IMG/VR virus record: IMGVR_UViG_2894657497_000001 | Location: 25,820 to 89,819 of that record | Direction: 5' to 3' (one strand) | Length of the DNA: 64,000 bases | From: a virus | Taxonomy: Duplodnaviria; Caudoviricetes | Shown: positions 1 through 64,000 of the stretch, piece by piece | Numbering within the stretch: the first letter of the stretch is position 1 | Layout of the letters: every line of letters begins with the position of its first letter | Notes under the pieces: model-generated | Databases searched by the model: none | The model's input: the letters and a program-made list of their open reading frames with translations, nothing else | What the model was told of the DNA's origin: nothing | Translations under genes and position numbers: made by a program

Positions 1-723
1 TTCAAGATCGAGAGCGTGAAACTGCGCGAGTCGCCAAAAGACATGCTGTTCGACCAGATGATCCGCCTGGCCATCATGCTCAAGGCAGCGGCATACGGCG
101 CCCACCCCAGCACCCTGAACCTGGAAATGGACAGCGGCAACGGGGGAGGCAACCTGTTCGGCGCCAACCCGGCCAGCGAGATTGAATTCAGCAAGGAGCA
201 TGGCCTGATACCGTCGCTGACGGATATGTGCGAGTGGTTCACCGACTGCATTATTCACCCTCGCTATGACGACCTGAAGCTGATATTGGTTGGCCTGAAC
301 CCGGAAGACGAAAAGGCGGCGGTCGATATCCGCACCGCCCGGGTCTCCAAGTGGGACACCAGAAATGAGGCGCGCTCCGAAGAAGGGAAATCCCCGATTG
401 GTTTCTGGCTGCCACCGGAGCAGTACAACAAGCTGCAGGAGGGGGATCCGCAGAAGGAACTGTACGACAAGAACCCCTGGAACTACCCGGCAGACGTCGC
501 GATCCCGAACTACATTAACACATTCAGCATGGCCGGTCAGCAAGGGCAGGACCAGGGCGACGACGGCCAGTATGACGACCAGCAAGATCAGGGCGACGAT
601 CAACAAGACCAGGACCAGCAGGACGACGGCAGCGATCAGTATTACAAGGCACTGCGGAAGTCCCGCAGGGGAGCGCGGCGAAAGACCAAGTTTCTCCAGA
701 TCAGCCTCGACGACCAGCTATAG
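1..723 (+). CDS. Portal protein, C-terminal part (truncated at window start)
   Basis: Open frame from the window edge; 'KEHGLIPSL...W' and 'TRNEARSEEG' resemble portal C-termini; acidic Q/D tail; first gene of the head module. Confidence 0.65.
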   Translation, partial: FKIESVKLRESPKDMLFDQMIRLAIMLKAAAYGAHPSTLNLEMDSGNGGGNLFGANPASEIEFSKEHGLIPSLTDMCEWFTDCIIHPRYDDLKLILVGLNPEDEKAAVDIRTARVSKWDTRNEARSEEGKSPIGFWLPPEQYNKLQEGDPQKELYDKNPWNYPADVAIPNYINTFSMAGQQGQDQGDDGQYDDQQDQGDDQQDQDQQDDGSDQYYKALRKSRRGARRKTKFLQISLDDQL

Positions 724-780
724 CGATCATTCAACGGAACAGGCTTACAGTAATCACCCCATATTGGAAGGAGAACACCA

Positions 781-2190
781 GTGAAAGAAGTCGACGACCT
801 CAACAAAGCCATTGCCGAAACCACGGCAGCCGCCACCAGCCTCCTGCAGAAGTCGCATGTCAAGGCGTACACCAGAACCACCGCGTCCGGCGCAACGGTG
901 CAGGTCAAAGAGCATGACGACAGCCGGAACCCGAACATTATTGGCCAGGCAACAGGCATGAACGACAAAGCCCCGGAGAAAGCAACATCGTTCAACCACA
1001 ACGGAAAGGAATACCAGAGCACTGGTAAAGAAGGCACGTCGAATCACGACGGCAGGCCGGTCCGCGAGTTTGAGGCCGATGACGGGCATAGGGTGTGGCT
1101 CGACCATCATGCCAACGTCCATGCTGACTCGAAGGAAGAAGCCGACGAGCACCACAAGGGCAAGGCAGATTCCGCGAAGGAGTATGACAACAAGCGCCAG
1201 GACGCAGAGAAAGCGAGCGCCGCTGCCGACAAGCACCAGGCTGGCATGAATTGGGGAAAACCCGATATGAAGAAGCTGCAGGCGCTCCACCACGACGCAG
1301 CCAAGAAGCATATCGACGCCATGGAGGCCGCGCACCGCGCCGGCGACGGGGAGGCCATGCGCGACCACTACTACAAGGCCAGCGTACACCTGGGGGCCGG
1401 GCAATCGGCAGGGACTTTCAACCGGAAGGACGCGGAGCACAACGCCAAGGCACAGTCGGATATGGCCGAACACATCGGCAAGATCGCCGACCAGCACAAG
1501 ACCGAGCACAATGCCCATTCCCTTAACCACGGGGCAAGTATCCACTTGCTGGCCGCAGAGCAGCACCGTAGGGCGCAGGATGCCCACAGTCATGCCGCGA
1601 ACCAGAGCGGGTTCGGTAGTGAGCATTTTGATGAGCACATTGAATCGAGCAACTTCCACAAGGATAAAGCCAAGGAGCACGGCAGCAAAGCCGTCGATAT
1701 TGCCGGGGTGGCCACCAAGGCCAACGACAAGGCATACGCCGCCAGCGAGAAAGCCAAACGCAGCGGAAAGCCTGAAGACCACAAGGCCGCCGCAGAGGCC
1801 CACCGGGAAGCCGCCAAGCTGGACTACGACTCGGAAGGCAAAGCCGATCACGAAGCAAAGGCAGCAGAGCACGATAAGAAGGCCAAGCCGGCAAAAGAAG
1901 ACACAGGCCGGGGCGGGAAGACCACACTCGCCGACCTGAAAAAACACCCCAATTGGTCTGAAAGCGACCACCAGCACCTCAAAAGCAAAGGGTACTCCCA
2001 CGACGAGATAAAAGACATATGGGACCGCGACAAAGCTAGAGGTAACGGGCCGCTGGAACACAAAAAGGCCCCTGACACCGTTGGGACCGTAAGCGACCCC
2101 AATCATTTCAAAAAAAGTTCCGGATCGGATGACGATCTTAAAAAGGCGACAGACGAAGCGATAGCTGCTGCCGGCACCATTTTGGAATAG
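781..2190 (+). CDS. His/Ala/Lys-rich putative internal head protein
   Basis: RBS GAAGGAG before GTG; HxxAAxxH repeats; LxK[SA] motifs at both ends. Confidence 0.6.
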   Translation: MKEVDDLNKAIAETTAAATSLLQKSHVKAYTRTTASGATVQVKEHDDSRNPNIIGQATGMNDKAPEKATSFNHNGKEYQSTGKEGTSNHDGRPVREFEADDGHRVWLDHHANVHADSKEEADEHHKGKADSAKEYDNKRQDAEKASAAADKHQAGMNWGKPDMKKLQALHHDAAKKHIDAMEAAHRAGDGEAMRDHYYKASVHLGAGQSAGTFNRKDAEHNAKAQSDMAEHIGKIADQHKTEHNAHSLNHGASIHLLAAEQHRRAQDAHSHAANQSGFGSEHFDEHIESSNFHKDKAKEHGSKAVDIAGVATKANDKAYAASEKAKRSGKPEDHKAAAEAHREAAKLDYDSEGKADHEAKAAEHDKKAKPAKEDTGRGGKTTLADLKKHPNWSESDHQHLKSKGYSHDEIKDIWDRDKARGNGPLEHKKAPDTVGTVSDPNHFKKSSGSDDDLKKATDEAIAAAGTILE

Positions 2191-2205
2191 AAAGGCCGCC
2201 AGAGA

Positions 2206-2481
2206 GTGAAAGCTACCATCCGGCATAACCTCTCCCCCGAGGAACTGACCAAGTCGCTGTCCGCGCTGGCCGAATCCGAGGGGATCGGAGAGGAACTGCA
2301 AAAGGCCCTGCGGAAGACCGCCACCTGCGACGAGACGCCGAAAGTCCCGCGCCAGGTGGCGGTCAGGCAGTTGTACGAGATGATGTGCCGCGAGTTCCAG
2401 CGAGCCGCCGATGACTGCGAGCGGTATGCGGAGATGATCAGCGGGAGCGACCGGCCCCGGCAGCAAGGGGAAGCAGCATGA
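2206..2481 (+). CDS. Small head-associated hypothetical protein
   Basis: In operon; ATGA overlap with the next gene; LTKS/LQKA motifs. Confidence 0.55.
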   Translation: MKATIRHNLSPEELTKSLSALAESEGIGEELQKALRKTATCDETPKVPRQVAVRQLYEMMCREFQRAADDCERYAEMISGSDRPRQQGEAA

Positions 2482-2933
2482 CCCCAGTGAACCAGGAGAT
2501 AGTCGATCACGGCAAAGGCGACTGCCAGAGGGCGGCAATCGCCTCTTTGTTCGACCTCGATATAGACCAAGTCCCGAACTTTAGGAAGTACCCGGACAAA
2601 GGATGGTTCAACGTCCTGTGGCATTTTCTGCATGGGATCGGGTACGAATATCTCGGCTGCCCCTCCACACCGTCCAAAGCAAAGCGTCCAGACGGGACGT
2701 GGGTATACACGAGAGCCCCAGAGCTTGACCCGGCAGACAGCATCAACGGATATTTCTATGGAGTGGTCCCCAGCAAGACGTTCAAAGACACCACGCATGC
2801 CGTCGTGATCGATTGCAATGGGCTCGTCGTCCACGATCCGAACCCGAACAAGCGCTGGCAAGGCATGAACGTTTTGGAGTCGGGCGACCTGCGCTGCTGG
2901 TACATTTTGAAGCCACTCGAAGGCACACCATGA
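2478..2933 (+). CDS. Phage protein with Cys/His papain-like motif (GDC...H...HDP)
   Basis: GDCQRAAIASL and THAVV...VHDPNP; translationally coupled at both ends. Confidence 0.55.
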   Translation: MTPVNQEIVDHGKGDCQRAAIASLFDLDIDQVPNFRKYPDKGWFNVLWHFLHGIGYEYLGCPSTPSKAKRPDGTWVYTRAPELDPADSINGYFYGVVPSKTFKDTTHAVVIDCNGLVVHDPNPNKRWQGMNVLESGDLRCWYILKPLEGTP

Positions 2934-3907
2934 CCAAAGACCAGATCCAGCAACTGACCCAGATGATACAGGACCGATACGCATACGTGGCGGCCCAATT
3001 TCAATCAGAGGACTACCACCCCGACCCGCAGCAACTCGAACGTTGGAAGCAGATGGGGCTCGTTCCCGAGCATGTCACCGCCGAGACGTTCACCATGAGC
3101 ATCCCCCCGGAGATGCACCTGCTCAAGAACGCATTCATCGCCGGCAGGCTATACGAGGCCGTAGACAAGGGCGCCACCCTCGACGAGGTCATGCAACTGG
3201 CGCTCAACATGCCGCTCAAGAAGCCGGACCTGGAAGCGATAGCCATCGCCGAGCAGCAGACGGCGGCGTATATCACCGACAACGCATCGGACCTCGCAAC
3301 GAAAATAGGCCAGATAGCGATCCAGAAGCGCAACGAGACGATCAGGCAGATGGCGGTGGACTACCACAGCCGCACGCTGAAACGGACCGTCCTGGACGAA
3401 GAGGCGAAGCGAGAGGCGGGAGAACAGATACCGCAGAAGTACGTCGAGACATGGCAGCAGTTCAAAAGCGAACTGCACCAGGCCATGGAGGACAAGTCGC
3501 GGGATTGGGATCGGGTCGCATTCTACGAGATCACCGACGCCCAGCGCCAGGGGCAGGCCCACGCGCTGCTGCAGGACGGCGACGTGGACAAGCTGGTCTA
3601 CAAGATGCCGCTGCCGACCGCATGCCCACAGTGCAAGTACCTCTACCTGCTCCCGGACGGAAAAACACCTCGCTTATTCCGGCTTTCGGACATGATCAAC
3701 AATGGGACGAACATTGGAAGGAAGCCGCACCCAGTCAAGGGCGGCCAGGTGCAGCCAGGGGGGAGAAACGACGGTGTACCGGCACTTAAGGCAGTTGTGG
3801 GGCTAGTTCACCCATGGTGTCAGTGCCAGGGCGTTTATGCTGCGACGGGATACGAGCCGTGGCTTACCGATAAGCAAAAGAGGATCATCGCAAGCCAGAA
3901 GAAGTAA
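2930..3907 (+). CDS. MuF/gp7-like minor head morphogenesis protein
   Basis: ACPQC...HPWCQC motif; downstream of portal; start at the ATGA overlap at 2930. Confidence 0.75.
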   Translation: MTKDQIQQLTQMIQDRYAYVAAQFQSEDYHPDPQQLERWKQMGLVPEHVTAETFTMSIPPEMHLLKNAFIAGRLYEAVDKGATLDEVMQLALNMPLKKPDLEAIAIAEQQTAAYITDNASDLATKIGQIAIQKRNETIRQMAVDYHSRTLKRTVLDEEAKREAGEQIPQKYVETWQQFKSELHQAMEDKSRDWDRVAFYEITDAQRQGQAHALLQDGDVDKLVYKMPLPTACPQCKYLYLLPDGKTPRLFRLSDMINNGTNIGRKPHPVKGGQVQPGGRNDGVPALKAVVGLVHPWCQCQGVYAATGYEPWLTDKQKRIIASQKK

Positions 3908-3910
3908 GCA

Positions 3911-4324
3911 CTACCGCGGCCCAGAGATATGGAGCCGTGACTCCCCCACCCTACCCCGCAAAGGCGTCGTCTCGATAACGGCGCCTTTCGTTTTCACGCT
4001 GATGGAGATACCCACCATTCCGCAGGTACAGTGGACCTCACCGCAGGCTGGGCAGACAGGGCAACCCACACAATCGATACGGCCCGGGAACCGACCGCAT
4101 AAAAAGCGCGAGACAACAGCATCCATAGTGGGATCGAAAGAAAGGCGCTCGCCGTAGGCAATACAGTTGACCTTGAACCGGTCGACGACCAGGCCGTGAA
4201 CCGGATCCTGGTCGCCGGCAATATCTCCGGCAGCCGGCAGATCCACGAAGTCATGGCCGCAGGCCGGGCAGAAAGCATCCGACTCGTCAGGCAGGTAGGA
4301 ACAGTTGGGACAAATAAGCGGCAT
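3911..4324 (-). CDS. Zn-ribbon hypothetical protein
   Basis: Several CxxC pairs; GGAGG before ATG 4324. Confidence 0.5.
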   Translation of the reverse strand: MPLICPNCSYLPDESDAFCPACGHDFVDLPAAGDIAGDQDPVHGLVVDRFKVNCIAYGERLSFDPTMDAVVSRFLCGRFPGRIDCVGCPVCPACGEVHCTCGMVGISISVKTKGAVIETTPLRGRVGESRLHISGPR

Positions 4325-4376
4325 AGAACCCTCCAGGGTCATATGCCGCAATTATATCAAGGGGAACTCCCCGTGT

Positions 4377-4571
4377 CTATGGGGATATTACGGTTTTTCG
4401 CCCTACGAACCGGCTCCCATAAGGGACCAGCCGACCATGGCCGCAGGTAGGGCACACCTCCAAGTGATCGTCGTCGTGCGCCAGGGGATGGCCGCAGCAC
4501 CAGCACTCGCGGACATAAGCATCGACGTTCTCGTAAGGGTCCAGGGCATCAACTTGCATCTGGCACCTCAC
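4377..4571 (-). CDS. Small Zn-finger hypothetical protein
   Basis: CWCC...CPTC; part of the minus-strand block. Confidence 0.4.
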   Translation of the reverse strand: MRCQMQVDALDPYENVDAYVRECWCCGHPLAHDDDHLEVCPTCGHGRLVPYGSRFVGRKTVISP

Positions 4572-4800
4572 AGAACCACCTCAAATAGCCATCCACCGCG
4601 AGCAGGAACGTCTGGCACTCGCGGGGGGATCCGATGAACAGCGTCACCTTACCGGCCAGAGCCACCGGAGAGCGGGCCTTTTTTATGACAGCGATCACGT
4701 CGCGGTAGCGCACCACCCCCAACCCGTAAGGCGTACTTTTCAGCACGCCGGTATTGAGCCCAGAGCACAACGATTCAAGCTGACGGAGTGTGGTCTTCAA
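4549..4800 (-). CDS. Hypothetical protein
   Basis: GGAGG upstream of TTG at about 4800; fills the gap in the block. Confidence 0.4.
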   Translation of the reverse strand: MKTTLRQLESLCSGLNTGVLKSTPYGLGVVRYRDVIAVIKKARSPVALAGKVTLFIGSPRECQTFLLAVDGYLRWFCEVPDAS

Positions 4801-5272
4801 CTGAGCCTCCCACCTTTTCCAGAATGTCGCGGCCATTTTCAAGCGCCCGGACCAAACTGCTCTTGGTCATATCAATGCCCGCCAGAACGAGAATGCAGGA
4901 TTTTAGCGCCGATACAAGCTCGTCGTGTTCCGCCTTCCGGGCCTCCGTTACCGCCTCGGCAAACACGCTGCCGGGCTTCGCCAGGGCAATAGCATCCTGA
5001 AGCTGGCGCCGTGCGCCATTTGCACAGGAGCGGGCCTGGGGCGTCAGATCGTCGCAAAGCTGAACCACCGCCAAGGCGGTCTCGGCCTCGTCGGCAGCAG
5101 ACAACAAAACCTTTGTGACATCCACGGCGGCGGCTTCTGTATCATCGACTTTATCGGAAGCATGTGGCTCGATCTCGGCTCTACACACCGGGCACCGATC
5201 ATTGCATTTTGAATCCCACAGATCGCTCCAGATTCGGCCACAGTGGGTATAATGGTTCAAAAACTTAGGCAT
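4775..5272 (-). CDS. Hypothetical phage protein
   Basis: GGAGG RBS; HC...W...CNDRCPVC N-terminus. Confidence 0.6.
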   Translation of the reverse strand: MPKFLNHYTHCGRIWSDLWDSKCNDRCPVCRAEIEPHASDKVDDTEAAAVDVTKVLLSAADEAETALAVVQLCDDLTPQARSCANGARRQLQDAIALAKPGSVFAEAVTEARKAEHDELVSALKSCILVLAGIDMTKSSLVRALENGRDILEKVGGSVEDHTPSA

Positions 5273-5323
5273 TAGAAACCTCCAAACGAATGATAAACGG
5301 TCAAGAGAATAATAGGCCAATAG

Positions 5324-5731
5324 CTAGAGCGCACCCCCCGCGAGCCCGCAGTAGCCTATTGCATTCGGGTCAAAATCCCTTTTCAGGTCCAAAAACCAAA
5401 AAGGTTCCTCGGTATCATCGAATGTGGGCACACCAGAGGCTGTCCAACCAACAGGGATCACAAAATTGAGCGACAAATTCCGGCATTGTTCAATATATTT
5501 ATGCCACGCCGCCTCATGCTCATCACCTGTGGCAACTGCCCATTTACCATCGGAGAAGTCCGGCTTTTCCACGCCAGCAAGGGCAAAATCCTGCTCGCTC
5601 TTATATACCAGCTTTGTGAGGACAGGAGCAAATACCCAGTTCCAGCACATGCACGATGGGCCGAGACAGCTAGAACTTTGCCTATTCATAGGGCACTGCT
5701 TCTCTCGGGCTTCTTTTTCAGTCACATGCAT
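5324..5731 (-). CDS. Hypothetical phage protein (TEKEA..K.CP...C....CM.W...GYCGLAG type)
   Basis: AAGGAGG RBS before ATG 5731; Cys pattern common in phage proteins. Confidence 0.6.
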   Translation of the reverse strand: MHVTEKEAREKQCPMNRQSSSCLGPSCMCWNWVFAPVLTKLVYKSEQDFALAGVEKPDFSDGKWAVATGDEHEAAWHKYIEQCRNLSLNFVIPVGWTASGVPTFDDTEEPFWFLDLKRDFDPNAIGYCGLAGGAL

Positions 5732-5799
5732 ATCAAACAACCTCCTTTTGGATTTAAAAATATGGTCAACACCAGAGACAAGACTGACGATCAGAATGA

Positions 5800-7380
5800 T
5801 CACGCGAACAATTCCAGCATCGGCATGGCCGAGCCTCCGAACAAAGCCACCTGCAGATTGGCGTCGTAGGCCTTCTCCCCCTCGAAGGAATCCACCACGG
5901 CCCGCTCGGGAACGGTCAACTGCCGATATGGCCGCGCCCCGAAGTCGCCCGGCAACCAGCCCTTGCCGCGGCAAGCCACGACGTTGAACCGGCGCAGGAT
6001 ATCATCGTCACGGAACGTGAGATGAACGGTGCCCTTCTTATGGCAAGTGATCCTGAAATATGTACTTTGAATGCCGGACGATTCACCGCGAGAAAAGGCA
6101 TTTTTGATCGCATCAGACATCGGATGATAAGGAACGCCACCATCAAAATAATTCATAACTTTATCGATATCGTCCAAGAAGTCCGCCGCCCCATAGTTGA
6201 GATCCCAACCAGAATAGCCAACAAATGGCGAGCCGTAGCTGGCCCGCACCGGAACCACCACCCGCTTGCCGACCTTGAATGCCTTATTGGTTTTCCACCC
6301 ATTGAAATAGTGGATGTTTTTCTCGTAAAGCCCATCATCCCAGCAATGCCGGACCGTGAACATATCGAAGATATCCAGAACGGCCTCGGTCAGCGTTTTT
6401 TCGGCGCTTCCGATCAGATTGAGCCCGAACTGCCGGATGTTGCTCTCGGTAAAATCCATGTGGCAGTGCTCGGACAAGGAGTGCTCGAACTCCTGCCGTT
6501 TCGCAGACGTGAGCCGGGCCTTGAAGTCCTTAAGCTCCAGTGTCCGGCGCCAGAAGTCGGTGCGGACAGCAACCAATAAGGCATTGAGCGTGCCCTGCAT
6601 CTTGCCGGTCAGATCATCGCCAGAATAGGAGTAGCTGTCGGATTCTTTATTGAGGCCCAGATACTTCCCAATCTTCCGATAATTTTTGTAGTACGCCAGG
6701 ATGGTCTCGGTCCCCAGGCTCACGACCTCGTTGTACTCCGCCACAAGCTCGGGGATACTCCGACCGGTGGAAACCTCATTTTTATCGCTGACGGTCTGAT
6801 ACGCCCGGGCCGCATGATCGTCGCAGCCAGCGAATAGATCATCTTCGACATTCCGGGTAATCACGACATTGACCAGGGCCACCTCCACGTTGGTTTTCCG
6901 CTCGGCGCTGGCAAAGGCCCCATGGATGAACTCGATCTCCGCCCCAAGCTCTTCCAGGCGCCGCACAAGCAGCTTCCGATTATTGGTGTGCGGATTACGC
7001 AGGGTCTCGGCATTCAGCAGGAAGATGATCTGCCCGCGATACATGATATCGAGCGCTTTCAGCAGATGCAGATCGCCGTCGTCGAACGGAGGATTTGCGA
7101 TAATCAGGTCAAATTTATCGGGACCGGCGAACCCCATGAAATCGGAATCAATCACCTTGACGTCGTTCCCCCGAAGCGCCGCCTGCAGGATCGGGTCGAT
7201 CTCGATGGCGGAAACCTCAAACCGGCTGTTGCTGTACTTGAACGAGTCTTTGAGCCCATTGATCAGATCACCCTTGCCGGCAGACGGCTCCAAAACTTTC
7301 ACGGGATGACCCTTTATTTTGCTGACCATCTTTGACACCAGCGCCGGGGGCGTCGGGTAAAAATTTTTATTGTCGAACAC
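5800..7380 (-). CDS. SAM-dependent N6-adenine/N4-cytosine DNA methyltransferase with DUF4942-like C-terminus
   Basis: FYPTP, LEPSAGKG (motif I), NPPF (motif IV); C-terminal YFRITCHKKGTVHLTF. Confidence 0.85.
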   Translation of the reverse strand: MFDNKNFYPTPPALVSKMVSKIKGHPVKVLEPSAGKGDLINGLKDSFKYSNSRFEVSAIEIDPILQAALRGNDVKVIDSDFMGFAGPDKFDLIIANPPFDDGDLHLLKALDIMYRGQIIFLLNAETLRNPHTNNRKLLVRRLEELGAEIEFIHGAFASAERKTNVEVALVNVVITRNVEDDLFAGCDDHAARAYQTVSDKNEVSTGRSIPELVAEYNEVVSLGTETILAYYKNYRKIGKYLGLNKESDSYSYSGDDLTGKMQGTLNALLVAVRTDFWRRTLELKDFKARLTSAKRQEFEHSLSEHCHMDFTESNIRQFGLNLIGSAEKTLTEAVLDIFDMFTVRHCWDDGLYEKNIHYFNGWKTNKAFKVGKRVVVPVRASYGSPFVGYSGWDLNYGAADFLDDIDKVMNYFDGGVPYHPMSDAIKNAFSRGESSGIQSTYFRITCHKKGTVHLTFRDDDILRRFNVVACRGKGWLPGDFGARPYRQLTVPERAVVDSFEGEKAYDANLQVALFGGSAMPMLELFA

Positions 7381-7416
7381 GAGGCATATCCTCCATTGTT
7401 TGATATACGCTACAAG

Positions 7417-7710
7417 CTAGGCATGCGAACGGACGCCAGCGCAGAAATCACACAGCCCGATGCCACGGTCACAGTAGCAATTCATCAAGGACATAGCCAC
7501 CTGAAGACGGACATCATGCGGAAGATCAGCGACCGGCACCCGCTCCCACCGGGAAAGATCGGGAATATCCATCCAGGCGCCGGAGTCGATAGCCCGCCGA
7601 TAAACGAAGTCGCCGCCAGGAGGCAGCAGCAGGACAGCACCGTTTTTAAAGAGCGTCTTGTAGCCTTCCTGCCGCCACATGCGAGCATTTTTCCAGGGCT
7701 TTGGGGTCAT
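7417..7710 (-). CDS. Hypothetical protein
   Basis: ATGA-coupled in the minus-strand operon. Confidence 0.5.
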   Translation of the reverse strand: MTPKPWKNARMWRQEGYKTLFKNGAVLLLPPGGDFVYRRAIDSGAWMDIPDLSRWERVPVADLPHDVRLQVAMSLMNCYCDRGIGLCDFCAGVRSHA

Positions 7711-8018
7711 GGATGTTCACCTTTCGCCCTTGCAATTAAGGGTTTAGCTTTTTGCAGAGAGCACGTTTTACAAGCACATTTGTCTCCAAGGCTCGGCTGG
7801 TGCGCGTAACGCTCCACCATGCAGTCGGTGAGAAGTTCCAACACATCCAACAGTTCTGGGGCGACGGAGATTAGTGCGGCGTAGGCTTCTTGCTCTGGTG
7901 ATGGTCCTCGGTATGTAACCACGGGGGCGGTTTTGGCATCTGCAACGGTAATGGACCGGGTTCCCATCTGGTTTCCCCTGCGTATAATCCTCCACGGACC
8001 CCTGATGTGTTTGCTCAT
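7707..8018 (-). CDS. Hypothetical phage protein (GPW...A.LI..APELL type)
   Basis: Recognisable GPW / LISVAPELL pattern; coupled to neighbours. Confidence 0.6.
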   Translation of the reverse strand: MSKHIRGPWRIIRRGNQMGTRSITVADAKTAPVVTYRGPSPEQEAYAALISVAPELLDVLELLTDCMVERYAHQPSLGDKCACKTCSLQKAKPLIARAKGEHP

Positions 8019-8335
8019 GGCCGCCCTCCCCCCGCTTTCGCTATGGCGGCAAGAGCCTTATCGATACGAGCTTGTGCATCCGGCTTTTGCTCGTCAGGCA
8101 ACCGTTCCGCCAACAGCCGGAATGGAGCCAGCACTGCATGCAGGGCGTCCAGCAGTTCGGGATACGCAGCGAAGCCAGCAGCCACCTGGTCGAGGCCTTC
8201 CACCGGGCAGCCAGTAAGCGCCGGCGACCAGGCGATTGCAACAACGCGCTTCCCATCGGCATCCAGCACCATGGGCGATTTAAGCAGCACGGAGCCCGTA
8301 GCATCGCCACGAGTAAAGGACAACGGTAATTTCAT
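8015..8335 (-). CDS. Hypothetical phage protein related to the preceding one
   Basis: GGAGG RBS; AAYPELLDAL...AIAKA. Confidence 0.6.
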   Translation of the reverse strand: MKLPLSFTRGDATGSVLLKSPMVLDADGKRVVAIAWSPALTGCPVEGLDQVAAGFAAYPELLDALHAVLAPFRLLAERLPDEQKPDAQARIDKALAAIAKAGGGRP

Positions 8336-8441
8336 GATTTACCTCCAAATAAAATTTTTTAGCGTAACACAGGATGAACTATTTCAGGGGTTCCCAAAGT
8401 CCCGAAAAATGCAATAACGCCGCCCCCACCGGCCAGAATAA

Positions 8442-8915
8442 TCAAAAGATGCGGTCGAAATCGGGCTCCCCTTCGGTCGGGTCGGCCAAAAACTTGTCCC
8501 GGTCGATGACATCAGCACAAGACAGAAAGGTATCCAACATCTTCTCGGCGAGGTCGGCATTACCGGAGCACCACCGGCTCTCGTTATCCCAGATAAACAG
8601 ATATTCCTCGCCAGTGCGGGCCTTAATCCTTACCTCCGTAACCCAGCAGGGGATGGTGATGGTGACCTCGTAATTGTTCGGCAGCGCAAAACCATAATCG
8701 GTGCAGAAACACCGGTCGTCTTTTACGACGGATCCGCAATCCACGCATTTTTCGCCTTCGTGTTTACCTGCCTCGGGAGTTTCAAAGCCCTGGCCCAAAG
8801 TCAGGTAGCCCACATAGGTGTCAACGCATGTCGGGTCGACGCGGCCCACGGTCTTCGACGAATGCGAGCCGATGATGCTGATCAGGTTGGCGAAATAGTC
8901 GATCCGGTTTCTCAT
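8442..8915 (-). CDS. Hypothetical protein
   Basis: GGAGG RBS before ATG 8915. Confidence 0.5.
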   Translation of the reverse strand: MRNRIDYFANLISIIGSHSSKTVGRVDPTCVDTYVGYLTLGQGFETPEAGKHEGEKCVDCGSVVKDDRCFCTDYGFALPNNYEVTITIPCWVTEVRIKARTGEEYLFIWDNESRWCSGNADLAEKMLDTFLSCADVIDRDKFLADPTEGEPDFDRIF

Positions 8916-8985
8916 TGCAATATCCTCCAAGGGTAGAATGACTACGGATGAGACAAGATGCCCGGCCAGAATGATGCGGCAAAGT

Positions 8986-9016
8986 GTTTGATATGCGCTA
9001 CACCATGCCATATACT
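8986..9016 (+). promoter_or_regulatory. Sigma70-like promoter overlapped by the 17-bp motif
   Basis: TTGATA(8988)-17 bp-TATACT(9011); motif GTTTGATATGCGCTACA at 8986-9002. Confidence 0.7.
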
Positions 9017-9044
9017 TAGCGCAACTACCTTTCCGGGGGCAAGA

Positions 9045-12000
9045 ATGATCTCACTGATTAAGAGAATTTTAACCAAATCCCAAATGTCGCTTTTCGACTG
9101 GACCCCTACCCATGAAGAAACCAGGGCGAGACAGGGATATACCAGACATACCGCATCGGGCGCCGCCGTGCAGGTGAAACCCACCATGGCGAAAGTAACG
9201 GTCAGGGGCGGTGATGGGGAAGACCTCCACCACGGGCAGAAGGTCTACTACCGGATGCCGGGTCAACCGCGCAAAAAAAAGGGCACCATCGTCAGCGGCA
9301 GCCACGAGGCCGGCTTTGTTATCCAGCCGAACAGGGAAGGATACGTGTTCCACCCGCCCAAGATATCGGCGCACCGTGATCACATATGGACCCCCGACGA
9401 GCACCAGGCAGAATCGGCCAAAAGCAATATCCGGGAGACGACCTCGGGAGGCGGCAGCACCATCAGCGCCGACGAGAGCAAACGCAGGGCCGAAATCGGC
9501 CAGCAGAGGGCACAACTGTCTGAGGCCGAGGTACTACAGCACCCCGCCTTTGTTAAGCGCATGCGGGCGGTCCTGTCGCATCTGGCGGGCACAAACGGAT
9601 TCAACCCCCACTTTGTAGAGGCCAACGGCGTCCTGCACAACGACGATCCTGACGCCAACGAGCTCTACAGCGAATATATCACGGCGGCCATGAACTCCTA
9701 CCGCACCGAAACCAGCAAGGCCCCCCAGGCGGACCTCGACGAACTCAAGGCAAACCTTGAAGGCAAGAGCAAAGAGAGCCGGATACTCCTATCCATGACC
9801 CGCGCCGGCAAGACGGCGGCCCTGCGCCACCTCATGGATAACAAGGAGCGCCAGCAGAACGAGAACTCCTATGACTCGGGAGCAGAGGACGACTTCGAGA
9901 GCGGGATGCAGGGACTCTCCGGCGCCGTAGTCGAGAAAAAGGGAGAGCAGGCGACGGCCTCCGACAAGGCCCAACTGGAAACCGGCATCCTCCGCCAACT
10001 GAAGCGCATGGACGACCCCATCGCCGAAGCGATAGTCAAAATGAAATTCGGCCTCGGAAACTTCGAGCACGGATACAAGGAGTCGGATATTGCCGCGGCT
10101 CTGAACCGGAAGCGGATACCGGCACCGGACGGCGATGCCTGGGACAAGGAGCAGGTACAGACCCGGATGAAGACCGCGCTGGGGCAACTGGCCCGCACCA
10201 AGGGCGCACAGGAACTCCGCGGATTTCTCAAAAGCATGAAAGCGCTCGAAACGCTCCGCAAGGCCGAGAGCCAGAATACCGTTTGCGTGGATTTTGACGG
10301 CGTCATAGCGGACTACTCGCAGGGTTTCCAAGGAGCCGATATATTCGGGGCGCCGATCAAAGATCCCGGTACCGGTCTCACGGCAGCCGATGTGCTATCG
10401 GAACTCAAAGCCAATGGATGGAAGGTGATCATATTCACCACCAGGCAGGACACCCCTGCCCTGCGCGATTACCTCGCCATGGCCGGCGTGCCATACGACG
10501 AGATCAACACCAACAGCGACCAGCCGGAGGGCACCAACCCCGGGAAGCCGATAGCAGACGCCTACCTCGATGACCGGGCGGTGCGTTTTACCTCGTGGGA
10601 CAAAGCAGCGCGGGATCTCAAAACCATCAACAAGAGCGTCCGCATGGTCGGATCGGCCAAGCTGTACGACCTCATGGACCGGTTCCTGCTGATCAAATCC
10701 CATGTGCGCCAATATGTGCGTCAGGACGGCAGCGTCGTTCAGGCCCACGACGACAAGCGTATCAAGAAGCACCAGGACATCCTCCGGCACCAGAACGAGC
10801 ACCACGAAGAGATCCACACCGGGGCCACGATCAAGCACGGCGACGAACTGGCAGAGCACCTCAAGAACCAGGGATGGAAAGCCCGCGAGGTCCACCCCGT
10901 CGAGAAGGACGAAAAGGCCAAGCCCGGCAAGAAGGAAGACATGCCGGAGCATGAGGAAATCCAGGCCAAGAACCGGGACAACCCCGCCCTTCAAACCGCA
11001 GAACGGGGCATGAAAAAGATGCGCGAGGCGGCCCTTGCCAGCGACGACCCGGCAGCGGTACTGCACACCATGAATACCTCCCGGTCGAACACCTACACGG
11101 CGGCGGTAGACGACTACCGGGAGAAGCTGCTCAACCACCTGGGGTACAAGGTCAACCGGGACAAGACCGCCACCAAATACGACAAGGACGGGCACACGCT
11201 CATCATGTCGAAGGATGGCGACAAGCATACCATCCACTTTGCCGGGGGTGATGCCGCCGCCAAGGACAAGGCCATCGGCAACCTGCAGGGCAAGAAGGAG
11301 GTCCAGAGCGTCGACACGGGCAAGAAGACGCTGACGTTTACCTTCGGCAAGGACGACAAGTCCTATACCGCCAAACTGAATCCGGTCCACAGCAAATATG
11401 CGCTGGTGGAGGCCGACGACCTGACGACGAGCCACACGATCCAGGGGCACGTCAATAAGGCATACCCCCAGGAAATCCAGCCGAGGGAGCGCGAACGCCT
11501 GTCCAGCCAGATGCAGATGGCGAACATGATGAACGACATCAAGCCCGAGCTATTCACCGGCGCCGGCATGGCCGCCCACGGCGCCCCCATCGTCGGCAAG
11601 GACGGAGCAGTGGAGTCGGGGAACGGTCGCACCATCGCGCTGGCCGAGGCGTACCAGCGCGGTCTGGCCGATCACTACAAGGAGCATATCAAAAAGAACG
11701 CCGCAGATTTTGGCCTGAAACCGGAAGACGTCGACAAGATGAAAAACCCGGTGCTGGTCAGGGTGAGGAACGACGACGATCCGAACACGGACCGGGCAGA
11801 GTTCGCCCGGGAGGCCAACGACACCGGGAATCTCGGTTCCTCGCCGGCAGAACAGGCATGGACCGACGCCAGCAGGATCGACGACACGCTGCTCAAGAAG
11901 TTCATGGTCGACGAAGACGGGGAAGTCTACAACGACGACAACATGGAATTTATCAACGGATTCCTCGATAAGCTGGGCAAGAACGAGGCAGCCGGCCTCC

Positions 12001-14165
12001 GTGACGCCGATGGCGACCCGAACAAGAAATGCATCGAGCGGATACAAAACGCGGTATTTACGAAGGTGTACGGAAGCTCCGTGCTGACCGAATTGCAGGC
12101 CGAGAGTGCGAAGCCGAAGATACGGAACGTCATGAAGGCGCTCAACGCATGCGTCCCCGACTTTGCCCAGACGCAGGGGCATGACGACCTGGATGTGGTG
12201 CCGGACATGATGGAGGCCATAGAGTACACCATGGCCCACCAGAGCGAGAGCCGGGCCGAACTGGAACACAACCTGCGGAATGCCGGCGCTCTGGATTTCA
12301 CCGGAGACACGCCGAAATTCAAAACTGATTTCGCAGTGGACATGATACTGGCCGTGGCCGACCGCACCGGATCCAGGAACCGCCTGGAGAACGTGTTCCG
12401 GGCGATCAGCAACGGGATAAAGGACGAGGTCGCCAGCAGGGAGAACCCAGAGGTGGATATGTTCTCCGGGCCGGCCAAGCCGAAGACCAAACAGCAGGTG
12501 GTAAAGCAGGCGCTTGACAAGGTGAGCCATTCCGATGAAGGTGTCAGGAAGTCATTGTGCGCCGCAGGCTTATACCTACTCACGAAAACCAAGGGAGGGA
12601 CATATGGCAGAACTGACCGAAGCACAGAAGTATGCCCGCAAGTCGAAACTGTTGCAAAAAGCACTGGCCGACGCGGACAAGATGGACGCAGCCGACAAGA
12701 AAAAAGCAACGGCGGAGAAGGCAAAGAAGAAACCGGAGACTGCGGCAAAGAAGGAGCAGTAGAACATCACTGCACAAAGAATACTTGCCCATCTTGTGGG
12801 TCGGAAACGACCTGCCGATGCATCAGAACCCCAAAAACCAAAGTCAAAATAACGCATGAACAGTGCTATTACTGCAAAACAGGTGAGCCCCGAGGCCCCC
12901 TGTTTAAAGCCGAATGTTCAGGCGTGTACCTGCTGCGCAAGAGCAACCCGAACCATGGCGAACATGGCAGGTTCGCAACAGGTAGCACCACGAAAACAAA
13001 CGGTCCTAACTACCTCTCCCCCACGGCAGAAACCAAAATTGGTCGTGGGATGGAAATTGCCAGAATGCTGAAACCACTCAATGTCCCCGACCTATATAAC
13101 AGCAACAATGTCACCATGGAAGAAGCGAAAAGCATAGGGACGCAATACTATAGGCTGAAATTGATGCCAACACCGATAAACAGCCCGGCATTTAATGGTG
13201 CCCCCATCAGATTTACTGAAACAGGATTGGCACATTTGCTTGGCAAGCACATGCGAGAAATACCGGAAGCCAGCATAAAAAGAAGGCTCAAATTGCTTCC
13301 GAAAGTTAAAGCAACACTCGAAACAACACCGTTCGTAGATGAAATTCGAGACAGGGCAGATGGGGCAAAAGAGTATGGTCTGCTCGGAAGGTTCACAGAC
13401 GGAGAAGTAATACGGGTGGCATTGGAAGAAAAGGTTGTCGGGGAAAGAACTTTCTTGACGGTATACGATTGGGAGGACGTAAGTAAAAAAATCAAGCGGG
13501 AATCCCAGCCGAACCCGCTCGCGGATGGCGCACTTCGTGGGGTGGGCGTGGCACCACATGCAACCATCCAAGACAATATTACCAAATCCACAATTTTGTG
13601 CAAGAGCAAAAACATCACCTTCAACTATGTGATTTTATCGGAAGAACTGTACCTCATCAGAAGAAAGGCACCGACCCCAAATGATGCCGCAGTTCGACAT
13701 CCCGAGTTCTTGATCAAGGCCCGCCCCCTCCATGGCCGCATAGACTTCAACGGCCTGAAAGTGAGCGTCGAGAACCGCATGGGCAGCATCCGGCAGTGGG
13801 AGGATCCGAACAACGGCGAAAACGGCATGACCAGGATGAAACGGCCATATGGGTACGTCAAAGGTACGCTCGGCGTCGATGGCGACCATTACGACGTCTA
13901 TGTCGGGCCGGACCGGGAGGCCCCCAACGTTTATATCATCACCCAAATGAAGGCCCCGGAATTCGCCGAAGTGGACGAGGAAAAGGCTCTGCTCGGATTC
14001 CCCAGCCAGGAGGACGCCGAAAAGTTCTACCTACAGCACTACAATGACCCGAGATTCTTGGGCAAGATAACGCCCATGCCGTTCGAGGAATTCAAGGCCC
14101 AGGTGATGACAACCAGGGCAAACCCCAGGCTGCTGGCGGAAGGCATTGGTACGCCCGCTGCGTAG
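9045..14165 (+). CDS. Large polyvalent virion protein (sigma-like HTH, HAD hydrolase, DdrB-like ParB, RelE/BECR-like nuclease, inorganic-pyrophosphatase-like domain)
   Basis: VKMKFGL...ESDIAAAL; CVDFDG...KP.AD.YLDD; YALVEADDL...QPR...APIV...ESGNGR; IRFTETGLAHL; VSVEN..GS.R...YGY..GT.G.DGDH.DV...DEEK.LLGF; start placed downstream of the promoter. Confidence 0.8.
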   Translation: MISLIKRILTKSQMSLFDWTPTHEETRARQGYTRHTASGAAVQVKPTMAKVTVRGGDGEDLHHGQKVYYRMPGQPRKKKGTIVSGSHEAGFVIQPNREGYVFHPPKISAHRDHIWTPDEHQAESAKSNIRETTSGGGSTISADESKRRAEIGQQRAQLSEAEVLQHPAFVKRMRAVLSHLAGTNGFNPHFVEANGVLHNDDPDANELYSEYITAAMNSYRTETSKAPQADLDELKANLEGKSKESRILLSMTRAGKTAALRHLMDNKERQQNENSYDSGAEDDFESGMQGLSGAVVEKKGEQATASDKAQLETGILRQLKRMDDPIAEAIVKMKFGLGNFEHGYKESDIAAALNRKRIPAPDGDAWDKEQVQTRMKTALGQLARTKGAQELRGFLKSMKALETLRKAESQNTVCVDFDGVIADYSQGFQGADIFGAPIKDPGTGLTAADVLSELKANGWKVIIFTTRQDTPALRDYLAMAGVPYDEINTNSDQPEGTNPGKPIADAYLDDRAVRFTSWDKAARDLKTINKSVRMVGSAKLYDLMDRFLLIKSHVRQYVRQDGSVVQAHDDKRIKKHQDILRHQNEHHEEIHTGATIKHGDELAEHLKNQGWKAREVHPVEKDEKAKPGKKEDMPEHEEIQAKNRDNPALQTAERGMKKMREAALASDDPAAVLHTMNTSRSNTYTAAVDDYREKLLNHLGYKVNRDKTATKYDKDGHTLIMSKDGDKHTIHFAGGDAAAKDKAIGNLQGKKEVQSVDTGKKTLTFTFGKDDKSYTAKLNPVHSKYALVEADDLTTSHTIQGHVNKAYPQEIQPRERERLSSQMQMANMMNDIKPELFTGAGMAAHGAPIVGKDGAVESGNGRTIALAEAYQRGLADHYKEHIKKNAADFGLKPEDVDKMKNPVLVRVRNDDDPNTDRAEFAREANDTGNLGSSPAEQAWTDASRIDDTLLKKFMVDEDGEVYNDDNMEFINGFLDKLGKNEAAGLRDADGDPNKKCIERIQNAVFTKVYGSSVLTELQAESAKPKIRNVMKALNACVPDFAQTQGHDDLDVVPDMMEAIEYTMAHQSESRAELEHNLRNAGALDFTGDTPKFKTDFAVDMILAVADRTGSRNRLENVFRAISNGIKDEVASRENPEVDMFSGPAKPKTKQQVVKQALDKVSHSDEGVRKSLCAAGLYLLTKTKGGTYGRTDRSTEVCPQVETVAKSTGRRGQDGRSRQEKSNGGEGKEETGDCGKEGAVEHHCTKNTCPSCGSETTCRCIRTPKTKVKITHEQCYYCKTGEPRGPLFKAECSGVYLLRKSNPNHGEHGRFATGSTTKTNGPNYLSPTAETKIGRGMEIARMLKPLNVPDLYNSNNVTMEEAKSIGTQYYRLKLMPTPINSPAFNGAPIRFTETGLAHLLGKHMREIPEASIKRRLKLLPKVKATLETTPFVDEIRDRADGAKEYGLLGRFTDGEVIRVALEEKVVGERTFLTVYDWEDVSKKIKRESQPNPLADGALRGVGVAPHATIQDNITKSTILCKSKNITFNYVILSEELYLIRRKAPTPNDAAVRHPEFLIKARPLHGRIDFNGLKVSVENRMGSIRQWEDPNNGENGMTRMKRPYGYVKGTLGVDGDHYDVYVGPDREAPNVYIITQMKAPEFAEVDEEKALLGFPSQEDAEKFYLQHYNDPRFLGKITPMPFEEFKAQVMTTRANPRLLAEGIGTPAA
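12604..12762 (+). CDS. Small Lys/Ala-rich ORF nested out of frame inside the polyvalent gene
   Basis: AGGGAGGG RBS then ATG; MAELTEAQKYARKSKLLQKALAD... Confidence 0.45.
   Translation: MAELTEAQKYARKSKLLQKALADADKMDAADKKKATAEKAKKKPETAAKKEQ
13485..13603 (-). ncRNA. Candidate antisense small RNA (about 85 nt) with its own promoter and terminator
   Basis: TTGCAC-16-TAATAT with extended TG; GGATGG/CCATCC stem; AGCGGG/CCCGCT hairpin followed by a T7 tract. Confidence 0.5.
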
Positions 14166-14192
14166 CGCATACCAAACAAAGGAGGTGTTGCC

Positions 14193-14600
14193 GTGAACTG
14201 CAACGAATGTACGACCCACTGCATAAAATGCGACGACTTTGAAAACCAGGTAGACGGAGAAGCAGATATCACCACCCTTAAGGACATCAGAAAAACGCTG
14301 ATGCAGCACAAGGTCCAGACCGATGGCAGCCTGTCGGGCAAGATCGCCGATTGGTTGACCTCGAAGATCGGCACGATGGCCTGCATTTACCTGTTCACGA
14401 TTTTTGTGAGCATCCCCTTTATCTTCCCGAAGACCCTGGAAATCGTCCAGTTCGTCGGTGGAACGTACATCCCCCTGGTGCTCATGCCGCTGATTATGGT
14501 CGCCAGCAACCGCACCGACAAAATCCGCGAGATCAGAGCAGAGCGGGAATACCGCATCCTCCTGGTGTCAGACCGGATCGACGAAGTGATGGGAGATTAA
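14193..14600 (+). CDS. DUF1003-like membrane protein
   Basis: GGAGG RBS; KIADWLT..IGT and PLIMVASNR; two TM segments. Confidence 0.65.
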   Translation: MNCNECTTHCIKCDDFENQVDGEADITTLKDIRKTLMQHKVQTDGSLSGKIADWLTSKIGTMACIYLFTIFVSIPFIFPKTLEIVQFVGGTYIPLVLMPLIMVASNRTDKIREIRAEREYRILLVSDRIDEVMGD

Positions 14601-14602
14601 AA

Positions 14603-15079
14603 ATGGCAGGCAAGATGATCAAACGCACCCTGACCGAGATAGTGGTGGTGCCCGAGCACGGCGAGCGTACCGAATCGGCGGAGTTCCGCAGGACCAAAAA
14701 GAGGCTCAAAGCAGACGGGCATTTCAAATGCTGGGTATGCGGAGCCACGGAGGATATCGAGGTCCACCACTACGGCGGCGAGTGGAGCCTGAGTAATGAT
14801 ATCGACTTTGCAAAGCTCAAGGAGTTTTGCGAGGAATGGGACGTGTACGGGTATGGCCGTCTGCTCAAGGCCCAGCCGATCACGACCGTAGACGATATCC
14901 GAAACGCAATGTGCCTGTGCAGGGAGCACCACACCTCTGACGGCAACGACGGAGTCAACAACGGGATCCACTTTATAACCTTCCCCATCTGGATCGCCCA
15001 GCGGCTGGCCAAGGCCGGGGAGAGCCCGGTACCGGACGACACCGCAGACCTCAAAGAAGAACTGGCAAAAGCAGACTGA
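14603..15079 (+). CDS. HNH-like nuclease-fold protein
   Basis: CWVCG...EVHH...LCREHH. Confidence 0.65.
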   Translation: MAGKMIKRTLTEIVVVPEHGERTESAEFRRTKKRLKADGHFKCWVCGATEDIEVHHYGGEWSLSNDIDFAKLKEFCEEWDVYGYGRLLKAQPITTVDDIRNAMCLCREHHTSDGNDGVNNGIHFITFPIWIAQRLAKAGESPVPDDTADLKEELAKAD

Positions 15080-15080
15080 T

Positions 15081-15401
15081 ATGGAGGCACTCGCACACGC
15101 GCAAATAAGCCGGCACGCATGGAAACGGTTTGTCGAACGCTGGGAGGGGGAGCGCCCCCTCTGCTACAGGCAGGAACTGCAACGCTTGATGGAAGCCGCT
15201 TGGGAGGAAGACCTGGGATATGGCGCCACGGTGAGGATGATCAAAAACGGATTTTCTCCGGCCCGCTATTTTACCACCGAGGGATGGCGATTCGTTACCG
15301 ACGAAGAGGTAAGCAAGATACTGACGATAGAGCGGTCATACCTTGGGTACAAGAAGCCAAACCGCAAGATGCGGGACAAGAAGCGCTACGGGAAACGGTA
15401 A
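15081..15401 (+). CDS. Hypothetical protein (ISRHA..RF.ER, possible RelE/BECR-like fold)
   Basis: N-terminal motif and KILTI strand. Confidence 0.5.
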   Translation: MEALAHAQISRHAWKRFVERWEGERPLCYRQELQRLMEAAWEEDLGYGATVRMIKNGFSPARYFTTEGWRFVTDEEVSKILTIERSYLGYKKPNRKMRDKKRYGKR

Positions 15402-15415
15402 CGGGGAGACAAATA

Positions 15416-15446
15416 GTTTGACATACGCTACACCCGCCAATACCAT
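15416..15446 (+). promoter_or_regulatory. Sigma70-like promoter overlapped by the 17-bp motif
   Basis: TTGACA(15418)-17 bp-TACCAT(15441). Confidence 0.75.
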
Positions 15447-15471
15447 GAACATAACCAATGGGGAGGTGGTA

Positions 15472-15765
15472 ATGAGCAATTGCAAGCTGGAGCGTAATAA
15501 GCTGATCCCACAAGTAATAGCAGAGACAGATAACAGCTTCAAAGGCAAGCCGGTATCGGCAGTTGAATGGTGCGAACGTTTTCAGGAAAACATGGATAAG
15601 TTCGCACAGAAAAACTGGCTCGTGTCCAATAACAGCATCCCGGTAGATCTCGGGGTGCTCAAGAAGTTCATGGCAGACCAAGGCATGCTGCCGACACAGT
15701 TCGGGCAAATAGTCATTCACTGCAGCCCGAAGGATGTAAAGAAGGTCGAGTTTAAAAGCGTTTAG
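15472..15765 (+). CDS. Hypothetical protein
   Basis: GGAGGT RBS directly after the promoter. Confidence 0.6.
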   Translation: MSNCKLERNKLIPQVIAETDNSFKGKPVSAVEWCERFQENMDKFAQKNWLVSNNSIPVDLGVLKKFMADQGMLPTQFGQIVIHCSPKDVKKVEFKSV

Positions 15766-15821
15766 GCCCGGCCATAACAACTGAATAGCGGTTATTTAGA
15801 CTCGCCAATGGCGATCACCTG

Positions 15822-15865
15822 AACCCGGAAACAGCACGAAACACCGTGCCGTCTCCGGGTTTTTT
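15822..15865 (+). terminator. Intrinsic terminator immediately upstream of the prohead protease gene
   Basis: AACCCGGA.AC.GCACG / CGTGC.GT.TCCGGGTT stem followed by a T tract. Confidence 0.65.
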
Positions 15866-15881
15866 CGTTCCGAGGTAGCAG

Positions 15882-16775
15882 ATGGAAGACAGCCAAGTCC
15901 TATTCGAAATGCCGGTGGAGATGGAGCTACGCAAGAGCGGAGACGGGAACCGCCGCATCGTGCGCGGCTACGCATCGACCGAATCCATGGATCAGGACGG
16001 CGAGACGATCCTGCAGAAGGGAATCGACTTCTCCCCCCTGCTTAAATCCGGATTCATCAACTACGACCACCAGTACCGCGACATATGCGGCGCGAAGATG
16101 CCGATCATCATCGGTTACCCCATCAAGGCCGAGATCCGCGACAAGGGGCTCTGGGTCGAAAGCGAACTGCTCAAGAGCACCGATGCCGGCGACGTGACCA
16201 GCGAGCAACTGCGCCTTGCCGACGAGATGTGGGCGCTCGGTATGGCCCTGAAAAAGTCAGGGACCAGAAGCCTGGCGTATTCGGTCGAGGGCGGCGTGCT
16301 GCAACGCAAGGGAAAGAAGATCGTCAAGTCCGTGGTGAAACATTGCGCGCTCACGCACAAGCCGGTCAACCCGGAGGCAACGGTCGAACTGTTCGCAAAG
16401 TCGCTCTGCTGCGGTCGCTGCAACCCGGAGAGCCCGCTGTTTATCCCGGGGCACTCCTGTGGTGATCACGCCCCGGTTTCCAAAGAGGACCGGGAGAACA
16501 TCAGTAAGGCCCTGGATACCACGAATGGCGCCCCGCTCATGCGGGAAAACCTCGACAGGGGCATTACGTGCCTGCTGTACGGCGACACCAACTGCGGATG
16601 CTGCAATGGCAACGGGAAATTCATAAACGGCATGCAGGGGGCAGTAGAGCACCTCCAGAAATGCCGCGGCGCGTCCAGGGACGAGAGCCTCAACTTCCTG
16701 CGGAGACTTATCACCGGATCCGCATACAACCCTGACCTCGCCGGAATAGTTAAACAGGCAGGAATCGTCACATAA
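15882..16775 (+). CDS. Prohead protease
   Basis: IVRGYAST...DQDGE...INYDH...YSVEG...ALTHKPVN. Confidence 0.9.
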   Translation: MEDSQVLFEMPVEMELRKSGDGNRRIVRGYASTESMDQDGETILQKGIDFSPLLKSGFINYDHQYRDICGAKMPIIIGYPIKAEIRDKGLWVESELLKSTDAGDVTSEQLRLADEMWALGMALKKSGTRSLAYSVEGGVLQRKGKKIVKSVVKHCALTHKPVNPEATVELFAKSLCCGRCNPESPLFIPGHSCGDHAPVSKEDRENISKALDTTNGAPLMRENLDRGITCLLYGDTNCGCCNGNGKFINGMQGAVEHLQKCRGASRDESLNFLRRLITGSAYNPDLAGIVKQAGIVT

Positions 16776-16792
16776 AACCAGGAGGAACCAAG

Positions 16793-17482
16793 ATGGTAAA
16801 AGATCAGACGGCCTTGAAAAAGGCAATGGCAGAACTCGATGCAATCGAGAAGTCTGTCTCCGGCGAGCAGGAAAGCGAAATCGACACGCTCACCAAATCG
16901 CTGGAAGACGAACTCGGAGGCGCAGCAGCCGCGCAGGCGGACCTCGCCAAAAGCACTGCGAGCGATGATGACAAGGGCGCAGAACCGGAGCCGGAAAACG
17001 ACTCGGACGCGGACGACGACGTTGAGAAATCCCAGCAGAGCGCCGCGTTCTCCGAAGAGCTGGTCAAGGCGAGCGAAATGTACGCCACCCTGACGAAATC
17101 CGTTCAGGACGGCATGGACACCACCATCGGAGCCCTCGATGTGATCCGCAAATCCCTGGCCGCATCCCTGAACCTCCAGATCAAGACCGCCCAGGTCGTC
17201 GGGATGTTGGTCAAAGCCATGCCGGATACCGACAGCCTCGAAGGGATCAAGAAGTCCATCGATTCCCTGGCTGGCGGCGCGGTAATCCCCAACAAGGCGG
17301 TTTTGGGAATGGGCGAAGCCGAGCATATCGAAAAGAGCGAGAAGACCAACAGCGAGGTCCGGGAAGCGCTCAACAAGGCGGTCGATGAAGGCCGGGTCGC
17401 CGCAGGATACCTCTCGGTGTTCGGAACGTACAGAGATGTCAACCGTCTCCCCGAAGACGTAAGAAAAGAAATCGGCTTCTAG
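16793..17482 (+). CDS. Capsid scaffold-like protein
   Basis: Acidic and helical, between protease and capsid; about 12 [LIV]xK[SA] motifs. Confidence 0.7.
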   Translation: MVKDQTALKKAMAELDAIEKSVSGEQESEIDTLTKSLEDELGGAAAAQADLAKSTASDDDKGAEPEPENDSDADDDVEKSQQSAAFSEELVKASEMYATLTKSVQDGMDTTIGALDVIRKSLAASLNLQIKTAQVVGMLVKAMPDTDSLEGIKKSIDSLAGGAVIPNKAVLGMGEAEHIEKSEKTNSEVREALNKAVDEGRVAAGYLSVFGTYRDVNRLPEDVRKEIGF

Positions 17483-17510
17483 CCGGAACCAACAAGGAGG
17501 AACACAGCAC

Positions 17511-18947
17511 ATGGTACTGTCTTATGACCAGATCCTTAAAAGCGCCGGCATGGAAATCACCGGCGATGACCGGGTAGAAGATCTCCGCAAGGCCCTCTAC
17601 TCGACCCAGAGCGGCGCCGCTTCCGGCTCGTCTGCCGGCCCGCTGATGCTCGAAAACCTGGACTCGGTGATGACCGAAGTCCTCTACACCGAGAAGCACT
17701 TCAAGGTGTACAACTACCTGCCCAAAGTCCCGAGTGCCCAGGCGTACTACCAGTACAACAAGCACACCGGATACGGCAGCAACCGTGCCGGTGGCGCAGG
17801 CTTCGCTGAAGGTGGCGCACCGCAGGGCCGCAACTCTACGTTCTCGCGTAACGGCGTCTACACCAAATACCTCGGCGTCCAGGGCGGCGTTACTCACCAG
17901 ATGCTGGTGGCCGGCCAGAACGGTGGCGTGTTTGAAGACCCGAACGTCCGTGAGAACCGCGACCGCACCCTGGAACTGCTCGAAAAAATCGAGCGCGAGC
18001 TGGTGTTCGGCCAGGCTGCCATCCAGGACGGCAACGGCGTCGAGGTCAACTTCGACGGCCTTCTGACCTCCCTCATGGCGCAGAAATCGTCCAACGTGAT
18101 CGATATGCAGGGCAAGCCTCTGGGATTCAGCAACCTCGACGAATCCGCGCTCTCGTTGGTCACTACCGGCAAGCAGCCCTCCGTCGATGGTTACATCTGC
18201 CTGAGTTCTGCCCACGTTAAGAGCGGCCTCAACAAGCAGTTCGCCGCCGCCAACATGGTCCGTATGAACAAGGATACCGCAACCGGCCAGGTCTATACCC
18301 CCGGTACGGCAATCGATAAGTACGACACCGAGTTCGGCACCATGCAGCTTGACCACAGTATCTTGCTGCAGGAAGTCGATGGTGGCGTACCGGCAACAGT
18401 CGCTCTGGCCAACTCCCCGGCGATTCCTGCCATCACCACCCAGCCGGCAGCAACGGCAGATGCCGCCTCCACCCTGTTCGCCGGGACGTACTACTACTCG
18501 GTGGCAGCCTTCAACGACGTGGGCGAATCGCTGCCGGTCGTCTGCACCGCAGTAGCCCCCACCGCAGGCCAGCGGGTCACCATCGTGATCACCCGTACCA
18601 CCGGCGCCACCGGCTACCGTATCTACCGCGGCCTTGCTGCTGACGGCTCCGACGCCAAATGGATTGCTAAGGTGGCCCAGACCGCTGCCGGCAACCTGAC
18701 GTTCGTCGACCAGGGCGCATGGAAACCGCTGGACGTCAACGGTAAACCCGGCGACGGTATCGCAATCCTGTTCAAGCCCAACCCGGCAGACATTGCGATT
18801 GCCCAGATGACCCCGCTGATCAAGATGCCGCTGCCGCAGGTTGGCACCATCTTCCCCTTCCTGCTCTTGGTCTACATGGTGAGCGTGCTCAAAGCCCCCG
18901 AGCGCCTGATCATTTACAAGAACTGCGGGACTTACCCTACGGCGTAA
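17511..18947 (+). CDS. Major capsid protein (Herelleviridae-like, with an Ig/FN3-like insertion)
   Basis: LRKAL...PLMLENLD, EVNFDGL, TYYYSVAAFN.GES, IAQMTPLIKMPL; strong RBS; followed by a terminator. Confidence 0.9.
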   Translation: MVLSYDQILKSAGMEITGDDRVEDLRKALYSTQSGAASGSSAGPLMLENLDSVMTEVLYTEKHFKVYNYLPKVPSAQAYYQYNKHTGYGSNRAGGAGFAEGGAPQGRNSTFSRNGVYTKYLGVQGGVTHQMLVAGQNGGVFEDPNVRENRDRTLELLEKIERELVFGQAAIQDGNGVEVNFDGLLTSLMAQKSSNVIDMQGKPLGFSNLDESALSLVTTGKQPSVDGYICLSSAHVKSGLNKQFAAANMVRMNKDTATGQVYTPGTAIDKYDTEFGTMQLDHSILLQEVDGGVPATVALANSPAIPAITTQPAATADAASTLFAGTYYYSVAAFNDVGESLPVVCTAVAPTAGQRVTIVITRTTGATGYRIYRGLAADGSDAKWIAKVAQTAAGNLTFVDQGAWKPLDVNGKPGDGIAILFKPNPADIAIAQMTPLIKMPLPQVGTIFPFLLLVYMVSVLKAPERLIIYKNCGTYPTA

Positions 18948-18971
18948 GTAGCGTATAGCAAACAGTGAGCA

Positions 18972-18999
18972 AAAGAGGGGAGTCCAAACTCCCCTCTTT
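18972..18999 (+). terminator. Hairpin/terminator after the capsid gene
   Basis: AAAGAGGGGAGT-ccaa-ACTCCCCTCTTT. Confidence 0.7.
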
Positions 19000-19024
19000 A
19001 TCAAAAAAACACCCGGAGGAAAGT

Positions 19025-19405
19025 ATGGCCACAAAAACGATTGAGATTGCATCCATCCACAAAGGCGACGTCAACATCTGCACCAAGAGCAACGAGCAGC
19101 GTACCATCACGTTCGAGGATAAGGGCGCCGTGGGTTTGGCCCTGGTCGATAACGACGAAGCGGAAATCCTCTTGGAAATCGGCCTGCCCAACTACTGGAA
19201 ACCGACCGTCAATGGCGGATCAGCATCGGATTCCAGCGCCGCCAGTGACGACAGCACTGTGAAGGTCATTGCCACCGTCCTGATCGAGCAGATCAACGCC
19301 GCCGAAACCGCCGAAGCTGTGGACGTCCTGGTCGGGGATGACACCAGGAAAACAGTCCTGGCCGCCGCCACCGCCCGCAAAGCTGCATTGGCTCCTGCCG
19401 AATAA
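19025..19405 (+). CDS. Small head-completion/hypothetical virion protein
   Basis: GGAGG RBS; C-terminal RKTVLAA helix. Confidence 0.6.
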   Translation: MATKTIEIASIHKGDVNICTKSNEQRTITFEDKGAVGLALVDNDEAEILLEIGLPNYWKPTVNGGSASDSSAASDDSTVKVIATVLIEQINAAETAEAVDVLVGDDTRKTVLAAATARKAALAPAE

Positions 19406-20757
19406 TGGCACTCACTGGCATCGAAATACGGCTCAACCGGGAAGAATACTCCCGGTTCGAGCCGGCCAGATCGGTGGTGCAGGCCCGGATAGTCCCGACA
19501 CCAGCCACCGCCCTTGTATCTGAATCCGTCGTGGTATCCATCGAAAAGAAGGGGATCCCGATTGCCACCCTCCCGGTGACTTTCAACGGCGACGTCGCAA
19601 AGGGCGCAGTTGTAGCTTTTGACCTGAACGGCATCACCGACGCCAACGGGATCACGCATATCAACCGCGGCGATTACAGCATAACGGCTACGCAGGGGAG
19701 CCTGACGACGGCGGGAACATTCAAAGTCGCCATGATCACCGCCGCCGAACTGCGAAAATCATACTGCCAGGGCCTTCACCTGGTCGCGGGCCTGAAAATG
19801 GCCCCCAAGCGCCAGCCATCAGTCGTGACCGGCGTGGTCATTACCAACGTGTCCAAGAGCACCACCAAGGGCGTCAAGGCGCTGGCCTGGGATGCTACGG
19901 CCAAAACCCTGACCTGGGACGGTGGAGTCGCCACCCCGATCACCGAGGACAGCATCGAGGAAATACTGATCGATGCAAAAGGCAACTACGTTGAAACAGA
20001 AATCGATTTCTACGCGCTTCCCGACGCAAACGCTGCCGAGGGTATCCTGATCGACCAGCAAGAGCTTACAGACGAATTTCTGCGCTCGGAGATCGAAAAG
20101 GCGACGACGGAGATCGAAGACGCCCTGAAGGTATCGCTGGAGCCATTACGCATTGCCACGGATCCGTATTATTCGGCACCGGACCAAGGGGAATACTTCG
20201 ACGCCAAGGCCACCTCCCTGGCCTACTACGAAAAGGACTTCAACCAGCGAGGCATGTCATGGCATATCGATTTGCCGTACCACCAAGTCGTCGCGGTCGA
20301 TAGCTTGGTCGGATACCTCGGAGACACCAAGGCCCTGGAACTGAAAGCCGGAGCCCTTACAGTCAACCGGAAGACCGGCAACGTGGACGTGCTGCCGTAC
20401 AACAGCCAGTTCGCCATGTTTTACGCATTTTTTTTGGGGATGAACTTCTGGGGGGTCCGGGAATATATCGCCAATTTCTGGCGTTACAAGCTGCTGGTCG
20501 GCGTGACGGACAAGCACGCGGAACTCATAAAGATGGTCGGCTACGCCGCTTCGATATCCGTCCTGATCACCGCCGAGCAGGCATACCGATCAGGCATGAC
20601 CAACGAGAGCATCAGCAAGGACGGAGTGTCGCGCAGCACGGCATATAATGCCCAAGGCATCTACGATACCACGATTGCCGAGTACAAGGGATGGCTCAAG
20701 GACAACATCCCCAAATACCGCAATCTGTACCGCGGGATGCCCTGCGTGGTGGTCTGA
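19405..20757 (+). CDS. Head-tail connector (neck) protein with N-terminal extension
   Basis: Position after the capsid; C-terminal SISKDGVSRS motif. Confidence 0.6.
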   Translation: MALTGIEIRLNREEYSRFEPARSVVQARIVPTPATALVSESVVVSIEKKGIPIATLPVTFNGDVAKGAVVAFDLNGITDANGITHINRGDYSITATQGSLTTAGTFKVAMITAAELRKSYCQGLHLVAGLKMAPKRQPSVVTGVVITNVSKSTTKGVKALAWDATAKTLTWDGGVATPITEDSIEEILIDAKGNYVETEIDFYALPDANAAEGILIDQQELTDEFLRSEIEKATTEIEDALKVSLEPLRIATDPYYSAPDQGEYFDAKATSLAYYEKDFNQRGMSWHIDLPYHQVVAVDSLVGYLGDTKALELKAGALTVNRKTGNVDVLPYNSQFAMFYAFFLGMNFWGVREYIANFWRYKLLVGVTDKHAELIKMVGYAASISVLITAEQAYRSGMTNESISKDGVSRSTAYNAQGIYDTTIAEYKGWLKDNIPKYRNLYRGMPCVVV

Positions 20758-20758
20758 C

Positions 20759-21391
20759 ATGCCCATCCCCGTAGAGGCCATAGACCAGTTTGTGGACGAC
20801 GAGGGCGAAACGGTCCGGCACCAGATCGGCATGCGCTGCTTCTGCCACGGAGCAGACGGCCAGCCGGACCCGAACTGCACCCTCCACGAGAACGGAGGAT
20901 GGTACTACGCCGAGGAACAGATCATCACCGGCCTGGTGACCGACATCAGCCAGCGCAGGGAGTTGATGGAGACCGGAGCGTTCATGCCGGGAGACTGCGT
21001 ATTCTCCCCCAAGTCGACCGATCTGGTCAGCGAAGGCGACAAGATCATTTTCACCTGGCCTTTGCCATACGGCCAGGGGGATGTGCTGGTCAGAGGGACC
21101 GGGGCGAGCGACACGCTCTACTATGAGGGCGTCAAGGGCATCTACTGTATCGACCAGGTAAAGCAGTATTACCGGCAGGATGTGGACTATAAGCTGGACG
21201 GGAAAAACATCGTCTGGGATTGGACCGGTAAAACCGGCATAAAGCCCGCCTCCGGCACCAAGTACGTGATCAAGTACACGGCCTATATCGAGTGGATCGC
21301 CTTCGTGCCCCCGGTGACCAGGACCAGCTCCGGCGAGGATATCGGCGCTAAGGTAATGCTGCGCAAGAAGCACCTCATGGAGCAGGTATGA
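20759..21391 (+). CDS. Head closure/neck protein
   Basis: CFC...DPNC..H..GGWYY; position. Confidence 0.6.
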   Translation: MPIPVEAIDQFVDDEGETVRHQIGMRCFCHGADGQPDPNCTLHENGGWYYAEEQIITGLVTDISQRRELMETGAFMPGDCVFSPKSTDLVSEGDKIIFTWPLPYGQGDVLVRGTGASDTLYYEGVKGIYCIDQVKQYYRQDVDYKLDGKNIVWDWTGKTGIKPASGTKYVIKYTAYIEWIAFVPPVTRTSSGEDIGAKVMLRKKHLMEQV

Positions 21392-22158
21392 TGCAAACCG
21401 CCCCCAACATAGATGCGGCCATTATCAAGGCGGCGCAGTATGTCCAGGCTACGTGGCAACAGGCGGCCATGGGCGCGATACAGTTGCCGGGGGCTACCAC
21501 CCCCACGGTCAACATCGGTCTGCGCCAGCTTTATGCAGATAATATCGTGCTCGGCAACCAGGTCAGGGGCGTCAACAGCGTTTCCCAGCGGATAATCGCA
21601 ACAAAGAAGATCGCCGAGCAACTGGAAAACGGATGCGGCCCATGGGACATGAAGCCCATGCTCCTGAACGGTCCGAAGGCCAGAGTGGGCAAGAACGGCA
21701 GGTACAACATTATCCCGTTCCGCCACGGCACGGGCAGTAGCTCTGCCCCGAACAACAATTTTAAGACCATGCCGAAGGACATATACCAGAAGGCACGGCA
21801 AATGAAAGCGACGGTGCAGCAGGGCAACAGGCTCAAATACGGCGGCAGGTTGACCGGGACGGAAACCAAGTACGCCCCCGGGAAAAACCCCACCAGCGGG
21901 TATCAGCACAAGGCCGGCAGGTTTGAAGGGATGGTCAGGGTCGAGAAGACCTATGCCAAGGCAAAGCAGAGCACGTACCTGACCTTCCGCGTCGTCAGCG
22001 AGAAGTCAGACCCAGGGTCGTGGATCCACCCGGGATACCAGGCGCACCATATCGCCAAAGGGGTAGAAAATTTCTGCCGGTCCGCAGTAGAGCAGATGAT
22101 CCAGGAGGCGGCAACACACGATCTCCAAGAGGCGATTGTCACCATAGGAGCAGTGTAA
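21388..22158 (+). CDS. Neck/tail-completion protein
   Basis: DMKP.LL...IIPFRH...TFRVVSEKSDPGSWIHPG, typical of Twort/SPO1-like neck genes. Confidence 0.7.
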   Translation: MMQTAPNIDAAIIKAAQYVQATWQQAAMGAIQLPGATTPTVNIGLRQLYADNIVLGNQVRGVNSVSQRIIATKKIAEQLENGCGPWDMKPMLLNGPKARVGKNGRYNIIPFRHGTGSSSAPNNNFKTMPKDIYQKARQMKATVQQGNRLKYGGRLTGTETKYAPGKNPTSGYQHKAGRFEGMVRVEKTYAKAKQSTYLTFRVVSEKSDPGSWIHPGYQAHHIAKGVENFCRSAVEQMIQEAATHDLQEAIVTIGAV

Positions 22159-22803
22159 ATGGGATTCCCGAACATCGACAAGATGCTACAAAAACTGTTC
22201 GTACAAAAGGTTCAGGAAGCGCAGGCAGATCCGCAAACGTTGATCGATGATCTTTTTGACGATCTGGACAGTGCCGAGCAAGCCGAAATCAGCCAGTACC
22301 TACTCAGAAAGGAATTCACCAAGGACGTTCGTGATCGCGGGAGCAAGGTATTCGTCACCCTGAGTTTTATCATGACCGACGTCCCGTTCCCGCAGATCGG
22401 GATTACTCTCGGGCAGGAGAACACGGACCGGTGGATAGGCGACGCCATCGGGGAGTCGGTGGCGGTAACCGATACGACCGGGAAGACCATCGCGTGGGAT
22501 GTGGTCAAGGGCTACTACGCGAAATCATCCTGGAACGTGACCATAGCCGCAGCGACCAAGGACGAGGTTATATGGCTGTCCCGGCTGTGCCAGCACAGCA
22601 TCATGTCCAGCATGGATGATCTGGCCGGCGCCGGCGTCGCAGAACTCGACGTAGCCATGGCAGACCTCCAACTGCAGGCCGACCAGCAGCCTATGACCGT
22701 TTTCAGTCGGCAGCTTCGTATCACGGCCACCACGGAGAACACCTGGAAGAAACGCATACCGGCCTCATACTATGCGACCGGCAACAATACGGCATTAGCG
22801 TAA
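22159..22803 (+). CDS. Tail terminator-like protein
   Basis: FPQIGITL; position before the sheath. Confidence 0.55.
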   Translation: MGFPNIDKMLQKLFVQKVQEAQADPQTLIDDLFDDLDSAEQAEISQYLLRKEFTKDVRDRGSKVFVTLSFIMTDVPFPQIGITLGQENTDRWIGDAIGESVAVTDTTGKTIAWDVVKGYYAKSSWNVTIAAATKDEVIWLSRLCQHSIMSSMDDLAGAGVAELDVAMADLQLQADQQPMTVFSRQLRITATTENTWKKRIPASYYATGNNTALA

Positions 22804-22843
22804 CCATGATGTAGCGCATAGCAAACAAAGGGAGGTTCACAAC

Positions 22844-23116
22844 ATGGGTAATAGAGCAGGTACGTCCGCGAACTCGGATACGACGGACACCAGCACAACC
22901 GAGGAAGTTCAGGAGTTCCCGGTCACACTGACCGAGTTCCTGGCCGAGATCCAGCATTCACAGGCCGAGCGGAAAGCGTCCTTCGAGCACCTCTGCAAGA
23001 AGGAAGGAATCAACGGGCGCAAAACCAGGGCGGAATGGAACGCCTTGATAACGTCATTCGACAACAAGCCGGTCGGCACCACATGGACTGATTGGCAGAA
23101 CCAGGGAGGTAAATAG
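22844..23116 (+). CDS. Small hypothetical virion protein
   Basis: GGGAGG RBS; position before the sheath. Confidence 0.6.
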   Translation: MGNRAGTSANSDTTDTSTTEEVQEFPVTLTEFLAEIQHSQAERKASFEHLCKKEGINGRKTRAEWNALITSFDNKPVGTTWTDWQNQGGK

Positions 23117-23118
23117 GG

Positions 23119-24852
23119 ATGGGAAAGGGAATACTCTGGAACGGTAAATATTACCTGACGCCGCAGGCAGGATCCCGCATCGATTCGTCCGGCCTGTCAA
23201 GCGTGACCCTCGGCAGCGACAATAATGTTGCATTCCTGGCGGAGATGACCGGGCTGATACCGCCCAAAACAGCGCAGAAGGTCTCCGACCCGTCGCTGCC
23301 GCTGTCGCTGATTTATACCGACCGCGAAGAGGCGCGTCTGGCAACGCAATTGCTGTTCTCGCCGTCAACGGCGGTTGCCGGCGCCAGCAACGTCTACCTG
23401 ATACCGGTCAACCCGTGTACCCAGGCAAACTCGACATTCTCCAACGTCCTGAAATTGACGTCGTACCTCTACGGGCTCACGGCAAATCAGATCAAGGCGA
23501 AGATCGAGGCGGGCACCACCGGGAAAAAGGTCACGGTCCAGTATGGCAGCAACGTGGAAACATACGACAACCTTACCAATAGTTCGTTTTCGATCAAGTA
23601 CACCGGTACCGGGACCGCTTGCACCATGACCATCAATGTGGCCGCAGCAACCGCATTGCTGACCACGGCATGCACGGGGGCCACGACTGACAACCTGTCT
23701 CTCAGTCTGACCGCCTACAAGACGATTTCCCAACTCGTCAATGCCATCGAGTCGAGCGGGAAGTACGATGTTACGGTCCTCACCGGTTCGCCCGACGATG
23801 ATCTCAGCATCGACCTCGACAACGTGACGACGCAGGACATTATGACCGCAGTATATACGGCCAAAAGCGACCTGCAGGCGATAGTCGACGGCATCAACAA
23901 GTATTCCAGCTACGTGAGTGCGGCGCGGGTTGCCGACGCCGGCGCGGCCCCGGCCAATGTGGCATGGACCTTTCTCGCGGGCGGTACGGAAGGAACCACG
24001 ACATCATCCGATTGGGACGATGCTCTTTCGCTGCTCAAGGGGATGGATGTTCAGATCGTCGTGGCGCTCACATCCGATGCCTCGGTACATGCCAAGCTGT
24101 CGGCCCACTGCACCTACATGAGCGGGCCGAACGGCAAAAGCGAACGCCGTGGATTCGTAGGCGGAGCCCTGCAATCTTGGGTCAGCGAGACGGCCAGGAC
24201 TGCCGCGATCACCGCGCTCGAGGGACTGGCCGATGACCTCAATACCGACCGTATCGTGCATGCCACCCTGGGATGCTACCGGTACGATCCCAATGGCAAC
24301 AAGAAGCTGTATCCGGCATATCTGACCGCATGCATTTATGCCGGAATCGCAGCCGGAGCAACACCGGTCACCCCGCTGACGCGCAAAAGCCTCGACTGCC
24401 TCGGCCTCGAAGTCGAACTGAGAAAGTCGGAAGTCGATACGCTGATTGATGCCGGCCTGGCTCCGCCTATTCCCGACGCGGTAGCCGGGAGCGGGTATGT
24501 TATCAGCCGCCAGATCACCACATGGAACCAGACTGACGACCTGTACCGTCTGGAATATTCGGTTGGTCGCGGCGCCGACTATATCGCCCGCCAGGTTCGC
24601 AACGAGCACGAGGCGCTGGTTGGGCAGGCCGGCACCGAGACGCTGGACATTACCATCGTCAACGTGACCAACGCGGTCCTGGCCGCCGCCAAGCGCGACG
24701 GGTACATCCGTAACTACGACCCGAAATCCACGCAACTGCGGGTGGACGGAACCGTTCGGTATGTTGACTATTGGGCAGAACCGATACTTCCCGTGAATTT
24801 CGTGTTTAGTACATTCCATCTGCAGCCTACGAAGTTTTCAATAGGCATATAA
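23119..24852 (+). CDS. Tail sheath protein
   Basis: LAGGTEG...W..AL..L, LTRK.L, ITTW, PILPVNFV. Confidence 0.9.
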   Translation: MGKGILWNGKYYLTPQAGSRIDSSGLSSVTLGSDNNVAFLAEMTGLIPPKTAQKVSDPSLPLSLIYTDREEARLATQLLFSPSTAVAGASNVYLIPVNPCTQANSTFSNVLKLTSYLYGLTANQIKAKIEAGTTGKKVTVQYGSNVETYDNLTNSSFSIKYTGTGTACTMTINVAAATALLTTACTGATTDNLSLSLTAYKTISQLVNAIESSGKYDVTVLTGSPDDDLSIDLDNVTTQDIMTAVYTAKSDLQAIVDGINKYSSYVSAARVADAGAAPANVAWTFLAGGTEGTTTSSDWDDALSLLKGMDVQIVVALTSDASVHAKLSAHCTYMSGPNGKSERRGFVGGALQSWVSETARTAAITALEGLADDLNTDRIVHATLGCYRYDPNGNKKLYPAYLTACIYAGIAAGATPVTPLTRKSLDCLGLEVELRKSEVDTLIDAGLAPPIPDAVAGSGYVISRQITTWNQTDDLYRLEYSVGRGADYIARQVRNEHEALVGQAGTETLDITIVNVTNAVLAAAKRDGYIRNYDPKSTQLRVDGTVRYVDYWAEPILPVNFVFSTFHLQPTKFSIGI

Positions 24853-25908
24853 TCCCATGATGCGGCGCCCTTTCTCCCATTTAATCTTTTTTCGTTGGAG
24901 AAAGGGGCCGCCGTCATCATAAAGGAAATGGAACAGAGACTCTACCTTATGAATTCCGCTTGCTCGCAAATGCCAACATCCATGATGTTGTTTTATTCCA
25001 GAAAGAACCAAACCAGTACATTGACATATGCCATCTCTAAGATAGGACATGATAGAACCGTTCCCAACGCAAGACCAAGCCTGCTCGATTGTCGGGAGGC
25101 CACTTTTGGAAGTCCTGTTTTTCCGGGAGTGGAAGACAATACACCCATCACCGTCAAAATAACCACGAACAAAATGCCGGAACAAACGGTCAGGAATCCC
25201 AGTGACAGCAGTGTCAACATTTGTTTTATTGGGGATACATCCGTGGGATACCAAAGAATCAAAGAGGGTTTTGTCTCTTATATCAATGGCACATGCCTCC
25301 GCATGACGCGTTTCACCATGCAAAATGTATTTGTGAGTAGAAAACTTTACAGGATGGTCTGAACGTATGGCTACCTTGAATGACTCTAAATGGCCGCTGT
25401 CTGACGCTTTAAGCCCAATACGTAGCCCAGGACTCCGCCCACTAAATACGCAACCATCAGCCATAATAAACCCAAACCAATATGCTTTAGTCGCAGAATC
25501 GATAACAGAAAAGAAGTCGGAGTTGACATGGTATGAGCGAAAAGCAGGCTCGCGGAAAATATGCTCTTGGTCTCGCAATATTTTTCTAGCATTGCTCTCG
25601 CTGATATCGAACTCGGCAGCCAGATCTGCGACTGAAACTAACCCAGAATTATACCTGGAACAAAATTGCTCTCGCCTCTCCGGTGATAACTTGCGCCGGG
25701 CCAAATTGGCCGTTGCGTGCTCTCGGGAAACGTTGATAGCGGCTTTCACCCCCCGGTGTTGGACACCGATACCAGAAAGCAATTTTTTTAATGTTTTTGA
25801 AGCAATGTGGTGTTTTTCGGCAAGCCTCCACATGGCAACGCCATTTGCATATTCGCTGGCTATACCGGAGACAAGCACAGGATCGTAAGTTTTACAGTTA
25901 AAATGCAC
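24838..25908 (-). mobile_element. Free-standing LAGLIDADG homing endonuclease with N-terminal HTH repeats
   Basis: AYWFGFIMADGC and FVRGYFDGDGC; AAGGAG RBS before GTG 25908; lower GC. Confidence 0.9.
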
Positions 25909-25978
25909 GACAAACTCCTTCGGAAAACGGTGGTCGCGTTGTAGCATATATCAAACAGATTGCAAGGAGGAATAGCCC

Positions 25979-26386
25979 ATGGCACTTGATACAGCAACCG
26001 GCAACAGGGTACTACTGAAGATCAAAGGAATCGTCATAGGGATGTGCCAGAACGTCTCCTTTGACGACGATTTCGGACTCCAGGAAGTCGATGGCATCGG
26101 CGACCTGGAGGTGGCAGGCTTCGAGGCCGGCAAGCTGACACACCGGATCAGCGGAGAGAAATACTTCGTGAAATCCCAGACGTTGGTGAAGCTCGGATTT
26201 ATCCCCAACAGCACCGGATGGCTTACCGCTCCCGAACTGGCGGTAGAGGTCGTTGACAGCGTGTCTGGCGAAACCGTCGAGAGCTATTCGGGCTGCAAAT
26301 TCAACACCCACAGCCGGAAGTACAACAAGCACAGCATCACCGGAGAATCGTTCCAGATCTTCGCCCGCCACAAGGAAACAGCATAA
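25979..26386 (+). CDS. Tail tube protein
   Basis: TGNRV..KI.G..IG..QNV...DDFG...V.GIG; AAGGAGG RBS. Confidence 0.85.
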   Translation: MALDTATGNRVLLKIKGIVIGMCQNVSFDDDFGLQEVDGIGDLEVAGFEAGKLTHRISGEKYFVKSQTLVKLGFIPNSTGWLTAPELAVEVVDSVSGETVESYSGCKFNTHSRKYNKHSITGESFQIFARHKETA

Positions 26387-26407
26387 CCGCAGCGTAGCGC
26401 ATGGCAA

Positions 26408-26430
26408 GCGGGGAGGTAGCCCCTCCCCGC
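26408..26430 (+). terminator. GC hairpin after the tube gene
   Basis: GCGGGGAGG-tagcc-CCTCCCCGC; weak T tail. Confidence 0.45.
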
Positions 26431-26451
26431 CTAAATTTACCAGGAGGCATT

Positions 26452-26892
26452 ATGTCCATCCAACTCAAGACCAGTTTCAACATCGAAAATGCAATCTGCC
26501 CAACCACCGGGAAGCCATTCGGAAGCAAATACGCCGGTACGTTCACCATCCGCCGCCCCTCTCTTCTCGATAAAAAGAACATATCTGTAAAAAATGCCGC
26601 GAGCATGTCAGCAGCCGGGACAATTGCGGCAGGAACAATGGACAAAATAGCATTGCTGATTTCGTATATTTTCAGCTTTGTCACCACAGTCAATGAGGAA
26701 GAACTCCCTGCGTGGTTCAACATGGCGGACCTCTATGACGGAGAAGACGAAGATGCGGTATTCGCGGTATGGGACGAGGTGCAGAACTACTTAAACTCCT
26801 TTCGACCCAAGGACAATAGCGGAAACGGTCCCACGGGAGATGGACAAGCTACGGTTTTGGTTCCGAAAGACGTACAACCTGCCGCCGACTGA
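26452..26892 (+). CDS. Tail assembly chaperone
   Basis: Between tube and tape measure; GTFTIRRP...LPAWF...YLNSFR. Confidence 0.75.
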   Translation: MSIQLKTSFNIENAICPTTGKPFGSKYAGTFTIRRPSLLDKKNISVKNAASMSAAGTIAAGTMDKIALLISYIFSFVTTVNEEELPAWFNMADLYDGEDEDAVFAVWDEVQNYLNSFRPKDNSGNGPTGDGQATVLVPKDVQPAAD

Positions 26893-27163
26893 CCCACGGT
26901 ACCAGAACGTGACCGATGAAGAGATCACGCTCGAATATGAGATGCACCTGGCCGCAGACGGCAAGTCGCTAAAAACATGCTTCAAATGTGGATACAAGAC
27001 ATACCGCGACCAGTGCCCAGAATGCGGAGTAGAAATATCAAGCGACTCCACGGCGGACGAAATCCTAGAACGTCTCGAAAATGGAGAGGATATAGACTTG
27101 GAAGAGATACTGCGCGGTGACCAGTGGAAGCCAGTTGAAGTTCCCAAACAGGCCGGGGCATAG
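26797..27163 (+). CDS. Chaperone extension, probably reached by a +1 frameshift at TCC TTT CGA
   Basis: The +1 frame opens right after TAA 26792-26794; FWFRKTYNLPPTDPRY; no well-spaced RBS for ATG 26840. Confidence 0.6.
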
Positions 27164-27219
27164 CGCTCCGGCCTGTGGTCGTTTAGAAAACGGATAACTG
27201 CGATACGTGGAGGCGAAAC

Positions 27220-29559
27220 ATGGGACTCAGTATAGACCTTAAGGTGAATGGAACCGAGAAGGTTCTGGAAGCAACCAAGGCGGTCGGTGGCTTCAAAACA
27301 GAGATGGAAAAAGCGGAATCTCACACCGACATAAAAATGAATGTGCCTGGACTCGGTGATTCAAAAAACCTGAATGGTATGCGGTCCGCAAATGAGTTGG
27401 CAAAATCATACAGAAAAGAAATGGATGCGTCGCGGCGTGCCGTTGCCGAAATGGCCAAAGACTATGACAAGCTCATAAAACTACCGAAGCCGTACAACAG
27501 ATCCGATATCGAAGGATTGCACAAGACTTCTCCTAAAGCGCAATATTATGCCCGTGCAGCAGAAATAAACAAAAGCGACAACACGCCCGCTCAAAAGAGG
27601 CAAACAGCAGCAGAACAATACTACGCGAAGCACGGAGACTATGGGCAGGTAGCACCCGGGCGGAGAGAAAACGGAACAGACGATCCTAATGGGGGTAGTT
27701 CGGCGTTCAAGAAAGCGCTCGGGTGGTCGCTGGCGGCAGTCGGTGGATTCAGTATATTGGGGTTTCTGGCACAATCGAGGGCAAAGTATCAGCAGTCGGT
27801 GGGGCATGAAGCTACGTTGGGAGCAAGAGGCATCAAAGACGGCTTTGAGGACGGCGCCGGCCTTGGCATGGATTCGTTGGAATACATGGGGCTCATGGAG
27901 CATGTCAGTCAATCTGCGGGGATGAGCGGTGACAGAGCTAAAGGAGCCACAAGGCTGTCGGCAGCATTCGGCAGAGCCTACGGTGTAGATCCAAGCATGG
28001 CAGCAGGGATGTACGGGACCATGTACCAGGCGACCGGCAATGCCAATATGGGTGTCGGTGCCATAGCCACGATGGAACAAGCTGTCAAAAAAGGTATGGA
28101 CAAGGCCCGCATGTCCGAACTCATGAACATGGTAGCCAGGAACACCAACATCACCGCGACAGCCATGCATGGAGCCGGAGCGAGCGACGCACAGGCAGGT
28201 ACGGCAGCAGCCTTGGCAAGCGCTGTGATGGCGCTCAAAGACGGGACAAGCTATAAGCAATATGCCAAGTCGTCCGAGTTTATGAACGTGGCGCAGAACG
28301 GATTTAAAAGCGCTGGAACCGCCCCCGGGGAAATCTTGTTATGGAAGGCTTTGGGAGGGTTTAACGGTGAGCTCACAGAAGACAAATTGTATGACATTGA
28401 AAAGGCAAGAGAAGAAGGCCCGATCATGCATCCTGACGCGCTCCATAATATAATTAAGGACGTAGGTGTAGGGACGACTAAAAAAGGGCAATCTGTAAGA
28501 CTCAAAAAATTAATTGAAACCTGGGGGCTGACCACACAAAGCGCAGATGCTCTTATAAAACTCGATGATTCCGGTATTTTAACAGAGGCGGCCCGTAGTG
28601 GGAAAGATCTTAAACACCTGAAGACAGGAACTAAGAGAGAGAGAGAGATGGCGGCCAGAATGGAAGCCGCATACGGGACGCTGCCCGGCGCCGACAAATT
28701 AAACCGGATGGCGAGAACCAGCAACTTAGAAGTCAAAACAGGGGAGATTGTAGATAGGATCGTTGCCCCCATACAGGAAGCGATACTGAAAGCAGCCGAA
28801 ACGGTTATGAATCGCCCAGAATTCAAAAAAATGATAGGCATGACCGATAGCCTGTTTAACTTTGGGACCACAGCCCCATCCCCGTCAGAAATGAAAACTA
28901 CTGTGGCAGATAAAATGTTTATCAATACTCACGGGTACAGAGAGATGATAACCGATGCAGCGAGAAGGCGCGGCATCGACCCAGCAGAAGCTATTGCGCT
29001 TGCCGCCACAGAAAATCCTAAATTTGACCCTATGGCAATATCACCCAATGGACAGGGTGTAGGACTATTCCAAGATAACCCCAAATACCATGGCACTGTA
29101 AAACAGTTGCAAGACCCATTCAGGAATACAGCAATAGGGCTTAAAATATTGGCAGATGCGAAAAAAAAATACCCCAACGATCCCGAAAAAGCATTGTTGG
29201 CATATAGCGGTCACCTTGATTCTAATGGAAATCCGCTCCCAGGATCTCGCGCATATTTAAAAAGGTATAGAAATAACTTGTATCGAGAAAAAACTGCATC
29301 ATTGTTTTTGGGGGGCGAGCAGATGACAACGTCGCTCACGAATATCGACCCAGAGAAAGTACCAAGTGATAGTTATTTGGAAAAAACAAATGGGGGTAAA
29401 GGGATCAATCAGAAAGCAATTGGCATGTCGCAAACTGAGGGCGCAGTTATGTTGCAAGGGACTGACAAATTAATAACGGCAATAGAAACGTTAACAAATG
29501 CTTTGGGCGAGAAAAAGAGATATCTAGGAGCCCAAAAGTTAAATATAGGGACAAACTAA
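27220..29559 (+). CDS. Tape measure protein with C-terminal lytic transglycosylase domain
   Basis: Ala/Gly-rich helical body; AARRRGIDP...ATEN..FDP.A.S...G.GLFQ...ALLAY. Confidence 0.8.
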   Translation: MGLSIDLKVNGTEKVLEATKAVGGFKTEMEKAESHTDIKMNVPGLGDSKNLNGMRSANELAKSYRKEMDASRRAVAEMAKDYDKLIKLPKPYNRSDIEGLHKTSPKAQYYARAAEINKSDNTPAQKRQTAAEQYYAKHGDYGQVAPGRRENGTDDPNGGSSAFKKALGWSLAAVGGFSILGFLAQSRAKYQQSVGHEATLGARGIKDGFEDGAGLGMDSLEYMGLMEHVSQSAGMSGDRAKGATRLSAAFGRAYGVDPSMAAGMYGTMYQATGNANMGVGAIATMEQAVKKGMDKARMSELMNMVARNTNITATAMHGAGASDAQAGTAAALASAVMALKDGTSYKQYAKSSEFMNVAQNGFKSAGTAPGEILLWKALGGFNGELTEDKLYDIEKAREEGPIMHPDALHNIIKDVGVGTTKKGQSVRLKKLIETWGLTTQSADALIKLDDSGILTEAARSGKDLKHLKTGTKREREMAARMEAAYGTLPGADKLNRMARTSNLEVKTGEIVDRIVAPIQEAILKAAETVMNRPEFKKMIGMTDSLFNFGTTAPSPSEMKTTVADKMFINTHGYREMITDAARRRGIDPAEAIALAATENPKFDPMAISPNGQGVGLFQDNPKYHGTVKQLQDPFRNTAIGLKILADAKKKYPNDPEKALLAYSGHLDSNGNPLPGSRAYLKRYRNNLYREKTASLFLGGEQMTTSLTNIDPEKVPSDSYLEKTNGGKGINQKAIGMSQTEGAVMLQGTDKLITAIETLTNALGEKKRYLGAQKLNIGTN

Positions 29560-29584
29560 AGATACCAGCATGCGACCATTGGGA

Positions 29585-29938
29585 TTATTTCATGGCCGCA
29601 TGTCTTTTTATTGATTTATACATGCCATTGCCAATAGCAGCATCCTGCAGAACAATAGCAGGAGCACCATTTAACCTAATAAACACGTCGCCAGAGTCTT
29701 CGTGAAACACATACGTGGTCTCGGCGCAATTTACATTGAGTGTTTTTTTGGCTAATTTAGCCACACACCTCATGCCGCCTTCGTACCAAAAATAAGTGCC
29801 TCTCGCGCTAGTAGATTTAACAGAATAAAGAGTACCGTCTTCGGAAACAGTTTCAAAGATAGTGTCTTTACTCACTATGTCACCGCCACTTGCCGCAATT
29901 GGGTATAACAACATAAATGCGATTAAAAACCATTTCAT
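29585..29938 (-). CDS. Exported hypothetical protein (moron-like)
   Basis: Signal peptide MKWFLIAFMLLYPIAASG; GGAGG RBS; low GC. Confidence 0.6.
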   Translation of the reverse strand: MKWFLIAFMLLYPIAASGGDIVSKDTIFETVSEDGTLYSVKSTSARGTYFWYEGGMRCVAKLAKKTLNVNCAETTYVFHEDSGDVFIRLNGAPAIVLQDAAIGNGMYKSIKRHAAMK

Positions 29939-30023
29939 AATAGCCTCCAAGTGGGGGGAGTGACAACCACTCCCCCCTTATAACACCAGACATTTGATCA
30001 TGCAAGGGTGACAGCCACTGGAA

Positions 30024-30755
30024 TCACGCCTTTTTGCCTGCGCTCTTGGCCGCATTAACCACATAATCAGGCATTTGCGACAGCGTGATATTTTTGGCAA
30101 AGGCGCATGCCTCGTCATACCGAATGGTGGGGATCGCCGTATAGGACGACACCTGAAACTGCCGCTTCAACAGATTCCAGATGCCAGGAAACAGGAGCGG
30201 GCACCGGACGCCATAAATCTCGTGAAGCTCCTGAACCTTCTCCGTGACGATGTTTTTTAGCTCATATGCCTGCCACTGGTGCAAGCGGACCGTGTCCAGC
30301 ATCTTCGTAACCGAAGCCTCCACGGTATCGACCCGGCTATTCATCTGCGACATGGCGTCGAAGGTCAGCTTGAGAAGCTGCATGGGATCCGTGGGGAGCG
30401 CCGGCATCGAGTATGCCCGGTTTTTGCGTAGCTGCGGAAGAACCTCGTCCATCACCCACCGTTCAAAGCGTTCCGCAGACGGCAGCTTGGAACGAACGAT
30501 CAGCCGGTACATATCCCCCTCCGGAATAACAGTGATCCCGCGGGGGCTGTCCGTCAAAGGTAACGATTCGTTACCTTTTAACAATTTGGCATACTTGCAG
30601 TGGTCGGAAATTGCTTTCTGGGGGTTGGTGTACCCCAGGACCACGGCCAAATCCTTGGCGACAAACCATGCCTCGTCGGCCAGAGTTACAGCACGGATAG
30701 CTTGAGAATCGAAACTGAAAACCGCCTGCACATTATTTGCTGCCTGATTTTCCAT
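30024..30755 (-). CDS. BRO-N antirepressor-like protein (ORF6C-like C-terminus)
   Basis: WFVAKDL..VLGY.N...AI..HC...EGDMYRLI.RSKLPSAERFE.WV..EVLP. Confidence 0.9.
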   Translation of the reverse strand: MENQAANNVQAVFSFDSQAIRAVTLADEAWFVAKDLAVVLGYTNPQKAISDHCKYAKLLKGNESLPLTDSPRGITVIPEGDMYRLIVRSKLPSAERFERWVMDEVLPQLRKNRAYSMPALPTDPMQLLKLTFDAMSQMNSRVDTVEASVTKMLDTVRLHQWQAYELKNIVTEKVQELHEIYGVRCPLLFPGIWNLLKRQFQVSSYTAIPTIRYDEACAFAKNITLSQMPDYVVNAAKSAGKKA

Positions 30756-30948
30756 ATCTCACCTCGTTTTTTTTGATGTGGCCACCATTCGGTGCGCCAA
30801 ATGCTCGGACCTCGACAGGGACCAGAAGCCGCCCCGCCAGAATGATATCGCCACAACGCGCATTACAATGCTCAATCGGCAAAGCTCTCGCCGGTTATGC
30901 GTAAGATAACGCGCTTTCGCCCCGCCTGAATGGTATTCCCACCAAACT

Positions 30949-30978
30949 GTTTGATATGCGCTACAGATTTGCTACCAT
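30949..30978 (+). promoter_or_regulatory. Promoter overlapped by the 17-bp motif
   Basis: TTGATA(30951)-16 bp-TACCAT(30973) with extended TG. Confidence 0.65.
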
Positions 30979-31005
30979 GAAGGCATCACGAGAGAAGGTT
31001 CAAAC

Positions 31006-31503
31006 ATGGGATTGCTCGATACCATAACCAACATCGCCAGCGCGGTGGTCAATACCCCGAACGTCACCGGCAACAACATCGTGCTTAAAATTGGCGGCGT
31101 AGCGGTGGGCATGGCCCAGAACGTCACCATAACCACGGAAAACGATATGCAGCGGCTGTATGGCGTCGGAGATCTCGAAGCGCAGGACATGGTGCCCGGC
31201 AACATAAAGTACACGTTCAGTGGCGAGATACTGCTGGTCAGCAATAAGGCATTGGACCAGATAACGGTCAAAAAAGAATCTGCAATGCCAGGGTATCCAA
31301 AGACCGCAACGAGCCTGGTCCCCATCACCGGGAGCCAGTGGATAACAGACGGTTTTTTTGACATTGAGGTACTCGACAAACTCCGAAAAGAAACTATCGG
31401 ATATTACGCACATTGCCAGTTTGAGCGCTATTCGTTGCGCATCGGAAAACATGCCATCGTCGTTTCCGAATTTTCCATAGCAGGAATGCAGAGATTTCTG
31501 TGA
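31006..31503 (+). CDS. Second tube-like protein (tube initiator)
   Basis: Paralogous to 25979-26386: TGNNIVLKIGG..VG.AQNV...GVGDLE. Confidence 0.75.
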   Translation: MGLLDTITNIASAVVNTPNVTGNNIVLKIGGVAVGMAQNVTITTENDMQRLYGVGDLEAQDMVPGNIKYTFSGEILLVSNKALDQITVKKESAMPGYPKTATSLVPITGSQWITDGFFDIEVLDKLRKETIGYYAHCQFERYSLRIGKHAIVVSEFSIAGMQRFL

Positions 31504-32912
31504 AGCCATACTTTCAAACATATTCGCCCCGCTGCCGGGTGTTGATTTATGACCTGCTCGCAGGAGGCCAGGCGCAGGCCGATCTATCCAACGATATCCT
31601 GAGCATCGCCACCAACAAGGCGTATGGCCGGGCTGCCGGGACATGGCAAATCATGTTGCCGTACAAACAAGTGAAGTCATGGAAAAGCAAAGACGGCGGC
31701 GCCATGAAATACTATCACGAGATTCTGGAACCAGACGACATGATCACCATCGAACTGGATGCCGGGGATGGCAAGGGCATGCAGCCGGTTATGCTGGGGC
31801 TGGTAGACCGGCCTTCTCTGGTCCGCCAGGGAGATGTGCATCCAGTCCGCCAGGTAAAAGTGAGCGGCCAGGACGTCGGCAAGCTGCTCGCCAAGCACGA
31901 TATTGGGTGGGACATTTCGGCGGCGCAGATACAAAAAAGCAACCAATCGCTGGGGCGGGCTGCATTCGTTGACCAGACGGACGACGGAAAGCAAGGAGTC
32001 AAAGACTACATCAAAAGCTATATGGCCCGCGTCGTGCTGCAAACCGGGACGGCGGCGAGCCAGTTTGAGCAATTGGCGCTGTTATTCCTGAACCAACTGA
32101 ACAACCGCGTCGTCAAAAACATGGACTTCAAAACCGATACCGACGACACCTGGATGGTGTGGGATCCGAGCATCATGTTCATCAAGAACACCACCGTCTG
32201 GGACGCCATGTCGCGCCTGTCCCACCGTCCATACAACATGCTGAACGCCGACACCAGCGTGAGCGACGTGGGGAAATTCGAGGTAATCCTGGAACGGAAC
32301 CCCATCACGACATTCGGCGAGACAGACCGGAGCCAGGCGGGCGTGGACCTGCACCTGGTAGACGATACGGAGATCATCAACGACGACCTGGGCGTGAGCG
32401 ATGCAGAGAGGATCAACCTGCTGTGCTACTGGCCAACGCTTTACAAATACGCCGTGTCCGAATGTATCGATATCGTCATGTCGAACAGCGAATTGACCAA
32501 ATTCGATGCGGATAGCATCGCCCTCCATGGTTACTGCAGCAAGATCATAGACGACGTCTTCGTGCCGGTGAACGTTACCGACCCCATGTCCGATAGCGCA
32601 GCCAATCAGAAAATTGCGTGGGCACCATCACAGGAACGGGCGACGCTGTTCTGGAACTGGTATCAGGAAAATCACACCTACGAATCCGGGACCATCCTGA
32701 CGCACCTGCGCCCCGAGATCCGGGCCGGGCATTGTCTGGTGGTGCGCCAGGGCAACACCAGCAACTTCAAGGAGTACCTGGTGGAACAGGTATCGCATCA
32801 ATACAACGTCAACCCGATGCCGCAGTTCACCACGGCGTACCAGGTGACACGCGGCCAGGATGCTGCGGAAATCAAAAAGTCCAATCTCACGACAGGGGGA
32901 ATAATGCAGTGA
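31500..32912 (+). CDS. Baseplate hub protein
   Basis: AG.W.I.L, V.VSGQD..KLL, EIRAG...YLVEQVSH...TRG. Confidence 0.75.
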   Translation: MKPYFQTYSPRCRVLIYDLLAGGQAQADLSNDILSIATNKAYGRAAGTWQIMLPYKQVKSWKSKDGGAMKYYHEILEPDDMITIELDAGDGKGMQPVMLGLVDRPSLVRQGDVHPVRQVKVSGQDVGKLLAKHDIGWDISAAQIQKSNQSLGRAAFVDQTDDGKQGVKDYIKSYMARVVLQTGTAASQFEQLALLFLNQLNNRVVKNMDFKTDTDDTWMVWDPSIMFIKNTTVWDAMSRLSHRPYNMLNADTSVSDVGKFEVILERNPITTFGETDRSQAGVDLHLVDDTEIINDDLGVSDAERINLLCYWPTLYKYAVSECIDIVMSNSELTKFDADSIALHGYCSKIIDDVFVPVNVTDPMSDSAANQKIAWAPSQERATLFWNWYQENHTYESGTILTHLRPEIRAGHCLVVRQGNTSNFKEYLVEQVSHQYNVNPMPQFTTAYQVTRGQDAAEIKKSNLTTGGIMQ

Positions 32913-33595
32913 GTATGATGGATGAAACCGGGGCACGGCTGCAGGAGACGCTACGGACGCATCCTGCGTTCCAAGAGATAGCGAACGTCGACCGGCTGCT
33001 GCGCGGGACGATAATGCCCAACGGGGTACTGTTCAAAGACGACGCCAAAAACACCACCGGCATCACGCTTGTGAATGTGTCCTTGATGGGGGGATACCCA
33101 GATATTTATGGTGTCCCTGTAGCGCATACCAAAATCAATTATCAGACCGGAGAAGAGTGGTCGCCGGACCCTGGCGACGTGGTACTGGTGAGCTTCATAA
33201 ACGGAAACTTTTGGGAGCCCGTCGTAATAGGGTATCTACCCCTCCCCCAAAACCAGATCGAGGGCAAACGGAGTGACGTACCTGCAGGTAAGCGCCGCTA
33301 CCACTTCAAATGCAACAAGACCGACATCACCGTGGACAAGGACGGGAACCGAGACACCAGCGTCCAGGGACATGACAGCCTGACGATCCAGACCGGTGAC
33401 TATACCGTGAACGTCGTGGCCGGGAAATGCACCGTAAACGTCAAGGGCAAGACCGTATGGACTTCCGATGGCACCGTGGAGATTGACGGCTCCGGCAGCG
33501 GCGCGGTGGCCGGAGTTGTCCAGGGAGACTGCCTGTGCGCCTATACGGGGAAGAAACATCCTATGGTATCGTCAACAGTGAAAGTGAGTAAATAG
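32909..33595 (+). CDS. Baseplate spike (gpV-like)
   Basis: OB-fold P.PGDVVLVSFING...PVVIG, beta-repeat and C-terminal C...G..H tip. Confidence 0.8.
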   Translation: MSMMDETGARLQETLRTHPAFQEIANVDRLLRGTIMPNGVLFKDDAKNTTGITLVNVSLMGGYPDIYGVPVAHTKINYQTGEEWSPDPGDVVLVSFINGNFWEPVVIGYLPLPQNQIEGKRSDVPAGKRRYHFKCNKTDITVDKDGNRDTSVQGHDSLTIQTGDYTVNVVAGKCTVNVKGKTVWTSDGTVEIDGSGSGAVAGVVQGDCLCAYTGKKHPMVSSTVKVSK

Positions 33596-34903
33596 ATGCT
33601 GGGTCTATCTGGTGCTGATTTATTGACATCGAGAAAGACTGCTATGGATGCAGTCCCTCTAGTACAGTCTTCTGCAGAGAGTGATGCAACTGCTTACAGA
33701 CAGTCTGTATTGCTTGCAGACTGTAATGCGATAATCCAGTATCTTGAGACTACCCGGATAATGATAGGTAGTTCAGTTGATGATGGGGTAAATTTACTAC
33801 AGGTAAATGGTTCAGAAAAACTGAGTGGGAATCTGACCTTTGTTAGTGATCAGGTGGAACGGTTTATTTCATGCAGCGCAATGGGCGGGGCAATCCGGTT
33901 TAGGGGGAATTCCGGGGCTGCTACAGACCGTGGATTAATGTTTGGCATGATCAACAATGCTGGCACATGGGCTGAATATGCCAGGATACCCGCAGATAGT
34001 GGCAATCTGCTCATTGGCACCACCACTGATGATGGTGTGAACAAGTTGCAAGTAAATGGCGGTATATATGCAAATGGTAACATGGTGCTGTCTGGGGCAA
34101 CAAACAACCAGCTTATTACATTAAAACAGGCTGGACCATATACATGGTGGAACATAAACAATGTTGCAGGGGTATTTGGTGTTGCACCTTATGGTCAGGC
34201 TAATGTGCTGTCCCTTACTGCCCCTGGCAACGTACTCATAGGTACCACAACTGACGATGGTGTGAACAAGTTGCAGGTGGATGGTAGCCTATCAATCAGA
34301 GCATATCCGTACAGTACTTCATATGAGCGTCACTTTGACTGCTCTGATCATACGGGTACGAAACCCTCGCACCAGAACATGATTGCAATAGGCTCAACCT
34401 CATGGTGTGACAACGCATACATGCGGTTTGTTACACAGAATGTAGAAAGGATGCAAATTTCAGTTTCCGGCAATGTCCTCATAGGCACCAGTACCGACAA
34501 CGGCATGGGAAGGTTGCAGGTTGCTTCATCAAATATATCACTTTCTGACAGTTATTCCTTGGTTTGGGGTAACGCAGCTACTTACATATCTGGAAATTCT
34601 TCTAGTCCTATTCTAGGATTTACTGTTGGTGGTGCCGAGCGTGTGAGGATTGCCCCGTCTGGTAACGTCCTTGTTGGGACTTACGCAGACGATGGAGTGA
34701 ACAAGCTACAGGTCAATGGAAGTAGCTACATATACAGCAATCTAACAATAGGCGCAGGAAATATAAAGTGTAACCTCACCAATTCACAAGCACTATCTGC
34801 AACAAATGACTTCCAAATAACGGTAGTTTCCAACACACAGATTAAGTTTCAAATGCGTGGGTCTGATGGCTTAACGCGCAACTATACAATGACTTTGTCA
34901 TAA
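33596..34903 (+). CDS. Tail fibre/receptor-binding protein with five GN.LIGT.TDDGVNKLQV repeats
   Basis: Repeats visible in the protein; low GC. Confidence 0.75.
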   Translation: MLGLSGADLLTSRKTAMDAVPLVQSSAESDATAYRQSVLLADCNAIIQYLETTRIMIGSSVDDGVNLLQVNGSEKLSGNLTFVSDQVERFISCSAMGGAIRFRGNSGAATDRGLMFGMINNAGTWAEYARIPADSGNLLIGTTTDDGVNKLQVNGGIYANGNMVLSGATNNQLITLKQAGPYTWWNINNVAGVFGVAPYGQANVLSLTAPGNVLIGTTTDDGVNKLQVDGSLSIRAYPYSTSYERHFDCSDHTGTKPSHQNMIAIGSTSWCDNAYMRFVTQNVERMQISVSGNVLIGTSTDNGMGRLQVASSNISLSDSYSLVWGNAATYISGNSSSPILGFTVGGAERVRIAPSGNVLVGTYADDGVNKLQVNGSSYIYSNLTIGAGNIKCNLTNSQALSATNDFQITVVSNTQIKFQMRGSDGLTRNYTMTLS

Positions 34904-34912
34904 GGAGAAAAC

Positions 34913-35239
34913 ATGTCTACTACAACGAACTACAAAGAATCCCCTGTAACCGGGACACAGTGGCAACGTTCCTGTCGTACAGTGGTCGAGAATCCCTGCG
35001 GAGGAACGCCAAGCGTCCTCTTCGTGGAGGAAACGGCTACTCAACTTGGTGACAAGGTTATCACACAGCTCTGTGGCAACATTACAGCACCGTTCGATGC
35101 TGCCAAGACATTCCCAGCCTTGGACCCTTCTACCGGGCAGGCTACCGGAGCCAGCTACACGCACCAGGAAGTCTATAATATCCTATTCTCCCTCTACATG
35201 GCTGAAGCCGCGGCGAGAGACGCAGCAGCGGCAGTATAA
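34913..35239 (+). CDS. Fibre-associated chaperone-like protein
   Basis: AAGGAG RBS; directly after the fibre gene. Confidence 0.6.
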   Translation: MSTTTNYKESPVTGTQWQRSCRTVVENPCGGTPSVLFVEETATQLGDKVITQLCGNITAPFDAAKTFPALDPSTGQATGASYTHQEVYNILFSLYMAEAAARDAAAAV

Positions 35240-35257
35240 ACAGAAAGGAACATATCA

Positions 35258-35422
35258 ATGTCCAACCCATTGCTTCTCGAACTTACCGTCAACGAAACCA
35301 ACGCCGTGTTGTCCTGCCTCTCCGGATTGATCGAAAAAATCAAATCTCAGGCGGAGTCTCAGATCAAACTGGCCCCGGCCAGCAGCGATACCCCGGCAGA
35401 TCATTCGGAAGAACGCGCATAG
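35258..35422 (+). CDS. 54-aa hypothetical protein (not in the ORF track)
   Basis: AAAGGA RBS; MSNPLLLELTVNETNAVL...LIEKIKSQAE. Confidence 0.55.
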   Translation: MSNPLLLELTVNETNAVLSCLSGLIEKIKSQAESQIKLAPASSDTPADHSEERA

Positions 35423-35432
35423 AGGCTCAAAA

Positions 35433-37376
35433 ATGGCAAAGACCGTAGGAAATGGCGCAGGATCGTGGCTCGGCCCATGGTCTCCGACAGTGATCGACGC
35501 CGGGACGCAGCAATTACCGTTTCTGTTCGAGTGCTACAACAACAAGACCCAAAAACTCGAATGGAAGTTGCCCCTGTATATCAGCCCGGAGAATTACAGC
35601 GCGATATGGACGCCCCGGGCGACCCTGACGCTGACCCAGGCTGGTAGTCATGAAGACAAGATAGGGATAGCTCCGCCCAAATTCCGTGTGTCTGGTGTTT
35701 TCGGCCTGCAGCGGGGGGATAAGGTCAAAAGCGATGCATGGACTACCGGGCCGGCCCGGTACCGTACCATGGAGCAGAGCCTGCTCTCATTTTACGAGCG
35801 ATATGGGACATACCAACTCAACAGCGATCTTGCCAAAACGCCCCAGGTAGGCGAACTGGAACTGCGCTTCCTTAATTTCAGCGACCGTGAATATTGGATA
35901 ATCCAGGTTAACGTTTTCACGCTGACGAGAAACATCCAGCGGCCCCTGCTTTACCAATACGATATCCAGATGACGGGCATGCGGAGGTATGATGGCCAGG
36001 ATGGGGGGCGGGTCAAATCTCCGTACCAAAGTACCGACGTAATCAGCACCAGCGATTTCTCCGATTGCGCGGCGACCCTGAATACTTGGGGCTCCATCAT
36101 TACAACCATAGCAAATGGTTACGAGGCGGTCACCAGCACCATGACATCGCTGATAACCACCATGAATACGATAGCCACGGCGGTGTCCAATTTTGCCAAT
36201 GGGATAACCTCGCTTGTGAATCTTGCCGCTTCGGTAATTACCACGGCAATTTCTCTCGCAAAAACGGTGCTGGCAGCGGTGATTCAAATAGCAAACGCCC
36301 CCAGCGAACTGGTCAACGCCATACGGAACAGTCTGCGGTCTCTGTTTTCGTTGCAGAACAATTCGGGGCTGTTTCAGCAGAGCACGAGCAGCACCTCCAC
36401 CAGCACCTCGTCGAGCAGCACGAGCAGTGCCACGGAGATAATGACTGTCGACCTGCCGAGCACGGTATATGCTGACGGGACCGTCGTAAAGATGGGCATA
36501 CCGGAAGACACGATATTTTCCAGCACCATCGAGACGACGGCCCCGAAGGCGTCGAGCTATCGTTCGATCACCAACTCCGATACCATATACAGCATTGCGC
36601 AGGCCACAGGGGCCACCTGGAAGTCTATCGCCACGCTGAACAACATCGAGTACCCATATATCAGCGAGTCGACGGTGTCAGAGGAACTGGCCGCCACCTT
36701 GACGGCATACGCCATCCCTGCCGGGACCACCGTTCTCCCGATTGCTCTCTCCCCCACCCCGGTGCCCGGGAGCATCCTCCTATTTCCTGACGGATCCACC
36801 TCCACAGTAAACAGCGCTACCAGCAGCAGCATCACGCTTGATGACCCGCTCGAAAGCCCCCTGGAGGCAAACGCCAGGGTGTCGAACCACGCGAAGGAAC
36901 TGGCCGTACTCAAGCCGGGAGACAAAATACTCATACCGGGAGATAGCAGCACGACCTCTGGAGTGAGCACAACCAGCAAGACCGATCTGGAATCCAAGCT
37001 GTTCGGCATCGACGAGTATCTGGACGACGACGGCAACATAATAGCGTCCCAAGGCTCGGATATCACCGTGGCTGCGGGCATGACGAATTTGGAAATGCAA
37101 CTGCAACACCGCATCATGACCATGAAGGGGGAACTCACCGAATTGGGACACCCAGGGTATGGGTCGCTGGTGCCTGCCTACATCGGCGAGGTCAACACGG
37201 AGATCGAGCAGGAGCGCATCCTGCTCGAATGCATCAACACAATAAAATCCGACCCAAGGGTGCAGGACGTGACCAATGCGGTACTGAAGGAAAACGAGGA
37301 CGCATTCTATTTCGAGGGCACGGTGCAACCGATCAACAATCTGCCATCCACATTGGTCAGCATCCCATTGTCGTAG
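35433..37376 (+). CDS. Baseplate protein: LysM-like region fused to a gp25/gpW-like wedge domain
   Basis: DTIYSIA...W..IA.LN.I.YPYI; G..NL..QL..RI.T..GEL...HP.YGS...I.SDPRV. Confidence 0.75.
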   Translation: MAKTVGNGAGSWLGPWSPTVIDAGTQQLPFLFECYNNKTQKLEWKLPLYISPENYSAIWTPRATLTLTQAGSHEDKIGIAPPKFRVSGVFGLQRGDKVKSDAWTTGPARYRTMEQSLLSFYERYGTYQLNSDLAKTPQVGELELRFLNFSDREYWIIQVNVFTLTRNIQRPLLYQYDIQMTGMRRYDGQDGGRVKSPYQSTDVISTSDFSDCAATLNTWGSIITTIANGYEAVTSTMTSLITTMNTIATAVSNFANGITSLVNLAASVITTAISLAKTVLAAVIQIANAPSELVNAIRNSLRSLFSLQNNSGLFQQSTSSTSTSTSSSSTSSATEIMTVDLPSTVYADGTVVKMGIPEDTIFSSTIETTAPKASSYRSITNSDTIYSIAQATGATWKSIATLNNIEYPYISESTVSEELAATLTAYAIPAGTTVLPIALSPTPVPGSILLFPDGSTSTVNSATSSSITLDDPLESPLEANARVSNHAKELAVLKPGDKILIPGDSSTTSGVSTTSKTDLESKLFGIDEYLDDDGNIIASQGSDITVAAGMTNLEMQLQHRIMTMKGELTELGHPGYGSLVPAYIGEVNTEIEQERILLECINTIKSDPRVQDVTNAVLKENEDAFYFEGTVQPINNLPSTLVSIPLS

Positions 37377-37383
37377 GCAAACT

Positions 37384-37413
37384 GTTTGACATACGCTACA
37401 CGTTGGATACGAT
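37384..37413 (+). promoter_or_regulatory. Promoter overlapped by the 17-bp motif; leaderless transcript predicted
   Basis: TTGACA(37386)-16 bp-TACGAT(37408); ATG 37420 is 6 nt after the -10; no SD. Confidence 0.65.
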
Positions 37414-37419
37414 AAAATC

Positions 37420-38553
37420 ATGGCATTCGAAATCGTAACAGCAGAGACGCGATACTCGCGGATGAAGACATGGTTCACCGGGATTTGCTCGGCAATAACC
37501 GACTTCACCGAAGGGTCCAAGATCCGGTCAAAATTCGAGACGGTTGCCGTCGAGATGGAATCCCGCGATCTATCGTTTTACCAGGCGATCAAAAAAGCGA
37601 TTCCGATATCCCTCTACCGTGCGTTTTCCTTTACCCTAAAATCGGCGCAGAAATCTACCGGGTACGTGGTTTTCAGCGTAGGAACAGCGGTCACAAAAGA
37701 TACCCTGATTGCCAAAGGGACCATCGTCTCCACCGACCCGTCGTCGGCTGAAAACGCCGTCACGTTCGTAACCACCGACGATGCATACATTACGAACGGC
37801 AACACCAGCGTAACGGCACATATCGAATGTAGTGTGGCCGGGACTGCCGGCAATGTCTCAGCCGGCCAGATAACCAAAATTGCCTCGTCCTCGTCGGCGA
37901 CGGCATGCACCAACACATCAGCAACGACAGGCGGAACTGAAAAGGAAACAGAAGAAGAACGCCGGATCCGGTTCCTAAATTACATCTCGTCTCTGTCCAG
38001 AGCGACACCAGCAGCATTGGTCTACGGGGCGACTACCGCAGCCCTCTATGATGCGTCGGGCATAACCACCGATTCGGTATCAGACGCCGTGGTGGAAGAA
38101 CTATTCATCACCAACACCACGCAGCCTGCAGGATTGCTTAACCTGTATATTTACAACGGCACGGGAGGGACCAGCGCGGCCCTGGTTGCCGCGACCCAAA
38201 AGATCATCGACGGATACACCAATACGGATGGGACGATTGTGGCGGGATACAAAGCGGCTGGCGTCGTGGTCACCGTTATGGCGGCTACCGAGACGGCGAT
38301 CAATTTCAGTGTCGCCATCACCCTGCAAACGGGATACGACTCCGCAACAGTCATATCCACGGTGAAAAGCACCATCGACACCTACGTTAACAGCCTCGGA
38401 GTCGGCAAGGCGTTCATCTACAATGAGATGGTGGAGCGCATCATGGGGATAAGCGGGGTTTACAATGCGGTGATTTCAGCCCCCACCGCAGATATGACGC
38501 CCGCAGCCAACCAGGTGTACCTGCCCGGCACAAAGACGGTGACCGCATCATGA
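37420..38553 (+). CDS. Baseplate J-like wedge protein
   Basis: ITDF..GS..RS..E, GTAGNV.AG.I, GG.EKE..EE.R.R, YKAAGV. Confidence 0.9.
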   Translation: MAFEIVTAETRYSRMKTWFTGICSAITDFTEGSKIRSKFETVAVEMESRDLSFYQAIKKAIPISLYRAFSFTLKSAQKSTGYVVFSVGTAVTKDTLIAKGTIVSTDPSSAENAVTFVTTDDAYITNGNTSVTAHIECSVAGTAGNVSAGQITKIASSSSATACTNTSATTGGTEKETEEERRIRFLNYISSLSRATPAALVYGATTAALYDASGITTDSVSDAVVEELFITNTTQPAGLLNLYIYNGTGGTSAALVAATQKIIDGYTNTDGTIVAGYKAAGVVVTVMAATETAINFSVAITLQTGYDSATVISTVKSTIDTYVNSLGVGKAFIYNEMVERIMGISGVYNAVISAPTADMTPAANQVYLPGTKTVTAS

Positions 38554-39566
38554 TACGTAGCCTGCTCAAACGACTGAACCGGGTATTTAACAAAGAGCCT
38601 GGCAACCAAGCCATTGCTACGCTGACGCCAGCGGCCCAGATCACGCTGTCGATAGCGAAGCAGAAGATCTCCATAACGACAGCCACGGCAGCCACCATAA
38701 TCGACATTTCCAGTATTACCGTAGCCGAGGCGATAACGGCGATGAATGCCATCAGCGGTATCAGCGCAACGCTTCTGGATAGCAGCTACGCCGGTAAACT
38801 TGCCCGCGGGATACTCGATATCAACAGCCAGACCGTGTCCGGATCAACGAGCCTATATTACCCGACCAACATGACATGGTTGGAGATGCAGACATACGCT
38901 TGGGCGCTGGAAGAACAAAATAGCAACGCAGACCAGGCGGAGCAGTGTGCCTATATGCATTCGGCAACGGGGGTATGGGCCGATACATGGTTCCGCGACC
39001 ACTGTGGAGTGTATCGGGACGACGGGGAGAGCGACAGCGATTATTTGCTCCGGGCGATCAAAGAAATAACGGCCATCAAAGCAAATAACCTGTCGATGTC
39101 GAAACTGGTTAAGGACGCGCTCGGCGTCGATGTGAACTTCTTGGACGCCATGAGCCACCTCGACGAGATGGACGCCAGCCAGCAATCATTGGCACCGTGC
39201 CGGTTCTTGCTGGATATGTCGATCCCAAACGACCTATCCAGTACCGAGGCAACCGCGCTCATAGCAAAAATCAAGACCGTAGCCGCCACTTATCGGGCTG
39301 GCGGCACTTATTTTATGGATGCCCCATTGAGAAAAAGCATCGCTCCGAATGAATCGATCAGCATCTCGGAAACGATACTCGTTACAACCAATGCTGCTGT
39401 GAGCGATACCCTGATACCCGGCATGATTTACGTTGGAGCCGGGCATGTGGTGGGAGCCCCCAACCTTAAGGTGGGGATCAATGGCCCAATGCTGGAGCAA
39501 GTCGTCGTTAGAAAATTAAACGCATCAGATAACACGGTAGCAGCCTTGTCCGTTTACGGAGGATAG
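38550..39566 (+). CDS. Baseplate gpI-like wedge protein
   Basis: SATG.W.D.W...GV.R..GESD..Y..R. Confidence 0.7.
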   Translation: MIRSLLKRLNRVFNKEPGNQAIATLTPAAQITLSIAKQKISITTATAATIIDISSITVAEAITAMNAISGISATLLDSSYAGKLARGILDINSQTVSGSTSLYYPTNMTWLEMQTYAWALEEQNSNADQAEQCAYMHSATGVWADTWFRDHCGVYRDDGESDSDYLLRAIKEITAIKANNLSMSKLVKDALGVDVNFLDAMSHLDEMDASQQSLAPCRFLLDMSIPNDLSSTEATALIAKIKTVAATYRAGGTYFMDAPLRKSIAPNESISISETILVTTNAAVSDTLIPGMIYVGAGHVVGAPNLKVGINGPMLEQVVVRKLNASDNTVAALSVYGG

Positions 39567-39567
39567 A

Positions 39568-40011
39568 GTGGAAGAATTTATAAAAGTGATTGGTAACGTA
39601 GTTATCACCAAGATTTATAACGATGGCAGACGGGAAGTCGTGTGGGATGATCACAACCTTGTCGTCAACGTCGGAAAGACCATCCTTGCAAAACTGCTGT
39701 CGCATGATGCCAACTATTTGAACGATTATATATCCACCATCGCCTTCGGCACCGGCACTGCGGCGGTCACGTCCACGGACACAGCGATGCAGGCCCAGCA
39801 GTTCTCTGCGGCGGTTACTACGAGTTATCCGGCATACAATCAGGTGACGTTTTCGGCCACCATGGGAGCCACAGACGGTGGCAGCTACACATACACTGAG
39901 CTAGGGCTGCTGAGTGCATCCGGAAAGATGTTCGCACACCTTATCGTGTCCGCCATCACAAAAAGCGCAGCGTACAAAATTCAGGTCGATTGGACTATGA
40001 CGTTTCCCTAA
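39568..40011 (+). CDS. Baseplate/fibre attachment protein
   Basis: HNLVVN.G...IAFGTG...TELGL...I.K...VDW. Confidence 0.7.
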   Translation: MEEFIKVIGNVVITKIYNDGRREVVWDDHNLVVNVGKTILAKLLSHDANYLNDYISTIAFGTGTAAVTSTDTAMQAQQFSAAVTTSYPAYNQVTFSATMGATDGGSYTYTELGLLSASGKMFAHLIVSAITKSAAYKIQVDWTMTFP

Positions 40012-40039
40012 CGTGTAGCGCATAGCATACGAGGCATTC

Positions 40040-41056
40040 ATGTTAAATCTGACAGAAGTATCAACCTGGACGGCTGCGGTTTCGGTGCCCGCTACTGGTG
40101 ACATCATCACCCAAGACCTGCTCGATACCGCACCGCAAGCGCTCGCAAACCGGACGCTATACCTGAAGGACACCCTGACGTCGCATACATCGGCCACTGC
40201 CGGTGTACACGGCGTCATAGGATCCGTAGTTGGTACGACCGATACCCAGACGCTGACGAACAAGACTATTGTCGCAGCCAACAACACGATCACTACGGCG
40301 GCCAACGGGAACCTGACATCCACAAATCTCAACTCCGCCCTGGCAGAACTGCAAAGCGATATCGATACCCGGCAGCCGGCGTCAACGGCAATCACCACCA
40401 GCAACATTGGTAGCCAATCGGTCAATTATGCGACGTCGGCAGGATCAGCCTCAAGTGCGGGGAACGCAGATACCCTCGATGGTCAGCATGGGAGTTATTA
40501 CCAGCCGGCCTCCACAGCTATCACTACATCGAATATAGGGAGCCAATCGGTAGCTGCGGCTTCATGGGCCAGCGACTCAGGGCGGCTCAATGGCCAGGCA
40601 TCGAGCTATTACCAGCCGGCGTCAACGGCAATCACCACCAGCAATATTGGTAGCCAATCGGTCAATTATGCGGCGTCGGCAGGAAACGCAAATACCGTAG
40701 GCGGATATTATGCATCGCAATTTTTGGCGGCAAGCTCGTACAACATACAAGCCTGGGTTAACTTCACTAGTGTTGGTACAGTTGCCATCCGCACAGGATT
40801 GAATGTATCCAGTATCACAGACAATGGCGTCGGTGATTTTACATTCAACTTTGAGTCTAACATGATCGACAATCTGTATGCCGTACTAGCAACTGCTGGT
40901 CAGGTAAATGGGGCTTATGGCCTAATTGGAGTTAACCCGTTCGGAAAGGCTAATACCAACTATACCCCGTACAATTCTAGTTTTAGATTTTTTATAGCCA
41001 ATGACACAGGTTCTCCAGTTGATGCTGCATATATATTTCTGGCCGTATTGAGATAA
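40040..41056 (+). CDS. Tail fibre protein
   Basis: QALANRT.YLK, ADTLDG, AWVNF...NVSSITDNG.G.F; three internal repeats. Confidence 0.8.
   Translation: MLNLTEVSTWTAAVSVPATGDIITQDLLDTAPQALANRTLYLKDTLTSHTSATAGVHGVIGSVVGTTDTQTLTNKTIVAANNTITTAANGNLTSTNLNSALAELQSDIDTRQPASTAITTSNIGSQSVNYATSAGSASSAGNADTLDGQHGSYYQPASTAITTSNIGSQSVAAASWASDSGRLNGQASSYYQPASTAITTSNIGSQSVNYAASAGNANTVGGYYASQFLAASSYNIQAWVNFTSVGTVAIRTGLNVSSITDNGVGDFTFNFESNMIDNLYAVLATAGQVNGAYGLIGVNPFGKANTNYTPYNSSFRFFIANDTGSPVDAAYIFLAVLR
40373..40684 (+). repeat. Three QPASTAITTSNIGSQSV repeats; copies 1 and 3 are near-identical over about 72 bp
   Basis: Copies start at about 40373, 40502 and 40613. Confidence 0.85.
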
Positions 41057-41072
41057 AAAAGGACGGTTAAAA

Positions 41073-41264
41073 ATGGCAAGTAGGATTATTTACCCAACTG
41101 ACGATGGTGGAGTAGCAGTAATTATACCCGTTCTTGAATGCGGCCTGACTATTGAGCAGATCGCAGCCAAAGACGTCCCGGCAGGGAAGGCATTCAAGAT
41201 AGTAGACTCGGCAGACATACCAACCGATAGGACATTCCGGGCAGCATGGGAGTACACGGCATGA
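41073..41264 (+). CDS. Tail fibre assembly-like protein
   Basis: IAAKDVP.G...IV...DIP.DRTFR.AW. Confidence 0.75.
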   Translation: MASRIIYPTDDGGVAVIIPVLECGLTIEQIAAKDVPAGKAFKIVDSADIPTDRTFRAAWEYTA

Positions 41265-41491
41265 GCATAACAGTCAATCTGGATAAATCGAAGACCATCG
41301 CACACGAAATCCGCAGGAAAAAGCGAGCGGCAGAATTCGCACCGCTGGATATAAAGGCAACCATCGCAGCCGAGGCTACCGCAGCCGAGGCGTCCCGGGT
41401 TACGATCCGAGAGAAATACGCTGTATTGCAAACGAACATTGACGCCGCCACGACAGTGGACACTTTGAGCACCATAGTCGGTTCGATGTAA
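41261..41491 (+). CDS. Tail fibre assembly-like protein
   Basis: ATGA-coupled; IAHEIRR..RA.EFAPLD. Confidence 0.7.
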   Translation: MSITVNLDKSKTIAHEIRRKKRAAEFAPLDIKATIAAEATAAEASRVTIREKYAVLQTNIDAATTVDTLSTIVGSM

Positions 41492-41550
41492 AAATCAGAG
41501 TCCTCACGGCCTGATACTCAAAAAACTACAAACGACCGGAGAACACCAGG

Positions 41551-41991
41551 ATGGGCGAGATGGAGGAATTACGATTGGCGGTCGGCCATGTGCAACAGGA
41601 TGTGGCCGAGATAAAGGGTGCCCTGCCGAAAATCGCAGAGGCGCTCACCGAACTGACGCTGATCAACGACCGGCAGCTTCGGGACAGCCAGGAACATAGG
41701 GAGTTTTGGGAACGCATCGACGAACACGGAGATGACATCACCAGGCTCAAGCTGAAACTCGAAAAGATTTCGACAATCCAAACGGAATGCATCAAGCGCC
41801 AGGGAGTCGAACATGGGCAGGAAGCAGCCAAGAGCCTGCAGGACCGAGGAACGATCAGCGCGATAGCGGTCAACATAGTCGTAGCGCTGATTACCATGAT
41901 GTTGACATTGGTTTTTGCGCATGGCTCCGATTTTTTCAAAAAGTCGGACGGAGCCAGCGAGATCCACAAAGCACAAGGAGAAAAGCCGTGA
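41551..41991 (+). CDS. Coiled-coil membrane protein (holin/antiholin-like)
   Basis: C-terminal TM segment; start of the lysis cluster. Confidence 0.55.
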   Translation: MGEMEELRLAVGHVQQDVAEIKGALPKIAEALTELTLINDRQLRDSQEHREFWERIDEHGDDITRLKLKLEKISTIQTECIKRQGVEHGQEAAKSLQDRGTISAIAVNIVVALITMMLTLVFAHGSDFFKKSDGASEIHKAQGEKP

Positions 41992-42272
41992 TTAAAAGAT
42001 TTTTACCGCTGATTATTGTAGTCCTTGCCGGCCTGTGTTTTACCCCGAATTTTGCCAGCCTGCAACTGGCACTGTTCACCACCGGCGTCGTCGGCCTCGT
42101 GCTACTCATGACCCTGTTCATTATCGGGATCACCGACAAGTGGGGGATCCTGCCCGACATCAACCTCCCCGACATTTACGCATCGGCAGTTGCATCACCC
42201 GATGGGGCGGCCAAGGTATTCCAGGCGCTCATTCTGCTGATCTGCGTGGTCCTCTACGTCGTGGCCACATGA
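41988..42272 (+). CDS. Holin-like protein with three TM segments
   Basis: AAGGAG RBS + GTG; three hydrophobic segments; upstream of the endolysin. Confidence 0.6.
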   Translation: MIKRFLPLIIVVLAGLCFTPNFASLQLALFTTGVVGLVLLMTLFIIGITDKWGILPDINLPDIYASAVASPDGAAKVFQALILLICVVLYVVAT

Positions 42273-42889
42273 AACGATTGAGCATAGTCATACTGCTGCT
42301 GCTCACAGCCACAACGGCGTTCGCTGGCGGATATGCGACATACGGGCCGGTACTGCAAAGCTCATTTGCAAAATACTGGCAGGCGGCGCCGATGCAATAC
42401 ATCCCGTGCGGGCAGGTGGAGCAGGAAAGCGAATGGAACCCCAAAGCGCACCTGCACACCTCCCGCGAGGATGGTTATGGCCTGGTGCAGATGACCGTAA
42501 CCAAGAATTTCAACATATTCAAGTCCGCGGTCACCATGAAACCGCTCCGGAAATGGGACTGGCGCAAGGATCCATACAACCCTGAAAACCAACTGGCGTT
42601 CCTGGTGCTGCAGGATAAAACCTCGTGGAACAACGTCAGAAAATGGATGCGGGACGATGCCGAAGGATGGAAGGCTACGCTGGTTAGTTACAATGCCGGC
42701 CTTGGCCGGGTCATGAAGCGCCGGACCTATGCCATAGCTAAAGGCATTCCCCATGATCGGTGGACCGGGGGGCTAGACCAGGCGCACACGCCGGGGGAAA
42801 CCACCCTCCTGTACGGCAGACCGATGTGGAAAGCGGTCAACGAATACCCGGCGCTGATCTTCAAAAAAGCGGAGAAATACAGGAAATGA
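42269..42889 (+). CDS. Endolysin: SLT lytic transglycosylase with signal peptide
   Basis: QVEQES.WNP.A, GLVQM, SYNAGLG. Confidence 0.85.
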   Translation: MKRLSIVILLLLTATTAFAGGYATYGPVLQSSFAKYWQAAPMQYIPCGQVEQESEWNPKAHLHTSREDGYGLVQMTVTKNFNIFKSAVTMKPLRKWDWRKDPYNPENQLAFLVLQDKTSWNNVRKWMRDDAEGWKATLVSYNAGLGRVMKRRTYAIAKGIPHDRWTGGLDQAHTPGETTLLYGRPMWKAVNEYPALIFKKAEKYRK

Positions 42890-43272
42890 AAACCATCAAA
42901 CAATACTGGAAAGAGATAGCCATCGGCATTTTGATAGTGGTCGTCTGCTTCATATCATGGCGCTGGACGGTCGCCAAAGCCCAGGTGACGACGATACAGG
43001 CAACCCAGAGCAGGCAGAACACCATCAGCACCGTGACGGCAGCGAATGGAGAGGTCCAGCAGCGGGAGGCCGTCGAGTACCCGAAGCTCGATAAGACCAT
43101 CGCTGACAACAACAGCCAACGGAAGCAGATCAAAAAACAAGAGGCGGCCATAAAGGTGCCGATCAAGGAGGACATGCAGAATGAGATCGAAAAACAAACT
43201 CAAGGGGATAGCCAGCGCCTTGCTGATATGTTTCGCGCTGACGGTTATCCCTGCTCAGTCGTTACGCGCTGA
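42886..43272 (+). CDS. i-spanin (Rz)-like protein
   Basis: N-terminal TM plus coiled coil, after the endolysin. Confidence 0.55.
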   Translation: MKTIKQYWKEIAIGILIVVVCFISWRWTVAKAQVTTIQATQSRQNTISTVTAANGEVQQREAVEYPKLDKTIADNNSQRKQIKKQEAAIKVPIKEDMQNEIEKQTQGDSQRLADMFRADGYPCSVVTR

Positions 43273-43615
43273 AACCGGGATTTTTTTCCAGTACAGTACC
43301 GCAACCAAGCTGCTGACCGATCTGCGGTACAACAAGCAGGCCGCAGCGGCGTACCAGCAAAAATACAGCCTGTGCGACAAGGACAGGGCCTTGCTGGTGA
43401 GCAACGAAGCCGCGCTGACGGCCAAAGTGGACGGACTGGAGAAAGACAAGGGGATCTACAAGAAGGAAGCGGAGAAATTCCAGGCTCTTTATACCGATGC
43501 GGACAAGGCCAGGATAAAAGCGGAAACGCAGGCCCCCTCCCGACTGACATGGTTTACAGCCGGGGCCGGGGCGGTACTACTCAGCATCGTGGCAATTTTC
43601 TTTGCAGCCAAATAG
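43181..43615 (+). CDS. Spanin-like membrane protein overlapping the Rz-like gene
   Basis: Signal-like N-terminus, coiled coil, C-terminal TM. Confidence 0.5.
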   Translation: MRSKNKLKGIASALLICFALTVIPAQSLRAETGIFFQYSTATKLLTDLRYNKQAAAAYQQKYSLCDKDRALLVSNEAALTAKVDGLEKDKGIYKKEAEKFQALYTDADKARIKAETQAPSRLTWFTAGAGAVLLSIVAIFFAAK

Positions 43616-43629
43616 CCAATTATGGGCAT

Positions 43630-43658
43630 GGTGGCGGCCTATAATGTAGGCCGCCACC
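43630..43658. terminator. Hairpin between the convergent + and - arms
   Basis: GGTGGCGGCCTA-taatg-TAGGCCGCCACC. Confidence 0.7.
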
Positions 43659-43669
43659 CTCCATAGAAA

Positions 43670-44761
43670 CTACCCTTTGATGTTTATGATCGGTCGGACA
43701 TGCTGCTTGATCTCCACCATGTCCGACTGCTGCCGCATTACCTCGAAAATGTCCTTATAAGCAAACGGCGACTCGTCCAGGGTATCAGCGTCCACCTTGG
43801 CGACAATGCCGCGCATGGTCTCTCCGAATTGATCCATGGAGAGCGTGCGCTGCGCGTCCTTGCGGCCCAGCACCCGGCCAGCACCGTGAGAACTTGACCA
43901 GAGCGCGTCAGGATTGCCCTTCCCTTGGACAATGAAAGAGCCGTCCCGCATGTTCCCGGGGATCACCCCCATCATACCAGCCTCGGCATGTGTCGCCCCT
44001 TTCCGGTGGATCCACAGGCCATCCTTGAACTCGGCATGGTTGTGGTTCCGGTTGATGCACTCGGGGTCGCGCCAGCCGCCGCAGAATTGTTCGATGGCCT
44101 GGCAGACGCGCTCGATGATCTGGATGCGGTTCTCAAGGGCGAAAGCGAGACAGAAATTCATGTCCGAGATGTAGTCCTGGCCGTTCTGCGAGCCCACGGA
44201 AAACCCGAAGTGCCCCTCTCGGGCTTTCCCGTCGCCGGATGCCAGCTTCATGTAGTGGGTCGCAACAGCGTGGCCGATGCCTCTCGACCCTGAATGGACT
44301 ATGATACAGACCGCGTCATTAGTATCATAGCCGACCTCGATAAAATGGTTTCCGGAGCCAAGGCTAGCAAGCTGGCGCAGGCCATTCTTGGCAAAAATAT
44401 CGGAGAGCACTGAGGTACGAGGAATGTCCAAATAATCCCAATTCGAATCCCGGTTGTTATGGCAGAACCCCACCGGGATATTCTCGTAGATCGCGTCGAA
44501 AATGTTCTGGGCATTTACCGTCACCGCGAAACGGGAGAACGTGGTGTGAACTGCGCACATGCCACAGCCGATATCGTAGCCAATCCAGGAAGGCACGATC
44601 ACCCCATCTGTCGCCACGACAGCACCAATGGGGAGCGCGTAGCCGGCATGGGCATCAGGCATGAGCGCGCCCTTAACGCTGAAGGGCTGGGCCATCGCGC
44701 TTTCAAACTGCTCCAGAGCCTTCGGGTCGAGAACTTCCGCGAAAATCTTTGCGTTTTCCAT
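43670..44761 (-). CDS. rtcB: RtcB family RNA ligase
   Basis: MPDAHAG, GYDIGCGM, GSGNHFIE, HSGSRG, HRKGAT, SHGAGR, DESP.AYK. Confidence 0.95.
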   Translation of the reverse strand: MENAKIFAEVLDPKALEQFESAMAQPFSVKGALMPDAHAGYALPIGAVVATDGVIVPSWIGYDIGCGMCAVHTTFSRFAVTVNAQNIFDAIYENIPVGFCHNNRDSNWDYLDIPRTSVLSDIFAKNGLRQLASLGSGNHFIEVGYDTNDAVCIIVHSGSRGIGHAVATHYMKLASGDGKAREGHFGFSVGSQNGQDYISDMNFCLAFALENRIQIIERVCQAIEQFCGGWRDPECINRNHNHAEFKDGLWIHRKGATHAEAGMMGVIPGNMRDGSFIVQGKGNPDALWSSSHGAGRVLGRKDAQRTLSMDQFGETMRGIVAKVDADTLDESPFAYKDIFEVMRQQSDMVEIKQHVRPIINIKG

Positions 44762-44777
44762 TACTCCGTCCTTCCAT

Positions 44778-44942
44778 TCATTTTTTATTACGACCACAGC
44801 AAAAATATATTGAATTGGTAACCTGGATGATGGAGATTGCCAAGCTACTATCCATGAGTCCTACTGAAGAATGCAGGAGCAGCAACCCGACAACCCATCC
44901 CAGAAGTAACACCAGAGCCCGCATCCACAAGCTCATGCCCAT
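44778..44942 (-). CDS. 54-aa hydrophobic peptide
   Basis: ATG overlaps the sbcC stop; hydrophobic; fills the gap. Confidence 0.35.
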   Translation of the reverse strand: MGMSLWMRALVLLLGWVVGLLLLHSSVGLMDSSLAISIIQVTNSIYFCCGRNKK

Positions 44943-47404
44943 CACCTCGCGTCCACCGATACGCCGCCATTACCCAGAACAATACGGGCGTCCGCCAGGT
45001 CCATCATCTCGGGAGTCTGCGTGATAAAGAACTCCCGGGAGTGGGTACCCGTCCGCAACGATTCCCGCTTGATCTGGTAAAACTCCATTTTTTTGTCCGG
45101 GTCCATGGCTCCGTCTTTTTCGTCAGAGTAAAGGGTGTCGTAGGCCCGGTCGGAACGGTGGATGTTGAACAGGCAGATGCCGCGGGTAATGGCATCCTCG
45201 ATCCAGCTTATCTGCCCCCCGGAGCACTCGGTAATCGACCGCTCGTTTTCCGTTTCCGAGTCGATTATGACGATATCGAAAGCCTCCTTGGTCCCACCGT
45301 CCACCTTCTGCGCTTGGGTATCCATCCGAATAGAGAACCTGGAGCCGTAGCAAGCCCGCAGGAGGTCGTTCACGATGGAGGCAATAGTGGGAGCCGCGTC
45401 GTCAAGTTCGAGCGCTATGATGCCGTCGTTTGAGCACGCCTTTGCCAAAACCGAGAAGGACGACACGTAGGAATTCAGACGGGCAATCTCGGCCTCGGAT
45501 TTTTCCACCTCTCCACGGGCCTTGTCCGCACTGGATGCCTTTGACAGCAGGCCGGCCCGCTGCAGTTCGTGCCCACGGAGCAGAGACTCGGCAGAGGTCA
45601 TGGCGGCCTGGGCACGGGAATATTCTTGTTCCAGGGACAGCACCTGTTTAGCGATATCCACGTCTACCTCGATCACCGATATCTGGGCTTCAAGAGCGAA
45701 CTTGGCAGCCTCATATTCGGAAACGAGCCGGGATTGTTTGTCGCGCAAGGCGGATATCCGGCTATCCAGATCGGCGAGCGCCGCCGCCGACTCCCGGGAG
45801 ATGCGCTCCAAGTCCTCCGTGCCTTTTTTGATCGTAACCTCGGCAATATCCAGTTCGGGAACCAGCTTGTGCCATGGTGCCAAAGCCGCAAGCTCGTCCT
45901 CCATGGATTTCAGCAGCCGGGCAGCGCCAGCGCTCTGCTCTTGGAATGCGGCAAAGTCGGAACCATAGGCACTCTCGTCGGCATCGGTCACTGCGGACAT
46001 GACATCAATCTTTTGCTGTAGGACAATCTCGTCCTGGCCAGGAGCCACCAGAGCCTCGCGCTGGGCCTCCAACCCCAGGAGCCCGTCACGAGCCTTCACG
46101 GCATCCGAGATAAACCGGCAGGAGTCATTGAGAGAACCGGAACCGTCACCATGGCAATCCAGCCCCTGCAATTTGGCAGAGTCGCGCTTCGCCGATGCGA
46201 TCTCGACCGACAGCTTATCCATGGCGGAGTTCCGAGCGGATACCAGAAGCTGCAGGCGGTTACTCAAGCCAGACAGTTCCAGCTTGGCGCCGCTTATGGA
46301 CCTTTGACGCTGGGCCAAATAATCCCGGGTAGGCTCGAAGCCAGCGACCTCCCGCCGCTGGTCTTCGATCTGGGCCGACACAGCCTCGTACCGGGCCGCC
46401 TTCTCCCGAAGCTCGGTCGCATTTCCGGCGATCTTCCTCGAGCGGGCCAGGGCCGCCTCGACGTCGGCGCTCTCCCGATTACTTTTCTGCGTCACGTCCG
46501 AGGACTGTTTTTCCAGAGCAAGGAACTCTCTGGATATTTCCTGTATGGCGGCATGGTGCCGGTTGGAGGTATCTGCCAGAGTCCCTTCCAACTGAGTTCT
46601 GCGAGCCAACTCTGACGTGGCCGAAGCCTGCCGCTCTTTTGCCGCCTGCAGGTCGCCCAGGGTTTTCTCGACCGACGTCCTGGCCACCTTCAGATCGGTA
46701 TTGGCGGAGGCAATGCAAACGTCGAGGTTGGATATCTGCTCCTGCACCCGATCAGCATCCTCGATCTCCGCCCGGAAAGCATCGGCCAGAGCCCGGTGCG
46801 TATTAATGCGGGCGGTCAGTTCCTTGACCACCTGACGGGCCTTGTCGCCCTGGTCGCGGATATGGTCGATGTTAAGCAGTTCGGACAGGATCCCCATGAT
46901 ATCGGACCGGGAATAGTCGGAAAGGTTCTTGGCCCCCTGACAGCGGAAGATGGAGGTAAAGAACAGCGACGGGGAGCCGCAGACCTTCTCGATGGCCTCG
47001 TCATACGTTTTCGTTTTTCCATCGTTCATCGGCTGCCATGTGCCGGCAACGTCTAGGAAGTACAGATAGCACTCCTGCTTTTTCCGGTCGGCGTCGATCA
47101 TGATCAGCGACTTGTACGTCTGGCCGCCCATATCGAACACCAGTTCCTTGCGGGCATCAGAGCCGTAGCACTGGTCGTAATAGGAAAACGCCCCCGGTGA
47201 CCAATCCTTGGCCTTCCTGATTTTGAAGGGCTGGATGCGGTACGGATGTAGGTTATCCAGAAGCGTCGTTTTGCCGGCGCCGTTCGGGCCGCAGATGGCA
47301 ATCAGACCAGGGGGCAAAGCCTCCAGGTTGATCGACACCTCCGCCGCCCCGATGCCGGAGAGGAACCCACGAAATCCGCGGAGATTTATTGATTTGAGAT
47401 GCAT
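44942..47404 (-). CDS. sbcC: SbcC/Rad50-like SMC ATPase
   Basis: GPNGAGKT, Q-loop, coiled coil with central Cys pair, SGG signature, YSDE.DG, ITQ. Confidence 0.9.
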   Translation of the reverse strand: MHLKSINLRGFRGFLSGIGAAEVSINLEALPPGLIAICGPNGAGKTTLLDNLHPYRIQPFKIRKAKDWSPGAFSYYDQCYGSDARKELVFDMGGQTYKSLIMIDADRKKQECYLYFLDVAGTWQPMNDGKTKTYDEAIEKVCGSPSLFFTSIFRCQGAKNLSDYSRSDIMGILSELLNIDHIRDQGDKARQVVKELTARINTHRALADAFRAEIEDADRVQEQISNLDVCIASANTDLKVARTSVEKTLGDLQAAKERQASATSELARRTQLEGTLADTSNRHHAAIQEISREFLALEKQSSDVTQKSNRESADVEAALARSRKIAGNATELREKAARYEAVSAQIEDQRREVAGFEPTRDYLAQRQRSISGAKLELSGLSNRLQLLVSARNSAMDKLSVEIASAKRDSAKLQGLDCHGDGSGSLNDSCRFISDAVKARDGLLGLEAQREALVAPGQDEIVLQQKIDVMSAVTDADESAYGSDFAAFQEQSAGAARLLKSMEDELAALAPWHKLVPELDIAEVTIKKGTEDLERISRESAAALADLDSRISALRDKQSRLVSEYEAAKFALEAQISVIEVDVDIAKQVLSLEQEYSRAQAAMTSAESLLRGHELQRAGLLSKASSADKARGEVEKSEAEIARLNSYVSSFSVLAKACSNDGIIALELDDAAPTIASIVNDLLRACYGSRFSIRMDTQAQKVDGGTKEAFDIVIIDSETENERSITECSGGQISWIEDAITRGICLFNIHRSDRAYDTLYSDEKDGAMDPDKKMEFYQIKRESLRTGTHSREFFITQTPEMMDLADARIVLGNGGVSVDAR

Positions 47405-47554
47405 AAATATCCTTTCAGTACACGAAGATTTTACCGTCAGTATCCTACGAGAGTGCTTCTTTCGTGGCTACTGGGGCTCGGATATAAAACATGGTCATGG
47501 TGCCAGGTTTATGAGAGCCGGACTTGCGCCCGGCCCCTTCGCCGCGGTCGCCTC

Positions 47555-47767
47555 TCACCGATTGCACGACCAACGACAATCACGGCTGAGGCGGCGCGGC
47601 AATCTCACAACAACCAATTTGTCCAGCGTTTTCGGGTCATGTCCAGCTTGGACTGCGGAGGCAAAATCATCAGCTATCCATTGGGCAGTGCGCCTGTAGC
47701 TGGTGCCTGGGTTAATTATAAAACGCCGGTAATCATTCGTATTTACTATCGTTACGAGTCTGGACAT
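47555..47767 (-). CDS. Hypothetical protein
   Basis: AGGAGG RBS before MSRLV. Confidence 0.4.
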   Translation of the reverse strand: MSRLVTIVNTNDYRRFIINPGTSYRRTAQWIADDFASAVQAGHDPKTLDKLVVVRLPRRLSRDCRWSCNR

Positions 47768-47835
47768 GATGTGCCTCCTGTGTGGTTTGTTCATCACTTA
47801 CAGGCATGAGAAGCCACCCCGCTAGAATGATGCGG

Positions 47836-48264
47836 CTAAATCGAACCGAATGCCCCAAACTCCGGTAGGCCGTCGTCACCCTCCACGCAGGAGAACAGAT
47901 GGAGGCAATGCTCATGGATGTTGACGTGGTACTGCCGGGCAGGGAAGATATGCATGGCCTTCCGATCCTCACCCACAAATAGCCGCTTCACCTCGGCCAT
48001 ATCCTGATACGATGGGGTTTTATTCGGGAAAGATGCCGATACGTGGATCCAGATACGGTCGTCACCAGGCCAATGGGATGCGGTGAACAGAACATAGAGC
48101 TTGTCGCCCTTTCGGCGGAAGGCCCGAGCCCCAGGCAAAACGCGGTTGGCCATAGCATCCCATCCAAGTGGCACATCAGGGACGTACTTTGCAGTGAGAG
48201 CCAGATCCGCCATGTACTCCTCATGCGAGCATTCCAGACGATCAAGCATAGGATGTGGGCTCAT
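47836..48264 (-). CDS. Conserved phage protein (W.HVS.S...P...M..VK.LF...H.N.H..CLHL)
   Basis: Motif pattern; ATGA coupling. Confidence 0.75.
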   Translation of the reverse strand: MSPHPMLDRLECSHEEYMADLALTAKYVPDVPLGWDAMANRVLPGARAFRRKGDKLYVLFTASHWPGDDRIWIHVSASFPNKTPSYQDMAEVKRLFVGEDRKAMHIFPARQYHVNIHEHCLHLFSCVEGDDGLPEFGAFGSI

Positions 48265-48899
48265 GCCGGCAGCCTCTTTCGGAACTCGAAGATAGCTTCC
48301 GTCAAAGCGTTATAGGCGTCACCCATGACAGCCCCCGTTTTCTCGATTTGGTCTGGATCCTCGCAATCGCAAGCCGTAAAATGCCTATTGGCGCAGGTCT
48401 GGTAATGCTCCGCAGCCGTCGCCATATACCCGGCGAACTCGACAGCTTTTTGCAACTGCTCCGCCACCTGGGCCGGATCGGGAACAACCAGGGCCGACAG
48501 TTCGAACACCATGCCCCGGCAATACTTCTCGCCATCCTCCATAATCTCAAACGTGACGTGGGGGATATCGGTCTCGTACTGCCAGGAGTAATCCCCCTGC
48601 CCCCAGATGGCCTTGATAGAGCGGGTAAAGGGGCGACGCTTGCAGAGAGCGTAAGCCTCCGTCTCGCTATCTTTTACATTTTCCCAATCCGGCAGGAGCC
48701 CGGCAGCATCGAGCAGCGCATGGCCGCCATTGTAACAGCCGAACTCGTCATAAAGGGCGCCGTCGAACTCCATGAGGTCGTCAGAAGCCCCATAGACAAC
48801 CACCAACCCGGCAGCTTTGATCTGGTCTTTCAATTCCCGAGACAACTGAAGCGGATACTCGCTACCATCCAACTGTGCCGCCAATTCCTCTCTTGTCAT
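48261..48899 (-). CDS. Conserved hypothetical phage protein
   Basis: GLVVVYGASDDLMEF.GA...W.Y.TDIPH.TF.I.EDGE.YC.G; GGGAGG RBS. Confidence 0.75.
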   Translation of the reverse strand: MTREELAAQLDGSEYPLQLSRELKDQIKAAGLVVVYGASDDLMEFDGALYDEFGCYNGGHALLDAAGLLPDWENVKDSETEAYALCKRRPFTRSIKAIWGQGDYSWQYETDIPHVTFEIMEDGEKYCRGMVFELSALVVPDPAQVAEQLQKAVEFAGYMATAAEHYQTCANRHFTACDCEDPDQIEKTGAVMGDAYNALTEAIFEFRKRLPA

Positions 48900-48912
48900 A
48901 ATCCATCCCTCC

Positions 48913-49098
48913 CTAATATTTTTCAAATAGCCGCTCCAGATATGCGGCCCGCTTTTCAGATAGGATTTTTCCATGTGTTAAGAGCCCCCGGACGTCACAG
49001 ATAAACGTCTCGTCGTTATCGTCGTGGACACGCCCCTGCTGCACCTCCACAAATAGCTTTTCGGCCATCAGCCTGTGACGTTCCTGTTCAATTGCCAT
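48913..49098 (-). CDS. Small hypothetical protein
   Basis: LSEK...YL.RL.EKY; overlaps the upstream stop. Confidence 0.5.
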   Translation of the reverse strand: MAIEQERHRLMAEKLFVEVQQGRVHDDNDETFICDVRGLLTHGKILSEKRAAYLERLFEKY

Positions 49099-49855
49099 GG
49101 CGAGCCACCACTTCCTTGATGCTGTCTTTCCAGCGGATCACCGGACAATCGGAGTAGCGACGATGCAAGGCCATGATCCTCTCGTCCCCCTGCAGCATCA
49201 CGATAGAATCTACGGCATAGGCATACTCGGCAGGAACGCGCAGCCGGGCCTTATTCATCTTACCGATCCAGATGGTATCCGTAACGAAGGGAGCCGCAGC
49301 ATCCACAACGGAGATCGCCGCATTGATACCGCCCAGCATAGGCTCGATTGAGACGGAAGTACGGAAGCCCTCCGAGTACGCCTCCTGGAGACAGGAGATG
49401 CGCTCCTGCGGAGATGGTGCGCCGGGCTCCCAGAACGCGCAGGTGTCGGAATTCATGCTGCCGATGGTAAACCGGAGCATAATTTGAGATTTCCATTCGG
49501 CCAGCTTCGATATGACCTCCCGGATGCAATCCAAACGCGGCTTGGAGACGATCAGCAAGCGGTTACCCCGGGAGAGAATGAGCCTCGCCACACGGATATA
49601 CTCGTTCACGTTGAAGGGCGTAATGTCGTGGCTGCTGGGAAACATCACAACGCCATCGCGGGCCGGATAAGAGGTCATGGCCGAGCGCTTGGTAAATTCC
49701 TCCATAGCCCATTCCGAACGGGGGCGTAGGTTGAAACGATTGGCATTATGGGCAGCGTAACAATAGATGCAGGCGTTAGCGCATCCTATTTGAATATTTA
49801 CACTATGTTCAGACCATTCTTTGGCACCGAACCCATGGCGATTTGTATCAAACAT
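49088..49855 (-). CDS. Radical SAM protein (SplB/DUF5131-like)
   Basis: CANACIYC (CxxxCxxC), WEPGAP...R, SIEPM; AGGAG RBS. Confidence 0.85.
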   Translation of the reverse strand: MFDTNRHGFGAKEWSEHSVNIQIGCANACIYCYAAHNANRFNLRPRSEWAMEEFTKRSAMTSYPARDGVVMFPSSHDITPFNVNEYIRVARLILSRGNRLLIVSKPRLDCIREVISKLAEWKSQIMLRFTIGSMNSDTCAFWEPGAPSPQERISCLQEAYSEGFRTSVSIEPMLGGINAAISVVDAAAPFVTDTIWIGKMNKARLRVPAEYAYAVDSIVMLQGDERIMALHRRYSDCPVIRWKDSIKEVVARHGN

Positions 49856-50273
49856 TTTGTTTTCTCCTGGAATGACCATGTTTGTATTTTCTGGGCCGCC
49901 CATAACCATCAAACTTGTTTAATGTGTTCCCACACCCGCAGGCGCAAAATATGACTATATTCTCTTGATTAGGCAATTTACGATCCATGCATTTTGTACG
50001 ATGTTTGGCTTTGTGGTCAGCCAACGAAGTACATACCTCTAAATTTTCGGGAGAATTATTTTGTTTATTCCCATCAATGTGGTGGACCTTCTCACTATTC
50101 ATAAGAGGTCGTCCTATTTTTTCAGCAGCAATAAGTCTATGTTCATAGGCATAACCCCTTGTATCAGCGCAAGGGTGGTCTTTTCCAACCCTAATTAATA
50201 CGTAGCCATGTGGTGTTACAATCCTTCCGCCCTTCCAAAAACCATTTTTTTCACCCGTATTCCAAATAGCCAT
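49848..50273 (-). mobile_element. HNH homing endonuclease
   Basis: WKGG...GY, YEHRL, VHHIDGNKQNN..ENL; C-terminal CACGCG; low GC. Confidence 0.9.
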
Positions 50274-50279
50274 TATGTA

Positions 50280-50360
50280 TTACCCCATTGCGCAGCCACG
50301 GCAGATGTGCTTTGTATATTCGGCAGTACCGGTGCCGGCCCATTCATCGTTGAAATCCAT
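50280..50360 (-). pseudogene. 26-aa remnant resembling the radical SAM N-terminus
   Basis: GTGTAEYTKHICRGCAMG* versus GFGAKEWSEHSVNIQIGCANAC; strong GGGAGG RBS. Confidence 0.5.
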
Positions 50361-50542
50361 TATTTCCTCCCGAAAAGGTCTGGCTGCCAGGCCCTGAATA
50401 ATTCCGGCTGCCACCAGATGTGAATGACCCTGCGCCGCTTCCATATTTTCCCGAGCTTCTTGGCACATGTGGCCCCCATGCCGCGCTTGATGCTTTCAGG
50501 ATCCTTCAACCGGCGATGACAACGAATACAGCGCAATGGCAT
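50360..50542 (-). CDS. DUF6011-like small Zn protein
   Basis: C.RC.R.L.DPES..RG.G..C. Confidence 0.7.
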   Translation of the reverse strand: MPLRCIRCHRRLKDPESIKRGMGATCAKKLGKIWKRRRVIHIWWQPELFRAWQPDLFGRK

Positions 50543-50563
50543 GCCAACCTCGTTTTGTATGCG

Positions 50564-50761
50564 CTACACACGGCGCTTATTAAAAATCGTCGATAACAAA
50601 TCAGGGATATCTAAAGAGGTTCTGGTTTTTTGAGACAAATCCAGAGCCACCCTCTTTTTATTGCAATCAGAGCAGAGACACACCATGCCTTTTCTGAGGG
50701 AGGCATCGCGCACCTCCCCCAGAAACAGACCACAGCCAGCACATGACAGAGTACGAGTCAA
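50564..50761 (-). CDS. Small Zn-finger protein
   Basis: CAGC...LRKG..CLC.DC. Confidence 0.55.
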   Translation of the reverse strand: MTRTLSCAGCGLFLGEVRDASLRKGMVCLCSDCNKKRVALDLSQKTRTSLDIPDLLSTIFNKRRV

Positions 50762-52095
50762 AAGAGCCCCCCCTGGACAGCCGCCCCGTTATTTTCAAAG
50801 TAACGATTCAAAGCCGCACGAGTGGACTCCTTGCGGTCGACCGGTGCCGGCTCCGCCTCTACGACCGGGAAGCAGCCGGCCACCAGTTCCTCGACAGACC
50901 GGCTCTCGATATTGCTGGCGATCTCAATGGCGCCCCCCAGGGTGATGGGCGCGACATCGCTGGTGGCCCCCCACTGCGCGACCTTCTCGGCCAGGGTCCG
51001 CGCCTGGGAGATCCCCGCGGCCCGCTGCCGGACAGCCGGAACAACCTGGCATTCGATTTTGACCTTGCGGGCGCCCCCAGCCATGAACCGCTGCTCCAGG
51101 AGAGCCCGATCAACCCGGTGGCGGTCTTCCTCGGGAATCGAGTACCTGAAGCGGACGTCAGCGCCGGAAGCGCCGGCCTCTACGCGGGCAACCTCGGCCT
51201 CAAAGGCCGCCTCGTCGCCGTCCCAGATGGCCTCGCCGAAGCAGAGGCGCCGGGCGGGAAGAGGCATGAACTGAGCAACAGGGGCTGCGGAGCCGAACGT
51301 TACCTCAAGAAAGCCCTTGTCCTCCTGCTCGCCGTAGTTCAGCCGCCCCGGAGAACCGCAGAAAAAGACATTGCCGCCATGCTGCTGGTATTTGTGGACA
51401 TGGCCGAGGGCGTAGTAGTCGCAATGGGCCTGGTGCAGATCGTTGACGCTGAACTCCAAATCCTCCCCGACCGCGACCTGCCCGGTGGAAAACTCCGAGC
51501 CGGTCAGCATGCCGTGACCGACGAAGATCTTGGGAATACCTGCCGGAAGCGAGTCGTTGACCATGCCCAGGCCGGCGAACAGATCATGCATCAACTCCCG
51601 GGCCTGCATATTGCCGTCACGGGCCGAGCCCTCGAACTGAGCCATCAGATAGGCTTTGTCGAGGGATGGGACCAGCGTGAGAGCGGCCACGACTTCATGG
51701 TCCGGGGAAATACTCGCATACGAGTTAAACGCACAGGAATCCCCATATCTGATGAGGGCGACCTGTTCTACCTGGGAGGCGACATGGACCCGGTGCACCG
51801 TGCGCAGATGGCGGAAGATGGCTGGGGTATCCCTATCGTGCGAACGAGTCCCGCGGATGATCACCACCGGGGCAATGCCGGCGCAGGAATCGACCAACTC
51901 GATAGCGGAATGTGCGACCTCGGAATCCAGCATGATCCTACCATCCAGTTCATCCACGGTATCTCCGCTGATCACAAACAGATCAGGAGGGTACAACTGC
52001 GCATGGTTAATCATTGCGAGAATGCAACGCTCGGATTCTTCCCGTTTGTCAGCGTTACGCGAAATATGCCAATCGCCAGTGTGAATTATCCGCAT
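50758..52095 (-). CDS. sbcD: SbcD/Mre11-like metallophosphoesterase nuclease
   Basis: HTGDWH, ISGD, RGT.SHD, YYALGHVH, GSP; GGGAGG RBS. Confidence 0.9.
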   Translation of the reverse strand: MRIIHTGDWHISRNADKREESERCILAMINHAQLYPPDLFVISGDTVDELDGRIMLDSEVAHSAIELVDSCAGIAPVVIIRGTRSHDRDTPAIFRHLRTVHRVHVASQVEQVALIRYGDSCAFNSYASISPDHEVVAALTLVPSLDKAYLMAQFEGSARDGNMQARELMHDLFAGLGMVNDSLPAGIPKIFVGHGMLTGSEFSTGQVAVGEDLEFSVNDLHQAHCDYYALGHVHKYQQHGGNVFFCGSPGRLNYGEQEDKGFLEVTFGSAAPVAQFMPLPARRLCFGEAIWDGDEAAFEAEVARVEAGASGADVRFRYSIPEEDRHRVDRALLEQRFMAGGARKVKIECQVVPAVRQRAAGISQARTLAEKVAQWGATSDVAPITLGGAIEIASNIESRSVEELVAGCFPVVEAEPAPVDRKESTRAALNRYFENNGAAVQGGLF

Positions 52096-52096
52096 G

Positions 52097-52870
52097 TTAC
52101 ACCTCCCCGCCGAGTACCCAGCGCAATGCATCAACCCCGTTCCATTCCACCGGCATTTCTGCCAGCTTCGCCTCGATATCCTTCCGCGACTTCAACCTGG
52201 GAGCCGCAGGAGCCCCGCCCTTTACGACCCGCTCTACATTACGACCCGAGGTCTTGACCCCGCTCTCCGTCAACTCCTTAAGGGCCGCCTCCTGCTTGGG
52301 CTTCGGCAGATCGGCCAGCTTAACGGCAGCACTCGCCGATATGGTCCCGTGCTCAATGGCTTTTTTGACAGGATCGGCCAGGGTGAGCATCGCCAGCCAT
52401 GTTTTGATGGTGGGCATGGAGACGCCAAAGGCAATGCACGCCTCTTCCTCCGACCGCCCCATATTGAGGTAGCGGTTCAGTTTATCGGCCCGGCCCAGCG
52501 GCGTATCGTCCTGGCGGTTTTCGTTGGCCGAGATGAGCACTCCGAACAGGCTGGAATCGTCACCGCGGCGAATCATGCAGACCGCCTTGATCGGCTCCTT
52601 GCCCTGCTCGACCAGGCGACGGTTTGCCTCCCGGGCGTTTTTGGTCCGCTGCCGGCCATCGACAACAACCAGATCATCCCCCTCCTTGGTGATGATGATC
52701 GGCTCAATGACGCCATTCACCATGATGTTGCGTACCAGCGCTTCATCCAGGGGCAAATCGACGCGAGGGTCATAGAGGGGGTGGCCTGGGTCAGTTATCA
52801 AGACCAAACGATCCGGCTCGATAAGCCAGGCATTGGTCCGCGACGCTTCTACTGCTGTTTTCGACGACAT
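52097..52870 (-). CDS. ParB/Srx-domain protein
   Basis: GVIEPI...VVVDGRQR...ANENR; HTH region. Confidence 0.85.
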   Translation of the reverse strand: MSSKTAVEASRTNAWLIEPDRLVLITDPGHPLYDPRVDLPLDEALVRNIMVNGVIEPIIITKEGDDLVVVDGRQRTKNAREANRRLVEQGKEPIKAVCMIRRGDDSSLFGVLISANENRQDDTPLGRADKLNRYLNMGRSEEEACIAFGVSMPTIKTWLAMLTLADPVKKAIEHGTISASAAVKLADLPKPKQEAALKELTESGVKTSGRNVERVVKGGAPAAPRLKSRKDIEAKLAEMPVEWNGVDALRWVLGGEV

Positions 52871-52900
52871 AAATCCTCCCCAAAAGTGATCAGCACCTAT

Positions 52901-53278
52901 CTACAAAACAGAAGCCGAGTCGGTAAAATGATCATCCAGGGATCCGCCATGCAACGCCCTCTGTAGATACCGCAGAGTGTGAGAAAAGGCATTGGACCCG
53001 ACAACCATCATATCCTCGTCGAGCGGCTCGCCAGCAAGATGCGCCAGGCCGCCAATGGAGTCCTCAACCGATTTAATGGACCTGGCTAACCGTTTATGCT
53101 CCGGCATAGTTTCCCTGATGCTCAATAACGTCGTCATGGTAATGGCCGACAGCAACGCAATGACGGTCTTATCCTCGACCTCTTCCAAGACAAGCCGGGG
53201 CGGTACATACGGCTTATACGAAACCTTGCCACCAGGGGAAACCACCCGCAGGAACAACTGTTCTTTTTTTGATCCCAT
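52901..53278 (-). CDS. Hypothetical protein
   Basis: GGAGG RBS. Confidence 0.55.
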   Translation of the reverse strand: MGSKKEQLFLRVVSPGGKVSYKPYVPPRLVLEEVEDKTVIALLSAITMTTLLSIRETMPEHKRLARSIKSVEDSIGGLAHLAGEPLDEDMMVVGSNAFSHTLRYLQRALHGGSLDDHFTDSASVL

Positions 53279-53320
53279 TACATCCTCCAAATTTTGCTAT
53301 ACGCTACAGCCAAGAAACTG

Positions 53321-54256
53321 CTAGATATGACAATCCACAACGGTCAGCAACGTGTCGTCAGGCAAAGCGTCGAGCAGTATAGAAAATTCCAGCGACCAAT
53401 CTTGAGCAGGCTTTTTATCGAAGACTACTCCCCACCAGCCCATTTCCCCCTGCTCGTACCATTTACCATCCTTCAAGACCGCTAAAGTAGCGATGGCACC
53501 AGCACGAGCTGATTTTATATATTCTTCTCGGGAGATCGGATAAAATTCGTCGACGGAAGAGAAAAAACCGAAAGAAGTGTTGCCCCCTTCTGAAAAGGCA
53601 TGGACCGCTGGCTGGGCATGATATGCCTTCCGGGCCAACCCAATGTCCCCGGCATGCACCTCGTCCCGCATTTTATCCCATGAGATGTACCCGTCCAGCT
53701 TCCCATCGATTAAGGCGCGGGCTTTATCATAGGTATCGGCGGCACGAGCACCAGCAGCATCCCGCATGGCAGCAAAATCTATGTCCTTTTTCAAGGCAGA
53801 GTCCGCTCTGGTCAGGGGATCAGGGCCGCCATCAGGGTCTTCATGCATCGCTATAAGGCTGCGACTACCAAGCTCACCGGTAGCCCCCGGCTTTAGCTGG
53901 AAAAAACCAGACCAACGCCCACCAAACTGAAACCAATCCCACTTATTATTGGGGTTTGTACGATTGACGGCTTTGATCAGCTTCCCATCCTTTACGATGG
54001 CGTATCCGTACTTGTGCCGGCACTCTTCCCCGACCTTTTCGACTTCGCTCTCGTCGGACACAATTCTGTCCTCGAGCCCATGATAGGAAAGCGCATCTTC
54101 CAACGATTCACCATCGGCAATCCGCTGGGCCAACTCATCCGTTATATCCACATCCTGGACATATTCGTCGTTGATGCCGGTGCATTCAAACTCGTGGAAC
54201 GGGGCCAGTTGCTTTTCGACATCATTTCCAATAACCATAACTGTAAAATGCGACAT
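53321..54256 (-). CDS. Conserved hypothetical phage protein
   Basis: MSHF.V.V, NPN.KWDW...GGRW, GEMGWWG, VVDCHI. Confidence 0.8.
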   Translation of the reverse strand: MSHFTVMVIGNDVEKQLAPFHEFECTGINDEYVQDVDITDELAQRIADGESLEDALSYHGLEDRIVSDESEVEKVGEECRHKYGYAIVKDGKLIKAVNRTNPNNKWDWFQFGGRWSGFFQLKPGATGELGSRSLIAMHEDPDGGPDPLTRADSALKKDIDFAAMRDAAGARAADTYDKARALIDGKLDGYISWDKMRDEVHAGDIGLARKAYHAQPAVHAFSEGGNTSFGFFSSVDEFYPISREEYIKSARAGAIATLAVLKDGKWYEQGEMGWWGVVFDKKPAQDWSLEFSILLDALPDDTLLTVVDCHI

Positions 54257-54283
54257 AATCGTCTCCTTTTATTTCGATATACG

Positions 54284-55588
54284 CTACGCAGCCCGCAGCG
54301 CTTTGACATCATCAGCGAAGGCCGCCCCACGCTTATCAATCTCGGTAGCGACCCTACCGTAGAACTCCCGCAGGGTGGTATAGTCAAGATCATCAACGAT
54401 TGAACCGCCATACATTGAGGCCGCCAGATTATCCATATCGGCCAGGAAAAGCCCCTGGGGGGCAACCAATGCGTTAAGGGCATCGATACCCGCCTTGGTT
54501 CCCTTTTGGGCCTCCTGACTGGCCTGGGGCACAGGATCAGGAGAAGAAGAAGCTGCAGGAGCTTCCACGGGAGCAGCATCATCGGAAAAAGGAAGATCAG
54601 CGGCAGGTGTCGGGGGCAATGCGGCGGCGGCAGGAGCAACACCGGTCAGGGCCGACAGAGCATGCAGCGACCGTGCGGCCACAGCCTGTGGCTCGGCGTA
54701 GCGGGCCAGTTCCATTGGGTCGACTGCCAACTCAATCGTGACGATCCACTGCTGCTGCTTTTTCCCGTCAGGGGTCTTCACCACTTCGGACACCTTGCAG
54801 AGTTCGAAAAAGGCATTGCCATTGAACAGCCCGTCGAAGCGCCCCAGGATGCCACGCACCCGGCGCAGGATGGCAACCGACTCCCCGAGGCCATACCAGG
54901 AACGAGTCGGAACGACGATCTCGCCGGCCCCGCGGCAGCCAGGTACATAGACGCGGTACATCCCGCCGAATACGACCTTGTAACCGCACGCCTTTGTGGC
55001 CACGTCCTCGTCGTCGGAATCCAGAACCTTCCAAACATCGGGTTTAGCGGGGAGCTTCGTGTCCTTGGGGATGTAGCGAAATTTCAGCTTGGGGCCGTCG
55101 TAGAACGAGACGCACCGGAGATTGGCGCCCCCATCAAAAGCCCGGAAATTATGGGGGATGACCTTCTCGATATCCGACAGCGGGAGCCAGCACGGGATGC
55201 GCCGGACCTTGCCATCGGGATCGGCGTAGTTTTTGCGGATATACTCGGCATCGGCGGGGCGTTTGAAGTCCTCGTCACGGATGGTGAAATAGTCGCAGTT
55301 CGAGGGGAACAAGCAGGTTTTCTTGGTGTAGCCTCTCGGCGCCAGCTTGAGCATTTCGGCATCGATATCACTAAACCCATGACCCTCGTCCAGCATCCGG
55401 TCATACACGGCCCGCTGCTCTTTCGTGCATTCCTTCATCGGCACCTTAATTCCTGGTCGGATAACACCAGCGTGCCGGATTTTCTCGCGGTCACCGAGCA
55501 GCATCTGGACCTCATGCAAATCACCGGTCTCAACGATATTTGCAATGGCGCTGGTGTTGTCCAGGCCTTCATCAACCGTATCTGACAT
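54284..55588 (-). CDS. Gp3/recombination-directionality-factor-like (putative single-strand annealing) protein
   Basis: G.IRPG.K, DYF, C...G...V.VP..G.G......T.SW; position among recombination genes. Confidence 0.6.
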   Translation of the reverse strand: MSDTVDEGLDNTSAIANIVETGDLHEVQMLLGDREKIRHAGVIRPGIKVPMKECTKEQRAVYDRMLDEGHGFSDIDAEMLKLAPRGYTKKTCLFPSNCDYFTIRDEDFKRPADAEYIRKNYADPDGKVRRIPCWLPLSDIEKVIPHNFRAFDGGANLRCVSFYDGPKLKFRYIPKDTKLPAKPDVWKVLDSDDEDVATKACGYKVVFGGMYRVYVPGCRGAGEIVVPTRSWYGLGESVAILRRVRGILGRFDGLFNGNAFFELCKVSEVVKTPDGKKQQQWIVTIELAVDPMELARYAEPQAVAARSLHALSALTGVAPAAAALPPTPAADLPFSDDAAPVEAPAASSSPDPVPQASQEAQKGTKAGIDALNALVAPQGLFLADMDNLAASMYGGSIVDDLDYTTLREFYGRVATEIDKRGAAFADDVKALRAA

Positions 55589-55644
55589 AACAACCTCCAA
55601 AAAGAATTTGACTGCAGGGGAAAGAAGACGAGTGCCCAGAATGA

Positions 55645-57129
55645 TCAGCGCGACTCCATAACTTTTTTTAAACGTAAGCCCAGCCAGTGCATACAGGGAA
55701 CCGCCATGCTATTGCCATAAGCCTTATATTGTGGTCCATCAGGGCATTCGGCAGCCGGTTTTCCCCGCCATGGTATTTGGGTATAATGGTCTGGAAATCC
55801 TTGAAGCCGGGCACATTCTACAGGCGTTAAGCGTCGCACCGCAGTCCCAGCAATGTAGCTGCGAGAACTACCGCCACTGGCAGCGCGAAGGCTTGCCACC
55901 TCTGCCACCTCTGCCACCTCTGCCATCGCGCCACCTTCGCGGCCACGGAGGTTGAAGGCTGTGACTTGTTGGTCAGCCTTCATGCAAAGGACAGCCGTTG
56001 TGCTGCTGTTTTCCACACCACTTGGCGTTCTAGAACGTAGCGCCGTAGCAATATTGGCAAAAGAGGCAACTCTTGCTGTCCCATCAGTACCATGGAAAGT
56101 GACCCCTTGAGGGTAGACCGGGGCCAGTGGTGTTCCACGGCCAGTGCCGTCTTCGGAAGCGTCAAAGCCTTCTCCGCGCAGAGTATGGGCTACCAACATC
56201 CCTGATTCCGCATCCTGCTGAGTGGCTGAACCCACCGCCTTGCCGGAACTACATAAAGTACCAACCACAAAAGTTTCCGTTTCAAAATCCATACGACCAC
56301 TGCCGCCCTTGGCATTACAGGCTGTGGCTATATCAATCGGTCCGGTTGTGTTGTTACCCCCATAACTGGCGATAAGGCGGTTTGTTTGTCCCTGGTTATC
56401 ATCTGCTCCGCATGTTCCAACGCCATTTGCAGTGAGGGCGGCAACACACGCCCCCGCTTCTCGGCCCTCCGCAGTATCCCGGCGCATGCCCTTGCGCTCA
56501 AAAAGTACCGCTCCGGGATTGAACCGGTCTCGAGCACTTGCGACAACGAAGACACGACGGCGTCGTTGGGGCACTCCGAAATATTGAGCATCGAGAATTC
56601 GCCAGGCAGCCGCTCTCCGGGGTCCAATAACCAGACCCGCGTTTGTCCAGCCGACCCTCCCCGGAACGAGTGGGGCATCCTCTCCCACAATCCCAGCGAG
56701 GAAGCATCCAAAAGCATTGTCGGGCGTATTAAGGCATCCAGGGACGTTTTCCCAGATACAGACGGCTGGTTCGCGTCCAGCAGCAACTCGAACATCGTCA
56801 ATTGCATCAAGGATTCGGACGAATTCAAGGGTAAGTTTTCCACGATCATCCTCCATAGATTTACGCAAACCGGCGACTGAGAATGCCTGACATGGTGTGC
56901 CCCCAACCAAAATATCAGGAGCAGGAACCTCCCCAGAGCGGACCATCGCAGCGATCTTGGTCATATCCCCAAAATTTGGCACGTCAGGGTAATGGTGAGC
57001 AAGGACTGCGCACGGGAAAGGGGAGACTTCCGAAAAGCCGACAGGTACCCAGCCAAGGGTATCCCACGCCACGGTAGCTGCCTCAATTCCACTACACAAA
57101 CTCAGATAACTCGCCGCAGATTCGTTCAT
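55645..57129 (-). CDS. C5-cytosine DNA methyltransferase
   Basis: SLCSGIE, GGTPCQ, WENV, QRRRRVF, RRLTP.EC.RLQGFPD, GNS. Confidence 0.95.
   Translation of the reverse strand: MNESAASYLSLCSGIEAATVAWDTLGWVPVGFSEVSPFPCAVLAHHYPDVPNFGDMTKIAAMVRSGEVPAPDILVGGTPCQAFSVAGLRKSMEDDRGKLTLEFVRILDAIDDVRVAAGREPAVCIWENVPGCLNTPDNAFGCFLAGIVGEDAPLVPGRVGWTNAGLVIGPRRAAAWRILDAQYFGVPQRRRRVFVVASARDRFNPGAVLFERKGMRRDTAEGREAGACVAALTANGVGTCGADDNQGQTNRLIASYGGNNTTGPIDIATACNAKGGSGRMDFETETFVVGTLCSSGKAVGSATQQDAESGMLVAHTLRGEGFDASEDGTGRGTPLAPVYPQGVTFHGTDGTARVASFANIATALRSRTPSGVENSSTTAVLCMKADQQVTAFNLRGREGGAMAEVAEVAEVASLRAASGGSSRSYIAGTAVRRLTPVECARLQGFPDHYTQIPWRGKPAAECPDGPQYKAYGNSMAVPCMHWLGLRLKKVMESR
56328..56843 (-). CDS. Overprinted ORF resembling the alternative-frame beta polypeptide of M.EcoHK31I
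   Basis: GEF..LN..E.P......SLSQVLET...YFLS..AC.GILRRA..RG..LP; GGAGG 6 nt before GTG 56843. Confidence 0.55.
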   Translation of the reverse strand: MENLPLNSSESLMQLTMFELLLDANQPSVSGKTSLDALIRPTMLLDASSLGLWERMPHSFRGGSAGQTRVWLLDPGERLPGEFSMLNISECPNDAVVSSLSQVLETGSIPERYFLSARACAGILRRAEKRGRVLPPSLQMALEHAEQMITRDKQTALSPVMGVTTQPDRLI

Positions 57130-57150
57130 TATGCGCTACACCCCGGATAT

Positions 57151-57186
57151 AAAAAACCCGGATAGTGTGTCGGCACCATCCGGGTT
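57151..57186 (-). terminator. Intrinsic terminator in the leader of the methyltransferase gene
   Basis: AACCCGGATGGTG / CACTATCCGGGTT followed by T tract. Confidence 0.7.
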
Positions 57187-57324
57187 CTCTGGAAACAGGG
57201 GATCCCGAAGGGCCACCTGAAACCAAAATGTGATGCGTGCTCCGACAAGCCGCCTTATTTGCAGGGGAGACAATACGCCCCCCCGCAAATAATATCAAGA
57301 AAAATGTTCGCCATACGCTACAGA

Positions 57325-58035
57325 CTACAGAATAATAGCCACGTCGGGGCATTCGGCCTGCAACCAGGTGCAAATGCGCTTCTTGGCTTCCAGCTTCCAG
57401 GCCGAACCATCCGCCTCAAAGAGAGCCCCCTGCGGCTTATCGGATCCTGACCGCAGCCGGAAGACGAAACTGGACTCCGGCTGCGCGACCTCGGAGAAGG
57501 TGCGAAACGGGGCCAGAGAAACAGGATTAGGTACTTCCGCAGGACCGACCTTGGCAATACCGGTCTTGGCTGTTACTTCCTGGCTAATGCCATCATCAGC
57601 GAACGTTCTGACGTTACCCTCCGAGATGGCGCTGACAAATTTCTGCATGGATTGGACCGCCTCGTTCTGCACAAACTGGCTCAACAGCGAGATCAGGAAG
57701 TCCTCGTGCTCATACCATTGTCCGAACCGGAAGGAATGGACAAACGGGACGGCAACCGCATAGATTTTGCGCTGGACAAAACTGCCATCGAGCTTCGACA
57801 CCAGCATGACCTTGTCGTGGTCCGCGACGTGGAGCATCAGATCGCTCTTATCGAGCCCGTCCACGTTCTCCTTCAGATAGTTGGCCAGACCGGTCAACGT
57901 GTTCATCGCCAGGGCATCAGGGGCAGGATCCAGCACAGGGATAAGCCTCTCCGTCGAGTATTTGCGACCATTTGATTCCACCAGGACGGGACGGGCCATT
58001 TCTTCCACTTTTTCGAGAAAACTTTTGTCAATCAT
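57325..58035 (-). CDS. Conserved hypothetical phage protein
   Basis: TLTGL..Y, DDGISQ, PNPV.L.PFRTF.EV.QP.S.FVFR, LFEADG..W. Confidence 0.85.
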   Translation of the reverse strand: MIDKSFLEKVEEMARPVLVESNGRKYSTERLIPVLDPAPDALAMNTLTGLANYLKENVDGLDKSDLMLHVADHDKVMLVSKLDGSFVQRKIYAVAVPFVHSFRFGQWYEHEDFLISLLSQFVQNEAVQSMQKFVSAISEGNVRTFADDGISQEVTAKTGIAKVGPAEVPNPVSLAPFRTFSEVAQPESSFVFRLRSGSDKPQGALFEADGSAWKLEAKKRICTWLQAECPDVAIIL

Positions 58036-58050
58036 CGGGTACTACTCCTT

Positions 58051-58395
58051 TCAAATTTTGGTTACAGATGCCAGTTTTTTGGTGGCATCCAGGTCAAGCT
58101 GCAATTGGTGGGGGTTACACTCCGTGGCCACGGCTCCCTGCGGAGTACGCCCCACGAACATCATCGTATTGAACGGTTTGACACTCGCAAGCTTCGACCC
58201 GCAATCCACACTTACGTCGCACCGGTCACGATCAGCATTCGGCTTGATTTTTACTTTCAGAGTGATCTCGCGCACACCCTCTGTTGTGTTGAGATCGACC
58301 ACGTTGTCCAGTACCCGCTTAAACTCGTCGTCGAATTTTTCAATCGCGGCCCCCCGCCCCAGGTTCAACAAACTTACAATGTCTTCCTCTTCCAT
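58051..58395 (-). CDS. Conserved phage protein, usual partner of the downstream gene
   Basis: GA..E.F..E..RV..N..D.NT...R.ITL. Confidence 0.8.
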   Translation of the reverse strand: MEEEDIVSLLNLGRGAAIEKFDDEFKRVLDNVVDLNTTEGVREITLKVKIKPNADRDRCDVSVDCGSKLASVKPFNTMMFVGRTPQGAVATECNPHQLQLDLDATKKLASVTKI

Positions 58396-58578
58396 AACAA
58401 CTCTCCTTTCGTTTTTTGGGACAACTAGTGCCCACGCCTAAGATCGCGGATATACTCCCATAAGCCCCAGACCACACACAACAGACCTCCGAAAACAACC
58501 GCCTCAATATTTGATTTCATAATTACCCCCCAGATGCGAGATGGACAGCATCCAGAACAAGCCCAGCCGATAGAATGA

Positions 58579-59031
58579 TCAAACCTCGTGAATCTCCAAC
58601 CCCAGGACCGTCGCCATCAGATGTTTTTTACTGCGATACGTCGGATTTTTGCGAAGGTGCGGCGACTTTGAATCTTCGATCACGAGCCGGCCATCCTGCC
58701 GATAGGTAAAGTCGGCGCGATACCGAAGCTCGGGTTTTTTCCGGCCATCCAGAACCACAGCCGGCGCCAAGACGAACCACACCTGAAGCTTCAACTCGGA
58801 GATCACACCTGCCCGTTCCAGTATTTTCAGGTGGAGATACCGCCCGGCCTCCCGCTTTGAATCGAAAAGGATCCCGTCGACCTCGACCTTGACATTACCG
58901 TGCTTGGATGCCCTCTTTTCCAAAGAGCCCCGGCAGAGCGTCGCACTCTGGCGCTCGCAGCTACGGCAGGTAGGATGGTCAGGAGAATAGGACCGGCCAA
59001 CAGCACAATGCACAGCAGACCCGTTTCTCAT
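58579..59031 (-). CDS. DUF1064-like PD-(D/E)xK nuclease
   Basis: DG..FDSK.EA.RY..L, Y.ADF.Y, IEDSK. Confidence 0.85.
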   Translation of the reverse strand: MRNGSAVHCAVGRSYSPDHPTCRSCERQSATLCRGSLEKRASKHGNVKVEVDGILFDSKREAGRYLHLKILERAGVISELKLQVWFVLAPAVVLDGRKKPELRYRADFTYRQDGRLVIEDSKSPHLRKNPTYRSKKHLMATVLGLEIHEV

Positions 59032-59050
59032 GCGCTACACCGGCCATACA

Positions 59051-59335
59051 TCACAACGGTTCCAGAAACCCGACGTCGCCCAAAGGGAAGTCCAGACGGG
59101 CCGTATCCTGCAGGATGGTGGAAAACGTGGTGACCTTTTTACCGTTCTTGCGGTATTTTTTTTCAAGGGCAGGAGTATTCACGATGAACACTTCTCCCTC
59201 CCGGGCCACGACCGGCAACCTACCATCAAGGAAGAGGTAACAGGAGTGGGATACAGACATGTGCAGGACGTCGGTAACTTCAAAAGGAGCCCACGTCCCT
59301 TTTTTATTTTGCCACTGAATAGCAATTCCAGGCAT
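59051..59335 (-). CDS. Hypothetical protein
   Basis: GGAGG RBS. Confidence 0.5.
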   Translation of the reverse strand: MPGIAIQWQNKKGTWAPFEVTDVLHMSVSHSCYLFLDGRLPVVAREGEVFIVNTPALEKKYRKNGKKVTTFSTILQDTARLDFPLGDVGFLEPL

Positions 59336-59367
59336 GACAACCTCCGGCTAAAATTTATAGATCGGCC

Positions 59368-60729
59368 CTACCATTTTGGAAGATCAGCCCTACCATAGCG
59401 TTGAACATGAGAAGGCTCTGGCTCTTGATCTTGCTCGTTAAAAGGCAATGTGCCCCGGAACGTGAGCGTGTCCCGATCAATATCAATTTCCCAACGCTGG
59501 CCAACCGGGCCGTTGCGGTTTTTCAATAATTTTGCGAACAGCTTGTCGTCCTTGGCCCAGAGCCCCAGCATATAGTCGGCGCCGGCCTCGATATCCCCGC
59601 CGCCCTTTGCCGCATCCATTTCTATCTCGATGCCCTTGGACTGTGCAAAACCACGATGTACTTGCCCGAGAAGGACAACAGGGATGTTCTGCTCTTTCGC
59701 CATACCTTTGAGATCGGCAGACAGAGCCGAAACCTTGTCAAATAGGGTGCGGCCTTCCGCAGCCATGAGCCCCAAGTAGTCGATACCAACACCACCAAGT
59801 TCCCCGTGTTTTGCCCGAGCAATATCGATATAAGCCGACACCTTCTCCACCGATAGCCTGGGCCTATCGCAGACCAGCACCTTGTCGGATTTTCGGCGCA
59901 GCAGGGTCGCGTAGAGGTCTTTCCACAGCTTGTCCCGGAAAGCATCTTCCACGGCCCGACCCTCCAGCCCGCACTGAATCTGGACCTCGCGCTCTACACA
60001 CTTTTCAACCGGCATTTCCAGGGAGCACATAAGCTGACGCAGGCCGGTGCGCTCCGCATTGCCCTGAAGCAGATTTTGGAGAAGCGCAGACTTGAACGTG
60101 CCCGAGTAGGCGATGATGGTCATAACCTCGCCCGGGGCGACCCCCCGGATGGCATTGTCGATCTCTCCAAATCCGGTACGAAAGCGCAAGGAGCCGACCT
60201 GCGACACGTATTTGATGTAGCGCTCCACACGCTGCTCCAGGGTGTAAATATCGCCGGCAGAGGCCGAGTGAGCGCTACCCGAAATATCGGCCATAAGGGA
60301 ACGAGACTCGCTGATGGCATCCTGAAGGTCGCAGTGTTCATCATGCGCCATGTCAATCATCCGCATGGCCGCAGACAACATGCGGCGCTTAAGCGCCTGT
60401 TCGTGGACGATCTTGGCGTAGTGCAGGACGTTGGCCGCTGTCGGGACGTAATCGATCAAGGTGGCGAGATAGGCCGCGCCACCGACCTGATTCAACGAGC
60501 CGTTATGGCGCAGCAGATCGACCATAGTGATCATGTCGATAGGGGCCTTATCCTTGGCGAGATCGAGACAGGCGGAGTAAATGAGCCGGTGCGGTTCGCG
60601 GTAGAAATCATCGGCGCTGATATGGTGCCGGACCTTGTGGATGCATTGGTTATCGACAAGGATGGCGCCGAGCACCGACATTTCGCCCTCGATGCTTTGC
60701 GGTGGAACTTTATGGTTGATCACTGACAT
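59368..60729 (-). CDS. dnaB: DnaB-like replicative helicase
   Basis: PPQSIEGE.SVLG, variant Walker A AYSGTFKS, SLEM, IDYL, KNRNGP. Confidence 0.9.
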   Translation of the reverse strand: MSVINHKVPPQSIEGEMSVLGAILVDNQCIHKVRHHISADDFYREPHRLIYSACLDLAKDKAPIDMITMVDLLRHNGSLNQVGGAAYLATLIDYVPTAANVLHYAKIVHEQALKRRMLSAAMRMIDMAHDEHCDLQDAISESRSLMADISGSAHSASAGDIYTLEQRVERYIKYVSQVGSLRFRTGFGEIDNAIRGVAPGEVMTIIAYSGTFKSALLQNLLQGNAERTGLRQLMCSLEMPVEKCVEREVQIQCGLEGRAVEDAFRDKLWKDLYATLLRRKSDKVLVCDRPRLSVEKVSAYIDIARAKHGELGGVGIDYLGLMAAEGRTLFDKVSALSADLKGMAKEQNIPVVLLGQVHRGFAQSKGIEIEMDAAKGGGDIEAGADYMLGLWAKDDKLFAKLLKNRNGPVGQRWEIDIDRDTLTFRGTLPFNEQDQEPEPSHVQRYGRADLPKW

Positions 60730-61621
60730 TCTCCCAGAATTTCCAATCTTCGAATTTTACCCCGTCAGGAGGGACGATGCCCCGATCACGCGCCTGTTCG
60801 GTGATCTGGATCCAATCGATCTTGCGGCTCACGATCCGGTTCACCCCGCTGACGAGATTGCCCAGGGAAACGCCGTGTTCGACGAACCAGGCGTCGTCAA
60901 CGACCAGCAGATAAGCTGCGTAGGCGACAAGCCGGGAGATCGGGTAGATAGCGAGCAGAGATTTGATATGAGCCGCATCTTTGCCGGAGTAGTGGTAAGC
61001 ATCTCCGTAGAGCTTCTCGAACGACCAGCACCACCAGCGAGTGAACCGCTTATGGTCGGCACTCCCCTCCTTAACCGCATGAGAGCGAGAACGCGGTGCA
61101 GCCGGAGGCGAAGCCGAAGGAGGCGACGCAAATGTTTCCTGTTCCTGTTCCTGTTCCTGTTCCTGGTTTAAAAAGGGTTCCGAAAGGGTTTCGCAAGGGT
61201 TTAAAAAGGGTTCCAAAACGGAGCGATCAACCTTGTTTGTAAAAGTGCTCAACGCCACAGCAGCAAGCCGTTTGAGTGGGGTGGAGTCTGGGATTTGCGT
61301 GAATAATTTTGCAGCGCTCTTGGCCTGATTGGGATTTTCGATTTCATTCCACTTTATGAACTTGGAAATCAGCACCCATTTTGTGGTTGGACAACGCTTT
61401 ACAAACCCTTTAGCAGACAGTTCAGTAAACCCTTTCGTAACCCTTTCGGAAGGCCAATCCAAATCCTCTGAAACATATCCATCAGGAAGTCGGAAACACC
61501 CGATCAAATTTGTGTGAGGGCAGGTGAGTAAGTAAACGGCCAGGAGCTTGCCATCGTCCGACAGACCTTTTATATCGATGCTGGTCCAGAAGGATGTGTG
61601 CAGCTTCCCATAATCTCGCAT
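60710..61621 (-). CDS. Phage replication initiator
   Basis: MRDYGK...FW...YLLT.PH.N..G.F; EQEQEQE linker; adjacent to dnaB. Confidence 0.8.
   Translation of the reverse strand: MRDYGKLHTSFWTSIDIKGLSDDGKLLAVYLLTCPHTNLIGCFRLPDGYVSEDLDWPSERVTKGFTELSAKGFVKRCPTTKWVLISKFIKWNEIENPNQAKSAAKLFTQIPDSTPLKRLAAVALSTFTNKVDRSVLEPFLNPCETLSEPFLNQEQEQEQEQETFASPPSASPPAAPRSRSHAVKEGSADHKRFTRWWCWSFEKLYGDAYHYSGKDAAHIKSLLAIYPISRLVAYAAYLLVVDDAWFVEHGVSLGNLVSGVNRIVSRKIDWIQITEQARDRGIVPPDGVKFEDWKFWENVSDQP
61173..61445. repeat. Iteron-like AAGGGTT repeats (putative origin)
   Basis: Direct copies at 61173, 61184, 61195, 61206 (11-bp phase); inverted copies at 61404, 61428, 61439. Confidence 0.7.
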
Positions 61622-61684
61622 GGCAACCTCGTAAGTGATAACGACCGGGACTTAAAGATGACGCCCCACAATGATGAATTAACG

Positions 61685-61722
61685 AAAAGCCCCCACCCGA
61701 AGTGGCAGCTTCAAGTGGGGGC
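61685..61722 (-). terminator. Intrinsic terminator in the leader of the replication initiator
   Basis: GCCCCCACTTGAAG / CTTCGGGTGGGGGC followed by TTTT. Confidence 0.7.
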
Positions 61723-61847
61723 CTCGTCCAACAGCCGGGAGCGCCCGGCCAATGGAATCTTGAACAAGCTGCCTGCCAACAGCGTGAAAATCAAAGCCTG
61801 CGTTTTTATGGTGACGCAGCCCACCGATACACGGAATAAGAGACAAA

Positions 61848-61878
61848 AACTTACATCGGTCTGTAGCGTATAGCAAGC
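61848..61878 (-). promoter_or_regulatory. Promoter overlapped by the 17-bp motif
   Basis: TTGCTA-17 bp-TAAGTT on the minus strand. Confidence 0.55.
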
Positions 61879-61902
61879 AATTTATTCACCATACGCTACA
61901 GA

Positions 61903-62412
61903 CTAAATCGAATTTGCCAGGGCCAGGACGTGCTTTGAATACTGCTCCGCATTTGCCCCAGCACCATTATAGCGGCGGACAGCCAGCGCGAGCCTTCCGC
62001 CAGATGCGTCGACCAGTTCGTCGAGGATCCGTTCAGCAGAGCGCGTCTGGCTCGACCAGGTGTGCCCCGGATGCCCCCATTGATGAGGCATGATCTGGTA
62101 GGCCCCGATCTCGCCGGCACGTCCACGAGCATGTAAATCAAAACGAGATTCCCGGGCGGCGATGGCTGCCAGCACCCGGGGGTGATCACAGGTTGCCAAA
62201 ACGTCGGCAATTTCAGGGGCGCGATCACCGGCGCCATGCTTACGGGCGAACCGCTCGATTCTTTTGGAAAGGTCAGAACGCGGCTTGAGCAAGACCCTCC
62301 CGGCACGGTTACCTTCGATTTTCTCGGGAGAAACGTGTCGGGCGTAATCTCCAGAGCCGGCTGTTGCTGCAGGGAGTAACAAACATCCCAAAACGATAGA
62401 CAATCGTATCAC
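61903..62412 (-). CDS. Exported SLT-like transglycosylase
   Basis: Signal peptide; AIAARES.F...A.G..GEIG.YQI...RYNG; AGGAGG before GTG. Confidence 0.75.
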   Translation of the reverse strand: MIRLSIVLGCLLLPAATAGSGDYARHVSPEKIEGNRAGRVLLKPRSDLSKRIERFARKHGAGDRAPEIADVLATCDHPRVLAAIAARESRFDLHARGRAGEIGAYQIMPHQWGHPGHTWSSQTRSAERILDELVDASGGRLALAVRRYNGAGANAEQYSKHVLALANSI

Positions 62413-62467
62413 TAGCAATACCTCCTATGAATATTTAATAATTACACATAACTTCCTGTAATTATTA

Positions 62468-62872
62468 TTAAAATGGAATATCGTCGTCTCTAAAAGGCGG
62501 TTCCTCCTGATCACCAGCCACAGATTCGGAGCGCCCCTCATTTTTAGAAGAGAGCATCTGCATCTGCATCCCGACAATCTCGGTCGTATAGCGGTCGGCG
62601 CCGGAGTTGTCCTGCCATTTCCGGGTCTGGATACGCCCCTCGATATACACCAGTGCTCCCTTGGCGAGATACTCGCCGGCGATCTCGGCCAGCTTCGACC
62701 ACAACTGGATGTTGTGCCATTCCGTTTTCTCCTGCTTCTCTCCGGATTTGTCCTTGAACGTCTCGGACGTGGCCAGGGAGAAATTGCAGACAGCAGTGCC
62801 GGAAGCGGTGAAACGAACCTCCGGATCCTTACCGAGTCGGCCTATCAGTATGACCTTGTTCAATGAAGACAT
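62468..62872 (-). CDS. ssb: Single-stranded DNA-binding protein
   Basis: [17 protein letters not shown]...KTEWH...DDIPF. Confidence 0.97.
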
Positions 62873-62902
62873 ACGGTACTCCTTTCAATCGTTTGGTATG
62901 CG

Positions 62903-63196
62903 CTACAAAGAGCGCGAGTAAAAAAGGATATTGAGCCGAGCGATAAGATCCTCGACCGCATCGAGATCACCCCAGAATGACCGCTTGCCGATTTGATGAA
63001 CACGCAGGTGGCACTCACAGCCACAAAGAGGAACCGCCCGATAGTCGGATACCTTGAGACCGATGGACGAATGACCGGCAGCAGGATGGTGATGAGCATT
63101 CGACGGCCCGAAGCGTCCGCATTTAGCGCACGGCAGAGAACGTATGAATTGCAGGTAAACCTCGTCACGTTCTGCCGTTTCTTTTGGGAATAGCAT
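62903..63196 (-). CDS. DUF968-like HNH-fold protein, leaderless start
   Basis: YL.FIRSLPC..CG...AHH...K.SD..AVPLC..CH...H. Confidence 0.8.
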   Translation of the reverse strand: MLFPKETAERDEVYLQFIRSLPCAKCGRFGPSNAHHHPAAGHSSIGLKVSDYRAVPLCGCECHLRVHQIGKRSFWGDLDAVEDLIARLNILFYSRSL

Positions 63197-63202
63197 TGCT
63201 GG

Positions 63203-63233
63203 AGGATACACAAAGGTGTAGCGCATGTCAAAC
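63203..63233 (-). promoter_or_regulatory. Promoter overlapped by the 17-bp motif; leaderless transcript predicted
   Basis: TTGACA-17 bp-TATCCT; ATG 63196 is 6 nt downstream. Confidence 0.75.
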
Positions 63234-63433
63234 GGTCGCACATTAGGAGCGAACTCTGACCATTTAGACGGGGAATGATCTGATTTAGACGAGCTGAAAA
63301 CAATGCTAGGCTCCAGGTAGAAGAAACTAGGCTACCTAGAGTGAAAGACGGGGGGCTAGAATGATGGCCGCAAAAAAGCGCCCCACACTGCAGGCGCTTC
63401 TTAGACGGCTAAGTTGAATAAGTAGAATCGTGA

Positions 63434-64000
63434 TTAGGAAAACAAACGATCTCTAGAATCGGGGTTTAGATAGCGAACATCCATATTGCGAGAGAGAACG
63501 TACAAGAGCAATGGATCCACGTCCAGGGCAACACCAAGGGACCACAGCTTCTCACCCGAAGTAGTCGGGCCAGACTCTGGATCGTTTTCCAATTGCGACC
63601 AGTAACCAACTGAGACGCCCCAAGGAACTGCGGCCTTAACCATGTCACGCAAAGAATATCGGAGTTGTTCTCGAACAGACCGAATGAAATGCATAAACGT
63701 AGTTGGCTCACATTTTCTAATGGCAAACTTAGGAATCTGTTCCAAGAGATCAGTTCTATCACGGCTTTCGAGAAAAAGGATCAATGGAGAGATCTGCAAC
63801 ACGGCCCCCATCGCCCAGAGTTTATCAATGGAAGCAGACTCCACCTTCATATCTTTTTGGTCGTCAGCTTCCAGTCTGGATATATACACGGCAGATTTGA
63901 TCGGTGAGGGAATGTGTGAACGCTCAGTGGCCCGGCACATTTCTCTGACACCCAATCCCAGGTCGAGACGCCTCTTATGAATCAATTCGCTGAAACTCAT
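63434..64000 (-). CDS. Tandem XRE-type HTH transcriptional regulator (may be 5'-truncated)
   Basis: Two homologous halves: I...R..L.....EM...S..Y.S.LE...KLW..G..L...PL.L...SR. Confidence 0.8.
   Translation of the reverse strand: MSFSELIHKRRLDLGLGVREMCRATERSHIPSPIKSAVYISRLEADDQKDMKVESASIDKLWAMGAVLQISPLILFLESRDRTDLLEQIPKFAIRKCEPTTFMHFIRSVREQLRYSLRDMVKAAVPWGVSVGYWSQLENDPESGPTTSGEKLWSLGVALDVDPLLLYVLSRNMDVRYLNPDSRDRLFS

Follow-up and report, generated by a model that had tools for sequence, protein, structure and literature searches.

A 17-bp asymmetric word, GTTTGnYATRCGCTACA, recurs across the genome of a temperate phage of a Geobacter-like (Desulfuromonadales-like) host in two classes of opposite orientation, i.e., promoter copies co-oriented with the genes (P class) and inverted copies at gene junctions (J class), and both classes are conserved in related genomes. 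On balance we favour the view that the word is the operator of a 188-aa phage protein, which would repress the P sites and act as a polar roadblock at the J sites. By analogy, the J sites most probably function in the way that the stoperators of mycobacteriophage L5 do.

Occurrence of the motif

The DNA analysed (the window) comprises 64,000 nt, positions 25,820-89,819 of the IMG/VR record IMGVR_UViG_2894657497_000001; the whole 89.8-kb genome of this record is designated G000 and was compared with the relatives G001, G004 (a fragment), G006, G007 and G008. Megablast of 10 kb against the GenBank phage collection returned no match; all phage-collection matches of the major head protein were below 30% identity, and none was found in plasmids.

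An earlier note on this DNA had counted 22 copies of the word, with the core intact in 21 of them, and this count was reproduced. The full-pattern scan of the window gave 20 copies with at most two mismatches (0.06 expected from shuffled windows, the largest shuffle value being 2), to which two copies with three mismatches and an intact core (54272 and 61884) were added. The core ATRCGCTAC has 21 exact matches in the window against 0.51 expected; the single exception is the copy at 25940, which reads ATATGCTAC. In the whole genome there are 29 copies with at most two mismatches, 26 of them centred in the non-coding DNA that makes up 15% of its length (binomial p ~1e-18), and a few are intragenic. 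The flanks carry no information beyond ~25 bp, hence the copies are not a mobile repeat. Occurrence in host DNA, a point raised in the same note, is at chance level only: two candidate host genomes (3.8-3.9 Mb) hold 4 and 5 copies, and a reversed-pattern control gives the same.

The copies in the window and the gene of the proposed binder are listed below, the gene coordinates being those of our own simple gene caller, by which a few places are miscalled.

7398..7414, + strand: J copy without mismatches, 18 nt 5' of the start of a minus-strand methyltransferase-like gene (5800-7380)
8986..9002, + strand: P copy, TTGATA, 17-bp spacer, TATACT, GCAAA just upstream; predicted promoter of the 1693-aa DdrB/methyltransferase-like gene (9084-14165)
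14161..14177, - strand: J copy, holds the TAG stop of the 1693-aa ORF, 16 nt 5' of the start at 14193
15416..15432, + strand: P copy, TTGACA, 17-bp spacer, TACCAT; predicted promoter of the head operon, which includes the genes of the protease (15882-16775) and the major head protein (17511-18947)
18947..18963, - strand: J copy, immediately 3' of the stop codon of the major head protein, with a G+C-rich hairpin following it
22810..22826, - strand: J copy, 18 nt 5' of the start at 22844
25940..25956, - strand: J copy with the variant core, 23 nt 5' of the start at 25979, whose gene adjoins the sheath gene
26393..26409, - strand: J copy between the stop of gene 25979-26386 and the start at 26452, 43 nt 5' of the latter, with a hairpin after the copy
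30949..30965, + strand: P copy, TTGATA, 16-bp spacer, TACCAT; predicted promoter of the tail/baseplate operon starting at 31006, divergent from an anti-repressor-like gene (30024-30755)
33118..33134, - strand: J-oriented copy, intragenic, in gene 32915-33595
37384..37400, + strand: P copy, TTGACA, 16-bp spacer, TACGAT; predicted promoter 20 nt 5' of gene 37420-38553
40014..40030, - strand: J copy, 10 nt 5' of the start at 40040
50552..50568, + strand: J copy among minus-strand genes, contains the stop of ORF 50564-50761
53292..53308, + strand: J copy, 14 nt 5' of the minus-strand start at 53278
54272..54288, + strand: J copy with an intact core and 3 mismatches, includes the stop of 54284-55588, 16 nt 5' of the start at 54256
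57124..57140, + strand: J-oriented copy, overlapping the start codon ATG of the gene for the C5 cytosine methylase (55645-57129)
57306..57322, + strand: J-oriented copy, just 3' of the stop of gene 57325-58035
59023..59039, + strand: J-oriented copy, overlaps the ATG of gene 58579-59031 (DUF1064)
61862..61878, - strand: P copy, TTGCTA, 17-bp spacer, TAAGTT; predicted promoter of the replication operon, with genes for a DnaD-like loader (60710-61621) and a DnaB-like helicase (59368-60723); one member of an inverted pair
61884..61900, + strand: second member of the pair, with 3 mismatches but an intact core, in reverse orientation at 5 bp from 61862-61878; the two form a bivalent site
62891..62907, + strand: J copy that includes the stop codon of the DUF968 ORF, 19 nt 5' of the ssb start at 62872
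63217..63233, - strand: P copy, TTGACA, 17-bp spacer, TATCCT; predicted promoter of the DUF968-ssb-transglycosylase operon
63434..64000, - strand: gene of the tandem XRE-type HTH protein (188 aa), the proposed binder; the record ends at its start codon

Two classes of copies and their orientation

The P class numbers six copies in the window and seven in the genome. Sigma-70-type promoter features were found in all seven, namely a -35 hexamer TTGAYA (TTGCTA at 61862) with TAnnnT 16-18 bp downstream, the spacers of the six window copies being 16-17 bp; the promoters proposed earlier (8986, 15416, 30949 and 37384 on the + strand, 61862 and 63217 on the - strand) are thus upheld at the sequence level. 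In six of the seven the -35 hexamer agrees with the consensus at 5-6 of 6 positions, and a generic scan for promoter-like sites places two P copies among its best.

These promoters might alternatively be the target of a phage factor that binds at -37 to -21 in the lytic cycle and activates or retargets RNA polymerase at the late promoters, possibly together with GCAAA, the J copies then reflecting some other role of that factor. The late-operon promoters do share a 25-bp block, GCAAAnnGTTTGAYATRCGCTACA, with -10 boxes of only moderate quality, and a conserved Cys-rich 177-aa early protein belongs to the set common to the four complete genomes. We nevertheless give this explanation a small chance. 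Since the -35 hexamers are at or near consensus and the spacers are normal, a protein located there would compete with sigma and not replace a missing -35 element. Moreover, the early replication and ssb promoters have the same motif, while the J copies, without a -10 box and in some cases directly followed by a hairpin, would be senseless for a promoter.

On the sense strand of the genes around them, the other 16 window copies read TGTAGCG...CAAAC; their strand flips with that of the genes, so that the inversion described in the earlier note holds against the gene strands. They lie in short intergenic gaps, mostly 10-23 nt 5' of a start codon; as the ORF ends confirm, stop codons at 14163, 50564, 54284 and 62903 and start codons at 57129 and 59031 fall inside copies, and the copy at 33118 is indeed intragenic. 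Between same-strand neighbouring genes of G000, 19 copies are inverted and 4 co-oriented, a -10 box being present in 4/4 of the co-oriented against 5/19 of the inverted ones. All 19 unambiguous non-promoter J copies have a single orientation (p = 4e-6). A hairpin directly 3' of a J copy was found twice in the window, twice in G001 and once in G007. The possibility that the J copies are antisense promoters was rejected, as an antisense TAnnnT accompanies 5/19 of them in G000 and 1/17 in G001 and is not general.

Given that most J copies end 10-23 nt 5' of a start codon and always on the sense strand, they could act in RNA as UGUAGCGYAURNCAAAC, located 0-7 nt before the Shine-Dalgarno sequence and serving as a translational operator or processing site. 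We hold this to be very improbable: the same word is inverted and untranscribed at the promoters, no Rfam family matches the window, and the candidate binder described below is made of predicted DNA-binding HTH domains. The L5 stoperators, which act on DNA, also adjoin Shine-Dalgarno sequences, so that the position follows from the shortness of intergenic gaps.

Two resemblances to known elements were also considered. TGTAGCGY resembles the ops element; NusG/RfaH-type antitermination was rejected, as no NusG N-terminal domain was detected in the genome at E <= 1 and the inverted promoter copies do not fit it. Part of the inverted motif resembles by eye WATCAA, the IHF consensus, but half of the copies break this consensus, and an IHF-like site was set aside as well.

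Conservation in related genomes

The same 17-bp word is present in 27 copies in G001 and 15 in G006, both with P and J classes, and in 5 copies in the G004 fragment; the use of one asymmetric site at promoters and at gene junctions, claimed at first for this DNA alone, is therefore a conserved trait. In G001, four of the six co-oriented copies have the full sigma-70-type promoter geometry. G007 and G008 are without this word and carry TTTGAYATAGGGAAC, in which one half-site is swapped (type II, the 17-bp word being type I). G007 has 19 type II copies at <=2 mismatches in the same two classes, some of them at shared places, namely upstream of the portal and baseplate genes and, beside a hairpin, 3' of the major head gene. 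The latter position (18947 in the window) is also occupied in G001; no copy at <=2 mismatches was found after the major head gene of G006. The position of 37384 holds a P-class site in G001, G006 and G007, and ssb is preceded by a J-class site in G001 and G006 too. The block of GCAAA plus site is retained in the type II genomes, which is likewise consistent with the lytic activation considered above. The conservation of the additional GCAAA at the late promoters is itself an observation beyond what a repressor model explains.

The relatives also bear on whether all copies are bound by one protein with the J copies merely as auxiliary sites, raising local concentration or supporting looping or spreading silencing, and with orientation as a by-product, e.g., of avoiding a sense -35-like hexamer inside operons. 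Consistent with this, the -35-like hexamer in the J copies is often degraded or antisense; the paired, bivalent arrangement at 61862/61884 recurs in G006; and at the matching promoter of G001 the overlapping copy is lost, the inverted copy just upstream being retained. We consider such a passive role rather unlikely, since L5 stoperators keep a sense TTGACA, and avoidance of the hexamer is thus not a general need, and since the J orientation is strict (19/19) and recurs in the type II genome, as would be expected of a polar function more than of a passive reservoir.

Candidate binding protein

The binder of the word is likely the 188-aa protein, which appears to consist of two lambda-repressor-like HTH domains. 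Of the 133 G000 proteins, 30 are common to all four complete genomes, and it is the sole recognisable HTH protein among these. The earlier note had named several candidates, of which the tandem HTH protein is favoured by gene-site linkage and co-variation; of the other three candidates, the BRO-N protein looks like an anti-repressor, and the anti-repressor-like protein is outside the four-genome core; the ParB-like protein is absent from this core; and the sigma-like domain is a weak match inside an endonuclease ORF that is absent from G001. A phage sigma factor was accordingly rejected, the only Sigma70_r4 match (13.4 bits, below the cut-off) lying in this 369-aa endonuclease-like ORF, for which blastp found no match in G001.

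The structure model of the 188-aa protein reached a pLDDT of 95.3 and a pTM of 0.91. In fold searches its domain 2 (residues 99-178) matched the P22 c2 repressor (Z 7.3, rmsd 1.9 over 66 residues) and the 434 repressor (Z 6.9, rmsd 1.6 over 63 residues), both at Z < 8 and hence not decisive by themselves; Foldseek gave single-domain matches to 434 Cro and SinR, and no solved structure convincingly spanning both HTH domains was found by these searches. The Pfam matches to HTH_31 (17.5 bits, cut-off 27) and HTH_19 (14.6, cut-off 30.2) are below the curated cut-offs; some homologues carry a precomputed PF13560 match.

A motif copy is located 71-118 bp upstream of the tandem HTH gene in 12 of 14 other loci with readable DNA. 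It is a type I site in 11/11 loci with the domain-1 helix PI(K/Q)S..Y.SRLE and a type II site in the one readable locus (1/1) with the helix PLSIAYLSRIE, while the two loci with other domain-1 helices have neither type upstream. From these sequences the site type appears to follow the recognition helix of domain 1, a co-variation that comprises two site types only, the type II genomes being more distant overall. A search for a third motif type by de novo word counts in the loci of distant homologues (L051, L038, L050) gave composition noise only. One of the 11 type I loci lies in a genome bin of Pelobacter, where matches to other G000 proteins are absent within 10 kb on either side; the homologue there has one site and no network, which indicates that a protein of this type can act as a plain autoregulator. 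As the region upstream of the gene is absent from the G000 record, autoregulation is visible in the relatives only. G000 also encodes a separate CI-like repressor (HTH + S24 peptidase) whose own operators differ from the 17-bp word, hence the tandem HTH protein need not be the lysogeny repressor.

The linkage to the HTH gene, seen in 12/12 readable loci whose domain-1 helix is of type I or type II, also argues against the copies being a signal with an orientation bias that serves replication, recombination, packaging or DNA modification and has no role in gene expression. Motif orientation follows gene strand, which itself often follows replication direction, and several methyltransferases are encoded by the phage; yet a single block of co-directional genes can hold copies in either orientation, the orientation depending on promoter features, and the copies are nearly all intergenic. 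We find such a signal scarcely credible.

Proposed mechanism and its implications

In the repressor model that we favour, the 188-aa protein would be a built-in pseudo-dimer with two HTH domains in one chain, binding as a monomer, as described for the L5-family repressor with its two DNA-binding domains (PMC9283540, PMC6550527, PMC5712189). Domain 1 would read the strongly conserved half CGCTACA and domain 2 the weaker half GTTTGA. The weak half would double as the -35 box TTGAYA at the seven sigma-70-type promoters of the lytic operons (portal, DarB-like protein, head, two tail/baseplate, replication and ssb), where the bound protein would exclude RNA polymerase from the promoter. At the ~22 further copies, inverted in short gaps, a transcribing polymerase would meet the strong half first, and these copies may thus serve as polar roadblocks of the L5-stoperator kind that silence read-through in the lysogen.

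A more general reading, which we offer only tentatively and would not ourselves bet on, is that for a single-chain pseudo-dimeric repressor the orientation of the site encodes its function: with the weak half as -35 box it would be an operator, and inverted between genes a gate that RNA polymerase passes one way only. Joint changes in the domain 1 recognition helix and one half-site, the other half remaining fixed, would then give rise to immunity types, and the network would represent a second stoperator system that evolved independently, in Gram-negative hosts. As one small protein would face the same 17-bp word in both orientations, the long-open question of stoperator polarity becomes directly testable, and a one-way gate, if true, would provide a clean natural experiment on the cause of polarity in protein roadblocks. 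CGCTACA and GGGAAC, the two specificity types that occur in nature, suggest an easy path to new immunity types and could give orthogonal repressor-operator pairs for engineering. Should the J copies not block elongation, the finding would be that of an unusually rich operator set.

Comparison with known systems

To our knowledge, genome-wide silencing through dozens of asymmetric repressor sites has so far been worked out only in cluster A mycobacteriophages. Similarly to the network of these phages (L5 gp71, Bxb1 and the TipsytheTRex repressor), as presented in the corresponding papers and in our scan of L5, dozens of copies of one asymmetric site occur here, mostly in short gaps just before ribosome-binding sites and oriented with respect to transcription, with at least one copy over a -35 box (PMC9283540, PMC6550527, PMC5712189). 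The differences are considerable. The site is 17 bp long as against 13 bp. In the L5 scan 8/8 sites of the Pleft region (one operator and seven stoperators) and 25/26 genome-wide have one orientation, so that operator and stoperators are co-oriented, whereas the promoter copies of G000 are opposite to the junction copies; the contrast with L5 suggested in the earlier note is thus borne out. The 188-aa protein has no sequence likeness to gp71 (BLASTP E 0.32 over 9 residues) and is modelled as two XRE-type domains, unlike the HTH plus 'stoperator domain' of gp71. Finally, the phage differs from L5 in its Desulfuromonadales-like host, contractile tail, plasmid-type iterons and separate CI-like repressor.

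The C1 repressor of phage P1 reportedly binds as a monomer. According to the annotation of the P1 record, its operators are dispersed, asymmetric and 17 bp long, monovalent as well as bivalent (inverted pair), in a ~90-kb genome, as in G000; the iteron-flanked rep gene, the DnaB-like helicase, the ssb gene and the DdrB-like protein of G000 are further likenesses to P1. The 188-aa protein is without likeness to C1 (BLASTP E 0.48) and the site sequence differs; in the 3.8-kb stretch of the P1 record considered, the C1 operators are at promoters, whereas about three quarters of the G000 copies are at junctions without promoter features. Eukaryotic POU domains and single-chain pseudo-dimers, with two linked HTH domains reading two different half-sites, provide a design analogy only; a POU complex appeared among the weak Foldseek rows (E 0.64, probability 0.33).

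The 22-bp repeats of T1 and Stevie, phages of Gram-negative bacteria, are also asymmetric, mostly intergenic and in one orientation, and their authors, in the passage devoted to them, liken them to stoperators; these phages are lytic, and that passage describes no binder or promoter class for the repeats (PMC4319613). The G000 network looks like an independent invention, which would have arisen in another type of phage, in another bacterial phylum and with another protein, apparently composed of two fused lambda-repressor-like domains.

Occurrence of the 17-bp motif

The motif network is real, strong and conserved. Within the window, the pattern GTTTGnYATRCGCTACA was matched 20 times at no more than two mismatches, against 0.06 matches expected, and its core ATRCGCTAC was matched exactly 21 times, against 0.5 expected; the addition of two copies with three mismatches brings the total to 22, and the scan thus reproduced both the coordinates and the count reported in the earlier note. 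The complete source genome (G000), a single virus record of 89,819 bp placed in the provirus class of IMG/VR, of which the window spans bases 25820-89819, contains 29 copies at up to two mismatches, 26 of which are centred in the non-coding 15% of the sequence. In two candidate host genomes (3.8 and 3.9 Mb) the same threshold returned 4 and 5 copies vs. 4 and 9 for the reversed-pattern control. The flanks of the motif carried no information outside the 17-bp word, the window matched no Rfam family, and no NusG-like gene was found in the G000 genome.

Gene content of the phage

The genome encodes a portal protein, a head protease with the major head protein, a tail sheath and baseplate proteins, as well as a 1693-aa protein, one part of which is P1 DdrB-like. 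It also encodes a DnaD-like helicase loader, a DnaB-like helicase, SSB, a transglycosylase and several methyltransferases. Other features are as follows.

Window 24838-25947, minus strand: endonuclease-like ORF of 369 aa (phrog_4645) with a weak sigma region 4-like HTH
Window 30024-30755, minus strand: anti-repressor gene of the BRO/Ant type (phrog_463, E 9e-49), in divergent orientation to the motif's promoter copy at 30949
Window 43670-44761, 44942-47404, 50758-52095 and 52097-52870, minus strand: block encoding an RtcB-like tRNA ligase, SbcC-like and SbcD-like nuclease subunits and a ParB-like protein
Window 63434-64000, minus strand: 188-aa tandem HTH protein
G000:C1:1-2261, outside the window: classical switch adjoining a tyrosine integrase gene and made up of a CI-like repressor (HTH and S24 peptidase) and, divergent from it, a Cro/Xis-like HTH gene (HTH_17)
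G000:C1:16966-18982, outside and upstream of the window: rep-like gene (336 aa) flanked by 13 and 12 iterons with a 36-bp period

The 369-aa ORF has the look of a homing endonuclease; it separates the tail sheath gene from the following tail gene, an insertion that is absent in the relative G001. The anti-repressor gene is found in G001 and lies outside the core shared by four genomes. The true start of the CI-like repressor gene is near position 1769, and the region between it and the HTH_17 gene contains TTGACT, 17 bp and TATACT along with GACGCA/TGCGTC inverted repeats; these differ from the motif, no copy of which occurs in the switch region. The rep-like gene is 76% identical to its G001 counterpart and contains one motif copy, which occupies the same codons in the two; its 36-bp iterons (AGCGAGCC ... 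AGAAACCC) surround it in the layout of a P1-type plasmid replicon.

Promoter and junction copies of the motif

The word lies across the -35 box and spacer of sigma-70-type promoters, and inverted copies of it lie between genes. Seven genome copies, six of them in the window, belong to the promoter (P) class: they run from GTTTG to ACA in the direction of the downstream genes and contain TTGAYA (once TTGCTA), followed after 16-18 bp by TAnnnT. The promoter geometry that the earlier note had proposed for the six window copies was thereby borne out, and the stop and start codons it had placed inside motif copies agree with the ORF ends.

At the late-operon promoters, GCAAA is conserved 2-3 bp upstream of the motif, with which it forms a CAAAnnGTTTG palindrome. 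The element was also present in G001, G004 (a fragment) and G007, and was absent from the junction copies and from both early promoters. Conserved early proteins of 177 aa (Cys-rich) and 200 aa would be candidates for reading it. Its positions in G000 are:

Window 8979-8989: GCAAA element
Window 15410-15420: GCAAA element
Window 30943-30953: GCAAA element
Window 37378-37388: GCAAA element
Genome 24608: GCAAA element

The copies of the junction (J) class have the opposite orientation in 19 of 19 unambiguous places (p = 4e-6). Read on the sense strand, the order is [stop] TGTAGCGYATRnCAAAC, 0-7 nt, GGAGG and ATG, the start codon being 10-23 nt away in 11 of the 19. A G+C-rich hairpin directly follows two J copies in the window, namely 18947, after the major head gene, and 26393, after the gene at 25979-26386; two further cases were observed in G001 and one in G007. 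These hairpins speak against a promoter role of the J copies. When J copies are selected by the core alone, they still conserve the left half GTTTG, which is therefore part of the recognised word beyond its role as a -35 box.

Five J copies (genome 2505, 4444, 7789, 48629 and 52212, which include window 22810 and 26393) have GGTTA in common at a fixed distance; on the sense strand it reads TAACC, whose TAA forms the upstream stop codon. All of them except 7789 thereby gain an antisense TAnnnT at 16-bp spacing, a feature not shown by G001.

Relatives and a second type of site

No close relative of G000 was found in the GenBank phage and plasmid collections. In IMG/VR, G001 and the G004 fragment encode major head proteins 67-68% identical to that of G000. 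Type I copies, i.e., those of the motif itself, number 27 in G001 and 15 in G006, with both classes in each, and 5 in the G004 fragment. G007 and G008 have no type I copies and carry TTTGAYATAGGGAAC instead (19 copies at up to two mismatches in G007). The layout of this type II word matches that of type I, as copies with TTGAYA and a -10 box precede operons, and inverted ones stand immediately upstream of ribosome-binding sites; comparison of the words shows a left half, TTTGAYAT, common to both and a type-specific right half. Each of the four complete genomes has a P copy ahead of the portal operon and another 20-39 nt before the orthologue of the gene at 37420-38553; the major head gene is followed by a J copy in three, G006 being the exception.

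G007 (L025-L029) has about nine copies of another repeat, some 40 bp long and confined to one strand (ACCACCAGTTAA...GGTTTCTTTTC...TGAAGGG and a hairpin), which often adjoins type II sites. It was noted in G008 as well and, in a related form, in G002 and G003; it was not seen in G000.

Candidate binding protein

Matches in each of G001, G006 and G007 exist for 30 of the 133 G000 proteins, and just one of these 30 is a recognisable HTH protein: the 188-aa product, which shares 57% identity with its counterpart in G006 and 37% with that in G007. Its alignment points to an internally duplicated XRE-type domain. In the predicted fold (pLDDT and pTM both very high), residues 99-178 align in structure with the DNA-binding domains of two repressors, P22 c2 (Z 7.3) and 434 (Z 6.9), in agreement with single-domain Foldseek matches. 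About 24 homologues exist, none of them characterised. A homologue is also carried by each of two genome bins, whose titles are Pelobacter sp. and Geobacteraceae.

The region upstream of the gene was surveyed at 16 loci, of which 14 were readable: the G000 record stops at the start codon, and L023 begins at a contig end. A type I site was located 71-118 bp upstream of the start codon at all 11 loci with the domain-1 helix PI(K/Q)S..Y.SRLE; at the single locus with the helix PLSIAYLSRIE, in G007, a type II site lies 86 bp upstream; the remaining two readable loci, with other domain-1 helices, had neither type upstream. The Pelobacter bin is one of the 11 type I loci; there the gene adjoins a tRNA gene, and no match to other G000 proteins was found within 10 kb on either side. 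Between the types, domain 2 and the left half-site change little, and domain 1 and the right half-site change. Because the latter two change together, domain 1 would be the part that reads CGCTACA, as far as two site types only can indicate. Gene-site linkage and co-variation thus support the 188-aa protein as the likely binder of the motif.

A direct repeat (TTTGTC, 4-6 bp, TTTGTC) was noted within the 60 bp before the tandem HTH gene (L039-L050, L037, L046). In nearly all loci it is flanked by the operator copy on one side and the ribosome-binding site on the other, and it adjoins an att region or the 3' end of a tRNA; possible roles are those of integrase arm sites or of a second operator.

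Proposed mechanism and comparison with known systems

The 188-aa protein would occlude the seven P-class promoters, and at J copies it would form a roadblock at which the polymerase meets the tightly held half first. The P orientation would be forced, since TTGACA is resembled by the weak half alone. Speculatively, induction might proceed from cleavage of the CI-like repressor, by way of an early or Ant-type anti-repressor, to release of the network.

Our literature searches, with sources available in part, returned no description, outside cluster A phages, of such a system or of dispersed sites served by a tandem XRE repressor. When the L5 genome was scanned with the consensus GGTGG(C/A)TGTCAAG given in PMC5712189, at up to one mismatch, 25 of 26 sites had the same orientation relative to genes, including all eight at 50,397-51,773, a region described as containing the Pleft operator and seven stoperators (PMC5712189). 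On the sense strand the L5 sites read CTTGACAKCCACC, followed by the ribosome-binding site, so that adjacency to a Shine-Dalgarno sequence is shared by both phages. In L5, however, the -35-like half points along transcription throughout, whereas in G000 the P and J copies are mutually inverted; the point made in the earlier note about the opposite orientations is correct. The 188-aa protein has no sequence relation to L5 gp71 or P1 C1. Since the L5-family repressor is described as a monomer with two DNA-binding domains (PMC9283540), the design principle is shared and the protein is not. Judged from sequence, the description that fits the system best is that of a stoperator-like operator network whose candidate repressor is of a new kind and whose sites obey a two-orientation rule unseen in L5.

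Follow-up and report, generated by a model that had tools for sequence, protein, structure and literature searches.

A lysine-centred motif of phage head proteins recurs at the domain joints of a polyvalent protein and suggests a capsid-packaged polyprotein

In this study, we analyzed a 64,000-nt stretch (the window) of an uncultured Caudoviricetes contig with a 90-kb genome (IMG/VR record IMGVR_UViG_2894657497_000001, positions 25,820 to 89,819) and identified a short motif, [LIVF]xK[SA], that is enriched in the scaffold, the prohead protease and a large polyvalent protein encoded among the head genes. The motif at the joints between the enzymes of this polyvalent protein is the same as in the scaffold, which makes it probable that the protein is packaged in the capsid and separated by the head protease into injectable enzymes. 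Of the possible readings of these sequences, packaging together with prohead-protease cleavage is the one that we prefer and, in our judgment, a fairly probable one. The sequences show the motif statistics, the siting of the motif in linkers, conservation of the junction lysines, domains that move with their flanking sites and homology to a virion protein; packaging, cleavage, the choice of the sites used and injection are what we would infer from them.

Enrichment of the motif in head proteins

The putative cut falls after the lysine (K↓S or K↓A). In a comparison with 500 composition-preserving shuffles of each protein, we counted 14 matches in the polyvalent protein, where 3.9 were expected, 12 in the scaffold (0.92 expected) and seven in the protease (0.65 expected), and none of the 500 shuffles reached the observed number in any of the three. 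All 92 proteins of a rough gene call contained 100 matches versus 54.7 expected. Without seven head proteins, simple arithmetic leaves 55 matches versus approximately 46 expected, which is near background; natural sequence exceeds the shuffle expectation about 1.2 times in the rest of this genome. A similar excess was observed in 18 distant polyvalent proteins that lack this system (91 matches versus 59.8 expected; range overall 1.2-1.5 times). Every motif position that the initial annotation had listed in the polyvalent protein, scaffold, protease, capsid protein (ILKS and LRKA) and portal (LRKS) was confirmed.

None of seven control patterns was comparably enriched in the same three proteins. 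Replacement of lysine by arginine ([LIVF]xR[SA]) gave 0, 0 and 1 matches, the reversed motif 0, 2 and 3, and other residues at P1' ([LIVF]xK[GTN]) 0, 1 and 3. One control alone was reached by none of the 500 shuffles, and this in the protease only: the form without the gap, [LIVF]K[SA] (four observed versus 0.63 expected). Glutamate at P1 was not supported either, with 1, 0 and 6 matches to [LIVF]xE[SA] versus 1.05, 0.6 and 3.5 expected. In an unbiased scan of all a.bc patterns, I.KS, L.KA and L.KS ranked at the top in the scaffold and L.KS in the protease; L.KS was fourth in the polyvalent protein. Among the remaining proteins, a pattern of this kind did not emerge.

The motif was present within the first 45 residues of 16 of the 92 proteins, including all seven of the portal, g781, g2206, polyvalent protein, protease, scaffold and capsid protein; the portal N-terminus, which lies beyond the window, contains both LPKS and LIKA. 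As in the substrate sets of T4 and phiKZ-type proteases, one short motif is thus common to the capsid N-terminus, scaffold, protease and polyvalent protein. The protease gene is followed by those for the scaffold and the capsid protein, which places a prohead protease beside both (Table 1). Assignment of this protease to a head-maturation family comes solely from PHROG phrog_1028, and it matched neither a Pfam peptidase family nor a PDB sequence.

We observed the same signature in Herelleviridae, one Thermus phage and one unrelated metagenomic phage. Among relatives, L002 had 12 matches in the scaffold, seven in the protease and 13 in the polyvalent homolog, while L004 and L008 had 10 and 8 in the scaffold and 7 and 6 in the protease, respectively, and mostly none in tail ORFs. 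Staphylococcus phage Team1 had seven matches in the scaffold-position ORF (1.2 expected) and VVK↓SFQTGYG in the capsid protein. In Bacillus phage SP-10, the scaffold had seven matches to the strict motif, counted without shuffles, and the capsid protein NLNK↓A. Thermus phage Lalka8 had five matches in the protease (0.5 expected) and FVK↓A in the capsid protein. The unrelated metagenomic phage G001, for which M was also permitted at P3, had five in the protease (0.78 expected), eight in the scaffold (1.0 expected) and LQK↓A in the capsid protein. At the matching place, capsid proteins read ...VVK↓SFQTGYG in K-like and ...ALK↓SFTTGYG in A511-like phages. The initial annotation gives Twort/A511-like capsid precursors as cut at K↓S; our literature search, which included passages of PMC3185647 and PMC3601020, returned nothing on this site.

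Virions of the related phage Lalka27a contain two large proteins, Lvh and a DarB homolog, as described in part of a preprint (10.64898/2026.04.20.719267). The Lalka8 counterparts were considered as further motif-rich cargo and rejected, since neither was enriched (three matches versus 3.06 expected in Lvh, six versus 4.1 in DarB).

Domains and putative cut sites of the polyvalent protein

The polyvalent protein gene is located between the portal gene, which ends at nt 723, and the protease gene, on the same strand. The public gene call begins at M48 of our numbering. A megablast search with this gene against 50,697 phage records returned no match.

Table 1. Head-module features in the window. 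Arrows mark putative cuts; residue (aa) numbers of the polyvalent protein count M at nt 9045 as 1; pLDDT values are from AlphaFold models.
Feature	Position (nt)	Strand	Details
LRK↓S near portal C-terminus	652..663	+	
His/Lys/Ala-rich head protein (P0114)	781..2190	+	leader, LQK↓S (nt 844-855), hairpin HVKAYTRTTASGATVQVKEHDD
Polyvalent protein gene	9045..14165	+	1706 aa; start 9045 backed by N-terminal leader conserved in homologs
Site LTK↓S, aa 9-12	9069..9080	+	ends 11-aa leader MISLIKRILTK; pLDDT below 50
N-terminal unit, aa 12-396	9078..10232	+	'QMSLFDW' and weak hairpin, β-rich part, helical part
Double site FLK↓S (394-397) and LRK↓A (404-407), before HAD	10224..10265	+	
HAD-type phosphatase cassette, aa 407-530	10263..10634	+	motif I DFDGV; phrog_1238 8.5e-23
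Double site INK↓S (528-531) and LIK↓S (549-552), after HAD	10626..10700	+	residues 529-573 pLDDT below 50
Hairpin module SHVRQYVRQDGSVVQAHDDKR, then His-rich stretch, aa 552-615	10698..10889	+	modelled strands 553-558, 564-569
DdrB-like block, aa 744-1187	11274..12605	+	Pfam DdrB-ParB at 781-908, 1.3e-35
Site VRK↓S, aa 1167-1170, DdrB block end	12543..12554	+	
Low-complexity, Cys-rich spacer, aa 1170-1299	12552..12941	+	residues 1181-1312 pLDDT below 50
Spacer sites VAK↓S 1203, LFK↓A 1286, LRK↓S 1297	within 12552..12941	+	
Putative RNase domain, RelE/BrnT/CdiA-CT-like (BECR-fold), aa about 1312-1519	12978..13601	+	
Sites ITK↓S 1512, LCK↓S 1518, LIK↓A 1556, linker before InPase	13578..13721	+	residues 1495-1563 pLDDT below 50
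InPase (type I pyrophosphatase-like) domain, aa 1563-1686	13731..14102	+	Pfam 6.7e-34; VIA Z 5-5.9
Prohead protease	15882..16775	+	phrog_1028 9.2e-43; 7 motif matches; N-terminus MELRK↓SGDGNRRIVRGYAS
Scaffold protein	16793..17482	+	12 motif matches, 12/21 of scaffold lysines
Major capsid protein	17511..18947	+	N-terminal ILK↓S (aa 8; nt 17532-17543), LRK↓A (aa 25; nt 17583-17594)

As in the polyvalent proteins defined by Iyer et al. (2017), multiple unrelated domains, including DdrB-ParB and InPase, are joined in one protein located among head genes. Residues 775-1187 share 33% identity with P1 DdrB (tblastn, E 5e-59), in its ParB-like N-terminal region, which places this block in the DdrB family. 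The InPase domain matched a portal C-terminus (PDB 9b41_L residues 636-732, E 7e-14). Two matches fell below the Pfam cut-off: the HAD cassette to Hydrolase (5e-4) and the putative RNase domain, weakly, to LPD3 (0.024). A peptidase domain of its own (MPTase or other), common but not required in such proteins, was not found in the polyvalent protein, searched as six fragments at E up to 1 and as a whole. A zincin reading of 'HEEIH' (aa 587-591) was dropped because homologs carry G, K or S at residue 587.

Several observations on the N-terminal unit serve as leads only. Its helical part contains a sigma-r4/HTH-like stretch, Foldseek rows for the N-terminal model were Tudor-like, sigma-like and HAD, and the best score of an Atlas look-up was 0.83. 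Neither of the two structure models had a Foldseek match at E up to 0.001.

Regarding the placement of the 14 motif matches, 11 fall within linkers or spacers between domains and one more (K396) at the end of a domain, which agrees for the most part with the claim of the initial annotation that the motif clusters at domain borders. The 11 matches that it listed were correct. It omitted VAKS 1203 in the spacer and two matches located inside the DdrB block, VNKA 803 and VMKA 1029, which are probably not cut. Three of the 14 matches lie away from domain borders. Segments with pLDDT below 50 account for 32.8% of modelled residues and contain ten of the 12 modelled sites (binomial estimate about 5e-4), although shallow alignments (16-18 sequences) may partly cause the low pLDDT instead of disorder. 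The values are about 61 for K396, which is in a predicted helix, and about 55-62 for K1169. In addition, seven of the nine sites in aa 1-1240 are within 10 residues of indel-rich columns, versus a baseline of 39%.

Conservation of the junctions and a leader-site-hairpin unit

We compared the query with 17 homologs (18 rows, fewer where a segment is missing). Together, the homologs contain 186 motif matches versus 66.4 expected, the homologs being related and their counts not independent. K396, S397, L549 and K551 are invariant in all 18 rows, the N-terminal site is [LIF]xKS in all 16 aligned rows, and the second pre-HAD site (LRK↓A) is kept in 13 of the 14 rows having that segment. At VRK↓S 1167, 13 of 18 rows keep K-[SA], and homology breakpoints fall at 1161-1182. 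The in-domain lysines drift, with K 9, R 6, Q 1 and T 1 at K805 and K 11, R 5 and G 1 at K1031 (17 rows each). In the spacer, the query has a degenerate 'YLLTKT' where 14 of 18 rows carry LxK[SA], and a breakpoint at 1229-1238 is 24-33 residues from the nearest query site.

The domain content of homologs varies as the separate-effector idea of the initial annotation would lead one to expect, with the HAD cassette absent or moved, InPase split off and flanking sites kept. At least P0008, P0010 and P0014 lack the HAD cassette, their flanks being joined and the flanking sites retained; in P0012, the cassette lies downstream of the DdrB block instead, bordered by LFKALLQK↓S and TLRK↓S..ILRK↓S. L002 and L008 each encode InPase as a gene of its own: the L002 protein carries the leader ...LPSLIK↓S, and in L008 the domain is preceded by LIK↓A and followed by LIK↓S, a hairpin and topoisomerase IB. 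In distant lineages, the putative RNase domain does not have behind it the site that is present there in the query.

At many junctions, the motif is part of a longer conserved unit, which consists of a hydrophobic leader, hydrophobic-x-K↓[SA] and a His/Arg β-hairpin with the consensus S-H-V-K-x-Y-T-R-x-D-G-T-x-V-x-x-H-D-D-K-R. Profile searches, used because an initial regular expression was too strict, identified 137 copies in 102 proteins with diverse effectors, such as SAM lyase, Zeta-type kinase, ADP-ribosyltransferase, helicase, topoisomerase IB, RNase and InPase. K-[SA] directly precedes the hairpin in all 137 copies; the leaders (6-44 aa) are freely variable in sequence and often contain extra sites. 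No Pfam or NCBIfam model matches this unit, and the term-matched passages of PMC5512222 do not mention such a cassette. In a local search of the query, a strong hairpin copy was found only behind K551 and a weak one near the N-terminus.

We tentatively suggest that leader, site and β-hairpin might form a portable pack-and-release tag in a large phage clade: the effector behind it would be loaded into the procapsid, freed by the maturation protease and leave with the DNA, bearing the hairpin as its new N-terminus. The hairpin might then be the actual capsid-retention or ejection signal. Polyvalent proteins in this lineage would consist of such units arranged in tandem, which would account for the movement, fusion and splitting of cassettes at the sites. 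The idea that maturation releases separate effectors is partly supported: the parts testable on sequence (head-module specificity, location in linkers, junction invariance and travel with domains) held, with the qualification that many sites belong to this longer unit.

Related processing systems and alternative explanations

In the reading that we prefer, the 1706-aa protein would be a head-internal cargo polyprotein, made late with the head genes, that enters the procapsid as a single chain. The phage's own prohead protease would cut it after Lys in hydrophobic-x-Lys↓Ser/Ala, and the same enzyme would trim the capsid N-terminus, dice the scaffold and trim itself. Cuts would fall in disordered linkers, often at double sites 10-40 residues apart, so that a small spacer is excised. 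The predicted products are a 385-aa N-terminal unit, the HAD phosphatase, a hairpin-plus-DdrB-ParB unit, the RelE/BrnT-like putative RNase and InPase, which would leave the capsid together with the DNA.

In T4, a single phage protease, gp21, acts on the capsid protein, on the scaffold core and on packaged cargo (IPI-III, Alt), cleaving all of them at a short three-position motif, [LI]-x-Glu. P1 is Glu in T4, whereas hydrophobic-x-Lys↓Ser/Ala is found here, and T4 cargo is encoded by separate small genes, in contrast to several enzymes in one chain with sites at each joint. HK97 gp4 cuts gp5 at K103↓S104, a maturation cut after lysine and before serine by a protease co-assembled in the procapsid; however, scaffold function in HK97 is within the delta domain of the capsid protein, and a cargo polyprotein is absent. 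T4 internal proteins lose short N-terminal leaders, their capsid-targeting sequences, and foreign cargo can be loaded by tag (PEPP; described in part of PMC9024508). The proteases phiKZ gp175 and SPN3US gp245 resemble the system proposed here in their many substrates, multiple propeptide cuts, motif within the protease and ejection proteins matured in the head. As given in passages of PMC10052503, gp245 uses 14 sites in nine proteins (A-x-E, Ser preferred at P1'), of which 13 remove N-terminal propeptides rather than separate enzyme domains. P1 is acidic there and lysine here, and those giant phages belong to a different capsid lineage. Lys-coded processing here would be a variant of T4/phiKZ-type processing with lysine at P1.

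For the P1 Dar system, we know of no K↓S code, and the bond cut in its capsid protein is E120↓S121. Delivery of Dar/Ddr proteins with the virion, which the initial annotation had stated, agrees with the detection of DdrB, the homolog of aa 775-1187, in P1 heads (39 peptides; Table 1 of PMC9024508), and passages of the same paper report a short N-terminal signal that loads DarB and a foreign protein into the capsid. P1 DdrB is standalone with a metallopeptidase-type C-terminus, according to the relevant part of Iyer et al. (PMC5512222). Polyvalent proteins, with DdrB-ParB, InPase and LPD-type domains in one polypeptide by head genes as here, have been predicted to be packaged and injected, and their processing into units has been proposed (Iyer, Burroughs, Anand, de Souza, Aravind 2017; in passages of PMC5512222). 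Those passages assign processing to in-protein peptidase domains (MPTase), none of which is detectable here, whereas the sites here match the code of a trans-acting prohead protease. No description of a lysine code for polyvalent proteins was found in our literature search.

Several observations count against the cutting model, including the predicted helix at K396, the pLDDT of K1169, the off-site breakpoint at 1229-1238, the three off-border matches, the degenerate 'LTKT' of the query, the natural excess over shuffles, the possible effect of shallow alignments on pLDDT, the unenriched Lvh and DarB of Lalka8 and the lack of a Pfam peptidase or PDB sequence match for the protease. Large cargo can also travel uncut, since the N4 virion RNA polymerase is packaged unprocessed (stated in part of PMC5512222). 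A less likely explanation, though one that deserves attention, is that the polyvalent protein is packaged and injected intact or minus its 11-aa leader, and that the internal motifs belong to a structural or targeting module (leader and hairpin) from once-separate cargo genes, kept for binding the scaffold, capsid interior or DNA. The K-[SA] fixed before every hairpin copy could be part of one folded or binding unit, and helical K396 fits the same explanation. However, the motif takes more than half of the scaffold lysines and marks capsid and protease N-termini in distant phages without any hairpin, which fits a protease code better; most query junction sites have no strong hairpin copy behind them, and the leaders vary in length and sequence and often carry extra sites, like removable propeptides.

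It is improbable that another enzyme, either a host protease or the product of a small Cys/His-containing ORF (2478-2933, 151 aa), is responsible, or that cleavage occurs only after injection. Processing of polyvalent proteins by non-prohead peptidases, including after injection, was proposed by Iyer et al. (2017; in passages of PMC5512222), and the 151-aa ORF shifts around the head module, its L002 homolog adjoining the polyvalent gene. However, no peptidase family was detected in this ORF or in the polyvalent protein, and a motif common to the scaffold, capsid N-terminus and protease itself points to the maturation protease. An excess arising from composition, helix periodicity or shared ancestry in a protein that is not a virion component is already disfavoured and very improbable: homolog counts are not independent and natural sequences exceed shuffles, but the control patterns are flat, junction lysines are invariant while in-domain lysines drift, sites move along with cassettes, and there is homology to virion DdrB and portal-fused InPase.

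Polyvalent proteins are regarded as the earliest weapons that a phage injects, and the one described here is a 190-kDa chain of unrelated enzymes. The proposal in print for their deployment is self-cleavage by built-in peptidases (in passages of PMC5512222). A trans-acting lysine code common to the scaffold and capsid would offer a concrete route, with exact mature products predicted; ordinary tryptic proteomics would miss these cuts because trypsin also cuts after lysine. If the reading of packaging and prohead cleavage is right, the lysine-code signal may offer a natural cargo tag for capsid loading, and the hairpin module would allow the injected effectors of many uncultured phages to be listed from sequence alone.

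Motif excess in the head module

The window, which covers the right-hand 64 kb of one 89,819-bp virus contig, encodes a myovirus-type structural module (see table), whose capsid protein shares only about 28% identity with its counterparts in SPO1-like phages. No near DNA match of the polyvalent gene was found among 50,697 phage records. The minor-head-like gene, a single 410-aa ORF in the related locus L002, is broken in two in the window: residues 4-79 of the L002 ORF correspond to nt 2215-2442 and residues 85-402 to nt 2909-3862, in a different frame. Exactly between the halves lies a 151-aa ORF (2478-2933, phrog_5845; no match in a Pfam search), whose L002 homolog is 56% identical and located after the polyvalent gene; this ORF may be a mobile insertion. 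The minus-strand island interrupting the head module carries a 526-aa DUF4942/methyltransferase-like protein (5800-7380, Pfam 1.6e-36).

Features of the window, with [LIVF]xK[SA] counts (observed; expected from 500 composition-preserving shuffles per protein; shuffles reaching the count)
Feature	Position	Strand	Family match	Observed	Expected	Shuffles
Portal gene, end part	1-723
g781, 469-aa His/Lys/Ala-rich protein	781-2190			4	1.3	21/500 (0.042)
Minor-head-like gene, split	2206-3907
g2206, head-module protein	start 2206			2	0.14	1/500 (0.002)
ORF island	about 3.9-9.0 kb (3911-9011)	-
Polyvalent protein, 1706 aa	9045-14165	+		14	3.9	0/500
HAD-like phosphatase	aa 399-529		PHROGs 8.5e-23
Long DdrB-type families	aa 744-1142		PHROGs
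DdrB-ParB	aa 781-908		Pfam 1.3e-35
InPase	aa 1563-1686		Pfam 6.7e-34
HNH-endonuclease-like ORF, between polyvalent gene and protease	14351-15079 (start tentative)		phrog_8048 3e-33
Prohead protease	15882-16775		phrog_1028 9e-43	7	0.65	0/500
Scaffold	16793-17482			12	0.92	0/500
Major capsid protein	17511-18947		phrog_752 2e-50	3	0.95	40/500 (0.08)
Sheath and other tail genes	after capsid gene

All motifs named in the initial annotation were found in the proteins to which it had assigned them, and the polyvalent protein has three more (VNKA 803, VMKA 1029 and VAKS 1203). The whole genome (92 proteins, rough gene call) contains 100 matches vs 54.7 expected from composition; without the seven head proteins, 55 remain vs about 46 expected by our arithmetic, and thus the ordinary proteins of this genome are near 1.2 times expectation. 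The observation in the initial annotation is confirmed, with an excess in the scaffold, protease and polyvalent protein. None of seven control patterns was comparably enriched in these three proteins, where counts (in that order) were 0, 0 and 1 for [LIVF]xR[SA], 0, 2 and 3 for the reversed motif, 0, 1 and 3 for [LIVF]xK[GTN], and 1, 0 and 6 for [LIVF]xE[SA]; the only control reaching 0/500 shuffles was the no-gap [LIVF]K[SA] in the protease (4 vs 0.63 expected). When all single-letter a.bc patterns were scanned blind, I.KS, L.KA and L.KS came out at the top in the scaffold, and L.KS at the top in the protease and fourth in the polyvalent protein, with nothing similar in the remaining 19,481 residues. 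Sixteen of the 92 proteins, including all seven of portal, g781, g2206, polyvalent protein, protease, scaffold and capsid protein, have the motif in their first 45 residues. A 779-aa tail protein in tape-measure position (27220-29559) has six matches vs 2.2 expected (shuffle fraction 0.022), which may be due to chance.

Domains and sites of the polyvalent protein

Conservation of the N-terminal leader among homologs and an upstream G-rich stretch support the start at nt 9045. The public gene call (P0002, 1659 aa) begins at M48, so that the leader, the first site and the 'QMSLFDW' element (window 9045-9185) are missing from the automatic annotation. Residues 775-1187 share 33% identity with P1 DdrB (E 5e-59), a P1 head protein represented by 39 peptides (PMC9024508 Table 1). 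The InPase part matches residues 636-732 of portal chain 9b41_L by sequence (E 7e-14) and inorganic pyrophosphatases by model comparison (Z 5-5.9). Both the DdrB homology and the portal-fused InPase support, at the sequence level, a location of the polyvalent protein in the head. Residues 1300-1520 have 39 homologs among 1.84 billion representatives (envelopes about 1312-1519). Residues 1314-1494 fold at pLDDT 89-98 in the AlphaFold model, and residues 1370-1485 within them align to CdiA-CT, RelE and BrnT toxin folds; since the Z scores (3.7-4.9) are middling, a putative RNase, in agreement with the 'nuclease' of the initial annotation, is a lead only. The leads for the N-terminal 385 residues are all weak (an HTH/sigma-r4-like stretch, Tudor-like strands), and no peptidase domain was found across the polyvalent protein. 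Directly behind the hairpin lies a His-rich stretch (aa 566-615, window 10740-10889) that recurs in L008 ORF 3428-4000 and, with H568, H576, H582, H586, H591 and H598 invariant in 18/18 rows, may be a metal site.

Clustering of the motif at domain borders, as initially proposed, holds for all but three of the 14 matches. Two AlphaFold models were used (aa 1-780, 18 aligned sequences; aa 1140-1706, 16), in which segments with pLDDT below 50 comprise 442 of 1347 modelled residues and contain 10 of the 12 modelled sites (about 5e-4 by our own binomial estimate), although low pLDDT may partly stem from shallow alignments. Low-confidence segments include 1-22, 406-410, 529-573, 1181-1312 and 1495-1563. 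K396 (in a helix, pLDDT about 61) and K1169 (about 55-62) are at domain ends. The two matches in aa 781-1139, between the modelled parts, fall inside the DdrB block and behave as ordinary positions: K805 is K in 9, R in 6, Q in 1 and T in 1 of 17 rows, and K1031 is K in 11, R in 5 and G in 1. Border placement by pLDDT agrees with two independent lines. Seven of nine sites in aa 1-1240 are no more than 10 residues from indel-rich alignment columns (baseline 39%), and BLAST breakpoints against 17 homologs cluster at four places, namely 396-417 and 541-549 (HAD cassette borders), 1161-1182 (DdrB block end), 1528 (end of the match to homolog P0013) and 1541 (InPase start); one breakpoint, at 1229-1238, is 24-33 residues away from the nearest query site.

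These 17 close homologs (1114-2392 aa; 29-74% identity in BLAST segments) contain 186 matches vs 66.4 expected, counts that are not independent, given the relatedness of the proteins; eighteen distant polyvalent proteins have only 91 vs 59.8 expected. K396, S397, L549 and K551 are invariant in 18/18 rows, the N-terminal site is kept in all 16 rows that cover it, and the 406 site in 13/14 rows having the segment. Past the end of the DdrB block, 13/18 rows have K-[SA], and 14/18 have a second site about 11 residues further on, where the query has a degenerate 'LTKT'.

Comparison of domain content, as suggested by the initial annotation, revealed cassettes that were absent, moved or separate, with flanking sites kept or joined (| marks the presumed cut). 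The HAD cassette is missing in at least P0008, P0010 and P0014, where its flanking sites are joined. Its position in P0012 is downstream of the DdrB block, where LFKALLQK|S and TLRK|S...ILRK|S enclose it once more. In L002 InPase has a 302-aa gene of its own, starting MIEDKKSIKHLPSLIK|SRQLHGR (query counterpart PEFLIK|ARPLHGR), and in L008 it heads a 450-aa gene (4461-5813), with LIK|A in front and LIK|S, hairpin and type IB topoisomerase behind. In P0013 the putative RNase domain is still followed by DNITK|S and then by a different module; no corresponding site was found after this domain in P0061, P0063, P0064 and P0065, from other lineages. L008 also encodes a different polyvalent protein (3-3431) that includes an SNF2-type helicase portion and has two hairpin junctions.

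Lysine code and leader units in other phages

Motif matches in other phages (expected in brackets; scaffold, or ORF in scaffold position)
Phage or locus	Scaffold	Protease	Capsid N-terminus
L002	12	7
L004	10	7
L008	8	6
Bacillus SP-10 (raw counts, without shuffles)	7 strict	starts DLKK|S	NLNK|A
Staphylococcus Team1	7 (1.2)	4 (0.9)	VVK|SFQTGYG
Listeria LMTA-34	3 (1.3)	2 (0.64)	ALK|SFTTGYG
Thermus Lalka8	2 (0.43)	5 (0.5)	FVK|A
G001 (M also allowed at P3)	8 (1.0)	5 (0.78)	LQK|A

Tail ORFs of L004 and L008 have 0 or 1 matches each. The capsid proteins of A511 and Twort are reportedly cut at the corresponding K|S bond. G001 is an unrelated metagenomic phage found only via its hairpin-bearing Zeta-kinase protein. 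It also encodes a 1626-aa protein (L021 124-5004) in which VDK|S and MVK|S come after an N-terminal InPase domain, and, behind the capsid gene, a 293-aa protein starting MKPIILLIK|A (L021 11476-12357). Judging from these sequences, the lysine code is common to the whole head-module lineage.

Several junctions and several N-termini share a longer unit, with the consensus hydrophobic leader, hydrophobic-x-K, S/A and H-V-K-x-Y-T-R-(3-6)-G-x-x-V-x-V/E-H-D-D-K-R, which in the window is strong at polyvalent residues 549-575 and g781 residues 22-52 and weak at the polyvalent N-terminus. An eight-copy profile retrieved 108 proteins (E ≤ 1e-3); a second profile, restricted to the sequence that follows K-[SA], picked out 137 copies, spread over 102 of these proteins. 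P1 is K in all 137, P1' is S in 94, A in 42 and T in 1, and P3 is L in 91, F in 24, M in 13, I in 6 and V in 3, with some bias because the retrieval profile included the four site positions. Rather than being cleaved, K-[SA] could be an integral part of this targeting unit. In 66 copies the start lies no more than 45 residues from the N-terminus, and the cargo behind the unit includes Zeta_toxin/AAA_33, S-AdoMet lyase, DUF6900, ART-PolyVal, SNF2 helicase, topoisomerase IB, PBECR and InPase. In the scanned proteins, the unit was not matched by any Pfam-A or NCBIfam model; two strands were predicted by AlphaFold with low confidence. Behind many hairpins there is a second small module ('...RV.+YG.KL...L+.ERFGHLPHWG.LD..T...IL.AED') ending in another ...LFK|[AS] site, found in L002 13694-14300, P0003-P0018 and L008 3428-4000.

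Proposed role of the prohead protease

On the simplest account, cleavage by the prohead protease would follow the Lys of hydrophobic-x-K|S/A. A point against this reading is that large cargo can travel uncut. For polyvalent proteins, self-processing is proposed in PMC5512222, whereas we propose cutting by the prohead protease. Under such cleavage after lysine, the protease would trim the capsid protein and itself, dice the scaffold, strip leaders from cargo and cut the polyvalent chain at its linkers. The scheme would work like those of T4 gp21 and phiKZ/SPN3US gp245 (the latter in PMC10052503), but with lysine, as read from sequence, in place of glutamate at P1.
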